This document shows, piece after piece, positions 1-64,000 of a DNA stretch of 64,000 nucleotides (its first letter is position 1; the number at the start of each line of letters is the position of its first letter). Both the position numbers and the translations under genes were made by a program. The stretch lies in the NCBI RefSeq assembly GCF_988243305.1, contig NZ_OZ547136.1. The stretch is one strand, 5' to 3'. The notes beneath the pieces are model-generated. The model had not been told where the DNA came from and did no database searches. It worked only from the letters and a program-made list of their open reading frames with translations.

Positions 1-525
1 TCAGGCTTTTTTATTGGCATTTCATCTCCATCTGTGGCACACGCAATTGCCAAAGCATATCGATACAGCACATTACCCCGCCACTCCTGGCTCAATAAAA
101 TCTACCAGCGTCTCTTCCAGCCAACACCCAAATGCATTTCTTTATGAATTAATCCGCAACAAAACCGCCGTCCATATAGAAATATTTGCAAAAATAGTGC
201 ATGAAAAAAGCTTTTTCTCTGCCAATCCGGGATATAAATATTCATCAGCACCATAATATTCCACATCACTAAATCTCTCCCCATCGCCCCCAAACCTCTG
301 ATAATGGTCTAAAATCATTGAGGCCACTTGCGACGACGTTACTCAATAAGGAAAGTTTGGCGTGAATAATATTCAACACCAGTGCAGCATCATCATTACA
401 TACTTATGCCCGCCAACTACCGCTTTCGATATATTGACTCAATTTTTCAGCCTGGTTAAAAATAGCGACCAGCTCAGTCGCAAATATAGTGACTACCCTA
501 ACTAAGCAACAATAAGGAATACACT

Positions 526-1377
526 ATGACTGTTCAAACAAGTAAAAATCCGCAGGTCGATATTGCTGAAGATAATGCCTTCTTCCCTTCAGAATATTCG
601 CTTAGCCAATATACCAGTCCTGTCTCTGATCTTGATGGCGTGGACTATCCAAAACCGTATCGCGGTAAACATAAAATTCTGGTGATCGCCGCGGACGAAC
701 GTTATTTGCCGACCGATAACGGGAAACTGTTCTCGACCGGTAACCATCCGATTGAAACGTTGCTGCCGTTGTATCATCTCCATGCTGCAGGTTTCGAATT
801 CGAAGTGGCGACCATTTCCGGTCTGATGACCAAGTTTGAATACTGGGCTATGCCGCACAAAGATGAAAAAGTAATGCCATTCTTTGAGCAGCATAAATCG
901 ATGTTCCGCAATCCGAAGAAACTCGCGGATGTTGTCGCCAGCCTCAACGCTGACAGCGAATATGCAGCAATCTTTGTTCCTGGTGGTCATGGCGCACTTA
1001 TTGGTTTACCAGAAAGCCAGGACGTGGCTGCCGCTTTACAGTGGGCAATAAAAAATGACCGTTTTGTTATCTCCCTTTGCCACGGCCCGGCGGCTTTTCT
1101 GGCGCTTCGCCACGGCGATAACCCACTGAATGGTTATTCCATTTGCGCATTCCCAGACGCCGCAGACAAACAAACGCCAGAGATAGGCTATATGTCGGGT
1201 CATCTCACCTGGTACTTCGGCGAAGAACTGAAGAAAATGGGCATGAACATCATTAATGACGACATCACCGGGCGAGTACATAAGGACCGTAAACTTCTCA
1301 CCAGCGACAGTCCTATCGCAGCGAATGCGTTGGGTAAACTGGCGGCGCAGGAAATGCTGGCCGCTTACGCGGGTTAA
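526..1377 (+). CDS. hchA: Hsp31 glyoxalase III / protein deglycase, DJ-1/PfpI family
   Basis: 283-aa ORF matching recalled E. coli HchA; DJ-1/PfpI-type catalytic Cys region (ISLCHGPAAF). Confidence 0.9.
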   Translation: MTVQTSKNPQVDIAEDNAFFPSEYSLSQYTSPVSDLDGVDYPKPYRGKHKILVIAADERYLPTDNGKLFSTGNHPIETLLPLYHLHAAGFEFEVATISGLMTKFEYWAMPHKDEKVMPFFEQHKSMFRNPKKLADVVASLNADSEYAAIFVPGGHGALIGLPESQDVAAALQWAIKNDRFVISLCHGPAAFLALRHGDNPLNGYSICAFPDAADKQTPEIGYMSGHLTWYFGEELKKMGMNIINDDITGRVHKDRKLLTSDSPIAANALGKLAAQEMLAAYAG

Positions 1378-1484
1378 TCCCTGTTACGTTTGAATGTAAG
1401 CGCATAATCAATCGCAGCCACGTTAATACTCACGACGTGGCTGCGTTTTTTCATGGTTAATTTATGGCGTACTGAAGCCCTATG

Positions 1485-2843
1485 TTAATTTCTTTGCGGT
1501 AACGTAATCCGGAACACATTATGCTTATTGAGATAGTGATACGTAGCACTTCCCCCATGCAATTCGGCAATCGCTTTGACTAAAGAAAGACCAAGTCCCT
1601 GACCTACGGAATGACGCGAATTATCTCCCCGCCAAAATCTACGGAAGAGTTTTTCAGGCTCATTAATTTTCGTTCCAGGACTGGCGATATCAATATTAAG
1701 AGAACCGTTGTTATCAAGAAAACTGGTTATCTGAATACGCGATTTTTCTGGCGAATATCGAATGGCGTTAACAATAAGATTCGATAACATTCGTTGCAGT
1801 AAAATTTTATCCGCAAAGATTTGTTGATTGCACTCGACCTTAAAACGAATCTCTTTCTCGTCTGAAAGATATTCAAGATAGTCCAAAAGATTTTCAACTT
1901 CCTTATTGAGAGAAAGCGCATCCAGTTTCACCAAAACATTGTTTTTGTCTGCCCTGGCAAGAAACAGTATATTCTCTGTTAACCGCGAAATATTTTCCAG
2001 CTCTTCAATGTTTCCGGCAATTGTTTTTTGATATTCAGCGATACTTCTGGTTTGACTGAGCGTAACCTGATTCTGACCCAGTAATGCATTAATTGGTGTT
2101 CTAAGTTCATGAGCGAGATCGTCAGCAAACTGACTTAGACGCTCAAAATCTTTGACTAAAGCATGATGCATTTTATTCAACGCCTGCCCAAGAGGTTTTA
2201 GTTCTCTCGGTAATGCGCTAACCTCAACAGGCTCCCGGTTATCGTTATAATTCAGCGCTTCCGTTACACCACTCAACTTTTTGATCTCTCGTAACCCCGT
2301 TCTGATTAACAACGGACTTAATACTGAGCACAGTATAATGGCGACAATGCAAATTATAATGCTATTAATTTTATACTGTTCAAGCATGTTATGTCTGGCT
2401 GAAGCCAATTTAGCCACAGTAACCGTTAATGATGGCGAAACTTCATCAATATTAATTCGTAAAGCATCTATCTCTGTGTCATTAATAATGCTTCTGTAAA
2501 TGCCAGCTGCGCTAATTGTCTCACTAGCAGGTATGTTATTTAACATGCCATCACTGACATTTGTCCGGTTAACAATTTTATTGATGCCATCACCATGAAT
2601 GATCAAGATATCCTGACTAACATCCATCATCCGGTTAAAGTACACAGGTAACGTATCTGGATTTACCCCATCAATTAACAACTGCTTGATCTGCGCTGTC
2701 CGGTTAATGAGTGTTGTATCATCGCGCCATTTCAACTCACTTGCCAGGCCATTATAGAGAGTCCAGACAATTCCAGCGCCAGCAACAGACAGCAGCAATA
2801 TAAAAAGCAAGGTTAAACGGACGGTTATAGATAATCTTTTCAT
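1485..2843 (-). CDS. hprS: two-component sensor histidine kinase
   Basis: 452-aa ORF; N-terminal TM segments; H-box HELRTPINALLG and ATPase G-box (GQGLGLSLV); start overlaps the stop of the upstream response regulator. Confidence 0.88.
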   Translation of the reverse strand: MKRLSITVRLTLLFILLLSVAGAGIVWTLYNGLASELKWRDDTTLINRTAQIKQLLIDGVNPDTLPVYFNRMMDVSQDILIIHGDGINKIVNRTNVSDGMLNNIPASETISAAGIYRSIINDTEIDALRINIDEVSPSLTVTVAKLASARHNMLEQYKINSIIICIVAIILCSVLSPLLIRTGLREIKKLSGVTEALNYNDNREPVEVSALPRELKPLGQALNKMHHALVKDFERLSQFADDLAHELRTPINALLGQNQVTLSQTRSIAEYQKTIAGNIEELENISRLTENILFLARADKNNVLVKLDALSLNKEVENLLDYLEYLSDEKEIRFKVECNQQIFADKILLQRMLSNLIVNAIRYSPEKSRIQITSFLDNNGSLNIDIASPGTKINEPEKLFRRFWRGDNSRHSVGQGLGLSLVKAIAELHGGSATYHYLNKHNVFRITLPQRN

Positions 2844-3514
2844 TATTTTTTTACCGCTACGAATGAATAGCCCATCCCCCGGATTGTGGCGATTAGCTTT
2901 TCAGGAAAAGGATCATCAACTTTTGCGCGGAGCCTGCGAATGGCGACGTCCACCGTATTGGTATCACTATCAAAGTTGATTCCCCAAATTTCACTCGCAA
3001 TAACCGTTCTGGGGATAATCTCGCCAGCTCTGGAGGCCAGTAGCCAAAGTAACTGAAACTCCTTGCGCGTCAGTGTAATACTGATATTGTCCCTGCTCAC
3101 ACTTTGACTAACAGAGTCCATTCTTAAGCCGCTGATTTCTAATGATGAATTCAGAGCGTGATGTTGCCTTAATTGTGCCCGAACCCTTGCCAGCAACTCA
3201 GAAAATGAAAAAGGTTTTACCAGATAATCATTTGCTCCACTGTCCAGCCCTCTGACTCTGTCATCGACAGAATCCCTTGCAGTAAGGCAAATAACAGGGG
3301 TTTGCTTTGCCGTTCTTAACGTTTGTAAGATCTGCCAGCCATCCATACCCGGAAGCATAATATCCAGAATGATCAATGCATAATCATCCTTCAGCGCAAG
3401 ATAAAGCCCATCTCTGCCATCTGAAACGGCATCAATGACATAACCCGCTTCGGAAAGCCCCTGCGTTACCCATTCCTGGGTCCTTTGATTATCTTCAATA
3501 AGTAGAATCTTCAT
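2843..3514 (-). CDS. hprR: OmpR-family response regulator
   Basis: Receiver domain (MKILLIEDN...DIMLPGMDGW) plus winged-helix C-terminus; start set at MKILLIEDN (223 aa) rather than the longer ORF to 3625. Confidence 0.85.
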   Translation of the reverse strand: MKILLIEDNQRTQEWVTQGLSEAGYVIDAVSDGRDGLYLALKDDYALIILDIMLPGMDGWQILQTLRTAKQTPVICLTARDSVDDRVRGLDSGANDYLVKPFSFSELLARVRAQLRQHHALNSSLEISGLRMDSVSQSVSRDNISITLTRKEFQLLWLLASRAGEIIPRTVIASEIWGINFDSDTNTVDVAIRRLRAKVDDPFPEKLIATIRGMGYSFVAVKK

Positions 3515-3646
3515 GAAAATAATATGCCATAAATCATATGTTATAGAAACAGCCTGGTTCATTACAAAATTGTAATGCTGCTGTAAGGTTACCCTGGCCG
3601 TTTTTTCGCTATCCTCAAAACTCATTCACATGACAAGGATATAAAC

Positions 3647-4060
3647 ATGTTAAAGCGTTATTTAGTACTCTCCGTAGTAACGGCTGCATTTTCATTACCT
3701 TCTTTGGTTTATGCCGCACAACAAAACATTCTTAGCGTGCACATTTTGAACCAGCAAACAGGAAAACCCGCTGCCGACGTGACAGTCACTCTTGAAAAGA
3801 AAGCGGATAACGGCTGGTTACAACTTAATACCGCCAAAACAGATAAGGATGGACGAATTAAGGCACTGTGGCCCGAGCAAACTGCGACTACTGGCGATTA
3901 CCGTGTCGTATTTAAAACCGGGGACTATTTCAAGAAACAAAATCTTGAAAGTTTCTTCCCTGAGATCCCCGTTGAATTTCATATTAATAAAGTGAACGAG
4001 CATTATCATGTGCCTTTGTTACTCAGCCAATATGGGTATTCAACCTATCGTGGCAGTTAA
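3647..4060 (+). CDS. hiuH: 5-hydroxyisourate hydrolase, transthyretin-like, periplasmic
   Basis: 137-aa ORF with signal peptide and C-terminal YRGS motif typical of transthyretin-related HIU hydrolases. Confidence 0.88.
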
Positions 4061-4165
4061 TGCGTAAATATGTAAAAGCTGATCTCTGCTACTGTTAGGG
4101 AGGTGACTCCCTGACAGATTAACAGTAAACGGCTCTTGTTGGCTAACGACAAAAAAGTGTGATAG

Positions 4166-5173
<1,008 letters not shown>

Positions 5174-5809
5174 ATGCGTCTGACAGCAAAACAGGTGACA
5201 TGGCTGAAAGTTTGCCTGCATCTTGCCGGATTGTTGCCGTTTCTCTGGCTGGTCTGGGTGATTAATCACGGTGGACTGGGTGCCGATCCGGTGAAAGATA
5301 TTCAGCATTTTACCGGTCGCACTGCACTGAAATTTTTGCTGGCGACCTTGTTAATCACACCTCTGGCACGCTACGCAAAACAGCCGTTATTGATACGCAC
5401 TCGCCGCCTGTTAGGATTATGGTGCTTTGCCTGGGCGACACTGCATTTAACCAGTTACGCATTGCTGGAGCTGGGCGTGAATAATCTGGCGTTATTAGGT
5501 AAGGAGTTAATTACCCGGCCTTATTTAACGTTAGGAATTATCAGCTGGGTTATTTTGCTTGCTTTAGCGTTCACTTCAACCCAGTCGATGCAGCGAAAAC
5601 TCGGCAAACACTGGCAACAGTTGCATAACTTCGTCTATCTTGTCGCGATCCTGGCCCCAATACATTATCTGTGGTCAGTGAAGATTATTTCACCGCAGCC
5701 ACTCATCTACGCTGGGCTGGCTGTACTGCTTTTAGCCTTACGGTATAAGAAGTTGCTTTCCCTTTTCAACCGGTTACGCAAGCAGGCCCACAACAAATTA
5801 TCTCTATAA
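5174..5809 (+). CDS. msrQ: heme-binding membrane subunit of MsrPQ
   Basis: 211-aa polytopic membrane ORF starting immediately after msrP; matches recalled YedZ/MsrQ. Confidence 0.9.
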
Positions 5810-5840
5810 CTTCATATTGCCGACAAACTTCGCGTTATCC

Positions 5841-5873
5841 CGGCCGGATGCGGCGCGAGCTCCCTATCCGGCC
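5841..5873. repeat. REP-like palindromic unit
   Basis: GC-rich imperfect palindrome cggccggatgcggcg...ccctatccggcc just downstream of msrQ, resembling enterobacterial REP elements. Confidence 0.5.
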
Positions 5874-6011
5874 CACACAGATCGCATCAAGTTATGTTTC
5901 GTTTGTCATCAACCTTTCATCACCAGAATAATTTATTTTATTTCAATAAGATAGTTCAATACACCTGAGAATACCATGCTCTCATTTCCTAATGAGTTGT
6001 TGCATTTTTTC

Positions 6012-6032
6012 ATATGTTACAATATAACATTA
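6012..6032 (+). promoter_or_regulatory. Zur box (zinc uptake regulator operator) upstream of zinT
   Basis: Palindrome atgttacaatataacat matches the Zur consensus core (TGTTATA-N-TATAACA) about 35 bp upstream of the zinT start. Confidence 0.7.
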
Positions 6033-6066
6033 CACATCATGTACATTAACTCTGGAGGAAATTGTT

Positions 6067-6717
6067 TTGGCGATTCGTCTTCATAAACTGGCTGTTGCTT
6101 TAGGTGTCTTTATTGTTAGCGCTCCTGCCTTTTCGCATGGTCATCATTCTCATGGCAAACCCTTAACAGAGGTCGAACAAAAAGCTGCTAATGGTGTTTT
6201 TGATGATACCAATGTACAAAACCGAACGCTCAGTGACTGGGATGGAGTCTGGCAATCCGTTTACCCTTTACTGCAAAGTGGCAAACTTGATCCCGTCTTT
6301 CAGAAGAAAGCGGATGCAGATAAAACCAAAACATTTGCTGAAATTAAAGATTATTATCGCAAAGGTTATGCGACAGATATCGAAATGATTGGCATTGAGG
6401 ACGGCATTGTCGAATTCCATAGAAATAATGAAACAACATCCTGTAAATATGATTACGATGGATACAAAATACTCACCTATAAATCAGGCAAGAAAGGCGT
6501 TCGTTACTTATTCGAATGTAAAGATCCTGAAAGCAAAGCCCCTAAATATATACAATTTAGCGATCATATAATTGCACCACGAAAATCATCTCATTTTCAC
6601 ATTTTTATGGGTAATGATACCCAACAGTCTTTATTGAATGAAATGGAAAACTGGCCAACGTATTATCCCTATCAGTTGAGTAGCGAAGAAGTGGTCGAGG
6701 AGATGATGTCTCATTGA
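6067..6717 (+). CDS. zinT: periplasmic zinc/cadmium-binding protein
   Basis: 216-aa ORF with His-rich N-terminus after the signal peptide (HGHHSHG); TTG start as given by the ORF track. Confidence 0.88.
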
Positions 6718-6805
6718 TTTTTTTGCGCTGACTTCAGTTATTTAACAGAACAGTGCCTGGTAGTAACAACAATAATTTACCAAGACAAATAAGTAAGACA
6801 AACTC

Positions 6806-6838
6806 AGACACGCTCATACTTGAGTCGTGTCTTTTTTA
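6806..6838 (+). terminator. rho-independent terminator downstream of zinT
   Basis: Stem agacacg / cgtgtct followed by a T-run (ttttttatt). Confidence 0.55.
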
Positions 6839-7386
6839 TTATGTCTGTAGAAAAAAACTGCGAAAAAGGCGAACAATAAATACACAACTCAGCCATACAG
6901 ACTAGCAGCGCAAATGTTTCCAGGAGCAAGTCATCTGTCATGGTAAAACTAACCATAAATATAGGTTAATTTTGATGTTTAAACCTTTTTTACTTGTTAG
7001 TATGATACAAAGGCTTTCAAAAAAGCTGGGAAATTCAACAACTCTTGGAAATTATGGACTTTGTCCCGCAGCTTTAATCTGACGGCCGCGTTCCTTTTTT
7101 GGCTCAATTATTGACCCCTTCTCTACGCAACTTCAGTTCCCGCCAGCAACTTTGCGGCAGTTTCATAGGATCAATGTCTAAAAGAATAATGGTGACCGAT
7201 AAGAAAACGACTGAATAACTGTAGATTTTCGCTCGAAACCTTCCTGTCAGACCCATAGCGAATCAAGTGCTGAATGTCACAGTATCGAACAGAAAACAGT
7301 GACGATCTAACCCTTCAAGAATATTCTACGAATGTTCTGTTTAGGAAAAGCAAGGCGGGAAGTCGAGAGATAAGTCATTGATAAAG

Positions 7387-7476
7387 TGGCGGAGAGAGGG
7401 GGATTTGAACCCCCGGTAGAGTTGCCCCTACTCCGGTTTTCGAGACCGGTCCGTTCAGCCGCTCCGGCATCTCTCC
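7387..7476 (-). tRNA. serU: tRNA-Ser (anticodon CGA)
   Basis: 90-nt cloverleaf on the minus strand (GGAGAGATGCCGGAGCGGCTGAACGGACCGGTCTCGAAAACCGG...CCA) with long variable arm; anticodon loop CTCGAAA. Confidence 0.93.
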
Positions 7477-7569
7477 GTTCAGATGGTTGCCATGATGCCA
7501 GGAAATTTGGCATTTTAACAGTCCCTGTCCGTGCAATTTTGTTCAAGTGACGAGTTTGCGAGCAAAACG

Positions 7570-8367
7570 ATGATTAAGTGGCCCTGGAAAGTACAAGAAT
7601 CAGCACATCAAACTGCCCTTCCCTGGCAGGAAGCACTATCGATCCCCCTTTTAACGTGTCTGACAGAACAGGAACAAAGCAAATTGGTCGCTCTTGCCGA
7701 ACGTTTTTTACAGCAAAAACGGCTTGTTCCTTTACAGGGCTTTGAGCTGAATTCATTAAGAAGCTGCCGGATAGCACTTCTATTTTGCCTGCCCGTTCTG
7801 GAGTTAGGACTGGAATGGCTGGATGGTTTTCATGAAGTCTTAATTTATCCTGCGCCATTTGTGGTCGATGATGAATGGGAAGACGATATCGGTCTGGTGC
7901 ATAACCAACGTATTGTTCAGTCAGGTCAGAGCTGGCAGCAAGGGCCTATCGTTTTGAACTGGTTGGATATACAAGATTCTTTTGATGCTTCTGGTTTTAA
8001 CCTGATTATTCATGAAGTCGCTCATAAGCTGGACACCCGTAACGGCGATCGCGCCAGCGGAGTTCCCTTTATTTCGTTGCGTGAGGTTGCTGGCTGGGAA
8101 CACGATCTTCATGCTGCAATGAACAACATTCAGGAAGAAATCGAATTAGTTGGTGAGAATGCGGCGAGCATTGATGCTTATGCTGCCAGTGATCCTGCTG
8201 AATGTTTTGCCGTACTTTCTGAATATTTCTTTAGCGCCCCAGAACTTTTTGCTCCTCGTTTCCCTTCATTGTGGCAACGTTTCTGTCAATTTTATCAACA
8301 AGATCCTTTGCAGAGACTGCATCACGCTAATGATACAGACTCGTTTTCGGCGACGAATGTTCATTAA
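7570..8367 (+). CDS. mtfA: Mlc titration factor A (zinc-dependent peptidase fold)
   Basis: Start set at MIKWPWK (265 aa); HExxH-like motif (IHEVAHKLD). Confidence 0.85.
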
Positions 8368-8467
8368 TTAACAACTTTGCAGATTAATTAACCAATTGAA
8401 ATGGCTTATGAAATTTAGTGTTGACAGACAAGGTACCGCTAAGTAATATGCACCCCGTTCTCACGAT

Positions 8468-8543
8468 TCCTCTGTAGTTCAGTCGGTAGAACGGCGGACT
8501 GTTAATCCGTATGTCACTGGTTCGAGTCCAGTCAGAGGAGCCA
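8468..8543 (+). tRNA. asnT: tRNA-Asn (anticodon GTT); insertion site of the HPI
   Basis: 76-nt TCCTCTGTAGTTCAGTCGGTAGAACGGCGGACTGTTAATCC...GGAGCCA; identical to three further copies in this window. Confidence 0.95.
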
Positions 8544-8923
8544 ATTTTCTGTTTTCTTGCATCCTTGCGAATCTTTATCTGATGTTGATTCAACAGGTTA
8601 GTGTGAAAACTCTTCTCGGTGCATTTTGATTTTACCCTACGCATCGGGAAAAATTGGTGGTCAAATCTGGGGTCAGGTTAGTTCGATAATGGAGTGACCC
8701 CCATATATCCCTTACCGACGCAAAAATCCGCACCCTCAAGCCTTCTGATAAACCCTTTAAAGTCTCCGATTCTCACGGTCTGTATCTGCGGGTCAAGCCG
8801 GGTGGCTCCCGCCACTGGTATCTCAAATACCGTATTAGCGGTAAAGAATCCCGCATTGCGCTGGGTGCCTATCCAGCCATCTCCCTGTCTGATGCGCGAC
8901 AGCAACGTGAAGGTATCCGTAAA

Positions 8924-9967
8924 ATGCTGGCGCTGAATATCAACCCGGTACAGCAGCGGGCTGCTGTACGTGGCTCACGAACACCGGAGAAAGTTTTTAA
9001 AAACGTGGCGCTGGCGTGGCATAAAAGTAACAGGAAATGGTCGCAGAACACCGCCGACCGTCTGCTTGCCAGCCTGAACAATCACATCTTTCCGGTCATC
9101 GGGAACCTACCTGTATCAGAACTTAAACCCCGTCATTTCATTGACCTGCAGAAAGGGATCGAGGAAAAAGGTCTGCTGGAGGTTGCGTCCCGCACACGGC
9201 AGCACCTGAGTAACATAATACGCCATGCGGTCCATCAGGAGTTAATCGATACGAACCCTGCAGCAAACCTTGGCGGCGTGACCACACCTCCTGTCAGACG
9301 GCACTATCCTGCCCTGCCGCTGGAGCGGCTGCCTGAACTGCTTGAACGTATTGGGGCATATCATCAGGGCCGTGAACTGACCCGGCATGCCGTTCTGCTG
9401 ATGCTGCATGTGTTCATTCGCTCCAGTGAACTGCGTTTCGCCCGCTGGTCAGAGATTGATTTCACAAACCGAGTCTGGACGATACCCGCGACGCGAGAAC
9501 CCATTATTGGCGTGCATTATTCCGGCCGCGGGGCAAAAATGCGAATGCCGCATATCGTCCCCCTCTCAGAACAGTCCATCGCCATTCTGAAACAGATTAA
9601 GGATATCACCGGTAATAATGAACTGATCTTCCCCGGCGACCATAACCCGTATAAGCCAATGTGTGAAAACACGGTCAATAAGGCACTGCGGGTGATGGGT
9701 TACGACACGAAAAAGGATATCTGCGGTCACGGCTTCCGGGCAATGGCATGCAGTGCGCTGATGGAATCGGGTTTATGGGCAAAGGACGCAGTAGAACGCC
9801 AGATGAGTCATCAGGAGCGCAATACCGTGCGCATGGCTTATATTCATAAGGCAGAGCACCTGGAAGCCCGCAAAGCGATGATGCAGTGGTGGTCGGATTA
9901 TCTGGAAGCATGCCGAGAATCTTATGCACCGCCTTATACAATTGGTAAAAATAAGTTTATCCCATAG
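8924..9967 (+). CDS. int: P4-like tyrosine integrase of the HPI, possibly start-defective
   Basis: ATG-initiated ORF of 347 aa; the same frame continues upstream to 8690 encoding an integrase N-terminal arm domain (SLTDAKIRTLKPSDKPF...GSRHWYLKYRISGKESRIALGAYP) but with ATA where the start would be expected. Confidence 0.75.
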   Translation: MLALNINPVQQRAAVRGSRTPEKVFKNVALAWHKSNRKWSQNTADRLLASLNNHIFPVIGNLPVSELKPRHFIDLQKGIEEKGLLEVASRTRQHLSNIIRHAVHQELIDTNPAANLGGVTTPPVRRHYPALPLERLPELLERIGAYHQGRELTRHAVLLMLHVFIRSSELRFARWSEIDFTNRVWTIPATREPIIGVHYSGRGAKMRMPHIVPLSEQSIAILKQIKDITGNNELIFPGDHNPYKPMCENTVNKALRVMGYDTKKDICGHGFRAMACSALMESGLWAKDAVERQMSHQERNTVRMAYIHKAEHLEARKAMMQWWSDYLEACRESYAPPYTIGKNKFIP

Positions 9968-9999
9968 TATACTAACGAATCCCACACTCTGGCAAATTA

Positions 10000-10030
10000 C
10001 CACCACCTCCACAGGAGGTGGTTCTATATA
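10000..10030. terminator. hairpin between convergent int and ybtS
   Basis: Inverted repeat ccaccacctcc aca ggaggtggt in the int-ybtS intergenic region. Confidence 0.4.
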
Positions 10031-10160
10031 GACTTTTATCAACTTCATGACGAAAAACACCTATTTTATCCCAAAAGAAGACAATAGAGTCACAGAGGAA
10101 TCAAAGAGCGACTCAATTGTCTTTGGACAGTCTGGTTGTGAGGTTAGAAAACAGTTACTC

Positions 10161-11465
10161 CTACACCATTAAATAGGGCGCAATGCTCGCTAATTTCTCC
10201 CGGGTTTCTGTCAGTTCGCGTTCCGGCGTAGATTGCGCGATGATTCCCGCCCCCGCCTGTATCCAGCAGCGCTGGCTATCCTGAAATACGGAACGCAGAA
10301 CTAGCGCCGCATCAAAGCGCGTATCGTCCAGCAGCAGGATTGCGCCGGAATAAAGCTCTCGCGGCGTCTTCTCAATTTGCATAATCGCGTTCAGAGCAGC
10401 ATTTTTAGGGATACCTGAGGCGGTAATCGACGGAAACAGCACGGTAAACGCATCCCAGGCATCCTTGTTTTCCGCAAGCTGACCGCTCACGCCAGACCCC
10501 AGATGCTGAACGCTGCCGCGCTGGCGAACCGACATTAAATCTTCAACCACCACGCTGCCCGGCTGGCAAACAGCCTCCAGTTCAGCAATAGCTTCTTTGA
10601 CAGAAAGGATATGCTCAAGCACCTCTTTACTGTCGTGCAGCAGTTCTGCCTCTTTCGCCTTATTATGCTCCGGGTTTCCCATGCGATCGCGGGTGCCCGC
10701 AAGCGGTTCAGTGACCACTTTATTGCCCGTCACTGACATCACCAGTTCCGGGCTAAAGCCCAGCGCTTCGCGTCCTTCCTGACGGAACATAAACGAGCGC
10801 ACAGGCGTGTTTGCCTGCCGCCCGTATAACAGCGTGGCGGGCATATCAATCCGCGATGGCAGGGGAATGGCGCGCGAGACAATCACTTTGACATACTCGC
10901 CACGGCGGATCTCCGCAACGGCGCGCGCAACCTGTTGTTTATATGCCTCACCATTGAGGGCGGTATCCACCGCCAGTGGTGCGTTCTGCGTCGTTGTACC
11001 GGCCTCTTTTACCCACTCGCACAAACGTCGGCACCCGTCGGCGGAGTCCGCATAAACGGTGACATTTCCCTTTTCAAAAATAAGTTCTTCACGGGGAACG
11101 GTTAACGTCAGCAGCGGCCACTCCCCGGCGTTAAAGGCAATCCCCCGCGCATGCGCCGCAAAGTTGAACCCAACCTGTCCATATACCCGACGTCCTTTCA
11201 CCTGAGGATGCGCCATAAAACGACGCGCGCAGTCGGCAATGGAATCCACCGCCCATTTTTGCTCCCCGGCATCATCAATAAATGTCGCCTGCGTTCCGTC
11301 GGCATTAATGTGCAGCCGTGCCTGGCACCCTTTGCCTAAATACCAACAGGGTTGACGCTCATAGACATAACACTCTTCTTCTGCGAACTGGCGTAAAACG
11401 CCAGAAATCGTCGGTAGCCATTGTTCCTCTGGTAATGCCAGATGTAGAAATTCACTGATTTTCAT
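10161..11465 (-). CDS. ybtS: salicylate synthase (chorismate-utilising)
   Basis: 434-aa ORF matching recalled YbtS/Irp9; first HPI gene after int in the canonical order. Confidence 0.9.
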   Translation of the reverse strand: MKISEFLHLALPEEQWLPTISGVLRQFAEEECYVYERQPCWYLGKGCQARLHINADGTQATFIDDAGEQKWAVDSIADCARRFMAHPQVKGRRVYGQVGFNFAAHARGIAFNAGEWPLLTLTVPREELIFEKGNVTVYADSADGCRRLCEWVKEAGTTTQNAPLAVDTALNGEAYKQQVARAVAEIRRGEYVKVIVSRAIPLPSRIDMPATLLYGRQANTPVRSFMFRQEGREALGFSPELVMSVTGNKVVTEPLAGTRDRMGNPEHNKAKEAELLHDSKEVLEHILSVKEAIAELEAVCQPGSVVVEDLMSVRQRGSVQHLGSGVSGQLAENKDAWDAFTVLFPSITASGIPKNAALNAIMQIEKTPRELYSGAILLLDDTRFDAALVLRSVFQDSQRCWIQAGAGIIAQSTPERELTETREKLASIAPYLMV

Positions 11466-11492
11466 CCCTTACCTCTCTGTGTTATTCCCGGA

Positions 11493-12773
11493 TCAATCAA
11501 TTGTGCTTGTCATCAGTTCTCTTGCCGAATGCAGCCGGATATAAGCAACCCACGCCGCCAGCAACGTGAATGCCCCGGCAAACAGGAAGCAGGCCGCATA
11601 GCCAAAATGTTGAGCAACAACGCCACCGATAACGCCTGCCAGAATGGCGATTGCCGCGTCAGTACATTGAAAGAGGGTGAAGTCGACACCGGCCTGCAAA
11701 GGCGATGAAAGCGACATCAGCGTGGCGTAAAGACAGACCAGCGCGCAGGCCAGCGAAATGGACTGGACAATGACCAGACACTGGAGAATCTGCAGCAGCA
11801 GATGACCCGGCGCCATCATGAGCGTCATCACCACCGCCAGCAGCGCGATCCCCTGGACGCCATAAGCCGTCAACAGCGCTCTGCCGGGTGAGGTGTATTT
11901 CATCAGCAATCCGCCGGCCAGCGTTCCTGCTATGCCCGCTGCAATATTGCCGCCGCTGAACAGCGCGCCCAATGCGGACATGCTCAACCCATGATCCAAC
12001 AACAGCGGTGCCAGAAGAGGCAGCACAAACCGCATGCCTGAATTCAGCATCAATACCAGCAGTAAGCCCAGGCACGCCTGCTTCCTCCTTAGCGCATAAC
12101 CTAACGCCGGAACATGCGGGATAGTCGCTGTTCGCGTCGGCTCCGTAATGCGCCACAGCGGGAGTGACAGCGCCATAATCAGCACCGCCATCATCAGCAT
12201 GGCGACAGGCCAGCCGGATGCCGCCGACAGCATCAGGAACACCCCGCCGCCGCACATCATTCCCAGATAGCTGCCGCCGACCTGCACGCTGTTTCCCCAG
12301 CCGTAACCCGTGCGGGTCAGTTGATCGACACAAAAGCCGTCGCTGGCGATATCAATGGTGGAGGCGACCGTGCCTGCCACCATAAACAGAACAAATAACG
12401 CGACGATTTGCGTATCGGGGAATCCCCCTTCTCGCCCAAACCAGCCAATCGCTGCGGCAATAGTCAGGATCGCCGCTAGCGCGACCTGACCACGCAGGAT
12501 TAACATGCGGGAACGGCGTTCCTGGCTACCGGGCGGAAGCCGCCAGCGCTCGATCCACGGCGCCCAAATAAACTTCAGCGCCCAGGGCAGCATAAACAGG
12601 GTTGTCGCACCGGCAAGCGCCAGCGAACCGCCAGCAGCGCGCACCAGCGCGGGTAAGGACTGCATAGACAGCGCCGATACCAGACTCTGCGTCACATAGA
12701 CGCCGGCAATAGCAAAAATCACCCGCCCGGTCGTCAACGTCAGCGGTTTCACATTCGACTGAACATCACTCAT
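11493..12773 (-). CDS. ybtX: MFS-type inner-membrane protein of the yersiniabactin system
   Basis: Polytopic membrane ORF; start set at MSDVQSN (426 aa), overlapping the ybtQ stop; the ORF track extends to 12896. Confidence 0.85.
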   Translation of the reverse strand: MSDVQSNVKPLTLTTGRVIFAIAGVYVTQSLVSALSMQSLPALVRAAGGSLALAGATTLFMLPWALKFIWAPWIERWRLPPGSQERRSRMLILRGQVALAAILTIAAAIGWFGREGGFPDTQIVALFVLFMVAGTVASTIDIASDGFCVDQLTRTGYGWGNSVQVGGSYLGMMCGGGVFLMLSAASGWPVAMLMMAVLIMALSLPLWRITEPTRTATIPHVPALGYALRRKQACLGLLLVLMLNSGMRFVLPLLAPLLLDHGLSMSALGALFSGGNIAAGIAGTLAGGLLMKYTSPGRALLTAYGVQGIALLAVVMTLMMAPGHLLLQILQCLVIVQSISLACALVCLYATLMSLSSPLQAGVDFTLFQCTDAAIAILAGVIGGVVAQHFGYAACFLFAGAFTLLAAWVAYIRLHSARELMTSTID

Positions 12774-14568
12774 GCACCCACTCTCCAGACGCGGAACCCC
12801 CGTCGTCGCGCCACACGCGCGCGGCCATTTGCGCCTGCCACAGCGCCTGATAACGTCCATGATGTGAGAGCAATTGCGCATGAGTACCCTGCTCAACCAC
12901 CTGTCCCTCTTCCATCACCAGAATGTTTCCGGCCCCGGCGATGGTGGATAAACGGTGAGCGATGATAATCACCGTCCGGTTGTGAACCAGGTTATCGATC
13001 GCTTTTTGCACCGCCAGCTCGCTTTCAATATCCAGCGCGGCAGTCGGTTCATCGAGAATGACGACCGGCGCGTTTTTCAATAACGCTCTGGCAATGGAAA
13101 TCCGCTGGCGCTCGCCGCCCGATAGCTGGCCGCCCATCTCTCCCATTGGCGTCAGCCAGCCTTGCGGAAGACGGGAAATAAACTCAAGGCACTGCGCCGC
13201 GCGGGCGGCCTCTTCTACCTCCTGCCGCGTCGCCTGTGGGCGCGCGATACGGATATTCGCCAGCAGCGTGTCATCAAACAGCCAGACATCCTGGAAAACA
13301 ACAGAAATCAGGCTATTGAGCTGTTCCGGCGTCAGGCGGCGAATATCGACGCCGCCAATAGAAATCTGCCCTTGCTGCGGATCGGCATAGCGCATTAACA
13401 GTTTGGTGACGGTAGTTTTGCCTGCGCCGGAGGCACCCACCAGCGCGCTCATACTGGCTGCCGGGAACGTCAAAGAAACATGATTAAGCGCGTGGCCGTC
13501 GCCTTCTTCGTAGCGATAGCTGACGTTGTCAAAGCGGATATCGTAACGTTCCGGCATCTCGCTTTGCTCTGCGACGGGAAGCGGTGCTATCGCCATAAAC
13601 TGCTCAATCCGTTGCAGGGCGCTGGCGATCAGTTCCACAACCGAGGTGTAGCTGATAAACATCGCCATCGGTTCTGCGAAGCGCATAATCATCGCGACGG
13701 CGGCAATCAAAAAGGCGAGGTTCAGAGTGCCCGTCACTACCCAGACGATCCCGGATAACACCACCACCTGTAGGCCCAACTCCACGACGCTGGCGATCAG
13801 CATCGTCGCGCCAGCGCCCTGACGGTGAGTGCGGGTCTGTAAGTTTTCCAGCGCATTGAAATGCGCCAGCAGCGCCCGGCTTTTATCGGCATCGCTGCCG
13901 CAGGTGCGCAATACCATCATCCCCTGAGCAAATTCAACGATATCGCCGCTCAGACGCTGGTGCGCTTCCCCCAGCGTCTGCATTTGTCGCCGCATCGCCG
14001 GGCGGCGCCAGTAATAAAACGGCACCAGCAGAGGGAAGATCAGCAACATCACCAGCCCCAGCCGCCAGTCTATCCACAATGTCGCCAGCGACGCCGTCAG
14101 CGGCGTGACAATGGTGAGCAGCAAAATATTGGCTATCGCAATAACATAATTGAGGTTTTCATCCACGCTGCCCAGCAGCAAGGCGTTCATTTCACCCGCC
14201 CTGCCGCGCTGGAGCTTCTCCAGCGGCACGCGGCGTAACTGCTCGCCAAGTCGCAGGCGCAACTCATGGGTAGCCTGCGCCAGATGACCACGGTATTCAA
14301 AGCCCAGGCCATACCAGCGTAGCACCAGCGTCACAATTGCGGCGACGCTGAAGGCCATAGCCCAGTTAAGAAGTTGCGGCGCGTCTCCCCGTAACAGCGC
14401 ATCAATGATCGGATAAAGACAGGCAAAGGCGATCCCCTGCATGAATGCCGCCAGCAACAGCGCCAGCATACTGCGTCGCAGCATCCTGGCCTGACTGCCA
14501 ACGCTGGAGATAAGCTGGCGCCAGATGACGCGCCAGGCCAGGTTATCCGCAGGATTATTGTCTTTCAT
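12766..14568 (-). CDS. ybtQ: ABC transporter, fused permease/ATPase, yersiniabactin iron import
   Basis: Walker A GASGAGKTT and signature LSGGERQR; start set at MKDNN (600 aa) with upstream GGTGG; overlaps ybtP stop. Confidence 0.88.
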   Translation of the reverse strand: MKDNNPADNLAWRVIWRQLISSVGSQARMLRRSMLALLLAAFMQGIAFACLYPIIDALLRGDAPQLLNWAMAFSVAAIVTLVLRWYGLGFEYRGHLAQATHELRLRLGEQLRRVPLEKLQRGRAGEMNALLLGSVDENLNYVIAIANILLLTIVTPLTASLATLWIDWRLGLVMLLIFPLLVPFYYWRRPAMRRQMQTLGEAHQRLSGDIVEFAQGMMVLRTCGSDADKSRALLAHFNALENLQTRTHRQGAGATMLIASVVELGLQVVVLSGIVWVVTGTLNLAFLIAAVAMIMRFAEPMAMFISYTSVVELIASALQRIEQFMAIAPLPVAEQSEMPERYDIRFDNVSYRYEEGDGHALNHVSLTFPAASMSALVGASGAGKTTVTKLLMRYADPQQGQISIGGVDIRRLTPEQLNSLISVVFQDVWLFDDTLLANIRIARPQATRQEVEEAARAAQCLEFISRLPQGWLTPMGEMGGQLSGGERQRISIARALLKNAPVVILDEPTAALDIESELAVQKAIDNLVHNRTVIIIAHRLSTIAGAGNILVMEEGQVVEQGTHAQLLSHHGRYQALWQAQMAARVWRDDGGSASGEWVHE

Positions 14569-16357
14569 TTTCCACCACCTCTTCCTGTGTTCCACCCGGC
14601 ACCCAATGCTGCGCCTGCTGATAGTGTTGCCAGAGCCGTTGATACAGGCCGCCCTGCGCCAACAGTTGCGTATGGTTCCCCATTTCCCTGAGCTGTCCGT
14701 CGGAAAACAGCAATATCACATCGGCCTGAGTCACCATTGAGAGACGATGCGCGACCATGATGACCGTCCGGCCACGCATGGCCGCCGCGAGCGCCTTGAT
14801 AAGCGCCGCTTCGTTTTCCGGGTCAGCAAACGCCGTCGCCTCATCGAGCACCAGGATGGGGCGATCCTGCAAAAGCGCCCGGGCGATAGTAATGCGCTGC
14901 CGCTGGCCGCCGGAGAGAAATACCCCACGTTCCCCGACTCGAGTGTTGTAACCTTCTGGCAGAGCGCTAATAAAATCATGGGCCTGCGCCACTCTGGCCG
15001 CCGCTATAACCGCCTCCAGCGGCGTATCCGGCGCGCCCAGACGAATGTTATTGGCTATCGTGTCGGCAAAAAGGAAGTTGTCCTGAAACACAAACGAGAG
15101 TTGCTTCATCAGGGTGTCCGTCTGCATATCACGCAGATCCACGCCGCCAATACGGATATGGCCTTTGTCCGGGTCGGCGTAACGCAGCAGCAAGCGCGCC
15201 ACGGTGCTTTTTCCGGCGCCGCTTGGCCCGACCAGCGCCACAATTTGCCCGGCAGGCACATGAAAGCTCACCTCCTGCAACGCGGCGCCAGTACGCGCTT
15301 GCGGATAATGAAAGCTCACCTGCTCAAAGGTAATGCTCGCCTCTTGCGGCTGCTGGTCAGACTGCGGCAGCGATAACTCCGGCATCGCGAGAACCTGATA
15401 AATACGCTGAATGCTTAAACGCGTTTGCGCGACCAGGTTATTGAGCATCATCATTGGCATTACGGCTTCGGCCATTCCGCTGCCCAGCAGTAAAACGGCC
15501 ACCCACGCGATAAAATCGAAACTGCCATAGTGCAACAGGCCGTATCCCGACCAGATCAGGACAAACAGGGTCGGGAGAGGATTCAGAATCGAGAAGGAAA
15601 AACGCGCTGAAAAACCGGCTTTGCGATACCAGGTTTTGAGCACATCGACCCACTCTTCAAGGGCGCGTTGATAGCGCAAAAAACTGGTGCTGCCGCTATC
15701 AAACGTTCTCACCACGGGCATGGCCTGCACGAACTCAATAACCGCCGCGCTAACCTGCTCGCGCGCCTTATGATAACGCTGAGCCATATTTTCCGAACGC
15801 TGGCGGGCGAGCACGAGAACAACCGATCCAAACGCCAGTACCCCCAGCGTCGCGATTGCCAGCCGCCAGTCCAGCCAGAACAAGATAACGATTGTCGCCA
15901 GCGGCATGATGATCGCGCGGGCATAGAGCGGCGTGCTGTCGGCCACAAAAATATGTAACGACTTCACGTCATCCAGCATCACTTTCGCCACTGACCCGCT
16001 GCCCATTTGCTGTAACACGCCAGGCGGAAGCTGCAATGCTTTACGGGCTAACCTGCTGCGCAGAATGTTCTCCAGATGAAAAGCCGCGTAATGAGAGGTG
16101 TTGAACGCCTGTAAGCGCAGAACAAAAGTTAAGACCACGCAGCCGATCACGCCGCCCAGCGGCCAGGCCGGAATAGCGTCAGGCGTCGCGCGAATGTCAC
16201 GCAGGCTCCACGCCAGAAAAAGGAGCGCCCCCAGGCTGGTTAATGCCGCCAGCCCCGCCAGCGCCATAGCTAAAATAACCTTCCTGCGAACCGGTGTAAT
16301 CACCTGCCAGAGAGGAAATCGGGACAGCGATTCAGTATTGGATGATTGAGATGACAT
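14555..16357 (-). CDS. ybtP: ABC transporter, fused permease/ATPase, yersiniabactin iron import
   Basis: 600-aa ORF; Walker A GPSGAGKST and signature LSGGQRQR; N-terminal transmembrane domain. Confidence 0.9.
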   Translation of the reverse strand: MSSQSSNTESLSRFPLWQVITPVRRKVILAMALAGLAALTSLGALLFLAWSLRDIRATPDAIPAWPLGGVIGCVVLTFVLRLQAFNTSHYAAFHLENILRSRLARKALQLPPGVLQQMGSGSVAKVMLDDVKSLHIFVADSTPLYARAIIMPLATIVILFWLDWRLAIATLGVLAFGSVVLVLARQRSENMAQRYHKAREQVSAAVIEFVQAMPVVRTFDSGSTSFLRYQRALEEWVDVLKTWYRKAGFSARFSFSILNPLPTLFVLIWSGYGLLHYGSFDFIAWVAVLLLGSGMAEAVMPMMMLNNLVAQTRLSIQRIYQVLAMPELSLPQSDQQPQEASITFEQVSFHYPQARTGAALQEVSFHVPAGQIVALVGPSGAGKSTVARLLLRYADPDKGHIRIGGVDLRDMQTDTLMKQLSFVFQDNFLFADTIANNIRLGAPDTPLEAVIAAARVAQAHDFISALPEGYNTRVGERGVFLSGGQRQRITIARALLQDRPILVLDEATAFADPENEAALIKALAAAMRGRTVIMVAHRLSMVTQADVILLFSDGQLREMGNHTQLLAQGGLYQRLWQHYQQAQHWVPGGTQEEVVENERQ

Positions 16358-16434
16358 GGGAGTAACTGAATTTCCTGATGAATTTTTACGGACGCCAAAA
16401 ACGACAATTCAGGGTGGCGTTCTGAGAATTAATG

Positions 16435-16456
16435 TGAATAATAACCATTATCAATA
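16435..16456. promoter_or_regulatory. Fur-box-like operator in the divergent ybtP/ybtA promoter region
   Basis: gaataataaccattatcaataa resembles the GATAATGATAATCATTATC Fur consensus. Confidence 0.55.
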
Positions 16457-16523
16457 ACTCATCTACCCCATTCGGTTCTATTTATACCCGCATTGGTCTA
16501 AGCCACAGGGAGATAACCAGGTC

Positions 16524-17483
16524 ATGACGGAGTCACCGCAAACGCAATCTGAAATCTCTATTCACCAGTTGGTGGTCGGGAAACCTGCAAACGATGGCAA
16601 TATTCCTGCTCAGTGTGAACTGCTGCGCTGTTCGTTGCAGGAAGGTATGGATATTTTGCTCTGGAGGGGCCATTTTGCGCGGCCAGAGACGTTGCAGCTA
16701 CACGACGATCTGGGCAGGATTAACTTCTCGTGCATCCTGGAAGGCACATCGCGCTTTGCGATTCAGGGACTCCGGCGCCACACCGACTGGGAGCTTGCGC
16801 GCAATCGCCATTACATTACCCATACGCCAGACTGTCGCGGCAGCGCCTCCTATTGTGGCCGATTCGAGAGCATTACCCTCTCCTTCAGCCCTGAAACCCT
16901 CGCGCTGTGGGTGCCGGATATTAGCGCGGTCATTAAGAATAAGATCGACTCCCACTGCTGTTGCCAGCAGCAGCGTTGTAATGCTGAAACCCACTTAACG
17001 GCTCAGGCCTTGCGTCACGCGCTGATGCGCATGCACGGCGGCTTCAGTCATGAACAAAAGCCGTCGACGCTATGGTTGCAGGGGCAAAGTCTGGTCATGC
17101 TCAGCCTGGTGCTGGATGAACATCGCGAAGACGCCAGTTGCCTCTCCTGCCACTTCAACCCGATGGAACGCCAGAAACTGCTGCGGGCGAAGGATCTGCT
17201 GCTGGCTGATCTGACGCAAGCGCCGGGCGTCGCGGAGCTGGCCAGAGAGTCCGGTCTGAGCGTTCTCAAAATTAAGCGAGGCTTCCGCGTTCTGTTCAAC
17301 AACAGCGTCTATGGCCTGTTTCAGGCTGAACGAATGCAGGAAGCCAGAAGACGCCTGGCCAACGGCAATACCTCCGTCATGACGGTGGCGGCCGATCTGG
17401 GCTATGCCAACGCCAGCCATTTCTCTGCCGCCTTCCAGAAACAGTTTGGCGTAACTCCTTCGACCTTTAAACGCGGGATGTAA
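16524..17483 (+). CDS. ybtA: AraC-family transcriptional activator of yersiniabactin genes
   Basis: 319-aa ORF with C-terminal AraC-type HTH; divergent from ybtP as in the canonical HPI. Confidence 0.9.
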   Translation: MTESPQTQSEISIHQLVVGKPANDGNIPAQCELLRCSLQEGMDILLWRGHFARPETLQLHDDLGRINFSCILEGTSRFAIQGLRRHTDWELARNRHYITHTPDCRGSASYCGRFESITLSFSPETLALWVPDISAVIKNKIDSHCCCQQQRCNAETHLTAQALRHALMRMHGGFSHEQKPSTLWLQGQSLVMLSLVLDEHREDASCLSCHFNPMERQKLLRAKDLLLADLTQAPGVAELARESGLSVLKIKRGFRVLFNNSVYGLFQAERMQEARRRLANGNTSVMTVAADLGYANASHFSAAFQKQFGVTPSTFKRGM

Positions 17484-17514
17484 CCGGGGTCGCGCCCCCC
17501 TAAACTCCTCCCTG

Positions 17515-17552
17515 ACAGAGGCCCGGATACCCCATCCGGGCCTCTGTTCTTT
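17515..17552 (+). terminator. rho-independent terminator downstream of ybtA
   Basis: Stem acagaggcccgg / ccgggcctctgt followed by tctttcc. Confidence 0.55.
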
Positions 17553-17565
17553 CCGCCTGTTACCA

Positions 17566-17603
17566 ACCCGAAACGGGCATAAATAAACCCGTTTCGGGTA
17601 GCA
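17566..17603. promoter_or_regulatory. conserved palindromic repeat (YbtA-binding RS-type) upstream of irp2
   Basis: acccgaaacgggcataaataaacccgtttcgggtagca; a near-identical copy lies upstream of fyuA at 36849-36886. Confidence 0.7.
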
Positions 17604-17607
17604 TCCA

Positions 17608-17630
17608 ATTGTTAATAATTATTATTCTCA
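17608..17630. promoter_or_regulatory. Fur-box-like site in the irp2 promoter
   Basis: AT-rich gttaataattattattctcat between the palindromic repeat and the irp2 ribosome-binding site. Confidence 0.5.
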
Positions 17631-17673
17631 TATGAGTAATGCTTTTCGGTAAGACGTGCCATCAGGAGGAAGA

Positions 17674-20600
17674 ATGATTTCTGGCGCACCATCTCAGGAT
17701 TCGCTGTTACCGGACAACCGCCACGCGGCTGATTACCAACAATTACGCGAGCGGCTCATACAGGAACTGAATTTAACGCCGCAGCAGTTACATGAAGAGA
17801 GCAACCTGATCCAGGCCGGCCTGGATTCCATAAGATTGATGAGATGGTTACACTGGTTTCGTAAAAATGGCTACCGCCTTACCCTTCGCGAGCTGTATGC
17901 CGCCCCCACGCTGGCGGCATGGAACCAGTTAATGCTCAGCCGGTCGCCGGAGAACGCGGAAGAAGAAACGCCGCCCGACGAATCATCCTGGCCGAACATG
18001 ACCGAAAGTACCCCCTTCCCATTGACGCCAGTACAGCACGCCTACCTGACGGGCCGCATGCCGGGGCAGACGCTTGGCGGCGTGGGTTGCCACCTGTATC
18101 AGGAGTTTGAAGGCCATTGTCTGACGGCGTCGCAGCTGGAGCAGGCCATCACGACCTTGCTGCAACGCCACCCAATGCTGCATATCGCCTTTCGCCCCGA
18201 CGGGCAGCAGGTCTGGCTACCGCAACCTTACTGGAACGGCGTCACCGTCCATGATTTACGCCATAACGACGCTGAAAGCCGCCAGGCCTATCTGGACGCA
18301 CTGCGCCAGCGCCTGAGCCACCGTCTTTTACGCGTGGAAATCGGCGAAACGTTTGATTTTCAGCTGACGCTCTTGCCGGACAATCGCCACCGCCTCCATG
18401 TCAATATTGACCTGCTGATTATGGATGCCTCCAGCTTTACGCTTTTCTTCGATGAGCTTAACGCCCTGCTGGCCGGAGAATCGCTGCCGGCTATCGACAC
18501 CCGCTATGATTTCCGCTCGTATTTGCTGCACCAGCAGAAGATCAATCAACCACTGAGAGACGACGCGCGCGCTTACTGGCTGGCGAAAGCATCGACGCTT
18601 CCCCCCGCGCCCGTCTTGCCGCTGGCCTGCGAACCCGCCACGCTATGTGAAGTCCGTAATACCCGACGCCGCATGATTGTCCCGGCAACACGCTGGCACG
18701 CCTTTAGCAACCGGGCCGGCGAGTATGGCGTGACGCCGACAATGGCACTGGCGACCTGTTTTTCTGCCGTGCTGGCTCGCTGGGGCGGCCTGACGCGTCT
18801 GCTGCTTAACATCACCTTATTCGACCGCCAGCCGCTGCACCCGGCGGTTGGCGCGATGCTTGCCGACTTCACCAATATTCTTCTGCTGGATACCGCCTGC
18901 GATGGCGATACCGTCAGCAACCTGGCGCGTAAAAACCAGCTCACGTTTACGGAGGACTGGGAGCATCGCCACTGGTCCGGCGTCGAATTACTCCGTGAAC
19001 TCAAACGCCAGCAGCGCTACCCCCACGGCGCCCCGGTGGTATTTACCAGCAATCTGGGGCGTTCCCTCTACAGCAGCCGCGCAGAATCGCCGTTGGGCGA
19101 GCCGGAATGGGGCATCTCGCAAACGCCGCAGGTCTGGATAGATCATCTGGCGTTCGAGCATCACGGCGAGGTCTGGCTACAATGGGACAGCAACGACGCG
19201 CTGTTCCCTCCGGCGTTAGTCGAAACATTGTTCGACGCCTACTGCCAGTTGATTAACCAACTCTGCGATGACGAAAGCGCCTGGCAAAAGCCGTTCGCAG
19301 ATATGATGCCCGCCAGCCAGCGCGCGATACGCGAACGGGTCAACGCCACCGGCGCCCCCATTCCCGAAGGCTTGCTGCATGAAGGCATTTTCCGTATCGC
19401 TCTGCAACAGCCGCAGGCGCTGGCGGTAACGGACATGCGTTATCAGTGGAATTATCATGAGCTGACAGACTATGCCCGCCGTTGCGCGGGCAGGTTAATC
19501 GAGTGCGGGGTTCAGCCCGGCGATAATGTGGCTATCACGATGTCGAAAGGCGCAGGACAACTTGTTGCGGTTCTGGCCGTCCTGCTGGCCGGGGCGGTTT
19601 ACGTTCCGGTTTCGCTGGATCAGCCTGCCGCACGGCGCGAGAAAATCTACGCTGACGCCAGCGTCCGGCTGGTGCTCATTTGTCAGCACGACGCCAGCGC
19701 CGGGTCAGACGATATTCCCGTCCTTGCCTGGCAGCAGGCCATTGAGGCGGAGCCGATCGCCAACCCGGTAGTACGCGCCCCCACGCAACCGGCCTACATT
19801 ATCTACACCTCCGGCTCTACCGGTACGCCGAAAGGGGTAGTCATTTCTCACCGGGGAGCGCTTAACACCTGTTGCGATATCAATACCCGCTATCAGGTTG
19901 GCCCGCATGACAGGGTGCTGGCCCTCTCCGCCCTACATTTTGATTTATCGGTTTACGACATTTTTGGCGTACTGCGCGCGGGCGGCGCGCTGGTGATGGT
20001 GATGGAAAATCAACGGCGCGATCCTCACGCATGGTGTGAGCTGATCCAGCGCCATCAGGTCACGCTCTGGAACAGCGTCCCGGCGCTGTTCGATATGCTG
20101 CTGACCTGGTGTGAAGGTTTCGCCGACGCCACGCCGGAAAACCTGCGCGCAGTGATGCTTTCCGGCGACTGGATCGGGCTTGACCTCCCCGCCCGTTATC
20201 GGGCCTTCCGGCCACAAGGACAATTTATCGCGATGGGCGGTGCCACCGAGGCGTCTATCTGGTCTAACGCCTGCGAAATTCACGACGTCCCCGCCCACTG
20301 GCGCTCCATCCCTTACGGTTTTCCGCTAACCAACCAACGCTACCGGGTGGTGGATGAACAGGGCCGGGACTGCCCTGACTGGGTGCCGGGTGAATTATGG
20401 ATTGGCGGCATTGGGGTCGCGGAAGGCTATTTCAACGATCCCCTGCGTAGCGAGCAGCAATTTTTGACGCTCCCGGACGAGCGCTGGTATCGCACCGGCG
20501 ATCTCGGCTGCTACTGGCCAGATGGCACAATCGAGTTCCTCGGTCGTCGCGACAAGCAGGTCAAAGTCGGAGGATATCGCATCGAGCTGGGCGAAATCGA

Positions 20601-23600
20601 AAGCGCGCTCAGCCAGCTGGCGGGGGTGAAACAAGCAACCGTTCTGGCGATCGGCGAAAAAGAAAAAACGCTGGCGGCATACGTTGTTCCTCAGGGCGAG
20701 GCTTTTTGCGTTACCGATCATCGGAACCCGGCACTGCCGCAGGCGTGGCACACGCTTGCGGGAACGTTGCCCTGTTGCGCCATCTCGCCAGAGATCTCCG
20801 CAGAACAGGTAGCCGATTTCCTTCAGCATCGCCTGCTAAAACTGAAGCCGGGTCACACCGCTGGCGCCGATCCTCTCCCCCTGATGAACTCACTCGCTAT
20901 CCAGCCGCGCTGGCAGGCCGTGGTGGAACGCTGGTTAGCATTTCTGGTGACACAACGGCGACTGAAGCCCGCTGCTGAAGGTTATCAGGTCTGCGCTGGT
21001 GAAGAACGCGAGGATGAGCACCCGCACTTCAGCGGACATGATTTAACGTTATCGCAAATTCTTCGCGGTGCCCGTAACGAACTGTCGTTACTGAACGACG
21101 CGCAGTGGTCGCCGGAAAGCCTGGCCTTTAACCATCCGGCCAGCGCCCCGTATATTCAGGAACTGGCGACAATTTGCCAACAGCTTGCACAGCGCTTACA
21201 GCGCCCGGTGCGCCTGCTTGAGGTGGGAACCCGCACTGGCCGCGCCGCAGAATCGCTGTTAGCACAGCTCAACGCCGGACAGATTGAGTATGTCGGGCTT
21301 GAGCAGAGCCAGGAGATGCTGCTGAGCGCCCGGCAGAGGCTCGCCCCCTGGCCTGGCGCCCGTCTGTCCCTCTGGAATGCAGACACGCTGGCGGCGCACG
21401 CTCACTCGGCGGACATTATCTGGCTTAATAACGCCCTGCATCGTCTGCTGCCGGAAAATCCCGGGCTCCTTGCGACATTACAACAGCTTGCCGTTCCCGG
21501 CGCGCTGCTCTACGTGATGGAGTTTCGCCAGTTAACGCCGTCCGCCCTACTCAGCACGCTCCTGTTAACCAATGGGCAGCCGGAGGCCTTGCTGCATAAC
21601 AGCGCCGACTGGGCGGCATTATTTAGCGCGGCCGCCTTCAACTGTCAGCATGGCGATGAGGTCGCGGGGTTACAACGCTTCCTCGTACAATGTCCTGACA
21701 GGCAGGTGCGCCGCGATCCCCGTCAACTTCAGGCCGCCCTCGCCGGGCGTCTGCCGGGGTGGATGGTGCCGCAACGGATCGTCTTCCTCGACGCCTTACC
21801 GCTGACGGCTAACGGGAAAATTGACTACCAGGCGCTGAAGCGTCGTCATACCCCTGAAGCGGAAAACCCGGCCGAAGCGGATTTACCCCAGGGCGACATT
21901 GAAAAACAGGTTGCCGCCCTCTGGCAGCAACTCTTATCAACTGGCAATGTCACCAGAGAAACCGACTTCTTCCAGCAAGGCGGCGATAGCCTGCTGGCGA
22001 CCCGTCTGACCGGGCAACTTCATCAGGCAGGTTATGAAGCGCAATTAAGCGACCTGTTTAATCATCCCCGGCTGGCGGATTTTGCCGCCACGCTGCGGAA
22101 AACCGACGTCCCGGTCGAACAACCATTCGTCCACTCCCCTGAAGATCGCTACCAGCCCTTTGCGCTTACCGACGTGCAGCAGGCTTACCTGGTGGGGCGT
22201 CAGCCGGGCTTTGCCCTGGGCGGCGTCGGCTCACATTTCTTTGTTGAATTTGAAATTGCCGATCTGGATCTCACCCGGCTGGAGACGGTCTGGAACCGAT
22301 TAATCGCCCGCCACGATATGCTACGCGCCGTCGTGCGTGATGGACAGCAACAGGTGCTCGAACAGACGCCTCGCTGGGTAATACCCGCACACATCCTCCA
22401 TACGCCTGAAGAGGCGTTGCAGGTGCGCGAAAAACTGGCCCATCAGGTACTCAACCCCGAAGTCTGGCCGGTATTCGATCTCCAGGTCGGTTACGTTGAC
22501 GGGATGCCCGCCCGCCTGTGGCTGTGTCTGGATAACCTGTTACTTGACGGGCTGAGCATGCAGATCCTGCTGGCGGAGCTGGAGCACGGCTACCGCTACC
22601 CGCAACAGCTGCTTCCGCCGCTGCCCGTCACCTTCAGGGATTATCTGCAACAACCCTCGCTACAGTCGCCCAATCCAGATTCTCTGGCATGGTGGCAGGC
22701 GCAGCTTGATGATATTCCTCCGGCGCCTGCGTTGCCGCTGCGCTGCTTGCCTCAGGAGGTTGAAACACCGCGCTTCGCCCGCCTGAACGGCGCACTGGAC
22801 AGCACGCGCTGGCATCGGCTGAAAAAACGGGCGGCTGACGCCCATCTCACCCCGTCGGCCGTACTGTTGTCGGTGTGGTCAACGGTTCTCTCTGCATGGA
22901 GTGCACAGCCTGAGTTCACGCTTAACCTTACGCTTTTCGACAGGCGACCGCTGCACCCGCAAATCAACCAGATTCTGGGCGATTTCACCTCGCTGATGCT
23001 GCTGAGCTGGCATCCCGGCGAAAGCTGGCTGCACAGCGCGCAGTCACTACAGCAGCGGCTGAGCCAGAACCTCAACCACCGCGATGTGTCAGCCATCCGC
23101 GTGATGCGTCAACTGGCGCAACGGCAAAACGTGCCTGCCGTTCCGATGCCCGTCGTCTTTACCAGCGCACTGGGCTTTGAGCAGGATAACTTCCTCGCCC
23201 GGCGTAATCTGCTCAAACCGGTCTGGGGCATCTCCCAGACGCCGCAGGTCTGGCTCGATCACCAGATTTATGAATCCGAAGGCGAACTGCGCTTTAACTG
23301 GGATTTTGTCGCCGCGCTGTTTCCTGCCGGGCAGGTGGAGCGCCAGTTTGAACAGTATTGCGCATTGCTAAACCGAATGGCCGAGGATGAAAGCGGCTGG
23401 CAACTGCCGCTCGCCGCGCTGGTGCCTCCCGTTAAACACGCAGGGCAATGCGCAGAGCGCTCACCGCGCGTATGCCCTGAGCACTCTCAGCCACACATTG
23501 CGGCGGACGAGAGCACCGTCAGCCTGATTTGCGACGCCTTCCGCGAGGTGGTTGGCGAGTCTGTCACGCCCGCAGAAAACTTCTTTGAGGCGGGCGCAAC

Positions 23601-23781
23601 GTCGCTGAATCTGGTGCAACTGCACGTTTTGTTACAACGTCACGAATTTTCCACCCTGACGTTGCTTGACCTCTTCACCCACCCTTCTCCTGCTGCCCTG
23701 GCCGATTATCTGGCCGGCGTCGCCACGGTGGAGAAAACAAAACGACCTCGCCCTGTTCGCCGTCGTCAGCGGCGGATATAG
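17674..23781 (+). CDS. irp2: HMWP2 yersiniabactin nonribosomal peptide synthetase
   Basis: Start at MISGAPSQD with AGGAGG 5 nt upstream gives 2035 aa; adenylation core [11 protein letters not shown] and carrier motifs (GGDSLLATR) visible. Confidence 0.93.
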
Positions 23782-23868
23782 CGCGAAGCAAACTGATTTT
23801 CCCCGGAACGCCATCGCGAACGCATGGCGTTCCATTGACTTTGTGAATCTTAGGAAACGGGACCGATT

Positions 23869-26800
23869 ATGGATAACTTGCGCTTCTCTTCTGCGCCGAC
23901 AGCAGATTCCATTGATGCATCGATCGTTCAACACTACCCGGACTGCGAACCTGTCGCGGTTATCGGCTACGCCTGCCATTTTCCTGAGTCGCCGGATGGC
24001 GAAACGTTCTGGCAAAATCTGCTGGAAGGTCGTGAATGCAGCCGACGCTTTACGCGCGAAGAGCTTCTGGCCGTCGGTCTGGATGCCGCCATCATTGACG
24101 ATCCTCATTATGTCAATATCGGTACGGTGTTAGACAACGCCGACTGCTTCGACGCCACCCTGTTTGGCTATTCGCGACAGGAAGCGGAGTCGATGGACCC
24201 GCAGCAGCGCCTGTTTTTGCAGGCGGTCTGGCATGCGCTGGAACATGCCGGTTATGCCCCCGGCGCCGTCCCCCATAAGACCGGCGTTTTCGCCTCTTCC
24301 CGGATGAGTACCTACCCCGGTCGCGAAGCATTGAACGTGACAGAAGTCGCGCAGGTAAAAGGTCTGCAATCTCTGATGGGCAATGATAAAGACTATATTG
24401 CCACCCGCGCCGCGTACAAACTCAACCTGCACGGCCCGGCGTTATCGGTACAGACCGCCTGCTCCAGCTCGCTGGTTGCCGTGCATCTGGCCTGTGAAAG
24501 CCTGCGCGCAGGCGAATCCGATATGGCGGTTGCCGGCGGCGTGGCGCTCTCTTTCCCCCAGCAGGCAGGCTACCGCTACCAGCCCGGAATGATTTTCTCT
24601 CCTGATGGTCACTGTCGTCCCTTTGACGCCTCGGCTGAGGGCACCTGGGCCGGTAACGGTCTCGGCTGCGTGGTGCTGCGTCGCCTGAGAGACGCGCTGC
24701 TGTCAGGCGATCCGATTATCTCGGTGATCCTCTCCAGCGCGGTCAACAACGACGGCAACAGAAAGGTCGGCTATACCGCCCCTTCCGTCGCAGGGCAACA
24801 GGCAGTCATCGAAGAGGCGTTAATGCTGGCGGCCATCGACGACAGGCAGGTAGGTTACATTGAAACCCACGGCACCGGCACACCGCTGGGCGACGCGATT
24901 GAAATTGAAGCGTTACGCAACGTCTATGCGCCTCGCCCGCAGGATCAGCGCTGTGCGCTCGGTTCCGTGAAAAGTAACATGGGCCATCTGGATACCGCGG
25001 CGGGCATTGCCGGACTGCTGAAAACCGTTCTGGCAGTCAGTCGCGGGCAAATTCCTCCCTTACTGAATTTTCACACCCCCAACCCGGCGCTGAAACTTGA
25101 AGAGAGCCCCTTTACCATACCGGTGTCGGCACAGGCATGGCAGGACGAAATGCGCTATGCGGGCGTCTCCTCCTTTGGTATTGGCGGCACCAACTGCCAT
25201 ATGATCGTCGCCTCGCTGCCCGACGCGCTCAACGCGCGCCTCCCCAATACGGATAGCGGCAGAAAAAGTACCGCGCTGCTGCTCAGCGCCGCCAGCGACA
25301 GCGCGTTGCGGCGGCTGGCGACGGATTATGCCGGGGCGCTGAGAGAGAATGCGGATGCCAGCTCTCTGGCCTTCACAGCCCTGCACGCGCGCCGTCTCGA
25401 TCTCCCCTTCCGCCTGGCGGCGCCATTAAACCGTGAAACCGCCGAGGCGCTCAGCGCCTGGGCCGGTGAGAAATCGGGGGCGCTGGTTTACAGCGGCCAC
25501 GGCGCCAGCGGCAAGCAGGTGTGGCTGTTTACCGGCCAGGGCTCGCACTGGCGCACTATGGGTCAAACGATGTACCATCACTCAACGGCGTTTGCCGACA
25601 CGCTGGATCGCTGTTTTTCCGCCTGTAGCGAAATGCTCACGCCGTCACTGCGCGAAGCGATGTTTAATCCCGATTCGGCGCAGCTGGACAATATGGCCTG
25701 GGCGCAGCCGGCGATTGTCGCGTTTGAAATCGCGATGGCGGCGCACTGGCGTGCTGAAGGACTGAAGCCAGACTTCGCCATTGGGCATTCCGTCGGTGAA
25801 TTTGCCGCTGCCGTTGTCTGCGGACACTATACGATTGAACAGGTCATGCCACTGGTTTGTCGGCGCGGCGCGCTAATGCAGCAGTGCGCAAGCGGCGCGA
25901 TGGTGGCGGTATTTGCAGACGAAGACACGCTGATGCCGCTGGCTCGCCAGTTTGAGCTGGATCTCGCCGCCAACAACGGTACGCAACATACGGTATTTTC
26001 CGGGCCGGAAGCCCGTCTCGCGGTATTTTGCGCCACGCTCTCGCAGCATGACATTAACTATCGTCGCCTGAGCGTAACCGGTGCGGCGCACTCCGCTTTA
26101 CTGGAGCCGATACTCGATCGGTTCCTGGACACCTGCGCGGGACTGCACGCGGAGCCGGGGCAAATACCGATTATTTCCACGCTCACCGCCGACGTCATTG
26201 ATGAGTCAACGCTCAACCAGGCGGATTACTGGCGCCGACACATGCGCCAGCCGGTGCGTTTTATCCAGAGTATTCAGGTGGCGCATCAGCTCGGCGCCCG
26301 CGTTTTTCTGGAGATGGGGCCCGATGCCCAGTTGGTTGCTTGCGGGCAGCGCGAATACCGCGATAACGCATACTGGATAGCCAGCGCCCGGCGTAACAAA
26401 GAGGCGAGCGATGTCCTCAATCAGGCCCTGCTCCAGCTTTACGCTGCCGGCGTCGCCCTACCGTGGGCCGACCTGCTGGCGGGCGATGGACAACGTATCG
26501 CTGCGCCATGTTATCCGTTTGATACTGAACGTTACTGGAAAGAGCGCGTCTCCCCGGCCTGCGAGCCTGCCGACGCAGCGCTGTCTGCCGGGCTGGAGGT
26601 GGCGAGTCGCGCCGCGACAGCGCTCGATCTCCCTCGCCTGGAAGCGCTTAAACAGTGCGCCACGCGACTGCACGCCATCTACGTCGATCAACTGGTACAA
26701 CGCTGTACCGGCGATGCCATTGAGAACGGCGTGGACGCCATGACCATCATGCGCCGTGGACGTCTGCTGCCCCGCTACCAGCAGCTACTCCAGCGCCTGC

Positions 26801-29800
26801 TGAATAACTGCGTGGTCGACGGCGATTACCGCTGCACCGACGGGCGATACGTCCGCGCCCGCCCCATTGAACATCAACAGCGGGAATCACTGCTGACGGA
26901 ACTTGCCGGTTATTGTGAAGGTTTTCAGGCTATTCCCGACACCATCGCCCGTGCCGGCGATCGGTTATATGAAATGATGAGCGGCGCGGAAGAACCGGTG
27001 GCGATTATCTTCCCGCAAAGCGCCTCCGACGGCGTGGAAGTGCTGTATCAGGAATTCAGCTTTGGCCGCTATTTCAACCAAATCGCCGCCGGGGTATTAC
27101 GCGGCATTGTCCAGACGCGTCAGCCCCGCCAGCCGTTGCGTATTCTTGAAGTTGGCGGCGGAACCGGCGGCACCACCGCGTGGCTGCTGCCGGAACTCAA
27201 CGGCGTTCCGGCACTGGAGTACCATTTCACCGATATCTCGGCGCTGTTCACCCGTCGCGCCCAGCAGAAATTCGCCGACTACGATTTTGTGAAGTATAGC
27301 GAGCTGGATCTCGAAAAAGAGGCGCAGTCTCAGGGTTTCCAGGCACAGTCTTACGATCTTATCGTGGCAGCGAACGTGATTCACGCCACCCGCCATATTG
27401 GCCGCACGCTCGATAATCTGCGCCCCCTGCTCAAGCCGGGCGGGCGCCTGCTGATGCGCGAAATCACCCAGCCAATGCGTCTGTTTGACTTCGTTTTCGG
27501 CCCGCTGGTTCTTCCGCTACAGGATCTCGACGCCCGCGAAGGTGAGTTATTCCTCACCACCGCTCAGTGGCAACAACAGTGCCGCCACGCCGGATTCAGC
27601 AAAGTGGCGTGGCTACCGCAGGATGGCAGCCCGAACGCCGGGATGAGCGAACATATCATTCTCGCCACGCTGCCCGGTCAGGCGGTTAGCGCCGTAACAT
27701 TCACCGCGCCATCAGAACCCGTGTTGGGGCAGGCGCTGACGGATAACGGTGATTATCTCGCCGACTGGTCTGATTGCGCAGGTCAGCCCGAACAGTTTAA
27801 CGCCCGCTGGCAGGAGGCATGGCGTCTGCTTTCACAGCGTCATGGCGACGCTCTGCCTGTGGAACCGCCCCCCGTCGCCGCCCCGGAGTGGCTGGGGAAG
27901 GTTCGCTTAAGCTGGCAAAACGAAGCCTTTTCCCGCGGTCAGATGCGCGTTGAAGCCCGTCATCCTGCTGGCGAGTGGCTGCCGCTATCGCCCGCCGCGC
28001 CTCTTCCTGCGCCGCAAACGCATTATCAATGGCGCTGGACGCCCCTCAACGTCGCCAGCATTGACCATCCGCTTACCTTTAGCTTCAGCGCCGGTACGCT
28101 TGCGCGCAGCGACGAGCTGGCGCAATACGGCATCATTCACGATCCGCACGCCTCTTCACGACTGATGATTGTTGAGGAGAGCGAGGATACGCTGGCCTTA
28201 GCGGAGAAAGTGATAGCAGCGCTCACCGCCAGCGCAGCCGGATTGATTGTGGTTACTCGCCGCGCGTGGCGAGTCGAGGAAAATGAAGCACTCTCTGCAT
28301 CCCATCACGCGCTATGGGCCTTGCTTCGCGTCGCGGCCAACGAACAGCCGGAACGGTTGCTTGCCGCCATCGATCTCGCCGAAAACACCCCGTGGGAAAC
28401 GCTGCATCAAGGGTTGAGCGCAGTCTCACTATCACAGCGCTGGCTCGCCGCACGGAGTGACACCCTTTGGCTTCCTTCACTGTCGCCCAATACGGGATGC
28501 GCCGCTGAATTACCGGCAAACGTGTTTACCGGCGATAGCCGCTGGCATCTGGTGACCGGAGCGTTTGGCGGATTAGGCCGCCTTGCCGTGAACTGGCTCA
28601 GAGAAAAAGGGGCGCGACGCATCGCCCTGCTGGCGCCGCGCGTGGATGAGTCATGGCTACGCGACGTGGAGGGCGGGCAGACGCGCGTCTGCCGTTGTGA
28701 TGTGGGCGATGCCGGGCAACTGGCCACGGTTCTTGACGATCTGGCGGCCAACGGCGGCATTGCCGGAGCGATTCATGCCGCTGGCGTATTGGCTGACGCG
28801 CCCTTGCAGGAGCTTGATGACCACCAGCTGGCTGCCGTTTTCGCGGTAAAAGCGCAGGCGGCAAGCCAGCTGTTGCAAACCCTGCGCAACCACGACGGAC
28901 GCTATCTTATTCTCTACTCTTCCGCTGCCGCCACCCTCGGCGCGCCGGGTCAGAGCGCCCATGCGCTGGCCTGCGGCTACCTGGACGGGCTGGCCCAGCA
29001 GTTTTCCACCCTTGATGCGCCGAAAACGCTCTCTGTCGCCTGGGGCGCATGGGGAGAAAGCGGTCGGGCGGCCACGCCGGAAATGCTGGCGACGCTCGCC
29101 AGCCGAGGTATGGGCGCGTTAAGCGATGCCGAAGGCTGCTGGCACCTGGAACAGGCGGTGATGCGCGGCGCCCCGTGGCGACTGGCGATGCGCGTTTTTA
29201 CCGACAAAATGCCCCCGTTACAACAGGCTCTGTTTAACATCAGCGCCACAGAAAAAGCCGCAACGCCGGTCATTCCTCCTGCTGATGACAACGCCTTTAA
29301 CGGCAGCCTGAGCGATGAAACAGCGGTGATGGCATGGCTGAAAAAGCGGATTGCGGTTCAGCTAAGGCTGAGCGATCCGGCGTCACTGCATCCAAACCAG
29401 GATCTGTTGCAACTCGGCATGGACTCGCTGCTCTTCCTTGAACTCAGTAGCGATATTCAGCACTACCTGGGTGTACGCATCAATGCGGAACGGGCGTGGC
29501 AGGATCTGTCTCCTCATGGACTCACGCAGCTTATCTGTTCTAAGCCAGAGGCGACGCCTGCCGCTTCGCAGCCGGAAGTGTTGCGGCACGACGCCGACGA
29601 GCGTTATGCGCCCTTCCCTTTGACGCCCATTCAGCACGCCTACTGGCTGGGGCGAACCCACCTCATTGGCTATGGCGGCGTCGCCTGTCACGTCCTGTTT
29701 GAGTGGGATAAACGCCACGATGAGTTCGATCTCGCCATACTGGAGAAAGCATGGAACCAGCTCATCGCACGCCACGATATGTTGCGTATGGTGGTTGATG

Positions 29801-32800
29801 CCGACGGGCAGCAGCGAATCCTGGCGACAACGCCGGAGTATCACATCCCGCGTGACGATCTGCGCGCGCTTTCCCCGGAAGAACAGCGCATCGCGCTGGA
29901 AAAACGGCGGCATGAACTGAGCTATCGCGTTTTGCCTGCCGACCAGTGGCCTCTTTTTGAGCTGGTGGTCAGCGAAATCGACGATTGCCATTACCGTCTG
30001 CATATGAACCTCGACCTTTTGCAGTTTGATGTGCAGAGTTTTAAAGTCATGATGGACGACCTGGCGCAGGTCTGGCGCGGTGAAACGCTGGCACCGCTCG
30101 CTATTACCTTCCGTGATTATGTGATGGCTGAACAGGCGCGCCGACAGACATCGGCATGGCACGATGCCTGGGATTACTGGCAGGAAAAACTGCCGCAACT
30201 GCCCTTAGCGCCAGAGCTGCCGGTGGTTGAGACGCCCCCGGAAACGCCACACTTCACCACCTTCAAATCGACGATCGGCAAGACAGAATGGCAGGCCGTG
30301 AAACAGCGCTGGCAGCAGCAAGGCGTCACACCGTCTGCCGCGCTGCTCACGCTGTTTGCCGCCACCCTTGAGCGCTGGAGCCGTACCACAACATTTACGC
30401 TGAACCTGACGTTCTTCAATCGCCAGCCGATCCATCCGCAAATCAACCAGTTGATTGGTGATTTTACCTCCGTCACGCTGGTTGATTTTAACTTCTCAGC
30501 GCCGGTGACGTTGCAAGAGCAGATGCAACAGACCCAACAGCGCCTCTGGCAAAACATGGCGCACAGTGAAATGAACGGTGTTGAGGTGATCCGTGAGCTG
30601 GGCCGCCTGCGCGGATCACAACGTCAACCGCTGATGCCGGTAGTGTTTACCAGTATGCTGGGGATGACGCTGGAAGGCATGACTATCGATCAGGCGATGA
30701 GCCATCTGTTCGGCGAACCCTGCTATGTATTCACGCAAACGCCGCAGGTCTGGCTGGATCATCAGGTCATGGAGAGTGACGGCGAGTTGATGTTTAGCTG
30801 GTACTGCATGGACAACGTGCTGGAACCCGGCGCTGCCGAGGCGATGTTTAATGACTATTGCGCCATCCTGCAAGCCGTCATCGCCGCCCCTGAAAGCCTG
30901 AAGACTCTCGCCAGCGGCATCGCCAGGCACATTCCCCGCCGACGCTGGCCGCTGAACGCGCAGGCGGACTACGACCTGCGGGATATTGAGCAGGCGACGC
31001 TCGAATACCCCGGCATCCGGCAGGCCAGAGCGGAAATAACCGAACAGGGCGCGTTGACGCTGGATATCGTGATGGCCGACGATCCTTCGCCATCAGCGGC
31101 GATGCCTGATGAGCACGAACTTACCCAACTGGCGCTGCCGTTGCCTGAGCAGGCGCAGCTTGATGAGCTGGAGGCGACCTGGCGCTGGCTGGAGGCGCGT
31201 GCGCTACAGGGGATCGCGGCTACGCTAAATCGTCACGGCCTGTTTACCACGCCGGAGATCGCCCATCGCTTTAGCGCAATAGTACAGGCGCTGTCCTCGC
31301 AAGCGTCTCACCAGCGTCTGCTGCGCCAGTGGCTACAGTGTCTGACGGAAAGAGAGTGGTTAATCCGCGAAGGTGAAAGCTGGCGCTGCCGCATTCCGCT
31401 CAGCGAGATTCCTGAGCCTCAGGAAGCGTGCCCGCAAAGCCAATGGAGCCAGGCGCTGGCGCAGTATCTGGAAACCTGCATCGCCCGGCACGACGCCCTC
31501 TTCTCCGGGCAGTGTTCTCCGCTGGAATTGCTGTTCAACGAGCAGCATCGCGTTACCGACGCGCTGTATCGCGACAACCCCGCCAGCGCCTGTCTGAATC
31601 GCTATACCGCGCAGATTGCCGCCTTGTGCAGCGCAGAACGGATTCTGGAGGTTGGCGCCGGAACCGCAGCCACTACCGCGCCGGTGCTGAAGGCCACGCG
31701 GAACACGCGACAGTCGTACCACTTCACGGACGTCTCCGCGCAGTTCCTCAATGACGCCAGAGCCCGTTTCCATGATGAATCGCAGGTGTCTTATGCCTTG
31801 TTCGACATCAACCAGCCGCTGGATTTCACCGCCCACCCGGAGGCGGGTTACGACCTGATCGTTGCCGTCAATGTGCTCCACGACGCCAGCCATGTCGTCC
31901 AGACGTTGCGCAGATTAAAACTGTTGCTGAAAGCCGGCGGACGTTTGCTGATCGTTGAAGCGACGGAGCGAAACAGCGTATTCCAGCTGGCGAGCGTGGG
32001 CTTTATTGAGGGATTAAGCGGATACCGCGATTTCCGCCGCCGGGATGAGAAACCGATGCTCACCCGCTCCGCATGGCAGGAGGTTCTCGTTCAGGCCGGG
32101 TTTGCAAACGAGCTGGCGTGGCCCGCGCAGGAATCGTCGCCGCTGCGCCAGCATCTGCTGGTAGCGCGTTCGCCTGGCGTAAATCGCCCGGATAAAAAAG
32201 CCGTGAGCCGCTATTTACAGCAGCGCTTTGGCACCGGTCTGCCCATTTTACAGATCCGGCAAAGAGAAGCGTTATTTACGCCGCTGCATGCCCCGTCTGA
32301 TGCGCCGACTGAGCCAGCCAAACCCACGCCAGTTGCCGGGGGGAATCCGGCACTGGAAAAACAGGTGGCTGAACTCTGGCAATCGCTGCTGTCTCGCCCC
32401 GTGGCAAGGCATCACGACTTTTTCGAACTGGGCGGCGACAGCCTGATGGCGACAAGGATGGTCGCGCAGCTAAACCGGAGAGGGATTGCCAGGGCTAACC
32501 TTCAGGATCTGTTCAGCCATTCGACGCTGAGCGACTTCTGCGCCCATCTACAGGCGGCTACGTCAGGAGAGGACAACCCGATACCCCTTTGCCAGGGCGA
32601 CGGTGAGGAAACCCTGTTTGTCTTCCACGCTTCAGACGGCGATATCAGCGCCTGGCTGCCGCTCGCTAGCGCGTTGAACAGGCGCGTTTTCGGCCTGCAA
32701 GCAAAATCGCCGCAGCGCCTTGCCACGCTCGACCAGATGATCGATGAGTATGTCGGGTGCATCCGTCGTCAGCAGCCTCACGGCCCTTATGTGCTGGCGG

Positions 32801-33360
32801 GTTGGTCGTATGGCGCGTTTCTTGCGGCGGGCGCCGCACAACGCCTGTACGCCAAAGGCGAGCAGGTTCGGATGGTGTTAATCGATCCCGTGTGCCGACA
32901 GGATTTCTGTTGCGAAAACCGGGCGGCCCTGCTGCGCCTGTTAGCCGAAGGACAAACGCCTCTGGCACTGCCCGAACATTTCGACCAGCAGACGCCCGAC
33001 AGCCAGCTTGCCGACTTTATCAGCCTCGCTAAAACGGCCGGTATGGTGTCGCAAAACCTGACGCTGCAAGCGGCAGAAACGTGGCTCGACAACATCGCGC
33101 ATCTGCTGCGTTTACTGACTGAGCATACGCCGGGCGAAAGCGTTCCGGTCCCCTGTCTCATGGTGTATGCCGCCGGGAGACCCGCGCACTGGACGCCAGC
33201 AGAAACCGAGTGGCAGGGCTGGATAAACAACGCCGACGACGCTGTGATTGAAGCCAGCCACTGGCAAATCATGATGGAAGCCCCCCACGTTCAGGCTTGT
33301 GCGCAACACATTACGCGCTGGCTTTGCGCAACCTCAACGCAACCGGAGAACACGTTATGA
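23869..33360 (+). CDS. irp1: HMWP1 yersiniabactin hybrid polyketide synthase / nonribosomal peptide synthetase
   Basis: 3163-aa ORF; KS active site TACSSSLVA, AT GHSVGE, two SAM-methyltransferase glycine motifs (LEVGGGTGGTT, LEVGAGTAATT), ACP LGMDSLL, PCP LGGDSLMATR, C-terminal thioesterase GWSYGAF. Confidence 0.93.
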   Translation: MDNLRFSSAPTADSIDASIVQHYPDCEPVAVIGYACHFPESPDGETFWQNLLEGRECSRRFTREELLAVGLDAAIIDDPHYVNIGTVLDNADCFDATLFGYSRQEAESMDPQQRLFLQAVWHALEHAGYAPGAVPHKTGVFASSRMSTYPGREALNVTEVAQVKGLQSLMGNDKDYIATRAAYKLNLHGPALSVQTACSSSLVAVHLACESLRAGESDMAVAGGVALSFPQQAGYRYQPGMIFSPDGHCRPFDASAEGTWAGNGLGCVVLRRLRDALLSGDPIISVILSSAVNNDGNRKVGYTAPSVAGQQAVIEEALMLAAIDDRQVGYIETHGTGTPLGDAIEIEALRNVYAPRPQDQRCALGSVKSNMGHLDTAAGIAGLLKTVLAVSRGQIPPLLNFHTPNPALKLEESPFTIPVSAQAWQDEMRYAGVSSFGIGGTNCHMIVASLPDALNARLPNTDSGRKSTALLLSAASDSALRRLATDYAGALRENADASSLAFTALHARRLDLPFRLAAPLNRETAEALSAWAGEKSGALVYSGHGASGKQVWLFTGQGSHWRTMGQTMYHHSTAFADTLDRCFSACSEMLTPSLREAMFNPDSAQLDNMAWAQPAIVAFEIAMAAHWRAEGLKPDFAIGHSVGEFAAAVVCGHYTIEQVMPLVCRRGALMQQCASGAMVAVFADEDTLMPLARQFELDLAANNGTQHTVFSGPEARLAVFCATLSQHDINYRRLSVTGAAHSALLEPILDRFLDTCAGLHAEPGQIPIISTLTADVIDESTLNQADYWRRHMRQPVRFIQSIQVAHQLGARVFLEMGPDAQLVACGQREYRDNAYWIASARRNKEASDVLNQALLQLYAAGVALPWADLLAGDGQRIAAPCYPFDTERYWKERVSPACEPADAALSAGLEVASRAATALDLPRLEALKQCATRLHAIYVDQLVQRCTGDAIENGVDAMTIMRRGRLLPRYQQLLQRLLNNCVVDGDYRCTDGRYVRARPIEHQQRESLLTELAGYCEGFQAIPDTIARAGDRLYEMMSGAEEPVAIIFPQSASDGVEVLYQEFSFGRYFNQIAAGVLRGIVQTRQPRQPLRILEVGGGTGGTTAWLLPELNGVPALEYHFTDISALFTRRAQQKFADYDFVKYSELDLEKEAQSQGFQAQSYDLIVAANVIHATRHIGRTLDNLRPLLKPGGRLLMREITQPMRLFDFVFGPLVLPLQDLDAREGELFLTTAQWQQQCRHAGFSKVAWLPQDGSPNAGMSEHIILATLPGQAVSAVTFTAPSEPVLGQALTDNGDYLADWSDCAGQPEQFNARWQEAWRLLSQRHGDALPVEPPPVAAPEWLGKVRLSWQNEAFSRGQMRVEARHPAGEWLPLSPAAPLPAPQTHYQWRWTPLNVASIDHPLTFSFSAGTLARSDELAQYGIIHDPHASSRLMIVEESEDTLALAEKVIAALTASAAGLIVVTRRAWRVEENEALSASHHALWALLRVAANEQPERLLAAIDLAENTPWETLHQGLSAVSLSQRWLAARSDTLWLPSLSPNTGCAAELPANVFTGDSRWHLVTGAFGGLGRLAVNWLREKGARRIALLAPRVDESWLRDVEGGQTRVCRCDVGDAGQLATVLDDLAANGGIAGAIHAAGVLADAPLQELDDHQLAAVFAVKAQAASQLLQTLRNHDGRYLILYSSAAATLGAPGQSAHALACGYLDGLAQQFSTLDAPKTLSVAWGAWGESGRAATPEMLATLASRGMGALSDAEGCWHLEQAVMRGAPWRLAMRVFTDKMPPLQQALFNISATEKAATPVIPPADDNAFNGSLSDETAVMAWLKKRIAVQLRLSDPASLHPNQDLLQLGMDSLLFLELSSDIQHYLGVRINAERAWQDLSPHGLTQLICSKPEATPAASQPEVLRHDADERYAPFPLTPIQHAYWLGRTHLIGYGGVACHVLFEWDKRHDEFDLAILEKAWNQLIARHDMLRMVVDADGQQRILATTPEYHIPRDDLRALSPEEQRIALEKRRHELSYRVLPADQWPLFELVVSEIDDCHYRLHMNLDLLQFDVQSFKVMMDDLAQVWRGETLAPLAITFRDYVMAEQARRQTSAWHDAWDYWQEKLPQLPLAPELPVVETPPETPHFTTFKSTIGKTEWQAVKQRWQQQGVTPSAALLTLFAATLERWSRTTTFTLNLTFFNRQPIHPQINQLIGDFTSVTLVDFNFSAPVTLQEQMQQTQQRLWQNMAHSEMNGVEVIRELGRLRGSQRQPLMPVVFTSMLGMTLEGMTIDQAMSHLFGEPCYVFTQTPQVWLDHQVMESDGELMFSWYCMDNVLEPGAAEAMFNDYCAILQAVIAAPESLKTLASGIARHIPRRRWPLNAQADYDLRDIEQATLEYPGIRQARAEITEQGALTLDIVMADDPSPSAAMPDEHELTQLALPLPEQAQLDELEATWRWLEARALQGIAATLNRHGLFTTPEIAHRFSAIVQALSSQASHQRLLRQWLQCLTEREWLIREGESWRCRIPLSEIPEPQEACPQSQWSQALAQYLETCIARHDALFSGQCSPLELLFNEQHRVTDALYRDNPASACLNRYTAQIAALCSAERILEVGAGTAATTAPVLKATRNTRQSYHFTDVSAQFLNDARARFHDESQVSYALFDINQPLDFTAHPEAGYDLIVAVNVLHDASHVVQTLRRLKLLLKAGGRLLIVEATERNSVFQLASVGFIEGLSGYRDFRRRDEKPMLTRSAWQEVLVQAGFANELAWPAQESSPLRQHLLVARSPGVNRPDKKAVSRYLQQRFGTGLPILQIRQREALFTPLHAPSDAPTEPAKPTPVAGGNPALEKQVAELWQSLLSRPVARHHDFFELGGDSLMATRMVAQLNRRGIARANLQDLFSHSTLSDFCAHLQAATSGEDNPIPLCQGDGEETLFVFHASDGDISAWLPLASALNRRVFGLQAKSPQRLATLDQMIDEYVGCIRRQQPHGPYVLAGWSYGAFLAAGAAQRLYAKGEQVRMVLIDPVCRQDFCCENRAALLRLLAEGQTPLALPEHFDQQTPDSQLADFISLAKTAGMVSQNLTLQAAETWLDNIAHLLRLLTEHTPGESVPVPCLMVYAAGRPAHWTPAETEWQGWINNADDAVIEASHWQIMMEAPHVQACAQHITRWLCATSTQPENTL

Positions 33361-34457
33361 TGCCGTCCGCCTCCCCAAAACAACGCGTACTGATTGTGGG
33401 CGCCAAATTTGGCGAAATGTACCTGAATGCCTTTATGCAGCCCCCGGAGGGGCTGGAACTGGTCGGCCTGCTGGCGCAGGGAAGCGCCCGTTCAAGAGAG
33501 CTGGCTCATGCGTTTGGCATTCCGCTGTATACCTCGCCGGAACAGATAACCAGGATGCCGGATATCGCCTGTATTGTCGTGCGTTCGACCGTCGCCGGAG
33601 GAACCGGTACGCAGCTTGCCAGACACTTTCTGACGCGCGGCGTACACGTCATTCAGGAGCATCCCCTCCACCCGGATGACATCAGTTCCTTACAAACGCT
33701 GGCGCAGGAACAGGGCTGCTGCTATTGGGTAAACACGTTTTATCCGCATACGCGCGCGGGACGCACATGGCTTCGCGATGCGCAGCAGCTGCGTCGCTGT
33801 CTGGCTAAGACGCCGCAGGTGGTCCACGCCACCACCAGCCGACAGTTGCTCTACTCCACTCTGGATTTGTTGTTGCTGGCTCTGGGCGTTGATGCCGTCG
33901 CCGTGGAGTGCGACGTGGTTGGCAGCTTTAGCGATTTTCACTGTCTGAGACTCTTCTGGCCGGAGGGAGAAGCCTGCCTGCTGCTTCAGCGCTATCTCGA
34001 TCCTGACGATCCAGATATGCATAGCCTTATCATGCACCGCCTGCTGCTGGGCTGGCCGGAAGGTCATCTTTCGCTGGAGGCGAGCTACGGCCCCGTCATC
34101 TGGTCATCCAGCCTGTTTGTCGCAGACCATCAGGAGAACGCCCACAGCCTCTACCGCAGACCGGAGATCCTGCGCGATCTGCCGGGTCTGACGCGCAGCG
34201 CGGCGCCCCTGAGCTGGCGCGACTGCTGCGAAACCGTCGGGCCGGAGGGCGTCAGCTGGTTGCTACACCAGTTGCGCAGCCATCTGGCGGGCGAACATCC
34301 ACCAGCGGCCTGCCAAAGCGTACATCAGATCGCGTTATCACGTTTATGGCAGCAGATTTTACGTAAGACCGGCAATGCGGAGATCAGACGCCTGACGCCG
34401 CCGCACCACGACCGGTTAGCCGGTTTCTACAACGATGATGATAAGGAGGCGCTGTGA
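33357..34457 (+). CDS. ybtU: thiazolinyl reductase of yersiniabactin biosynthesis
   Basis: Start set at the ATG overlapping the irp1 stop (MMPSASPKQRVLIVGAKFGE, 366 aa) rather than the upstream in-frame ATG. Confidence 0.88.
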   Translation: MMPSASPKQRVLIVGAKFGEMYLNAFMQPPEGLELVGLLAQGSARSRELAHAFGIPLYTSPEQITRMPDIACIVVRSTVAGGTGTQLARHFLTRGVHVIQEHPLHPDDISSLQTLAQEQGCCYWVNTFYPHTRAGRTWLRDAQQLRRCLAKTPQVVHATTSRQLLYSTLDLLLLALGVDAVAVECDVVGSFSDFHCLRLFWPEGEACLLLQRYLDPDDPDMHSLIMHRLLLGWPEGHLSLEASYGPVIWSSSLFVADHQENAHSLYRRPEILRDLPGLTRSAAPLSWRDCCETVGPEGVSWLLHQLRSHLAGEHPPAACQSVHQIALSRLWQQILRKTGNAEIRRLTPPHHDRLAGFYNDDDKEAL

Positions 34458-43978: not shown

Positions 43979-45295
43979 ATGGACTCCACGCTCATCTCCA
44001 CTCGTCCCGATGAAGGGACGCTTTCGTTAAGTCGCGCCCGACGAGCTGCGTTAGGCAGTTTCGCTGGTGCCGTCGTCGACTGGTATGATTTTTTACTCTA
44101 TGGCATTACCGCCGCACTGGTGTTTAATCGCGAGTTTTTCCCGCAAGTAAGCCCGGCGATGGGAACGCTCGCCGCATTTGCCACCTTTGGTGTCGGCTTC
44201 CTTTTCCGACCGCTCGGCGGTGTCATTTTCGGTCACTTTGGTGACCGACTGGGACGTAAGCGCATGTTAATGCTGACCGTCTGGATGATGGGCATCGCGA
44301 CAGCCTTGATTGGTATTCTTCCTTCATTCTCGACCATTGGGTGGTGGGCACCTATTTTGCTGGTGACACTGCGTGCCATTCAGGGATTTGCCGTCGGCGG
44401 CGAATGGGGAGGCGCAGCGTTGCTTTCCGTTGAAAGTGCGCCGAAAAATAAAAAAGCCTTTTACAGTAGCGGTGTACAAGTTGGCTACGGAGTAGGTTTA
44501 CTGCTTTCAACCGGACTGGTTTCATTGATCAGTATGATGACGACTGACGTACAGTTTTTAAGCTGGGGCTGGCGCATTCCTTTCCTGTTTAGCATCGTAC
44601 TGGTACTGGGAGCATTGTGGGTGCGCAATGGCATGGAGGAGTCCGCGGAATTTGAACAACAGCAACATAATCAAGCGGCCGCGAAAAAACGCATCCCGGT
44701 TATCGAAGCTCTGTTACGACATCCCGGTGCTTTCCTGAAGATTATTGCGCTACGACTGTGCGAGTTGCTGACGATGTACATCGTTACCGCCTTTGCACTT
44801 AATTATTCAACCCAGAATATGGGGTTACCGCGCGAACTTTTCCTTAATATTGGTTTGCTGGTAGGTGGATTAAGCTGCCTGACAATTCCCTGTTTTGCCT
44901 GGCTTGCCGATCGTTTTGGTCGCCGCAGGTTTTATATCACAGGTGCGTTAATCGGAATGTTGAGCGCATTTCCTTTCTTTATGGCGCTTGAAGCACAATC
45001 TATTTTCTGGATAGTTTTCTTCTCCATAATGCTGGCAAACATTGCGCATGACATGGTGGTGTGTGTGCAACAACCGATGTTTACCGAAATGTTTGGTGCC
45101 AGTTATCGCTATAGTGGCGCTGGAGTCGGTTATCAGGTTGCCAGTGTGGTTGGTGGTGGATTTACACCTTTTATTGCCGCTGCACTCATCACTTACTTTG
45201 CCGGGAACTGGCATAGCGTCGCCATTTATTTGCTGGCTGGATGCCTGATTTCCGCAATAACCGCTTTGTTGATGAAAGACAATCAACGCGCTTGA
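43979..45295 (+). CDS. shiA: shikimate:H+ symporter (MFS)
   Basis: 438-aa 12-TM ORF matching recalled ShiA. Confidence 0.9.
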   Translation: MDSTLISTRPDEGTLSLSRARRAALGSFAGAVVDWYDFLLYGITAALVFNREFFPQVSPAMGTLAAFATFGVGFLFRPLGGVIFGHFGDRLGRKRMLMLTVWMMGIATALIGILPSFSTIGWWAPILLVTLRAIQGFAVGGEWGGAALLSVESAPKNKKAFYSSGVQVGYGVGLLLSTGLVSLISMMTTDVQFLSWGWRIPFLFSIVLVLGALWVRNGMEESAEFEQQQHNQAAAKKRIPVIEALLRHPGAFLKIIALRLCELLTMYIVTAFALNYSTQNMGLPRELFLNIGLLVGGLSCLTIPCFAWLADRFGRRRFYITGALIGMLSAFPFFMALEAQSIFWIVFFSIMLANIAHDMVVCVQQPMFTEMFGASYRYSGAGVGYQVASVVGGGFTPFIAAALITYFAGNWHSVAIYLLAGCLISAITALLMKDNQRA

Positions 45296-45396
45296 TAGCC
45301 TGGCGAAGATCATCCGATCTTCGCCTTACACTTTTGTTTCACATTCCTGTGACATACTATCGGATGTGCGGTAATTGTATGGAACAGGAGACACAC

Positions 45397-46851
45397 ATGA
45401 ATAATAAGGGCTCCGGTCTGACCCCAGCTCAGGCACTGGATAAACTCGACGCGCTGTATGAGCAATCTGTAGTTGCTTTACGCAACGCCATTGGCAACTA
45501 TATTACAAGTGGCGAATTACCTGATGAAAACGCCCGCAAACAAGGTCTTTTTGTCTATCCATCACTGACCGTAACTTGGGATGGTAGCACAACCAATCCC
45601 CCTAAAACGCGCGCATTTGGTCGTTTTACTCACGCAGGCAGCTACACCACCACGATTACTCGCCCTACTCTCTTTCGTTCGTATCTCAATGAACAACTTA
45701 CGTTGCTGTATCAGGATTATGGTGCGCATATCTCGGTGCAACCCTCGCAGCATGAAATCCCTTATCCTTATGTCATTGATGGCTCTGAATTGACACTTGA
45801 TCGCTCAATGAGCGCTGGGTTAACTCGCTATTTCCCGACAACAGAACTGGCGCAAATTGGCGATGAAACTGCAGACGGCATTTATCATCCAACTGAATTC
45901 TCCCCGCTATCGCATTTTGATGCGCGCCGCGTCGATTTTTCCCTCGCGCGGTTGCGCCATTATACCGGTACGCCAGTTGAACATTTTCAGCCGTTCGTCT
46001 TGTTTACCAACTACACACGTTATGTGGATGAATTCGTTCGTTGGGGATGCAGCCAGATCCTCGATCCTGATAGTCCCTACATTGCCCTTTCTTGTGCTGG
46101 CGGGAACTGGATCACCGCCGAAACCGAAGCGCCAGAAGAAGCCATTTCCGACCTTGCATGGAAAAAACACCAGATGCCCGCGTGGCATTTAATTACCGCC
46201 GATGGTCAGGGTATTACTCTGGTGAATATTGGCGTGGGACCGTCAAATGCTAAAACCATCTGCGATCATCTGGCAGTACTACGCCCGGATGTCTGGTTGA
46301 TGATTGGTCACTGTGGTGGCTTACGTGAAAGCCAGGCCATTGGCGATTATGTACTTGCACATGCTTATTTACGCGATGATCACGTTCTTGATGCGGTTCT
46401 GCCGCCCGATATTCCTATTCCAAGCATTGCTGAAGTGCAACGTGCGCTTTATGACGCTACCAAGTTAGTCAGCGGCAGGCCCGGTGAGGAAGTCAAACAG
46501 CGGCTGCGTACAGGTACTGTGGTAACCACAGATGACAGGAACTGGGAATTACGTTACTCAGCTTCTGCACTTCGTTTTAACTTAAGCCGGGCCGTGGCAA
46601 TTGATATGGAAAGTGCAACCATTGCCGCGCAAGGATATCGTTTCCGCGTGCCATACGGGACACTACTGTGTGTTTCAGATAAACCGTTGCATGGCGAGAT
46701 TAAACTTCCCGGCCAGGCTAACCGTTTTTATGAAGGCGCTATTTCCGAACACCTGCAAATTGGCATTCGGGCGATCGATTTGCTGCGCGCAGAAGGCGAC
46801 CGACTGCATTCACGTAAATTACGAACCTTTAATGAGCCGCCGTTCCGATAA
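45397..46851 (+). CDS. amn: AMP nucleosidase
   Basis: Start set at MNNKGSGLTPAQ (484 aa) with GGAG upstream, not the longer ORF from 45241. Confidence 0.9.
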   Translation: MNNKGSGLTPAQALDKLDALYEQSVVALRNAIGNYITSGELPDENARKQGLFVYPSLTVTWDGSTTNPPKTRAFGRFTHAGSYTTTITRPTLFRSYLNEQLTLLYQDYGAHISVQPSQHEIPYPYVIDGSELTLDRSMSAGLTRYFPTTELAQIGDETADGIYHPTEFSPLSHFDARRVDFSLARLRHYTGTPVEHFQPFVLFTNYTRYVDEFVRWGCSQILDPDSPYIALSCAGGNWITAETEAPEEAISDLAWKKHQMPAWHLITADGQGITLVNIGVGPSNAKTICDHLAVLRPDVWLMIGHCGGLRESQAIGDYVLAHAYLRDDHVLDAVLPPDIPIPSIAEVQRALYDATKLVSGRPGEEVKQRLRTGTVVTTDDRNWELRYSASALRFNLSRAVAIDMESATIAAQGYRFRVPYGTLLCVSDKPLHGEIKLPGQANRFYEGAISEHLQIGIRAIDLLRAEGDRLHSRKLRTFNEPPFR

Positions 46852-47193
46852 TAAGTTATGAACCTTCTTATCAGAAATAGATGTGAAGGATTAAGTAAGA
46901 CATCTGGCAAATAGCCTGCAATAAACGCGGGCTGTTTGCTTCCTTGGGCAGATGCGAGTTTTATTATCGTCTTAATGATTTCCACATATTAAAAGCAAGT
47001 ATGCTTTCAAAACACAATTATAAAAAATCCCGCCAACAACATTAGTTTTTATAAAATTAAATATAAGATTATGGCTTTAGAATATTTTTATTTCTAATAG
47101 ACGAGATTTTTCCTGTTATGATATAATATGCTGAATTAACACATGTTAACGATTTACCAGTAATGTAAATAAATTTTCGAGGAGATCATTCCA

Positions 47194-47910
47194 GTGGGAC
47201 GTAAATGGGCCAATATTGTTGCTAAAAAAACGGCTAAAGACGGTGCAACGTCTAAAATTTATGCAAAATTCGGTGTAGAAATCTATGCTGCTGCCAAACA
47301 AGGTGAACCCGATCCAGAATTAAACACATCTTTAAAATTCGTTATTGAACGTGCAAAGCAGGCACAAGTTCCAAAGCACGTTATTGATAAAGCAATTGAT
47401 AAAGCCAAAGGCGGTGGAGATGAAACGTTCGTACAGGGACGTTATGAAGGCTTTGGTCCTAATGGCTCAATGATTATTGCTGAGACATTGACTTCAAATG
47501 TTAACCGTACGATTGCTAACGTTCGCACAATTTTCAATAAAAAAGGCGGCAATATCGGAGCGGCAGGTTCTGTCAGCTATATGTTTGACAATACGGGTGT
47601 GATTGTATTTAAAGGAACAGACCCTGACCATATTTTTGAAATTTTGCTTGAAGCTGAAGTTGATGTTCGTGATGTAACTGAAGAAGAAGGTAATATTGTT
47701 ATTTATACTGAACCTACTGACCTTCATAAAGGAATCGCGGCGCTAAAAGCAGCTGGAATCACTGAGTTCTCAACAACAGAATTAGAAATGATTGCTCAAT
47801 CTGAAGTTGAGCTTTCCCCAGAAGATTTAGAAATCTTTGAAGGGCTTGTTGATGCCCTTGAAGATGACGACGATGTACAAAAAGTTTATCATAACGTCGC
47901 AAATCTCTAA
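47194..47910 (+). CDS. yeeN: YebC/PmpR-family transcriptional regulator
   Basis: 238-aa ORF with GTG start; matches recalled YeeN. Confidence 0.85.
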
Positions 47911-47919
47911 TTATATGTT

Positions 47920-47952
47920 AAAGAAATCTGTCTTTATGGCAGATTTCTTTAA
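47920..47952 (+). terminator. rho-independent terminator downstream of yeeN
   Basis: Stem aaagaaatctg / cagatttcttt with 9-nt loop. Confidence 0.5.
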
Positions 47953-48364
47953 TCTCATATAATCCTTATAAAAATATAATGTTTAACTCGTCATATTGCT
48001 TATAAAAAATCCCCGTTCCCAGAGAAATAATATTTATTAAAATGGCAGGTCTTCTTTTTCTGATTACCGAAGACAAAGTGGCAATTACGTATAGTTTCCC
48101 GATAAAGACGCGACAGCTACATCCCGCATAAGGCATTTTTCTCTTTATCTTTGTACGGTACTTCATGGAACAGAATTTTTGACCTTGTGAATCGTGATGT
48201 CTGTTGGGGAGGAGCAATTTGCTCACTGAAGCGTGAGACTCGATTAAGCGCACGAAACACAGAAATCAAAAAACCCGGCCACTTTTTTACAAACTGACCG
48301 GGTAAAAATAATTTTTATTTTTTAACTGCCTTGAGACTCATAGAGATGTCTCAAAACTAAAATT

Positions 48365-48440
48365 TGGCTCCTCTGACTGGACTCGAACCAGTGACATACG
48401 GATTAACAGTCCGCCGTTCTACCGACTGAACTACAGAGGA
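48365..48440 (-). tRNA. asnW: tRNA-Asn (anticodon GTT)
   Basis: Exact reverse complement of the 76-nt asnT sequence; gene name assigned from recalled K-12 order. Confidence 0.93.
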
Positions 48441-48540
48441 ATCGTGAGAACGAGGCGAATATTAGCGATGCCCACCCACAATGTCAAAGCCTGTTTTTTA
48501 AATTTGAAATCGTTTGCTGAAATAATCTGCATTTTGTTGT

Positions 48541-50028
48541 TTATTCCGACACAACTGGCTTTTTTTCACACTTTTGCGGTTCGGGTCGAGGGTATTTCCA
48601 TAGCCAACGTCCAGTAACCATTCGCCAGTAAAACAGCACGGCCCGCACAGCCCAGTCGGCAAACATTCCCATCCAGACACCAACCACACCCCAGCCAAGC
48701 ATGATGCCCAGCACATAACCGACGACAACCCGGCAACCCCACATGCTCAACATAGAAACCCACATAGCGTAACGGGCGTCACGAGCCCCCTTAAATCCAG
48801 CGGGTAGCACCCATGAGGCGGACCAAATAGGCATAAATAAAGCATTTAGCCAAATCAGAATCACAACGACATGTTTAACCTGTGGATCCTGGGTGTAAAA
48901 CGATGCCATAACCCCGGCAAAGGGAGCCGTTAGCCAGGCGATGGCCGTTAATCCAAGAGTGGACAGCCAGAAGACATGCCGCAACTGAATCTCTGCTTGC
49001 GCTATCTGCCCTACCCCTAACCTTCGGCCTGTAATGATCGTAGAAGCAGAGCCGAGCGCACTTCCGGGTAAGTTGATAAGAGCCGCAATTGAAAACGCGA
49101 TAAAATTTCCGGCAATAACACTGGTCCCCATCCCGGCAACGAACATTTGGGTTAATAACCGACCACTGGTAAATAACACTGATTCGACACTCGCTGGAAT
49201 ACCAATCCCCATGACTTCCCAGATAATGCTAAAATTCAGCGGTTTAAAATAGCTCTTTAACGAAATCCTTAGCGCAGGATTAAAACCAATCGCCAGCACC
49301 CACAAAATTGCAACTGCGCCAATATAACGAGAAATGGTTAAACCCAACCCAGCCCCGACAAATCCCAGTCCCGGCCAGGAGAAAAGGCCGTAAATCAATA
49401 TGCCGCTAATAATAATATTAAGAATATTCAGGCTACCGTTAATCAGTAGCGGTATTTTCGTATTCCCTGCACCACGAAGTGCCCCGCTACCAATCAAAGT
49501 GATGGCAGCTGCTGGATAACTGAGTACCGTCAGCTCCAGATAAGTCAACGCCAGTGCTTTAACTTCTGTCGTGGCATCACCCGCGACGAAATCAATAATT
49601 TGCTCGCCAAAATGATGAATAAGCGTTGCCAACAGTACGGCAAACAACGTCATGATCACCAATGACTGCCGCGTCGCCACCCTCGCTCGTCGTCGATCCC
49701 GCTTACCGAGACTAAATGCCACAACGACAGTAGTACCAAGATCGATAGCAGCAAAAAAAGCCATAATGACCATATTGAAGCTGTCCGCCAATCCCACGCC
49801 GGCCATCGCATCTTTTCCCAGCCAGCTGACCAGAAAAGTGCTCAGAACCCCCATCAACAGGACACAGGCATTCTCCATGAAGATAGGAACAGCAAGCGGG
49901 GTTATCTCGCGCCAGAACAACACTTTGTAGCTCTTGCGTTTAGCGTGCCAGCGAGTGCCGTGAACAACCTGGCGTAAAGCAGAGGAGATATTCAAAGCCG
50001 ACCTTAATTGCAGAAAGTGAAACCACAT
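48541..50028 (-). CDS. yeeO: MATE-family efflux transporter
   Basis: Polytopic membrane ORF; start set at MWFHFLQ (495 aa); the ORF track extends to 50181 (546 aa). Confidence 0.8.
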   Translation of the reverse strand: MWFHFLQLRSALNISSALRQVVHGTRWHAKRKSYKVLFWREITPLAVPIFMENACVLLMGVLSTFLVSWLGKDAMAGVGLADSFNMVIMAFFAAIDLGTTVVVAFSLGKRDRRRARVATRQSLVIMTLFAVLLATLIHHFGEQIIDFVAGDATTEVKALALTYLELTVLSYPAAAITLIGSGALRGAGNTKIPLLINGSLNILNIIISGILIYGLFSWPGLGFVGAGLGLTISRYIGAVAILWVLAIGFNPALRISLKSYFKPLNFSIIWEVMGIGIPASVESVLFTSGRLLTQMFVAGMGTSVIAGNFIAFSIAALINLPGSALGSASTIITGRRLGVGQIAQAEIQLRHVFWLSTLGLTAIAWLTAPFAGVMASFYTQDPQVKHVVVILIWLNALFMPIWSASWVLPAGFKGARDARYAMWVSMLSMWGCRVVVGYVLGIMLGWGVVGVWMGMFADWAVRAVLFYWRMVTGRWLWKYPRPEPQKCEKKPVVSE

Positions 50029-50188
50029 TTCAAATAATGAGGGAGAATCAGCAAAGCTGCAAAGATTTTCGCCAACAAATTGTCTGCAAATGCAACAAAC
50101 TGTTGATAGAAACGGCAAACAGTTGGGGAATTTAAAAATCGGGTTTGACAAAAGATTTTTCGCCGTTAAGATGTGCCTCAACAGCGAT

Positions 50189-50264
50189 TCCTCTGTAGTT
50201 CAGTCGGTAGAACGGCGGACTGTTAATCCGTATGTCACTGGTTCGAGTCCAGTCAGAGGAGCCA
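50189..50264 (+). tRNA. asnU: tRNA-Asn (anticodon GTT)
   Basis: 76-nt sequence identical to asnT, followed by a terminator hairpin. Confidence 0.93.
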
Positions 50265-50273
50265 AATTTATGA

Positions 50274-50300
50274 AAAGCCCGCTTTTATAGCGGGCTTTTT
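50274..50300 (+). terminator. rho-independent terminator after asnU
   Basis: aaagcccgc ttttat agcgggcttttt. Confidence 0.65.
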
Positions 50301-50301
50301 G

Positions 50302-51252
50302 CTATATCTGATAATCAATTTCCTCTTCACTGTTTTCCATCACCTGGCGCTTGATATCCTCAACTGACAGTCCTGCATTACAAAGTTCCAGAAAGCGCCA
50401 GACATAGTTACGCTGAAGTTGTCCTCGCTTGAGTCCCAACCAGACAGTATTAGCATCGAAAAGATGCCGCGTATCCAGGCGGATTAAATTCTTTTCCTCT
50501 TGTTCACCGCTGGATTGTTCGGCAACTAATCCGATCCCAAGCCCAAGAGCAACATAGGTTTTAATGACATCAGAATCCTGCGCACTTAATACAATATCTG
50601 CCAGCAAACCTTTGCGGGCAAATGCGTCATCAATACGTGAGCGCCCCGTAATCCCCTGTCGGTAAGTGATTAACGGCCACTTCGCTATTGATTCCAGCGT
50701 CAATGGTGTAATTTGCGTCAAGGGATGATCGTGTGGAACAAGCAAACTATGGTGCCAACGAAACCACGGGAAGGCGACGAGCTGCGGGTCATTACTCAAA
50801 CGCTCGCTGGCGATACCAATATCAGCTTCGCCATTTTGCAACAACGTCGCAATTTCCTGTGGCGTACCCTGGATTAGCTCCAGCCGAACCTCCGGGAAAA
50901 GTTCGCGAAAAGCTTTAATGACCTCAGGCAAGCTATAACGTGCCTGAGTATGCGTTGTTGCAATAGTGAGAACGCCAGACGTATCGTTGGTAAACAGGTC
51001 TGCAAGCCGACGAACATTACTGGCTTCATTCAGAATACGTTCTGCAATGACCAGTAATGCTTTGCCCGGTTCAGTCATGCCCAGCAGTCGCTTACCTCGT
51101 CGAACAAATATTTCGATGCCAAGTTCATCCTCCAGTTCCCGAATATGACGGCTGACGCCGGACTGTGAGGTAAAAAGCATATTCGCAACCTCTGTCAGGT
51201 TGTAATCCTGACGTGCAGCCTCGCGGATTATCTTTAGTTGTTGGAAATTCAC
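50302..51252 (-). CDS. cbl: LysR-family regulator of sulfonate utilisation (CysB-like)
   Basis: 316-aa ORF with N-terminal LysR HTH; matches recalled Cbl. Confidence 0.88.
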   Translation of the reverse strand: MNFQQLKIIREAARQDYNLTEVANMLFTSQSGVSRHIRELEDELGIEIFVRRGKRLLGMTEPGKALLVIAERILNEASNVRRLADLFTNDTSGVLTIATTHTQARYSLPEVIKAFRELFPEVRLELIQGTPQEIATLLQNGEADIGIASERLSNDPQLVAFPWFRWHHSLLVPHDHPLTQITPLTLESIAKWPLITYRQGITGRSRIDDAFARKGLLADIVLSAQDSDVIKTYVALGLGIGLVAEQSSGEQEEKNLIRLDTRHLFDANTVWLGLKRGQLQRNYVWRFLELCNAGLSVEDIKRQVMENSEEEIDYQI

Positions 51253-51353
51253 GGTAAACTCCGGGCAGTTCAGATTTTCCGTTATTGTTAAAGTCTAATG
51301 CCCGGCATAACAAATAATAAAAACCCGCATCTTATTCCATCCCGATATAACGC

Positions 51354-52271
51354 TTAGCTCACCAATTGCCACTGCCTTTTTTCCATCACTGGAGAACTCA
51401 TCACTGACATTAACAACTCTTTCACTGCCTGTGCCTGTGGTGATAAGTTCGCTCTGGCGGGTAAATTTAATGACAAAGAGAGACTCATGGAAGGTGTGGT
51501 AATGCGTGACATCCACCCGTTTACTGCGCCACATAACGAACGCGCGGCCGATTCGGGTAATACTGCAACGCCCATGCCGCTGGCAATCGCTGCGGTAAGC
51601 GTGGCAATAGACTCAATTTCACCAATGACTTTTGCCGTGAGTCGCCGTAGGGAAAACGCCTCATCAACACGAAGTCTAACAGCGCTGTAATCACTGGGGA
51701 GAAAGAGGTTCATTTGTGCAATAGCATTAACATCAACGCTTTGCCCCGGGCAATCTTGAGTTCCTACCAGGAAAAGATCTTCTTTCAGCAAAGCCTGACT
51801 GGATACCCCAGCCACAGGGGAATGCTCATAAATCACCGCCATATCGAGTTGGTGATTTATCAGTTTTTCGTTAAGCACTGCACCGCTATTTTCATGAAGA
51901 TAGATAACGATCTCCGGGAATTCAGCGCGAACCGCCTGTAATAAGGGCATGGTGATAGATGACGCAGCGGTTCCTGGCGCAAAGCCAATCGAGACTTGCC
52001 CCGATAATGCCTGACCAACGTTATGCACCGCCAGTTGGGCCTGCTCACACTGACGTAAAATGGCCCGCGCATGGGTATAGAGAATTTTTCCGGCGTCTGT
52101 TGGCGTAACGCCCCGTTTTGTGCGAATCAAAAGTTGTTGATTTAACTCACCTTCCAGTGTGGCAACCTGCTGGCTGAGCGCTGGTTGTGCGATATGCAAT
52201 ACTTCAGCAGCCTGAGTCAGGCTACCAATATCTACAATTTTTACGAAGTATTTCAGGCGTCTGAAGTTCAT
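51354..52271 (-). CDS. nac: nitrogen assimilation control protein (LysR family)
   Basis: Start set at MNFRRLKYF (305 aa) rather than the longer ORF to 52301. Confidence 0.88.
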   Translation of the reverse strand: MNFRRLKYFVKIVDIGSLTQAAEVLHIAQPALSQQVATLEGELNQQLLIRTKRGVTPTDAGKILYTHARAILRQCEQAQLAVHNVGQALSGQVSIGFAPGTAASSITMPLLQAVRAEFPEIVIYLHENSGAVLNEKLINHQLDMAVIYEHSPVAGVSSQALLKEDLFLVGTQDCPGQSVDVNAIAQMNLFLPSDYSAVRLRVDEAFSLRRLTAKVIGEIESIATLTAAIASGMGVAVLPESAARSLCGAVNGWMSRITTPSMSLSLSLNLPARANLSPQAQAVKELLMSVMSSPVMEKRQWQLVS

Positions 52272-52596
52272 GTTGCCTCCGGTTTTTGAGAATCGGCCCA
52301 AGTGCCGCCATTACTTACAACCAGACTGCAAGATGCTTGCCAGTTTTATTTTGGCGTTGATGTACAAGCTAACCAACTGTCAAATAAGAGATTATGATAG
52401 ATTCGTCATTGGCTCTTTTCACCAGCAGTCGCGTTCCCCTGCCCTATAAAAGGAGGGTATGCACCACGATGGTTCATTACCAATAAGATTGAAATCTCAT
52501 CACTTTGTTGAAATTGGCAGCAAACAAACAAAAAAATGCATTTCACCCTTTGACATCACCATGCACTGCCATTAATATGCGCCCCGTTCACACGAT

Positions 52597-52672
52597 TCCT
52601 CTGTAGTTCAGTCGGTAGAACGGCGGACTGTTAATCCGTATGTCACTGGTTCGAGTCCAGTCAGAGGAGCCA
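52597..52672 (+). tRNA. asnV: tRNA-Asn (anticodon GTT)
   Basis: 76-nt sequence identical to asnT, followed by a terminator hairpin. Confidence 0.93.
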
Positions 52673-52680
52673 AATTCAAA

Positions 52681-52706
52681 AAAGCCTGCTTTCTAGCAGG
52701 CTTTTT
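52681..52706 (+). terminator. rho-independent terminator after asnV
   Basis: aaagcctgct ttct agcaggcttttt. Confidence 0.65.
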
Positions 52707-52727
52707 GCTTTCTAATTACCAACGCTC

Positions 52728-53663
52728 TTAAAACATCTGTCTTGAACCAGAACTAATTTGCACAGGCATTCCCGATCGACGTTGCAACGCAGCATTTGCG
52801 CGATTCACATCAACTTCTTGCCCGTTGATAAACGCCCGCAAAGATGGGGTTACCGGCAATGGCACTTTTCGGTCAGACTCATATTCTGCACGATTGCGCG
52901 ACAGCGGCTCATGAACTTCCAGCCAGTTCGAGCCATCTGGTTCAGTGGTGTATTTTACTGGCTGGTCGATAATTTGCACACGCGTTCCAACAGGAACATT
53001 ATCAAACAGATATTTGATATCGTCATTGCGCAGACGAATACAGCCCTGACTTACCCGAAGTCCAATACCAAAATTGGCATTGGTACCGTGGATGGCATAC
53101 AACCTGCCAATATAAATCGCGTACAGCCCCATGGGATTATCGGGCCCCGCAGGAACAAATGCGGGCAAACTCTCCCCTCGTTTCGCATATTCGCGCCGAG
53201 TGTTCGGCGTTGGCGTCCAGGTTGGAGCTTCTTGTTTACGTTCAACGGTAGTCACCCAGTTACGCGGGGTTTCTCTCCCAGCCTGGCCGATACCAATAGG
53301 AAAGACTTCCACAGTATTACTGTCTGGCGGGTAGTAATAAAGACGCATCTCAGCGACGTTAACCACAATCCCTTTACGAAAAGTGGCGGGCAAAATCAGT
53401 TGCTGCGGAATGGTGAGTTGCGAGCCAGACTTCGGCAAGAAAACATCAGCGCCCGGATTCGCTTCCAGCATGTTACTTAACCCTTGCCCGTATTGTGCGG
53501 CAAAAGTCTCCAGCGGCTGGGTATTGTGATCAGGAACAGTTACAGTAAGCGACTGCCCCACCAAACGGCTACCCTCTGGAGGTAATGGATAAGTTACCGC
53601 CAGGCTAGTATGGCTGGCAAAAAGCAGAGCAAATGAGCAAAGAATATTTACACGACGCATCAT
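52728..53663 (-). CDS. ldtA: L,D-transpeptidase (ErfK/YkuD family)
   Basis: 311-aa ORF with signal peptide and YkuD-type catalytic region (RVSQGCIRL). Confidence 0.88.
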
Positions 53664-53724
53664 GTCCCTTTCCTATGTCGCGAAAGCTATCCGTTAAGTA
53701 TAGCTTTTATCAGACTTTTCGTTT

Positions 53725-54804
53725 TTAACTGTTCAAATCAGAAGTCGTATTCCCCGGTAGAACAATATTACTGGCAGCAAGTTCGCCCATGTTGTTATAT
53801 ATCGCACAGGCAGCTTCGATGATGGGCATCGCCAGAGCTGCGCCACTCCCCTCACCTAAACGCATCTCCATATTGAGATAAGGCTCCAGCCCCAAATGCG
53901 ACAGCGCTATACGCGCCCCTTTTTCTGCCGACAGGTGAGAAGGAATGAGATACGGTTTGATTGCAGGAGACATCTGGCAGGCTGCGAGCGCAGCAGCATA
54001 AGAAAGAAATCCATCCAGCAACACGGGTAAACCGCAGGAAGCAGCGCCTAACATCACGCCAGCCATTCCGACCAAATCAAATCCCCCCACTTTTGCCAGA
54101 ACATCAACGCCATCCTGCGGATTTGGTTGATTCAACGTAATCGCCCGGCGCACAACATCAATTTTATTAGCCAGTTTATCTGTCGGCAGGTTTGCGCCAA
54201 TCCCAACCACTTCTTCAGGATCCCGGCCAGTGATTGTGCTGACTATTGCCGCTGCCGGTGTCGTGTTTGCCATCCCCAGTTCACCTACACCAAACAGCGT
54301 GACACCGTTTTTTGCCAGCTCCCGCGTATAACATATGACGTCCAAAAGCAACTTTTCAGCCTGACGGCGACTCATTGCCGGAGCTGAAGCAATATTGCCG
54401 CTACCTCGTGCGACACGCATGTTGATAAGCCCGGGGATAGGCTCAGCACTATCAATACCAACATCAACTACGTGGACGTTAGCGCCCGCTTGTGCTGCCA
54501 GCACACACACGCCGGTTGTTCCGCGGGTCATATTTTCAGCCTGAATGGCTGTCACTTCTTTTGGGGAAATAGCGACCCCTTCCTCCCAGACGCCGTGATC
54601 GGCACACATAACCAGTACCGCTTTTTTGCCCACATGCGGTATGCCATTCAACCCCGGCATTCCCGCCAGTTGTATGGCAAGCGCCTCCAGCCTTCCCAGG
54701 CTACCAACAGGTTTAAGTAACCCGTCAATATGCCGTTGTGCACGCGACATAGCGGCAGGATCGATAGCAGGGATCGTATTCAGTAAATCGGCAAGTGTTT
54801 GCAT
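53725..54804 (-). CDS. cobT: nicotinate-nucleotide--dimethylbenzimidazole phosphoribosyltransferase
   Basis: 359-aa ORF matching recalled CobT. Confidence 0.9.
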
Positions 54805-54815
54805 GTCACGTCTCT

Positions 54816-55559
54816 TTATAGCAGTGCCAGCAGGAAGACCAGTTCACCAGGCTCTATAGCAGCTCCCAGCGTATCGCCGGTTTGCCCGCCCAGCGTACGT
54901 TTGAGAAGCTGACCGAGGATGAAAATCGCCACCATCGTCACCACCATAGCAGCCACACCATGCATACCCGGCAATAATACGGCAGCAAAAATAGCGGCTA
55001 AGCCGAGTGTGACGCAGGTTTGTCGCCCATCAATTTTGCCAATGAACACATTGCCAAGCCCTTCTTCCCGGGCATAACGATGACGATACATCAATAATGC
55101 GGCAGTCCCGCGGCTGACCGCACATGCTGCCGCCAGCGATGCAAGGATCGGTTCGCCACGCAGAGCCAACTCGCTTAATACCAGAATCTTTGCCAGTACA
55201 ACAAAAATCAATGCCAGACCGCCATGGGTGCCTAAACGGCTATCACGCATGATTTCCAACATGCGATCGCGGCTACGTGCAGAAAATACGCCATCACAGG
55301 TATCGGCGAGGCCGTCCAGATGGAATCCCCCGGTCATCAGCGCCAGCACAAGTACGCTAAACAGTGCCGCCAGTGGTACGCCACACCATGCCTGCAGCAC
55401 CATGAAGACCAGCCCGCTAATCGCGCCAAGCAATAATCCAATTAAAGGAAAAGTAATAATACCGCGAGAATAATGCTCGAAATCCAGTCCCTGGGACCAG
55501 CGACGCGGTACAGGCAGACGCGTAATAAATGAGAGCATCGCCCAAAATAATTTACTCAT
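54816..55559 (-). CDS. cobS: cobalamin 5'-phosphate synthase
   Basis: Membrane ORF; start set at MSKLFWAML (247 aa), overlapping the cobU stop. Confidence 0.88.

Positions 55560-64000: not shown

Follow-up and report, generated by a model that had tools for sequence, protein, structure and literature searches.

The predicted Zur operator of the zinT promoter: extent, register and conservation in Escherichia coli and across Enterobacterales

Results

The zinT locus and its neighbourhood

The stretch of DNA analysed here (the window, 64 kb of contig NZ_OZ547136.1) carries, in this order, hiuH, msrP (4169-5173), msrQ (5174-5809), zinT, tRNA-Ser, mtfA and tRNA-Asn, followed by the yersiniabactin island. 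The zinT region was found in 5417 of 5426 complete E. coli genomes and is 99.9% identical to that of the uropathogenic strain 118UI. The features on which the analysis turns are as follows.

6000-6005, + strand: candidate -35 hexamer TTGCAT (3/6 to TTGACA), 17 bp upstream of TATAAC
6012-6040, no strand: population-invariant block around the Zur box, defined by 35-mer identity; about the size of the K-12 Zur footprint of ~30 bp (PMC4219657)
6014-6030, no strand: palindrome ATGTTAcAATATAACAT (the 17-mer ATGTTACAATATAACAT), an 8-1-8 inverted repeat with the first predicted Zur-dimer site inside it
6015-6034, + strand: predicted Zur box, two-dimer operator TGTTACAATATAACATTACA, 20/20 to the structure-based pattern TGWNAYRWTATAWYRTNWCA
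6016-6028, no strand: dimer-1 element RNNNYxxxRNNNY (G6016..C6020 / A6024..C6028), from the sequence and the rule in PMC4219657
6021-6033, no strand: dimer-2 element RNNNYxxxRNNNY (A6021..T6025 / A6029..C6033), from the sequence and the same rule (PMC4219657)
6023-6026, no strand: central TATA of the Zur box, contacted by Zur Tyr45 according to PMC4219657
6023-6030, + strand: candidate -10 region, TATAAC (6023-6028) or TAACAT (6025-6030), inside the Zur box, placed from PMC5916954
6054-6058, + strand: Shine-Dalgarno GGAGG of zinT, separated from the TTG by 8 nt and unchanged among E. coli alleles
6067-6717, + strand: zinT coding sequence with a TTG start, from the list of open reading frames, with a Pfam match to PF09223 (ZinT, E = 4.6e-85) and the same coordinates in the RefSeq annotation of strain 118UI

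The start context TTTTGGC, with the TTG at 6067-6069, was kept at orthologue starts across many Enterobacterales genera, and the non-canonical TTG start looks maintained. Downstream, the interval 6718-7386 lacks yodB between zinT and tRNA-Ser, as in 118UI, whereas yodB (cytochrome b) occupies this place in a K-12-type genome. Upstream, just past msrQ, lies a GC-rich imperfect inverted repeat (5842-5873; GGCCGGATGCGGCGC / GCTCCCTATCCGGCC), which we take to resemble a REP element. The msrQ-zinT region (5810-6720) occurs in deeply diverged haplotypes: over 911 bp, identity to the window was 99% or more in 1184 genomes and only 90-95% in 3352. The spacer at ~5910-5990 was especially variable, and this allele carries a 1-nt insertion near 5992. 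Such divergence is high for a core E. coli locus and is possibly linked to the nearby tRNA/island hot spot.

The yersiniabactin High Pathogenicity Island (8468-38990) sits 1.8 kb beyond zinT on the downstream side, inserted at tRNA-Asn, and contains an integrase, ybtS-X-Q-P, ybtA, irp2, irp1, ybtU-T-E and fyuA. No Zur-like site above background was seen anywhere in this island, although ybtX is annotated as a zinc transporter. Fur-like sites scoring 15/19 were present between ybtP and ybtA (16434-16452) and upstream of irp2 (17611-17629), and an AT-rich Fur-like cluster (14-15/19) lies at 58458-58514, a region of IS remnants and pseudogenes in strain 118UI.

The palindrome is one of two overlapping dimer sites

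The first-pass annotation had placed a palindromic operator at 6012-6032 (ATATGTTACAATATAACATTA). A palindrome is indeed present, at 6014-6030 (ATGTTAcAATATAACAT), centred on A6022 and complementary at 7 of 8 arm positions (C6020 and A6024 do not pair), and zinT begins 37 bp downstream of it. The symmetry of this palindrome does not in itself exceed what chance would produce: 35 palindromes of the 8-1-8 type with 7/8 or more complementary positions occurred in the window, compared to 29.0 ± 6.0 in local shuffles. The non-random part is the sequence content.

The E. coli Zur box was defined from the Zur-DNA structure as two overlapping RNNNYxxxRNNNY elements, with the skeleton RNNNYRNNRYNNYRNNNY and the IUPAC pattern TGWNAYRWTATAWYRTNWCA (Gilston et al. 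2014, PMC4219657). Within the 64 kb window, this pattern was matched with zero mismatches only at 6015-6034. The 20/20 match is partly circular, as the K-12 zinT operator, whose sequence is the same, is one of the three sites behind the pattern. The skeleton is likewise present, with the dimer-2 element offset from the dimer-1 element by 5 bp, and the centre of the dimer-1 element coincides with the palindrome centre at 6022. The palindrome thus corresponds to one Zur-dimer site, and to that extent the earlier placement held; it left out the second dimer site, and the box ends at 6034, 4 bp past the palindrome and 2 bp past the end at 6032 given before. The central TATA, contacted by Tyr45, sets Zur boxes apart from Fur boxes (PMC4219657).

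The description of the site as a near-consensus Zur box was borne out by the pattern match and by the identity to K-12. A 23-bp Zur consensus, GAAATGTTATANTATAACATTTC, is reportedly due to Panina 2003 (PNAS); the zinT site agrees with it at 18 of 22 specified positions.

Matrix scores single out the zinT site and leave two registers close together

We took the other validated operators from a K-12-type genome (znuAC TGTGATATTATAACATTTCA, ykgM GGTTATGTTATAACATAACA and pliG TGTTATATTATAACAGTTCA) and trained a symmetrised matrix on these three sites, leaving zinT out. With this zinT-free matrix, the two top scores of the window both fell at the zinT site and the next best was far lower. The top score was equalled in 1-2 of 200 shuffled windows, a frequency that holds for a matrix with three training sites only. 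Leave-one-out scores were as follows.

znuAC: 24.0
ykgM: 24.6
pliG: 23.6
zinT: 20.9
Best background elsewhere in the window: 11.0-11.6

It had been stated beforehand that a score low in comparison with those of validated sites would count against the operator. This was not seen: zinT reached 20.9 against 23.6-24.6 for the validated sites, and the rest of the window did not exceed 11.6. The zinT score was the lowest of the four, even though zinT is reported to be among the two tightest binders. The proposed comparison with the znuA/znuC operator likewise favoured the reading, with 16 of 20 positions identical to the zinT box.

The matrix could not tell apart two registers offset by 5 bp, scoring 6010-6029 at 20.5 and 6015-6034 at 20.9 over 20 columns; with 26 columns, the upstream register outscored the downstream one. 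We prefer 6015-6034, because the upstream register carries two pattern mismatches compared to none, because its outer RNNNY needs a purine at 6011, where the base is C or T, because positions 6008-6011 are polymorphic in E. coli while 6031-6040 are fixed, and because the published position of the box, -23 to -4 (PMC5916954), fits 6015-6034 instead.

Weak Zur-like sites at 47106-47136, 39630-39649 and 47967-47986 had three mismatches each and scores within the shuffle range, and we took them as chance. The first of these (TGTTATGATATAATATGCTG) lies in the AT-rich amn-yeeN intergenic region and is probably a chance occurrence.

The box overlaps the predicted -10 region of zinT

The zinT Zur box has been placed at -23 to -4 (PMC5916954), which puts the predicted transcription start near 6038 and Zur over the -10 region. 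The candidate -35 hexamer TTGCAT was invariant in 9 of 10 E. coli alleles, AR_0077 differing at one position. A sigma-70 consensus scan of 5750-6900 called no promoter over the Zur box; its only hit, TTGTCA-18-AATAAT at 5903-5932, did not raise the number of hits above that in shuffles. We therefore treat the zinT promoter hexamers of this strain as candidates.

The operator block is nearly invariant in E. coli

We queried E. coli genomes with two 35-mers, one spanning the operator (6008-6042) and a control 60 bp upstream (5950-5984). The operator 35-mer had a match in 5416 genomes, of which 4654 were at 100% over the aligned part (at least 6012-6040 in nearly all sampled alignments), 717 had one mismatch and 44 had two. 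The control 35-mer had a match in 3118 genomes, with 739 at 100% and 1694 at 80-90%, and was without any match in 2308. Variants in the sample were T6015C, G6016A, C6035T, and A6014G together with A6036G and C6038A. G6016A was the sole sampled variant inside the dimer-1 element, and it keeps the purine; positions 6017-6034 were unchanged in all 10 E. coli alleles examined. These patterns point to strong purifying selection on the Zur box and its position.

The box persists upstream of zinT across Enterobacterales genera

We scanned one genome per species with a DNA pattern for the ZinT motif DWDGxWQSVYP, which returned 111 stretches, and looked in loci with enough upstream sequence for a site scoring at least 17 with the zinT-free matrix.

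Enterobacterales (other species): 72 loci, 72 with a site
Alphaproteobacteria: 5 loci, 4 with a site
Firmicutes and others: 21 loci, 0 with a site

The Enterobacterales sites lay 200-223 nt upstream of the ZinT motif (median -214), with the window's own at -220, and in each of these loci no other position scored as high. The RNNNY skeleton was retained in 69 of the 72. When the loci were stacked by register, the flanks were unalignable between genera and the box persisted. None of the 21 Firmicutes and other loci scanned had a Zur-like site scoring at least 17 upstream of the ZinT motif.

In other Enterobacterales, among them Citrobacter, Enterobacter, Salmonella, Pantoea and Serratia, the zinT box has the skeleton of the present one and stands in the same place with respect to the coding sequence. 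Most other genera have the more symmetrical TGAAATGTTATAATATAACA or its complement, whereas the form TGTTACAATATAACAT[T/A]ACA was seen in Escherichia only.

Two further observations came from this set. A genome labelled E. coli strain E69 (CP089930.1) has a zinT-like gene with another Zur box (TGTTATGTTATAACATCTAA) and another N-terminal region, and may represent a mislabelled species or a paralogue. In four loci from Ensifer, Agrobacterium and Rhizobiales, an enterobacterial-looking box (for example TGTAATGTTATTACATATCC) stands 227-271 nt upstream of the coding motif; zinT and its box appear to be associated across classes in these alphaproteobacterial orthologues.

Discussion

A Zur operator in the zinT promoter

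The segment 6015-6034 is almost certainly the Zur operator of the zinT promoter, at which zinc-loaded Zur would repress zinT. This assignment draws on the 20/20 pattern match, the identity to K-12, the matrix scores, the invariance within the species, and the presence of a site at a matching position across genera. Zinc-responsive control of zinT by Zur, as put forward in the first-pass annotation, has been published for the identical K-12 operator: two Zn-Zur dimers bind it cooperatively on opposite faces of the DNA with a footprint of ~30 bp, its Kd-app of 0.053e-18 M2 is among the tightest of the regulon, and zinT is repressed 984-fold in MG1655 when wild type is compared to a zur deletion (PMC4219657). 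In O157:H7, zinT is Zur-dependent and derepressed in zur deletion strains (PMC3053223), and the zinT promoter of strain Nissle is induced 18-fold by calprotectin zinc chelation in minimal medium (PMC10410751). Binding, stoichiometry, affinity, fold repression and the position relative to +1 are all literature values for the identical K-12 sequence.

The switch would thus be expected to work as follows. With zinc in sufficient supply, zinc-loaded Zur would bind cooperatively as two dimers, one per RNNNYxxxRNNNY element (6016-6028 and 6021-6033) and on opposite faces of the DNA, jointly covering ~30 bp. Bound to a box that spans roughly -23 to -4 and takes in the -10 region, Zur would block RNA polymerase and keep zinT off. 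As cytosolic zinc falls, Zur would lose its regulatory zinc and leave the DNA, and ZinT, a periplasmic zinc-binding helper of ZnuABC, would then be produced.

Comparison with known operators

The closest known system is the K-12 zinT (yodA) operator (Gilston et al. 2014, PMC4219657). Its 20-bp box and the block 6012-6040 are identical here, as are the position relative to the gene, the Shine-Dalgarno and the TTG start. Near the box, positions 6008-6011 and 6041 differ, and the 1-nt insertion near 5992 is an addition in the present allele; further upstream the spacer is heavily diverged, and yodB is missing downstream. Earlier work on the K-12 zinT operator is said to include that of Panina 2003 and Graham 2009 (JBC).

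The znuA/znuC bidirectional operator (crystal structure 4MTD) has the same two-dimer skeleton and central TATA as zinT. It differs from zinT in serving two divergent promoters, in having a ~150-fold lower affinity for Zur (Kd-app 8.2 versus 0.053 x 10^-18 M2), and in being repressed only ~7-fold (PMC4219657). The ykgM (L31p) and pliG operators carry the same motif, with 15/20 and 16/20 positions identical to the zinT box, respectively. The ykgM site is a perfect 18/18 palindrome, whereas zinT is self-complementary at 10 of 18 positions over the matching 18 bp; the pliG operator forms a single-dimer intermediate (PMC4219657). The Fur box (GATAATGATAATCATTATC) is bound by a protein of the same family and is also an AT-rich inverted repeat with overlapping dimers; the zinT site matches it at 11 of 19 positions only, and has the Zur-specific central TATA.

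Alternative accounts of the site

The alternative that fared best is unlikely, and would add to the Zur explanation and not replace it. It describes a composite operator, with Zur as the main repressor and a second regulator, either apo-ZntR, which would act from a partial ZntR site close by to speed the release of Zur, or the regulators of yodA cadmium induction. In one study, partial ZntR recognition sequences are reported at all four Zur promoters, and ZinT was derepressed earlier in a zntR-apo strain (PMC11618457). At 6049-6057 we found ACTCTGGAG, which follows the Zur box at a distance of 15 bp and corresponds exactly to one half of the dyad in the zntA promoter. We verified that dyad upstream of zntA in 5413 genomes; the half-site occurred once in the window compared to 0.49 expected. 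However, the full ZntR dyad (ACTCTGGAGTCGACTCCAGAGT) within a long promoter spacer was not present, as only one half-site could be recognised (12/22 overall). The half-site overlaps the zinT Shine-Dalgarno, which is a constraint in itself, and is confined to Escherichia, with at least three mismatches in 73 of 78 orthologous promoters. ZinT is also induced by cadmium in O157:H7 (PMC3053223), but this is explicable via Zur, with cadmium displacing or depleting zinc. A role for ACTCTGGAG as an Escherichia-specific landing pad for apo-ZntR that would speed Zur release, along the lines of the 'through-DNA' idea of PMC11618457, seems still less probable than a composite operator in general. If such a landing pad did exist, the zinT switch would be faster in Escherichia than in enterobacteria without the half-site.

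It is very improbable that the palindrome is a chance AT-rich repeat, a -10/spacer region that holds no site for a repressor, or a hairpin or cruciform formed by the DNA. The frequency of such palindromes in the window was at the chance level, as noted above, and a box overlapping the presumed -10 region would be expected to be conserved in any case. Against these readings, the RNNNY skeleton was kept in 69 of 72 orthologues across genera while the -35 region and flanks diverged, the likeness to three unrelated Zur-regulated promoters would be left unexplained, and Zur binding has been published for the identical sequence. The hairpin was rejected as weak (-2.8 kcal/mol as DNA).

We rejected a Fur (iron) box in place of the Zur box as scarcely credible: boxes of the Fur family are all AT-rich inverted repeats of similar composition, but around the site the 19-bp Fur consensus was matched at no more than 11/19 positions while the yersiniabactin promoters in the window reach 15/19, the central TATA typical of Zur boxes is present (PMC4219657), and validated Zur sites give the zinT site a high matrix score.

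Significance

With the Zur operator as the preferred reading, the expectation of the first-pass annotation that the site would be familiar and not novel was correct. The zinT Zur operator is textbook knowledge: predictions, footprints and thermodynamic measurements of it exist, and it has served in biosensors. Its value here is that of a positive control, in which a functional operator was recognised from raw sequence by a reader without tools. It also carries a caution, in that palindromic symmetry alone was statistically uninformative and all the weight lay in the sequence content. What the present analysis adds is, first, the boundaries of the box, 6015-6034 within an invariant block at 6012-6040, and the assignment of the palindrome to one of a pair of overlapping dimer sites. 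Second, it adds population-scale and cross-genus evidence that points to selection on the Zur site of zinT, within E. coli and among the Enterobacterales.

Follow-up and report, generated by a model that had tools for sequence, protein, structure and literature searches.

A non-coding zinT–serU spacer without yodB, the common alternative allele of a dimorphic Escherichia coli locus

When a chromosome lacks a gene that E. coli K-12 carries, has the gene been lost, or was it never there? The question is raised by a 64,000-nucleotide stretch of DNA (the window), in which a preliminary description found no open reading frame (ORF) of meaningful length between zinT and the tRNA-Ser gene serU. K-12 was suggested, with low confidence, to carry yodB, a small cytochrome b561-like gene, in this interval; if so, yodB would be absent or fully decayed here. 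The analysis described below indicates that the interval is the yodB-less, non-coding spacer of a two-allele locus, in which yodB was most likely gained by K-12-type strains, and that the flank of serU would form one side of an empty phage attachment (att) site.

The zinT–serU interval and its K-12 counterpart

The intergenic interval is exactly 669 bp long (6718-7386). It is bounded on the left by zinT (6067-6717, plus strand), a 216-aa ORF for the metal-binding protein ZinT whose stop codon ends at 6717, and on the right by serU (7387-7476, minus strand), a tRNA-Ser(CGA) gene identified by ARAGORN and scored at 57 bits by the Rfam tRNA model, the 3′ end of which faces the interval. The zinT gene is 96.8% identical in nucleotide sequence to that of K-12 and is annotated as the same gene in the near-identical strain JE86-ST05, and the serU sequence is 100% identical to that of K-12. 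Upstream of zinT lie msrP (4169-5173, plus strand) and msrQ (5174-5809, plus strand), and serU is followed by mtfA, asnT (8468-8543), and an island integrase gene. The msrQ-zinT intergenic region contains a weak match to the Rfam family naRNA4 at 5832-5873 (22.5 bits; gathering score 59.5), which is probably a REP-type palindromic element.

The reported lack of a meaningful ORF was borne out, the longest ORF that overlaps the interval in the ORF list being 50 aa. The longest stop-free stretch is 58 codons, compared with 71 ± 17 when the interval is shuffled, so that the lack of ORFs is the expectation for random AT-rich DNA (GC content of 37-39%, against 52% for the whole window) and carries no signal in itself; the observation is true, yet unremarkable for non-coding DNA. 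Located between the convergent zinT and serU genes, it is non-coding spacer DNA of an ordinary kind, and represents a common yodB-less allele. The spacer comprises the rho-independent terminator of zinT, an AT-rich filler (6838-7240) that evolves at a roughly neutral rate, and the serU 3′ flank (7109-7386, best conserved at 7241-7386), which would constitute the chromosomal side of an attachment site for lambdoid phages that integrate at serU.

RNA folding revealed a 10-pair hairpin with one bulged base at 6806-6832, 88 nt past the end of zinT and followed by a T-run that extends to 6837. The fold of 6796-6846 has a predicted energy of -16.8 kcal/mol (z = -5.2), and none of 200 shuffled sequences was as stable. 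The segment 6806-6837 thus combines a stable hairpin with a T-run on the same strand past the stop codon, as is characteristic of a rho-independent terminator. A promoter and terminator consensus scan missed this real terminator, presumably as its stem contains a bulge. The hairpin is kept in K-12 and in E. albertii, and in the latter an A:U pair is replaced by G:C via changes on both arms, a compensatory substitution. Between the terminator and the start of the serU 3′ flank at 7109 lie about 270 bp of AT-rich, drifting DNA, including a non-coding segment common to both E. coli alleles (6940-7108, 94.1% identical to K-12), of which approximately 130 bp (6978-7108) has no counterpart in the alignment with E. 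albertii. Identity to K-12 over 6940-7240 is 94%, compared with 92-94% at the third codon positions of msrQ and zinT, and the filler (6838-7240) is consistent with roughly neutral drift.

Two K-12 references were used for comparison, a PGAP-annotated MG1655 derivative (locus L001) and the curated record NC_000913.3 (locus L004). In both, yodB (b1974, 531 bp, 176 aa, putative cytochrome b561) is the sole annotated feature between zinT and serU, in agreement with the gene order given in the preliminary description, and K-12 YodB scores 79.7 bits on Pfam PF01292 (prokaryotic cytochrome b561). The K-12 interval is 1,442 bp, versus 669 bp in the window. Pairwise BLAST revealed that homology to K-12 runs up to the stop codon of zinT and no further (window 6717, L001 2005), and that it restarts at window position 6940 (L001 3001). 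A 222-bp segment of the window (6718-6939, with breakpoints at 6717/6718 and 6939/6940) is therefore allelic to a 995-bp yodB segment of K-12 (L001 2006-3000), whereas the rest of the interval is homologous. The window shares with the K-12 zinT-yodB-serU locus (b1973-b1975) the flanking order msrP, msrQ, zinT ... serU, mtfA, asnT, the serU-proximal 447 bp of the interval at 95.3% identity, and the zinT terminator hairpin; it differs in having 222 unrelated bp in place of the 995 bp that include the 531-bp yodB. Apart from a 28-bp hairpin (window 6805-6832, L001 2098-2125), the two segments are not alike.

Searches for yodB itself were empty. A tBLASTn search of positions 6651-7400 with YodB returned scattered, chance-level matches, the best of which covered 12 aa on the opposite strand (E = 0.043); over the whole 64-kb window, the best match (E = 0.11) was likewise at chance level and lay outside the interval. 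A blastn comparison of the K-12 995-bp segment with the interval revealed nothing beyond the 28-bp terminator hairpin, and thus no yodB DNA remnant. A frameshifted remnant is ruled out by these two results, and the interval, having no similarity to YodB, is neither a yodB or cytochrome b561 (PF01292) gene nor a pseudogene of one. The gene is absent without trace, rather than frameshifted or decayed. The alignment and the tBLASTn search that the preliminary description had proposed thus uphold absence, and neither observation that it had named as contradicting it, a K-12 interval without a gene or a detectable frameshifted remnant, was made. Its alternative of decay, which implies a loss in this strain, was not supported, since the spacer of E. 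albertii is also yodB-less and colinear with that of the window (see below).

The two forms of the locus are both common. Among 5,426 complete E. coli genomes, the 222-bp segment was found in 2,271 (~42%) and the K-12 yodB segment in 3,114, and the full 669-bp interval was at least 80% covered in 2,281. The first two counts add up to 5,385 of the 5,426 genomes, as would be expected if the alleles exclude each other and a few dozen genomes have rearrangements of their own; the zinT-serU locus is dimorphic for the presence of yodB. The yodB-less form occurs in strains labelled ST131, ATCC 25922, and O2:K2:H1, and the yodB form in K-12, ATCC 8739, and O157:H7; going by the phylogroups that we take these strains to belong to, the yodB-less allele would presumably be that of B2-type lineages, and the yodB allele that of A/E-type lineages. 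Rare alleles considered as possible intermediates were rejected: that of HS-02 is a 43-bp deletion variant, that of EC2001 an IS903B-associated deletion, and that of G6/7 a yodB-less copy that has diverged and is interrupted by IS21.

The serU 3′ flank and phage attachment

Within the serU 3′ flank (7109-7386), a core at 7241-7386 is kept across Escherichia. It is 97.9% identical to K-12 and 84.5% identical to E. albertii, and a cryptic-clade Escherichia is 92.5% identical to the window over 7241-7400. Compared with E. albertii, the core is conserved beyond the third codon positions of zinT (74% identical), with z = 19.6 (here and below, z scores of alignments compare global-alignment scores with those of shuffled sequences, for each sub-block).

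A distant search of the interval against 50,697 phage records revealed that the end of the interval nearest serU is closely matched in the lambdoid phages ev099, PhiR70_1, and mEp332. The host-phage identity extends over 340 bp (7109-7448), made up of the 278-bp flank and the 3′-terminal 62 nt of serU (7387-7448), with 96.5% identity to ev099 (L094 3501-3840) and 96.2% to mEp332 (L093 2051-2388). The phage copies are ~96-97% identical to both E. coli alleles, and the homology stops abruptly at 7109. In the phages, the copy is located between xis-int plus cargo genes on one side and tail-fibre genes on the other, and the ev099 xis and int genes lie ~2.1 kb from the shared segment. A place between xis-int and the tail-fibre genes is the usual location of lambdoid attP. 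A partial prophage record, SerU-LTIIb (KU052038), on which no paper was found in the literature, contains in order a tail-fibre gene, a 62-nt serU fragment (pseudo-tRNA-Ser), the 447-bp flank, and yodB, which is the junction expected in a serU lysogen.

Judged by sequence, serU has the features of an attB site, namely phage identity that includes the tRNA 3′ end near an integrase gene, and the features of an occupied site in lysogens, in that a duplicated tRNA 3′ fragment flanks the prophage in KU052038. The flank at 7109-7386 would then form part of a putative att site. Copies of part of the interval were found at 6,023 places in 5,423 E. coli records, leaving about 600 extra part-copies, as expected for serU lysogens; the number fits frequent lysogeny across E. 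coli genomes, and integration of prophages at serU has been reported for STEC (PMC7067040). In the window, the serU 3′ end is present in one copy only, with no second copy found, and the attachment site is empty in this strain.

The locus resembles the tRNA att sites of phages and islands, in which attP contains the 3′ part of the tRNA gene: ev099, mEp332, and PhiR70_1 carry 62 nt of serU beside their integration module, and the SerU-LTIIb prophage is bordered by the 62-nt serU fragment. It differs in that the window site is unoccupied, and in that the identity runs 278 bp past the tRNA gene, to a total of 340 bp, which is much longer than the tens of bp usual for att identities. It is conceivable, though doubtful, that this length is functional, the shared DNA serving as a landing pad for RecA-dependent, integrase-independent integration and excision, and the flank being repeatedly overwritten by phage copies. 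Such overwriting, if real, would account for the conservation of 7241-7386 across Escherichia without coding capacity or RNA structure.

In E. coli FDAARGOS_1373 (L003 3001-4642), the junction with serU lies only 14 nt into its 3′ end and belongs to a second type of element, which encodes an integrase of its own; in this strain, the region from fliP through the middle of the interval is also deleted. The same 14-nt join, again with an integrase of the element's own, was observed in a cryptic-clade Escherichia (L005 5654-7204), and integrating elements of two or more kinds thus use serU.

Outgroups, the origin of yodB, and rival readings

An outgroup scan with ZinT as the query, restricted to one genome per species, returned 80 loci, with E. 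fergusonii, E. marmotae, and E. ruysiae absent from the returns. At none of these 80 loci, all outside E. coli, does a YodB homologue lie within 5 kb of zinT; only E. coli-type sequences have one. The one E. albertii genome has the order msrQ, zinT, a 567-bp spacer, serU, and mtfA, without yodB, and its spacer is colinear with the window form. BLAST blocks pair positions 94-135, 200-284, and 438-566 of the E. albertii spacer with positions 88-127, 189-272, and 540-668 of the window interval, and the second block crosses the 6939/6940 junction unbroken. Because the 222-bp part of the window is no more than ~60-66% identical to E. albertii, this colinearity is statistical rather than obvious, although significant in each sub-block: z is 9.7 for the left block and 5.2 when the hairpin is left out, 4.0 for 6846-6939, and 3.7 for 7109-7240. 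The 222 bp of the window align with K-12 via the hairpin only (z = 2.0 without the hairpin, and ~1 for 6846-6939). Approximately 95 bp (6846-6939) are thus common to the window and E. albertii and absent from K-12, and since E. albertii is both yodB-less and colinear across these 95 bp, the yodB-less state looks ancestral.

The cryptic-clade interval is rearranged, with a deletion of its own and an island in serU. Its candidacy as a minimal ancestral spacer was rejected, as pieces corresponding to window positions ~7132-7146 lie, by eye, beside the zinT stop codon; these remnants, in a locus where serU is also split by an island, are read as the result of a secondary deletion. By sequence comparison with one E. 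albertii genome and one cryptic-clade genome, on which the direction call rests, yodB in K-12-type strains is most likely a gain or replacement, and not a loss in the window's strain. The lineage of the window most likely never had yodB, and in K-12-type strains a yodB segment of ~870-995 bp would have replaced the ancestral DNA from the zinT stop codon or terminator to 6939. In the K-12 allele, the left 125 bp are strongly diverged; this could reflect two old haplotypes or introgression instead of a simple insertion, and is a hint of import from a distant source that already had yodB linked to the zinT terminator, although no donor of this kind turned up. Compared with K-12, zinT (6067-6717, against L001 1355-2005) is more diverged than mtfA, on the other side of serU, with 96.8% versus 98.4% overall identity and 92% versus 96% identity at third codon positions; a recombination tract that brought yodB could reach into zinT.

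The segment was probably acquired horizontally, possibly as prophage cargo. In a collection of 5.8 billion proteins, the identity of YodB homologues falls from 99% in E. coli to at most 77% in Citrobacter, Hafnia, and Salmonella, a gap that leaves no candidate YodB orthologues in sister Escherichia species. Citrobacter portucalensis (GCA_013345705.1, L085 4001-4540) encodes a YodB-like cytochrome b561, 76% identical to K-12 YodB, as prophage cargo between genes in the holin/lysozyme/spanin position and HNH/terminase genes; other YodB homologues are found in unrelated gene neighbourhoods. The closest homologue from outside E. coli thus sits exactly where lambdoid prophages carry cargo genes (“morons”), at the boundary of the lysis and packaging genes. 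Unlike such morons, the K-12 yodB segment has no surrounding phage genes. DNA comparisons of the K-12 yodB flanks with the yodB-like loci of Citrobacter and Salmonella showed similarity confined to the coding sequence, and the K-12 flank DNA had no match in the Citrobacter prophage, so that a prophage origin of yodB is suggestive at most. When plasmids were searched with YodB, the matches consisted of E. coli chromosomal records that had been misfiled and of homologues of no more than 48% identity. No paper on yodB together with zinT was found in the literature, in which yodB as a cytochrome b561 gene appears only in incidental mentions.

The opposite course of events, in which yodB was ancestral in E. 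coli and deleted in the window's lineage, so that the 222 bp are what was left after deletion and divergence, would agree with the majority status of K-12-type strains (3,114 of 5,426 genomes) and with the terminator hairpin common to both alleles, which makes the two left flanks homologous. It is nevertheless unlikely, as neither a protein nor a DNA remnant of yodB is detectable, no Escherichia-level YodB orthologue falls between 99% and 77% identity, and the 95 bp that K-12 lacks are shared, together with colinearity, by the window and E. albertii. A minimum of two further events would have to be assumed, namely a parallel loss or an ancestral polymorphism, and a loss of the 95 bp in K-12-type strains. 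The gain of yodB in K-12-type strains remains the preferred reading, and it is compatible with a rival account that concerns only the origin of the serU flank. In this account, the 278 bp are a fossil phage attP arm, left by an old and mostly deleted serU prophage, instead of host DNA captured by phages. The geometry of the shared segment is such that a crossover within it would leave the phage copy of the 278 bp beside an intact serU; the abrupt end of homology at 7109 agrees with this, as does the conservation of the core without RNA structure, which is expected for recombinase or IHF sites or for repeated overwriting. A fossil arm is a possibility, although not the favoured one: E. albertii has diverged but alignable DNA for 7109-7240 at the same position, for which vertical descent in the host is the simplest explanation, the near-equal identity of the phage copies to both alleles fits recent exchange in either direction, and no arm-type binding sites were identified in the 278 bp.

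Conservation of 7241-7386 above the level of neutral sites, the presence of several ORFs of 31-50 aa, and weak promoter-like matches at 6978-7006 and 7162-7190 could also be taken to mean that the interval encodes an unannotated small protein or small RNA, but this is very improbable. The conserved core contains a single ORF (7274-7381, 35 aa), which has lost its start codon in E. albertii, where ATG is changed to ATA, and which by inspection of the alignment differs at ~12 non-synonymous to 2 synonymous sites; for the remaining small ORFs, the corresponding DNA of E. albertii is either missing or cannot be aligned. With its start lost and its changes mostly non-synonymous, the core ORF was rejected as a small protein-coding gene. 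On the serU strand, 7241-7386 has no stable fold (z = +1.6, 192 of 200 shuffles folding at least as well). An Rfam scan of 5700-8700 (E ≤ 1) yielded only tRNAs above their gathering scores, the rest being sub-threshold noise. The best non-tRNA matches reached 25.7 bits (sX4, gathering score 70) and 40.9 bits (gathering score 68), and both overlap serU; no known small RNA family in the interval reaches its gathering score. Six promoter-like sites were counted in the interval, compared with 4.7 ± 2.0 expected, which is no enrichment over shuffles. Moreover, 6940-7240 drifts at about the synonymous rate, and neither PGAP nor the curated K-12 record has such a feature in the interval. A search of the interval for direct or inverted repeats, or a MITE, yielded only short, chance-level matches.

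Significance and the neighbouring Asn-tRNA island

The locus shows an ordinary polymorphism of an accessory gene, located at a hotspot for integration into a tRNA gene, and is of a kind that is already known. It matters little in itself, since yodB is an uncharacterised accessory paralogue of cytochrome b561, and public annotations already show which genomes carry it. The analysis corrects the direction of change, to a probable gain in K-12-type strains and not decay in this strain, and identifies the interval as the likely flank of the serU phage attachment site. It is also a reminder that the K-12 gene order is not an ancestral reference for other E. coli lineages. The 340-bp host-phage identity at serU is the sole mildly unusual feature, and a minor curiosity for researchers of integration sites.

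Beyond serU, the integrase frame beside asnT (8705-9967) is open for 420 codons and, in JE86-ST05, is followed by ybtS of the yersiniabactin island. No ATG, GTG, or TTG precedes position 8924, so the ORF list shows the integrase as only 347 aa; in a near-identical RefSeq strain it is annotated with an ATT start. The window contains four tRNA-Asn(GUU) genes (8468-8543, 48365-48440, 50189-50264, and 52597-52672), the first of which adjoins the island integrase gene and is thus parted from the other three by ~40 kb of island DNA.

Follow-up and report, generated by a model that had tools for sequence, protein, structure and literature searches.

The 64,000-nt stretch of E. coli DNA analyzed here, which we call the window, holds four identical tRNA-Asn genes, and asnT is the only one that is occupied; it carries the yersiniabactin High-Pathogenicity Island (HPI), with int first and then ybtS to fyuA. 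Taken as a whole, the region is almost certainly to be read as an E. coli-type HPI at asnT that lacks a terminator after the tRNA gene and has been fixed in place by deletion, and nothing that we found contradicts this reading. This observation is correct but already known, having been described by Schubert 2009, Auvray 2021, and Liu 2026, and it advances no open question. Its use is mainly one of bookkeeping, in the comparison of island locations between strains.

Four tRNA-Asn genes and their flanks

ARAGORN located four tRNA-Asn(GTT) genes in the window, each scoring 72.6 bits against Rfam: asnT (8468-8543, + strand), asnW (48365-48440, - strand), asnU (50189-50264, + strand), and asnV (52597-52672, + strand). 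Alignment showed all 76 of 76 tRNA positions to be invariant (100% identity), which bears out the sequence identity claimed in the initial annotation, and the invariance reaches 3 nt 5' (GAT) and 1 nt 3' (A) beyond the tRNA; for asnT, asnW, and asnV, upstream similarity reaches ~24 nt 5' of the gene. A search of the window for the 17-bp att core CCAGTCAGAGGAGCCAA with up to three mismatches gave four sites and no more, each within a tRNA-Asn gene, compared with a chance expectation of 0.08. The asnT copy, identified by motif search and K-12 comparison, lies at the 3' end of the gene (8528-8544, + strand) and forms attL. A P4-type tyrosine integrase recognizes this 17-bp end, so that every copy is a potential attB for the HPI/ICEEc1/ICEKp/pks family. 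The Yersinia HPI inserts at any asn tRNA gene according to Buchrieser 1998, as that work is cited in PMC8209727.

Because the four genes are indistinguishable, a site can be named only from its 5' flank (mtfA, yeeO, yeeO/cbl, or nac). The left part of the window follows K-12 MG1655 in the order hchA...zinT-serU-mtfA-asnT, with mtfA and serU upstream of asnT as in K-12, and the right part follows it in the order yeeL-shiA-amn-yeeN-asnW-yeeO-asnU-cbl-nac-asnV-ldtA-cobTSU. The region corresponds to the E. coli asn-tRNA cluster at K-12 minutes 44 to 45, with four duplicated genes, each probably served by its own sigma-70 promoter. By BLAST, 42461-56495 aligns to K-12 as a single colinear block (14,037 alignment columns, 97.8%), so there is no insertion at asnW, asnU, or asnV, and the earlier placement of the HPI at asnT alone stands.

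We considered whether an inversion or rearrangement of the asnW-asnV segment, as in pks-positive B2 strains, might have led to wrong K-12 names here. What prompted this was JE86-ST05, the genome nearest to the left 48 kb, in which the segment is inverted and an extra island is present. Such inversions do exist, as the yeeN-asn-nac junction that marks them was found in 265 of 5426 complete genomes (about 5%), and in QL57EC the inversion is limited to yeeO. However, the single colinear block refutes misassignment, and the K-12-type junctions of asnW, asnU, and asnV are all in the window, by construction of the survey queries. The idea has next to no probability and we rejected it: the arrangement is K-12-like, and the names, which the initial annotation had itself put up for checking, are correct by MG1655 synteny. 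As asnW is inverted relative to the other copies, the copies are also substrates for inversions, as in other strains.

The 5' flanks are alike in another respect. A promoter scan found a promoter-like site upstream of asnT (8421-8449, + strand; TTGACA, 17-nt spacer, TAATAT), and equivalent sites precede asnW, asnU, and asnV. The 3' flanks, compared by scan and folding, separate asnT from the rest, in agreement with the earlier claim that it is the sole copy without a terminator hairpin. An intrinsic terminator hairpin followed by a U-run is predicted after asnU (50272-50300, + strand) and after asnV (52679-52706, + strand). Downstream of asnW (48267-48357, - strand; z = -5.25), there is a hairpin at 48357-48328 and then a terminator at 48303-48267 (stem 48303-48273, T-run 48272-48267). 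The canonical asnW terminator is thus ~60 to 97 nt 3' of the gene and not immediately adjoining, and the same two structures are present in K-12. Since the consensus terminator scan caught just the asnV terminator among these three, we relied on folding for those of asnU and asnW. No terminator-like site was found by scan on the + strand from 8544 to int, and the asnT 3' flank is not more stably folded than shuffled sequence (z = -1.17), whereas the empty asnT of K-12 has a strong terminator downstream (z = -5.27). Occupancy can be told by sequence alone: an empty site has a terminator within ~100 nt, and an occupied one has a 161-nt leader and then int.

The island and its deleted right end

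The yersiniabactin locus is complete. All eleven genes are named in the PGAP annotation of JE86-ST05, a genome just 15 substitutions away from window positions 1-48440, and open reading frame (ORF) sizes and order are as expected. The ybtS-ybtX-ybtQ-ybtP genes (10161-16357, - strand) encode salicylate synthase and yersiniabactin transporters, with a match of 682 bits to the NCBIfam salicylate synthase model. The ybtA, irp2, irp1, ybtU, ybtT, ybtE, and fyuA genes (16524-38990, + strand) encode the regulator, the NRPS/PKS, tailoring enzymes, and the receptor, as supported by the ORFs, the JE86-ST05 annotation, and NCBIfam. Matches to the salicylate synthase, thiazolinyl imide reductase, and TonB-dependent siderophore receptor models are above their curated cut-offs; the best NCBIfam match of YbtE is to (2,3-dihydroxybenzoyl)adenylate synthase at 590.7 bits, below the cut-off of 723.55. 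Together with this locus, the window shows the other features that define the HPI, namely, an island inserted into the 3' end of asnT, a P4-type integrase immediately beyond it in the same orientation, and loss of the right 17-bp repeat (on the fyuA side) with adjacent backbone.

Homology to K-12 ends at 8547 by BLAST and starts again at 39997; at asnT, identity really ends at 8544, and the BLAST match is prolonged to 8547. Beyond fyuA lies an AT-rich, truncated right island end (38991-40003, + strand), which is homologous to the ICE-type HPI of ECKH-505 (L009 2259-5579; 99.8% and 98.5% identity, up to 40003) and stops inside its hypothetical ORF WP_000039790. BLAST, reading of the sequence, and the ECKH-505 comparison place the deletion junction at 39997-40003 (+ strand), where island homology runs out and yeeJ homology sets in, with an overlap of 7 bp (GTTACGC). 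A remnant of yeeJ, which encodes an inverse autotransporter adhesin, follows (39997-42451, + strand) and has extra internal deletions compared with K-12, as seen from K-12 BLAST and the JE86-ST05 annotation.

The junction lacks attR and the native asnT terminator of the K-12 type, and yeeJ has lost its first ~220 bp; the K-12 segment at L003 8630-9213 is absent from the window by BLAST. A search of the window for attR or a degenerate tRNA-Asn 3' fragment (17-mer, up to three mismatches) returned just the four genes. K-12 BLAST and reading of 38960-40020 likewise ruled out that the native asnT flank was merely displaced to the right end of the island. Island DNA had been said to replace the native sequence downstream of asnT, and this proved true more literally than was probably intended: the flank was deleted, not displaced. 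Also, homology to the integrative and conjugative element (ICE) form ends at 40003, and the T4SS genes of ECKH-505 have no counterpart in the window (a virB-type T4SS and a mobB/oriT module would be expected 3' of fyuA); of the two repeats of an ICE, attL alone is in the window.

These features suggest the following history. The common E. coli-type HPI integrated at asnT in this strain, with the tRNA rebuilt from island DNA and int placed 161 bp 3' of it, in the same orientation and with no intervening terminator. Upon integration, the tRNA terminator ordinarily comes to lie beyond the opposite end of the element, and int would then be read through from the asn promoter. Later, a single illegitimate deletion at the 7-bp microhomology probably removed the remaining ancestral ICE, attR, the asnT terminator, and the 5' end of yeeJ. 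As attR and the right end were deleted, the island is fixed at asnT and spreads vertically or by homologous recombination of its flanks, and in no other way. The asnW, asnU, and asnV sites have kept their native terminators and, being empty, are open to incoming elements of the HPI/pks/ICE family.

Integrase expression and island mobility

The HPI integrase gene int (8705-9967, + strand) is an open frame of 420 codons for a P4-type tyrosine recombinase with the Pfam domains Arm-DNA-bind_3, Phage_int_M, and Phage_integrase, and the JE86-ST05 annotation calls it integrase. Its start codon is ATA and not ATG, an allele common to at least 847 complete genomes, and on sequence grounds little or no integrase may be produced from any transcript of it. 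Between asnT and int lies a leader of island origin (8544-8704, + strand; 161 nt) with three weak minimum free energy (MFE) stem-loops, and scans predicted neither an intrinsic terminator nor a sigma-70-like promoter in it. By sequence comparison, the ICE-type HPI and the pks island have the same 161-bp spacing, and int is in the same orientation as the tRNA gene. This is the layout of a tRNA-promoter-driven integrase, as described by Liu 2026 for ICEKp1, in which int is 161 bp 3' of tRNA-asn, the terminator is displaced, and an asn-int co-transcript with attenuating stem-loops is made (PMC13023037). From the sequence and the ICEKp1 and ICEEc1 experiments, we infer that transcripts starting at the asnT promoter read through into int. 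The MFE fold of the leader is no more stable than that of shuffled sequence (z = -0.46), so the attenuator stem-loops reported for ICEKp1 have no independent support here. In addition, the 3' end of the island, which would bear a second promoter for use after excision, is deleted, so that the mechanism of Liu et al. 2026 (state-dependent promoter switching) can apply in its integrated-state half only.

Loss of the terminator after asnT might alternatively be a functionally meaningless by-product of the crossover, with int expressed from a promoter of its own or never. The leader without significant structure fits this idea, as does the ATA start, a hint that this lineage can do without int expression or is under selection against it, and in an immobile island int has no remaining role. 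Against it, no sigma-70-like promoter is predicted from asnT to int, and the HPI, the ICE-type HPI, and the pks island have all kept the 161-bp layout. Moreover, the ICEKp1 and ICEEc1 experiments showed co-transcription from the asn promoter, and re-insertion of the terminator abolished transfer (PMC13023037). We therefore consider a meaningless loss unlikely and favor read-through from asnT. It is a rather doubtful proposal that the change from ATG to ATA was a second, selected "domestication" step after the attR deletion, the simpler alternative being neutral decay of an unused gene. If it were true, the terminator-less asnT promoter would still be transcribing a useless integrase gene, possibly antisense into the convergent ybtS operon, and silencing of int translation would spare this cost. 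HPI lineages with ATA and ATG would then differ in how much integrase protein they make, and perhaps also in ybt expression or in the amount of tRNA from asnT.

It is also important to ask whether the resident HPI is still mobile and able to excise and re-integrate at asnW, asnU, or asnV. The int frame is open, all integrase domains are present, the gene is annotated as intact in near-identical genomes, and other strains have elements of the HPI family at asnV and asnW. However, the window has no second 17-bp repeat even at three mismatches; the right end, attR, and adjacent backbone were deleted at a junction shared by 2055 of 5426 complete genomes; and the ATA start also counts against mobility. 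Schubert 2009 describes the E. coli-type HPI as fixed at asnT and as having lost its right direct repeat together with neighboring backbone by deletion (PMC2606025). The asnV copy that we inspected, in ECKH-505, is an ICE-type HPI of the longer form with a virB T4SS, not the truncated form. Mobility of the resident copy is thus very improbable, and an island fixed by deletion remains the preferred reading. Without attR, relocation of this HPI is impossible, and its spread by homologous recombination of flanks has already been published.

Site occupancy across genomes and relation to known elements

We surveyed 5426 complete genomes with junction queries of 801 bp (or 656 bp) at ≥80% coverage; the counts are approximate, because insertion sequence (IS) insertions, assembly differences, and related integrases shift them by tens of genomes. 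The asnT-HPI junction was found in 2353 genomes and the empty asnT in 2675, while the K-12-type junctions of asnW, asnU, and asnV were found in 4980, 5180, and 4664, respectively. Islands at the other copies, which the initial annotation had proposed to look for, do occur: 367 genomes have a pks-type integrase at asnW, and 211 have one of the HPI type at asnV, among which ECKH-505 is the one whose island type was read. Roughly 400 asnT, 250 asnU, and 290 asnV sites fall outside the classes counted. In ECKH-505, the island ends in attR and, after it, the asnV terminator (L009 39191), which is identical in sequence to that of asnV in the window. The description of asnW, asnU, and asnV as unoccupied potential attachment sites thus holds, as they are empty here and occupied in other E. 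coli genomes. They are sites for incoming elements, however, and not for the resident HPI, which, with attR lost and int starting with ATA, is unable to use them.

That unoccupied copies matter when island locations are compared was borne out as well, since identical copies can be named by their 5' flank only and inversions between them exchange 3' flanks. Nearly all typical pks-positive strains are affected. Auvray 2021 found pks at asnW, asnU, or asnV and the asn tRNAs to be 100% identical (PMC8209727); the inversion goes along with pks, and the asn promoter takes the place of the int promoter (PMC8209727).

Among known elements, the E. coli-type HPI (PAI IV536-like) is the closest match to the window island. 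It has the same mtfA-asnT site and the same gene order (int, ybtS-X-Q-P, ybtA, irp2, irp1, ybtU-T-E, fyuA), and its right direct repeat is likewise lost with a deletion into neighboring backbone. Nothing substantive differs; the window copy has the ATA allele of int. ICEEc1 (the ECOR31/ED1a-type HPI-ICE) and ICEKp1 of Klebsiella pneumoniae share the integrase family, the 17-bp target, the 161-bp spacing, and the yersiniabactin module, and in both the terminator no longer adjoins the tRNA gene (PMC13023037). The right end of the window island is 98 to 99% identical to the ICE form up to 40003, but ICE forms keep ~35 kb of conjugation/mobilization genes, attR, and the displaced 3' terminator, all of which are deleted in the window. 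They also sit at asnV (ECKH-505, and ECOR31 according to PMC2606025). The pks (colibactin) island, which is absent from the window, has a related P4-type integrase, a near-identical leader and integrase N terminus, and the same att core and site cluster. Its cargo, however, is the clb genes, both of its direct repeats are kept (PMC8209727), and its usual configuration has the asnW-asnV segment inverted, unlike the window. The prototype is the Yersinia HPI (Y. pestis/Y. pseudotuberculosis), which, compared by description, keeps both 17-bp repeats and is excisable, in contrast to the island in the window.

The four tRNA-Asn genes and the island at asnT

ARAGORN placed five tRNA genes in the window, namely serU and four copies of tRNA-Asn(GTT): asnT (8468-8543, plus strand), asnW (48365-48440, minus strand), asnU (50189-50264, plus strand), and asnV (52597-52672, plus strand). 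The initial annotation described the four as sequence-identical, and Rfam (equal scores) and an alignment of each copy with flanks of 100 nt (upstream) and 200 nt (downstream) both agree: 76/76 tRNA positions were invariant, as were the 5'-adjacent GAT and one A on the 3' side. For asnT, asnW, and asnV, the similarity also covers ~24 nt of upstream sequence, entering the -10 and discriminator region, which makes repeats of ~104 to 112 bp. Each copy is preceded by its own TTGACA/TAATAT-like promoter. The 17-bp att core, CCAGTCAGAGGAGCCAA, lies at the tRNA sequence's 3' end and was confined to these four genes with up to 3 mismatches tolerated (chance expectation, 0.08).

Gene order is that of K-12 MG1655 both to the left (hchA-hprSR-hiuH-msrPQ-zinT-serU-mtfA-asnT) and to the right (yeeL-shiA-amn-yeeN-asnW-yeeO-asnU-cbl-nac-asnV-ldtA-cobTSU), and therefore the K-12-type gene names are right. 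Some local differences from K-12 were also seen. The gene yodB (cytochrome b561), which K-12 carries between zinT and serU, is absent at 6717-6940, with ~770 bp of K-12 sequence lacking a counterpart. A 768-bp insertion relative to K-12 occupies 57293-58060, where the K-12 coordinates overlap by 9 bp on either side (target-site duplication); an IS1 element would fit both its size and its ORF (57308-57811). The K-12 IS5H of the cobU/CP4-44 border is absent, and where K-12 has the CP4-44 cryptic prophage, there is a group II intron (59915-61528) among IS3- and IS30-family remnants, comprising an ltrA reverse transcriptase/maturase ORF (59915-61438) followed by Rfam Intron_gpII (61442-61528, 64.9 bits).

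Homology to K-12 ends at 8547 and restarts at 39997. The block inserted at asnT matches the High-Pathogenicity Island (HPI). It contains a P4-type integrase gene, int (8705-9967, same strand as asnT), with Pfam arm-binding, central, and catalytic domains, and carries ybtS-X-Q-P, ybtA, irp2, irp1, ybtU-T-E, and fyuA, as annotated in strain JE86-ST05, which differs from window positions 1-48440 by 15 substitutions in all. NCBIfam matches were consistent for YbtS, YbtU, and FyuA; the YbtE adenylate-synthase match was sub-threshold. The element shows every defining feature of the E. coli-type HPI that was tested, whereas the T4SS module and attR of the ICE form are both missing. Positions 42461-56495 form one colinear alignment with K-12 (14,037 columns), and there is thus no extra DNA at asnW, asnU, or asnV, leaving asnT as the only occupied site, as originally proposed.

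The right border of the island

In ordinary integration, the native 3' flank of the tRNA ends up beyond the element, at its distal side. This is exemplified by ECKH-505, in which an ICE-type HPI of ~65 kb with a virB T4SS and mobC is inserted at asnV and ends in a 17-bp attR, with the asnV terminator sequence directly after. The variable region of that element (L009, 25176-36564) contains defence genes according to PGAP: a restriction endonuclease, an ABC-three-component system, and a retron Eco8-family effector accompanied by its reverse transcriptase.

In the window, the sequence from fyuA onward is homologous to the ICE form as far as 40003, which falls within an ICE hypothetical ORF, and yeeJ homology to K-12 starts at 39997, a 7-bp overlap (GTTACGC). 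The remaining ICE and attR are missing. Also missing are K-12 positions 8630-9213 (L003), and with them the native terminator of asnT, the promoter of yeeJ, and the initial ~220 bp of that gene. The earlier statement that island DNA replaces the native downstream sequence is accordingly right in that the asnT flank is gone, but this flank was deleted, not displaced. Of 5426 complete E. coli genomes, 2055 matched a 656-bp query across the island/yeeJ junction at ≥80% coverage; only its yeeJ half matched in HPI-negative genomes and only its island half in ICE-type genomes. This junction is the fyuA-border deletion of Schubert et al. 2009 (PMC2606025), who reported it as a unique deletion through which the direct repeat was lost and inferred from it that the HPI is fixed. 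Because attR is absent, excision of the truncated HPI is impossible, and the resident island is immobile.

The deletion also created a chimeric ORF (39682-40393), whose 5' portion derives from the ICE hypothetical gene and whose 3' portion derives from yeeJ; related genomes label it 'inverse autotransporter beta domain-containing protein', with a frameshift. The yeeJ remnant (40319-42451) has more internal deletions relative to K-12 (L003, 9545 to 13239 and 13713 to 13996). The yeeJ of HPI-positive genomes is ~7% diverged from that of HPI-negative genomes, which fits a flank that was transferred together with the island.

Use of the asn sites in other genomes

We compared 801-bp junction queries with 5426 complete genomes, counting those with ≥80% of the query covered, a criterion that makes these counts, like that for the 656-bp query, approximate. 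The empty K-12-type asnT was found in 2675 genomes and mtfA-asnT-int-ybtS in 2353, while K-12-type asnW, asnU, and asnV were found in 4980, 5180, and 4664, respectively. A pks-type integrase followed yeeO-asnW in 367 genomes, an HPI-type integrase followed nac-asnV in 211, and 265 had yeeN-asn-nac, the asnW/asnV inversion. HPI, pks, and the inversion account for all but a few hundred of the sites.

Individual strains illustrate these arrangements. In 25DN and APEC E18055, pks adjoins asnW with an inverted segment. ESBLEC_MG32 (L004, 6001-12429) has, at asnW in the K-12 orientation, a non-pks island that encodes an integrase, RepL, a CoiA-like protein, and H-NS, and a 24-nt tRNA remnant beside yeeN; in JE86-ST05 (L002, 10365-28300), the same island lies between the inverted asnW-asnV segment and ldtA. 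These two configurations are compatible with an inversion between the island attR and asnV. In QL57EC (L008, 5181-7080), the inversion between asnW and asnU affects only yeeO and no island is present, and therefore inverted tRNA copies also recombine where the site has no element that bears an integrase.

Taken together, the counts and single strains indicate that the sites empty in the window are used elsewhere, supporting their description as potential attachment sites, and that inverted identical copies mediate inversions. Auvray et al. 2021 (PMC8209727) likewise located pks at asnW, asnU, or asnV, described the asn genes as 100% identical, and reported that pks acquisition is accompanied by inversion and that the promoter of the integrase is supplanted by the asn tRNA promoter.

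The asnT-int leader and integrase transcription

By folding, asnU is followed from +8 by a terminator (50272-50300) made up of a GC-rich hairpin of 12 bp plus a U-run, and asnV from +7 by a structure of the same kind (52679-52706). Downstream of asnW, a hairpin (48357-48328) precedes a canonical terminator (stem 48303-48273, T-run to 48267) that does not directly adjoin the gene, lying about 60 to 97 nt away. A scan of the interval between asnT and int found no terminator-like site, and folding did not exceed that of shuffled sequence for the asnT 3' flank (z = -1.17) or the whole leader (z = -0.46). The empty K-12 asnT has a strongly structured region including a terminator just 3' of the gene (z = -5.27). 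Comparison of the four flanks thus upholds asnT as the only copy without a downstream terminator. The int gene starts 161 bp 3' of asnT on the same strand, with neither terminator nor promoter in between.

Its start codon (8705-8707) is ATA, whereas int of the ICE-type HPI and of the pks island starts with ATG, the surrounding sequence being nearly the same. The 57-mer that includes ATA has exact matches in 847 complete E. coli genomes; PGAP still calls the ATA-start HPI integrase intact.

Overall, the observation is real and its initial interpretation correct, with two refinements: the flank was lost by deletion and not moved, and the island is immobile. The whole finding is already covered by existing literature. 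In ICEKp1 and ICEEc1, the asn promoter drives a tRNA-Asn-int co-transcript that leader stem-loops attenuate, and putting the terminator back abolishes transfer; ICEKp1 int likewise lies 161 bp from tRNA-asn (Liu et al. 2026, PMC13023037). By analogy, the asn promoter in the window would yield a joint transcript of tRNA-Asn and int, and stem-loops in the int leader may attenuate this transcript. Of the circuit of Liu et al. 2026, only the integrated-state half can exist in the truncated HPI.

Follow-up and report, generated by a model that had tools for sequence, protein, structure and literature searches.

Did the integrase gene of this HPI still produce a full-length protein without a canonical start codon, and was the loss of that codon what immobilised the island? 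The gene was located in a stretch of 64,000 nucleotides from contig NZ_OZ547136.1 of the RefSeq assembly GCF_988243305.1, hereafter the window. A preliminary description made from the letters of this DNA had proposed that a G-to-A mutation of the start codon either inactivated int or left only an N-terminally truncated protein, and that both outcomes would be consistent with an immobilised island. In our analysis, the most probable explanation was that the gene represented the intB of the Yersinia high-pathogenicity island (HPI) in the truncated form that is fixed at asnT in E. coli, that its ATG had changed to ATA, and that this change was one of several independent lesions that arose after the island's right end was lost and selection was released.

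The gene had mtfA upstream, ybtS downstream and a tRNA-Asn next to it, and on the basis of these neighbours it was therefore identified as the integrase gene (intB) of the HPI at asnT (Table 1). The island had the organisation of a truncated asnT HPI: asnT was beside mtfA, int was followed by the yersiniabactin core from ybtS to fyuA, and the border and the repeat on the fyuA side were lost. This gene order agreed with the annotated islands of MNCRE44, Nissle and 98234. The product contained an arm, a central and a catalytic domain together with the R-K-H-R-H-Y residues, as is characteristic of the P4-like (CP4-57-type) tyrosine recombinases. All six catalytic residues (R239, K278, H342, R345, H369 and Y379) were unchanged, and each was conserved in 68-69 of the 69 homologs. 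The product also matched the integrase family PHROG 1 (phrog_1) with an E-value of 1.5e-71, and it reached 230.6 bits with the NCBIfam model NF007246, which was under the 434-bit cut-off of that model.

Table 1. Features of the integrase gene, its surroundings and the distal border of the island, with positions in the window
Feature	Position	Strand	Basis or remark
asnT promoter-like site, TTGACA-17-TAATAT	8421..8449	+	consensus scan
tRNA-Asn (asnT), HPI attachment site	8468..8543	+	ARAGORN
attL core, 17 bp, CCAGTCAGAGGAGCCAA	8528-8544	+	tRNA-Asn 3' end; pattern search
tRNA-int intergenic region (attL arm and int 5' leader)	8545..8704	+	conserved across 78 asn-tRNA integrase loci of other species
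Shine-Dalgarno-like GGAG	8691..8694	+	10 nt 5' of the start position; sequence reading; kept in homologs
C5 run preceded by an A, variable in E. coli	8697..8702	+	A+C5 in the window
Mutated start codon ATA (ancestral ATG)	8705..8707	+	G-to-A at 8707; RefSeq CDS starts here
HPI integrase frame (intB, P4-like tyrosine recombinase)	8705..9967	+	420 codons and stop; otherwise uninterrupted
Arm DNA-binding domain, aa 3-87	8711..8965	+	Pfam PF13356, E 5.8e-24
Derived replacement L29R (arm domain)	8789..8791	+	Leu in 62/69 homologs and PDB 3JTZ
First canonical in-frame start, Met74	8924..8926	+	would give a 347-aa protein without the arm domain
Derived replacement E88V	8966..8968	+	Glu in 64/69 homologs
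Central (core-binding) domain, aa 98-191	8996..9277	+	Pfam PF22022, E 1.3e-22
Derived replacement L149Q	9149..9151	+	Leu in 68/69 homologs
Derived replacement M172I	9218..9220	+	Met in 68/69 homologs
Catalytic domain, aa 224-384	9374..9856	+	Pfam PF00589; six catalytic residues present
Derived replacement R271H	9515..9517	+	Arg in 69/69 homologs
Truncated HPI right end	38991..39997	.	blastn and tblastn vs DA33133 ICE-type island

The 5' end of the gene read ...GATAA TGG AGT GAC CCC CAT ATA TCC CTT ACC GAC... The integrase frame was open from 8690, directly after a TAA stop at 8687-8689, and its translation from this point (WSDPH-I-SLTDAKIRTLKPSDKPFKV...) contained no stop until 9965-9967. The codon preceding SLTDAKIR was ATA. 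The list of open reading frames, in which a frame opens at the first ATG, GTG or TTG after a stop, let the integrase frame begin only at 8924 with a length of 347 aa, and it gave no canonical in-frame start between 8690 and 8923. The frame was thus uninterrupted but without a canonical start codon, and two points of the preliminary description were confirmed: the open frame with arm-coding sequence from 8708, on which the sequence and PF13356 agreed, and the presence of ATA at the expected start, on which the sequence and the list of frames agreed. The preliminary description missed that translation table 11 permits ATA as an initiator, albeit a weak one.

Upstream starts were considered as well. 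Initiation at an out-of-frame codon followed by a frameshift was rejected for the window, where the ATG at 8689 reads ATG GAG TGA and then stops; the GTG at 8694 was also rejected as a rescued start of int, as it opens an unrelated frame of 80 aa. The length of the short C run upstream of the start position was variable, with C6 in CFT073 and 98234; some draft assemblies had C7, which brings both the ATG at 8689 and the GTG at 8694 into the frame of int. This variant was rare and occurred in none of the complete genomes.

The codon expected at this position was derived from homologous genes. In a scan that covered one genome for each bacterial species, 80 loci encoded relatives with 55-99% amino-acid identity. 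The N-terminus could be placed in 78 asn-tRNA integrase loci of other species, and 75 of these had ATG at the homologous codon, accompanied by the same GGAGTGACCCCCAT context; the homologous start codon was preceded by an almost invariant GGTTCGATRAYGGAGTGACCCCCAW. Exactly the upstream sequence of the window, followed by ATG, was found in the closest relatives, namely Raoultella planticola (99%), Klebsiella pneumoniae (97%) and K. spallanzanii (94%). The 80 loci of this one-genome-per-species scan included no copy from Y. pestis or Y. pseudotuberculosis, and PDB 3JTZ was used as the reference N-terminus. Crystal structures of the arm-binding domain from an HPI-type integrase (PDB 3JTZ/3RMP), which we take to be that of the Yersinia HPI, begin with MSLTDAKIR, and residues 1-80 of the window protein matched this sequence except for L29R (E 2e-46 for 3JTZ). 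These alignments indicate that the ancestral start codon was ATG and that the ATA of the window was derived from it by a G-to-A change. The mutation put forward in the preliminary description was thus borne out by 75 of the 78 homologs, by about 1,230 HPI copies of E. coli itself and by PDB 3JTZ.

The frequencies of both alleles were obtained from 5,426 complete E. coli genomes using megablast queries of 55-56 nt centred on the site, in which the 28-nt seed had to span it. The ATA version was present in 971 genomes and the ATG version, counting any seed, in 1,288-1,289. The ATG seeds exactly matched the integrase of the pks island at asnW in 276 genomes, and 24-25 genomes had ATG at two places. 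A second ATG haplotype (GTGCCCCCCATATGTTCC), which was unreachable with the first query, accounted for 195 genomes. The estimate for the HPI was about 1,230 ATG copies vs 971 ATA copies, or approximately 56% and 44% of some 2,200 HPI-positive complete E. coli genomes. CFT073, Nissle 1917, F11 and clone D i2 were among the ATA carriers. The ATA allele was real and represented a common lineage marker that was not peculiar to this strain.

This allele was already present in the databases in an implicit form. ECONIH4 was 100% identical to the window across 8440-10000, and the int DNA of the window was identical to its CDS annotated as WP_024165620.1. The RefSeq/PGAP annotation set the start of the CDS on ATA and described the product as an intact tyrosine-type recombinase/integrase, with WP_024165620.1 for ECONIH4 and WP_024174323.1 for Nissle, F11 and CFT073. 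This start was placed by homology, not by experiment. In the protein collection, at least 1,000 contigs carried a 420-aa version with an initial Met. Hundreds of RefSeq records contained the ATA allele implicitly. We found no published mention of an ATA start of the HPI int in the searchable literature. The gene, the island, its immobility and the other lesions of int were already published.

The region between the tRNA and int retained the properties expected of a leader. The 17-mer of attL was the same as attO (PMC2801613). Conservation of the alignment columns in the tRNA-int spacer was mostly 80-100%, and the last 25 nt were near-invariant. We rejected the idea that these 25 nt formed a special RNA element or a tRNA remnant, since the entire spacer of 160 nt was conserved, as expected for an attachment-site arm and a leader. 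RNA folding before the start was no better than that of shuffled sequence (z = 0.28). The consensus scan revealed no terminator-like site between the tRNA-Asn and int, and it has been reported that the promoter of the HPI int is swapped for that of the asn tRNA upon integration (PMC8209727). Therefore, the int mRNA was probably made from the asnT promoter, and the promoter-like site listed in Table 1 probably drives read-through transcription into int.

The consequence of the ATA codon for translation can be estimated from reporter experiments. In E. coli, AUA initiated at 1-2% of AUG with an sfGFP reporter and at 0.02-3% with a NanoLuc reporter (bioRxiv 10.1101/063800). Because AUA can initiate at approximately 0.02-3% of AUG, we could only infer the loss of Int function in the window. 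The best-supported effect was probably a strong reduction of full-length Int and not an absolute null. Thus, int was likely to be in effect a recent pseudogene whose frame is still intact, despite its RefSeq label. Of the two alternatives in the preliminary description, the start mutation was supported, but the inactivation was only probable given the weak activity of AUA and the intact RefSeq annotation. A protein started at Met74 would, as predicted from the domain boundaries, be without nearly the entire arm DNA-binding domain.

The immobility of the island had another source. Homology to the ICE-type HPI of DA33133 ended at about 39997, short of the gene for the AlpA/Hef-like excision factor. 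The 17-mer CCAGTCAGAGGAGCCAA occurred four times in the window, each time at the 3' end of a tRNA-Asn (8468-8543, 48365-48440, 50189-50264 and 52597-52672), and the pattern search found no right-hand 17-bp repeat (attR) on the fyuA side within the window. When the AlpA-family protein encoded by the ICE-type HPI was used as a tblastn query, no AlpA/Hef-type excision factor was detected in the window. A mobile island has both attL and attR as well as a recombination directionality factor (Hef/AlpA); here the pair of attachment sites was incomplete and the factor was absent. It has previously been reported that every asnT HPI of the ECOR collection had a deletion of the fyuA-side border that removed the direct repeat and fixed the island (PMC2606025; restated in PMC8209727). 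Thus, the island was immobilised mainly by the loss of its right end, with attR and the excision factor, and independently of int. The change of the start codon was a consequence or a companion of this loss and not the cause of immobility; the preliminary description was right that the island was immobilised, but it was the right end and not the start codon that fixed it.

Several observations pointed to decay of int. The int genes of the window and Raoultella differed by 6 nonsynonymous and 1 synonymous changes; for the Klebsiella copies, the corresponding counts were 13:18 and 31:45. Across five aligned whole islands (the window, MNCRE44, Nissle, GmF052 and 98234), which were picked by allele class, the polymorphisms of int comprised 18 nonsynonymous and 3 synonymous sites compared to 63:80 in the ybt genes without irp2 (Fisher p = 3.4e-4). 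The five derived replacements of the window hit positions that were 90-100% conserved in the 69 homologs. As judged from these alignments, int looks as if it evolves without visible constraint in E. coli, with an excess of amino-acid changes resembling that of a pseudogene. Moreover, a frameshifting deletion of bp 124-470 (347 bp) was present in 334 complete E. coli genomes, the int of PMV-1 had a nonsense codon (Q394*), and that of YJ6 carried an IS1 insertion. Paauw et al. 2010 had earlier reported this deletion from isolates of their own (PMC2801613), and these authors noted that no gene within the conserved HPI was more diverse than intB.

The ATA codon itself was found on at least three int haplotypes. 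The haplotype of the window, ECONIH4 and PMV-1 had R29, V88, Q149, I172 and H271; that of Nissle and F11 kept the ancestral L29 and E88 and had Q61, R121 and P204 in addition. The third haplotype, from GmF052, had S5, R29, S34, T55 and V88 and was the same as the ST131-type haplotype of MNCRE44 except for the start codon. GmF052 and MNCRE44 shared their alleles at 8618, 8717/8718, 8867 and 10014 and differed at 8707. Therefore, at least one additional event (a point change, a reversion or a very short conversion tract) was needed, and the idea that ATA arose once and was then spread in large recombination blocks was ruled out in at least this case. This pattern suggests that the start-codon site was homoplasic and changed more than once. 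The whole HPI was a mosaic with many conflicting informative sites among the five islands, in agreement with the recombinational spread of the HPI described by Schubert et al. (PMC2606025). The homoplasy at 8707 can be considered as a lead rather than as evidence of selection, as five islands give neither the direction nor the number of events.

In the explanation that we favoured, the island would first have been deprived of its right end, together with attR and the excision factor of the AlpA/Hef type. Int would then have been left without a substrate for excision of the island, and purifying selection on its gene would have been lifted. Independent lesions could subsequently have built up in int, with the ATG-to-ATA change among them; int would have decayed because the island was by then without the components required for its movement. 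The transcript would probably still be made from the asnT promoter with GGAG kept, but with AUA as a very poor initiator, and the yield of full-length Int would be no more than a few percent of that from the ATG allele. Several observations ran against decay. The frame was otherwise intact, with the six catalytic residues and the Shine-Dalgarno sequence kept, and residual functional Int was possible; RefSeq annotated the CDS starting at ATA as intact; and homoplasy was not predicted by pure neutral decay, though recombination among HPI variants was pervasive.

The same observations could be read as signs of a functional gene, and we considered it unlikely, on balance, that ATA was a genuine and deliberately weak start that tuned functional Int to a low level, for example to act in trans on pks-like islands at asn-tRNA genes or to offset the over-production that read-through from the strong asnT promoter would cause. 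The intact RefSeq annotation of the CDS from ATA would fit such a role, as would the retention of GGAG, of the whole leader and of the catalytic residues, and AUA initiation was measurable in reporters. The presence of ATA on at least three haplotype backgrounds could also reflect selection, and no more than about 25 of the 276 genomes with the pks integrase also had an ATG-type HPI copy. However, the association with pks was confounded by phylogroup B2 ancestry, and the RefSeq start reflected homology and not an experiment. A non-ATG start was not conserved, given the ATG in 75 of 78 homologs and in about 56% of the HPI copies of E. coli. The nonsynonymous excess, the five replacements at conserved positions, one of which is the invariant R271, and the many lineages that destroy int outright also argued against a maintained function. 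A related view, that the start change was a repeatedly selected down-tuning or silencing of Int and not passive decay, appeared to us quite improbable. According to it, Int driven by asnT could act on the identical 17-bp sites at other asn-tRNA genes or islands such as pks and would destabilise the region; the G-to-A change or its reversal would have occurred at least twice on different HPI haplotypes, and the rare C7 variant that restores the upstream ATG to the frame would represent a counter-move.

It was very unlikely that translation from the ATG at 8924 yielded an arm-less integrase of 347 aa with some residual or altered activity, even though Met74 was the first canonical in-frame start, an AAGG was located about 10 nt upstream of it, and the central and catalytic domains would stay. 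Nothing marked this codon as a start, as it lay inside the conserved arm domain (aa 3-87). The sole promoter-like site nearby (8896-8925) would start transcription past the ATG, and there was no attR for an arm-less enzyme to act on. Lambda-type integrases without the arm domain are not known to perform integrative or excisive recombination. Finally, the possibility that the A at 8707 was a sequencing or assembly error, or that reference HPI integrases lacked ATG too, was hardly credible and gained no support in our data. The same base was shared by 971 independent complete genomes, which ruled out an error that had masked an ATG, and the comparison with reference and other E. coli HPI integrases revealed ATG in 75 of 78 homologs and at the N-terminus of PDB 3JTZ.

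Decay of intB after fixation of the island therefore remained our preferred reading, and it left the known view of HPI immobility in E. coli unchanged; in this respect the finding was correct but ordinary. About 970 complete E. coli genomes, including CFT073 and Nissle 1917, encoded an HPI integrase that was "intact" in RefSeq but had ATA and was probably produced at trace levels at best, and an "intact" int should not be counted as evidence of HPI mobility. Gene callers limited to ATG, GTG and TTG would instead give a truncated protein of 347 aa. The loss of the start, the 347-bp deletion, the nonsense codon and the IS insertion formed a clean example, with many carriers, of the parallel erosion of an integration module after fixation of the island. 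The residual novelty was the repeated change of the start codon and the mismatch between the "intact" annotation and the likely biology.

Comparison with known systems placed this allele among the HPI-type integrases. The HPI Int of Yersinia pestis and Y. pseudotuberculosis (intB; PDB 3JTZ/3RMP) represents the same gene, with residues 1-80 identical except for L29R, a shared three-domain architecture and likewise a location beside an asn tRNA. In contrast to it, the window had ATA, five derived replacements and an island without attR or an excision factor. The mobile ICE-type HPI (ECOR31 / ICEEc1-like; DA33133 at asnV) had an int leader and a ybt core near-identical to those of the window. However, DA33133 kept ATG and its Int protein was identical to that of Raoultella; downstream of fyuA, it had an AlpA-family gene, a VirB-type secretion system and MobC, whereas the homology of the window ended at about 39997. 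The intB allele with the deletion of bp 124-470 represented a further inactivating lesion that affects this gene of the fixed island, but it kept ATG and was frameshifted, while the allele of the window lost the start and kept the frame. The integrase of the pks (colibactin) island at asnW was a paralogous P4-like integrase beside an asn tRNA, and its leader and start region matched in 50 of 51 nt. Unlike the gene in the window, it kept ATG, and the pks island retains both direct repeats (PMC8209727). The pks island was absent from the window. A functional start at a near-cognate codon is known from the E. coli infC and pcnB genes, whose AUU starts are conserved among orthologs and have a shown regulatory role. 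The window resembled them in that an AUN codon was annotated as the start and followed a normal Shine-Dalgarno sequence, but its ATA was a derived polymorphism within one species, and its orthologs had ATG in 75 of 78 cases as did about 56% of the HPI copies of E. coli.

Comparison with the flanking sites 8618, 8717-8718, 8867, and 10014 showed that the ATA/ATG difference at position 8707, the third base of the start codon of the HPI integrase gene int, was homoplasic. By this comparison, the single base has evidently changed two or more times, by mutation or by micro-conversion, since GmF052 (ATA) and the ST131-type strain MNCRE44 (ATG) differed there on a common surrounding haplotype and ATA was also present on two int haplotypes other than that of GmF052.

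The short C-run just ahead of this codon was polymorphic as well. A C7 form (GGAGTGCCCCCCCATATA) was found in approximately 59-65 draft or Logan assemblies and in no complete genome. With seven cytosines, the ATG at 8689 and the GTG at 8694 come in frame with int, and the predicted N-termini were MECPPHISLTD... and MPPHISLTD..., respectively. The C7 variant may restore a canonical start through a second-site change, or it could be mere slippage.

Loss of the start codon was also observed in other asn-tRNA integrases. Escherichia albertii NBRC 107761 possessed a separate copy, 68% identical, in which ATA replaced ATG (the codon before locus position 1498) and which had further N-terminal changes (IYLNNSKIR), and a Rosenbergiella integrase locus had AGA at the start-codon position. 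Judged from their sequences, these integrases, whether paralogs or orthologs, have apparently lost their start codons independently. At the protein level, very many distinct variants of the 420-aa E. coli integrase, one or two residues apart (e.g., G25S, R36H, and R372H), were present among the matches listed from the protein collection, and this abundance agreed with unconstrained amino-acid change.

The 160-nt spacer between tRNA-Asn and int (8545-8704) was 80-100% conserved per column throughout the 80 cross-species integrase loci and was thus more conserved than the coding sequence, as the proteins of these loci were only 55-99% identical. This conservation presumably reflects functions of an attachment-site arm and a leader. 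The predicted fold of the spacer RNA was no better than that of shuffled sequence.

Elsewhere in the island, 28 SNPs were clustered within 180 bp of irp2 (22584-22761), a state common to Nissle and GmF052 versus the window, MNCRE44, and 98234. Such a pattern suggests that recombination or gene conversion has replaced a short tract of this NRPS gene.

To the right of fyuA, the region 38991-47910 was very AT-rich at its beginning, and homology to the ICE-type HPI, the mobile form of the island, stopped at approximately 39997. In related genomes, the region right of fyuA held a gene with an inverse-autotransporter beta domain, as well as an Ig-like-domain pseudogene in a degraded state. Three further tRNA-Asn genes followed.

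Polymorphic run and further tRNA-Asn genes in the window
Feature	Position	Strand	State
Run before the int start codon	8697-8702		A+C5 in the window; C6 in CFT073 and strain 98234
tRNA-Asn gene	48365-48440	-	
tRNA-Asn gene	50189-50264	+	
tRNA-Asn gene	52597-52672	+	

The ORFs between these three genes matched yeeO, cbl, and nac of CFT073 in size and order. The colibactin (pks) island was absent from all three tRNA-Asn genes, whereas in CFT073 the pks integrase, with an ATG start, was located after a tRNA-Asn gene adjoining yeeO.

Follow-up and report, generated by a model that had tools for sequence, protein, structure and literature searches.

Our analysis indicates, with a high degree of confidence, that the control regions of irp2, fyuA and ybtP/ybtA, which belong to the four yersiniabactin operons, share one composite architecture, namely an operator for the AraC-type regulator YbtA and a Fur box. 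Sequence matches, their statistics, conservation and geometry were computed here, Fur binding, the dependence on YbtA and the ybtA start site were taken from published papers, and we inferred the assignment of -35 and -10 elements as well as the mode of activation. The repeats and AT-rich boxes in these regions are the already described YbtA and Fur sites, and the finding is thus real but ordinary. What our analysis adds is a third copy of the repeat pair, the fixed geometry of the sites, and their conservation across distant taxa, including loci that apparently encode uptake only.

In the window, i.e. the whole 64-kb stretch of DNA that was analysed, the E. coli high-pathogenicity island for yersiniabactin is inserted at tRNA-Asn. 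More than 2,200 complete E. coli genomes share bases 16200-17800 with 100% identity, and the RefSeq labels for this DNA in them are ybtP, ybtA and irp2. The gene order ybtS-X-Q-P / ybtA / irp2-irp1-ybtU-T-E / fyuA was confirmed by the RefSeq annotation of identical E. coli DNA (see table). Two details of the initial annotation had to be corrected: the span 16358-17655, which it gave for the feature, is mostly ybtA coding sequence, and irp2 starts at the ATG listed below and not at a GTG at 17656. Behind ybtA lies a strong hairpin that is likely an intrinsic terminator and would set ybtA apart from the irp2 control region.

Features of the yersiniabactin control regions and of the island in the window. 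Repeat pairs are scored in bits with the cross-taxon weight matrix, Fur boxes as matches to the 19-bp consensus.
Feature	Position	Strand	Sequence or detail	Score or source
Repeat pair before irp2	17566-17603	+	ACCCGAAACGGGCATAAATAAACCCGTTTCGGGTAGCA; units 17566-17581, 17587-17602	44.5 bits
Repeat pair before fyuA	36849-36886	+	ACCCGAAACAGGTTGAAATAAACCCGTTTCGGGTAGCA; begins 10 nt past ybtE stop codon	42.7 bits
Third, diverged repeat pair, facing ybtP	16461-16498	minus	GACCAATGCGGGTATAAATAGAACCGAATGGGGTAGAT; units 16483-16498, 16462-16477	47.9 bits, top match
irp2 Fur box	17611-17629		GTTAATAATTATTATTCTC	15/19 minus strand, 14/19 plus strand
fyuA Fur box	36895-36913		AGAAATAGTTATCATTTTC	13/19
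Fur box common to ybtP and ybtA promoters	16434-16452		GTGAATAATAACCATTATC	15/19
irp2 -10-like hexamer	17620-17625		TATTAT	
fyuA -10-like hexamer	36904-36909		TATCAT	
ybtP -10-like hexamer	16443 to 16438	minus	TATTAT	
ybtA -10-like hexamer	16446-16451		CATTAT	
Hairpin behind ybtA (likely terminator)	17514-17548	+	15-bp stem, then UUCUUUCC	-29.3 kcal/mol, z = -6.6
tRNA-Ser, mtfA (ahead of island)				Annotation of one genome with identical DNA
tRNA-Asn (ahead of island)	8468-8543		followed by tyrosine integrase	Annotation of one genome with identical DNA
ybtS, ybtX, ybtQ, ybtP		minus		RefSeq annotation
ybtA, AraC-type regulator presumed to bind the repeats	16524-17483	+		RefSeq annotation, AraC-family helix-turn-helix matches
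irp2	start 17674		ATG	RefSeq annotation
irp1, ybtU, ybtT				RefSeq annotation
ybtE	end 36838			RefSeq annotation
fyuA	start 36969		ATG	RefSeq annotation

Some further features of the island region were observed. The island and its tyrosine integrase (~8705-9967) lie directly behind the first of four tRNA-Asn genes in the window, the others being at 48365-48440, 50189-50264 and 52597-52672, and a 104-nt repeat family found by the repeat search of the window (D1) spans three of these four genes. The longest open reading frame for ybtP starts at 16357 on the minus strand (600 aa) and has no Shine-Dalgarno sequence. The RefSeq start at 16267 on the same strand (570 aa) has AGGAAGG 11 nt upstream, and if this start is right, the ybtP leader would extend for ~165 nt after the Fur box.

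The initial annotation had reported a near-identical 38-bp element upstream of irp2 (17566-17603) and of fyuA (36849-36886). Its coordinates are right, and the two copies are identical at 34 of 38 positions. The repeat search reported them as a 42-nt pair with 88% identity (family D13), and the degenerate pattern gave two matches in the window against 0.00 expected from 100 shuffles. When species-representative genomes were scanned for the exact pattern, matches occurred only in Raoultella and two Klebsiella species and none in Yersinia, and no Yersinia entry appeared among the listed members of the YbtA protein cluster; a search of paper texts for the repeat sequence itself returned unrelated matches only. 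Two near-identical copies in one island might also be functionless leftovers from the duplication of a promoter segment or from a small REP- or MITE-like mobile repeat. The likeness ends at the element borders, however, and past the Fur box the flanks can no longer be aligned. Neither the pattern scan nor the weight matrix found copies other than the three sites in the 64-kb window, and the element is kept with its Fur-box spacing before transport and synthesis genes beside YbtA homologues in eight taxa, which leaves such an origin with a probability close to nil.

Both copies listed in the initial annotation are real, but a third one, on the minus strand facing ybtP, had been missed. It was found by aligning the three intergenic regions, and behind it come an 8-bp gap and then a Fur box, an order also seen at irp2 and fyuA. 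Compared with a consensus made from the two good copies, it matches at 26 of 38 positions, which is the best non-self match in the window and, taken alone, a borderline score that was reached by one of 50 shuffles. Judged by its sequence the third copy is real, because a weight matrix derived from other taxa picks exactly this site. The matrix was built from 13 sites at distant loci with YbtA homologues, with no window site in the training set. Scanning the 64 kb, which the initial annotation had named as a way to check its reading, returned exactly three sites and no false positives, with scores of 42.7-47.9 bits as compared to 8.7 bits for the best unrelated match. The irp2 and fyuA copies read on the reverse strand gave about 25 bits, and the maximum across 40 random sequences had a mean of 9.4 and a highest value of 21.7 bits. 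Two Burkholderia sites outside the training set scored 42.9 and 32.3 bits.

The comparison loci came from a search for YbtA homologues, which yielded eight loci with 46-79% protein identity, namely from Serratia symbiotica, Pluralibacter gergoviae, Pectobacterium, Xenorhabdus bovienii, Erwinia rhapontici, Burkholderia oklahomensis, Xanthomonas hydrangeae and Agarivorans. The same bipartite element is present in intergenic regions of all eight, beside the ybtA homologue. Across nine taxa, 19 of 21 repeat pairs have a Fur-box match of 12-16/19 within 2-9 nt behind them. The gap measures 6-9 nt in 15 of these pairs and 2 nt in four, and we read the 2-nt gaps as a register shift by one hexamer, with the AT-rich array being scored one hexamer upstream. 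When the divergent regions from seven taxa were aligned, 21 of 23 invariant columns fell within the repeat pair and the Fur box, which together are the only conserved block in these regions. Among YbtA and its homologues (nine proteins), 48 of 71 invariant columns fall in residues 219-316, the helix-turn-helix DNA-binding part, which is consistent with a conserved operator.

It is conceivable that the repeats are bound by a different regulator, with YbtA acting elsewhere or indirectly. The element adjoins a ybtA homologue in all eight comparison loci, however, it is conserved together with the YbtA DNA-binding domain, and several papers assign the repeats to YbtA, so that we regard a different regulator as extremely improbable. 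Specifically, 'repeated sequences' in the irp2, fyuA and irp6 (ybtP)/ybtA promoters have been described as YbtA sites, together with auto-repression (PMC5634559), and in UTI89 the leaders of all island operons hold Fur boxes and pseudo-palindromes that were taken as YbtA sites (PMC8725597). Descriptions of YbtA sites and of Fur control for yersiniabactin promoters of E. coli are thus available (PMC5634559, PMC8725597, PMC8805033).

Several of the comparison loci showed individual features. In Serratia symbiotica (11136-15379 of locus L001) the irp2 homologue was called with a length of no more than 928 aa, and a transposase gene lies behind it; the island looks degraded there, with three operators and their Fur boxes still intact. 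The YbtA homologue of Xenorhabdus bovienii (L004) lies beside cobalamin-synthesis genes and is flanked by repeat pairs at 9934-9971 and 10976-11013, and no siderophore transport or synthesis genes were found within 10 kb. A repeat pair ahead of the MFS gene in Erwinia rhapontici (L005, 10966-11003; 39.5 bits) has no Fur-box-like sequence behind it (best 9/19) and is the sole clear repeat pair of this kind.

Each pair consists of two units of roughly 13-16 bp whose centres lie 21 bp apart, which corresponds to two helical turns. The core of a unit is CCG-N5-CGGGT, often with AG directly behind it, and the best conserved positions of the pair are A at 6, GGG at 10-12 and GGGTAG at 31-36. An internal inverted repeat, as noted in the initial annotation, is present in the irp2 and fyuA copies, where the units are near-perfect reverse complements (12/13 complementary positions), but it does not hold as a property of the sites in general. 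Over all sites the units are about as similar in direct (7.95/13) as in inverted orientation (8.10/13), because each unit is itself partly palindromic, and the corresponding values outside the island lineage are 7.7/13 and 7.3/13. Inverted symmetry and hairpin potential are not a conserved property of the element.

This bears on whether the element could act as an RNA or DNA hairpin, i.e. as a structure that terminates the upstream transcript (ybtA or irp2-ybtE) or stabilises its 3' end. The irp2 copy (-21.7 kcal/mol, z = -6.1) and the fyuA copy (-20.2 kcal/mol, z = -5.5) do fold well, and the latter, being so close behind the ybtE stop codon, probably belongs to the tail of the irp2 operon transcript. 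However, neither copy has a U-run behind it on the coding strand, the terminator-like matches being short sub-hairpins on the opposite strand only, and ybtA owns a stronger likely terminator upstream of the irp2 copy. Furthermore, the ybtP copy, with the top matrix score, cannot fold (-6.3 kcal/mol, z = -0.6), the complementarity of the units beyond the island lineage is no better than their direct identity, and no Rfam family matched within 16000-18000 at E-values up to 1. A hairpin function of the element is very unlikely on these grounds; the fyuA copy alone might still have a secondary role as a hairpin where the irp2-ybtE transcript has its 3' end.

Returning to the composite operator, its second part was scored by matches to the 19-bp Fur consensus GATAATGATAATCATTATC. 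Sites with at least 15/19 matches are expected 0.18 times per window and three were seen. The initial annotation had placed a Fur-box-like sequence within about 10 bp of each of its two copies, which was borne out at 7 bp for irp2 (15/19) and 8 bp for fyuA (13/19), and its third Fur-like site, in the divergent ybtP/ybtA region, was recovered at 16434-16452 (15/19), 8 bp from the end of the ybtP repeat. About 10 sites with 13/19 or better are expected per window, so that 13/19 alone is not significant; the fyuA box, weak by itself, is credible only through its fixed position beside the repeat. Its TTATCATT core and 8-bp gap are as in the boxes behind the repeat pairs of other taxa. The published irp2 Fur site, 44 bp ahead of the start codon, is exactly the one at 17611-17629 in the window, and the ybtA Fur site published for the Salmonella plasmid pESI is one base off the one at 16434-16452 (PMC11225919). 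In the same study, fragments with the ybtA and irp2 promoters, taken from pESI and from Y. pseudotuberculosis, gave gel shifts with purified Fur (PMC11225919). No Fur gel shift for the fyuA promoter was found in the literature searched. Overlapping Fur-box-like matches of up to 15/19 also cluster at 58458-58514, outside the island; comparison with a related genome placed them amid insertion-sequence remnants, and they are probably a chance product of AT-rich sequence.

The divergent region also bears on the control of ybtA itself. In pESI the ybtA transcript was mapped to start at a C that lies five bases past the Fur site (PMC11225919) and corresponds to 16458 in the window. By homology, the third repeat pair would cover ~+4 to +41 of the ybtA transcript, in agreement with the two YbtA sites reported in the ybtA 5' leader (PMC8805033) and with the published auto-repression. 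The published ybtA promoter holds three repeated sequences, the third of which (RS3) lies beyond the Fur box. We found two units, and a half-site matrix gave no match of at least 3 bits for a third in 16358-16433. An inverted repeat between the Fur box and ybtP, ACGCCA (16392-16397) and TGGCGT (16415-16420), sits where the literature puts RS3 and is not recognised by the half-site matrix; Serratia symbiotica has this inverted repeat as well (L001, about 9863-9895), and the plus-strand RNA fold of this segment was no better than that of shuffles. Just ahead of the ybtA start codon, ACAGGGA (16505-16511) matches the CsrA motif ACARGGA, which has been reported in the ybtA leader (PMC8805033).

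The arrangement of these sites gives an indication of how the promoters might work. All three Fur boxes contain a -10-like TATyAT hexamer at offset 9, and with a 17-bp spacer the putative -35 element coincides with the final six bases of the pair (GGTAGC, GTAGCA and GTAGAT), which match TTGACA poorly. A scan with the sigma-70 consensus gave no promoter match at irp2, fyuA or ybtP/ybtA, which fits activator-dependent promoters, and the assignment of -35 and -10 elements is accordingly provisional. YbtA, an AraC-type activator, is reported to respond to yersiniabactin. At irp2, fyuA and ybtP it would occupy the -35 region and recruit RNA polymerase, and iron-loaded Fur would cover the -10 element and block the polymerase. 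In the divergent region a single Fur box would cover the back-to-back -10 elements of ybtP and ybtA, and the repeat pair predicted to activate ybtP would be located just downstream of the ybtA start site, which might account for the repression of ybtA by its own product. In island-negative hosts YbtA has been reported to activate its own promoter instead of repressing it (PMC5634559), and auto-regulation therefore appears to depend on context. Activation by YbtA combined with repression by Fur, as proposed in the initial annotation, is supported by the published YbtA sites, the Fur gel shifts and the independent matrix.

A module of two units 21 bp apart, a gap of 7-9 bp and a Fur box occurs beside YbtA-like regulators in beta- and gamma-proteobacteria. 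Taking these loci together, we tentatively suggest, with more doubt than confidence, that the module is not peculiar to the Yersinia island and is kept beside YbtA-like regulators also where synthetase genes are missing. Loci in Pectobacterium (L003, 6107-14955), Erwinia rhapontici (L005, 4250-14424) and Agarivorans (L008, 4304-13097) each encode a YbtA homologue and a TonB-dependent receptor, along with two ABC transporter genes and one MFS gene, and have the repeat pair and Fur box, and no synthetase or polyketide synthase was found within 10 kb at any of the three. They may serve to take up a yersiniabactin-like siderophore that other bacteria produce. The module was absent from the papers covered by our limited literature search. 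If it is unpublished, it would provide a cross-taxon operator consensus of about ACCGAWWCGGGTAG-N7-ACCGAWWCGGGTAG, and if the suggested reading is true, it would offer a way to predict regulons for the uptake of yersiniabactin-like siderophores from other bacteria.

What was re-identified here from raw sequence is a textbook case of dual control, in which a pathway-specific AraC-type activator is combined with global repression by Fur. It concerns a virulence-associated siderophore system and carries little weight as a discovery. The practical gain is that all three operators in the window are now cleanly annotated, and the cross-taxon matrix could be reused for annotating YbtA-type regulons elsewhere.

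The window agrees with the published yersiniabactin system in the island, its genes and its three control regions. Its Fur sites match published ones exactly or with one base changed, two YbtA sites are located in the ybtA leader in both, and activation of irp2, fyuA and ybtP together with auto-repression of ybtA is described there as we read it for the window. RS3 of the published ybtA promoter was not located in the window by sequence similarity; otherwise there is no substantive difference. The primary YbtA footprinting papers are reportedly those of Fetherston, Bearden and Perry 1996 and two papers by Anisimov et al. 2005. Agreement with footprinted sites in Yersinia, which the initial annotation had also named as a check, is supported here through secondary sources.

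AraC at araI and RhaS at rhaBAD are AraC-family activators whose site overlaps the -35 region. Like the YbtA operator, their operators consist of two ~17-bp sites whose centres are separated by 21 bp, and the site nearer to the promoter overlaps a weak -35 element. The sites are direct repeats for AraC and inverted repeats for RhaS, whereas the YbtA units fit both arrangements equally. A further likeness concerns pyochelin, as Michel et al. 2005 (cited in PMC8639528) are said to have described a PchR-box and a Fur box at pyochelin promoters of Pseudomonas aeruginosa. By functional analogy PchR may be regarded as a counterpart of YbtA, being likewise an AraC-type, siderophore-responsive regulator encoded within its cluster. 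The sequence of the PchR operator differs from that of the YbtA operator. The logic of the two systems appears similar, with a bipartite operator near -35, repression by Fur and a regulator that activates the genes for synthesis and for the receptor and represses its own, and YbtA, PchR and AlcR group together in a published tree (PMC7600106).
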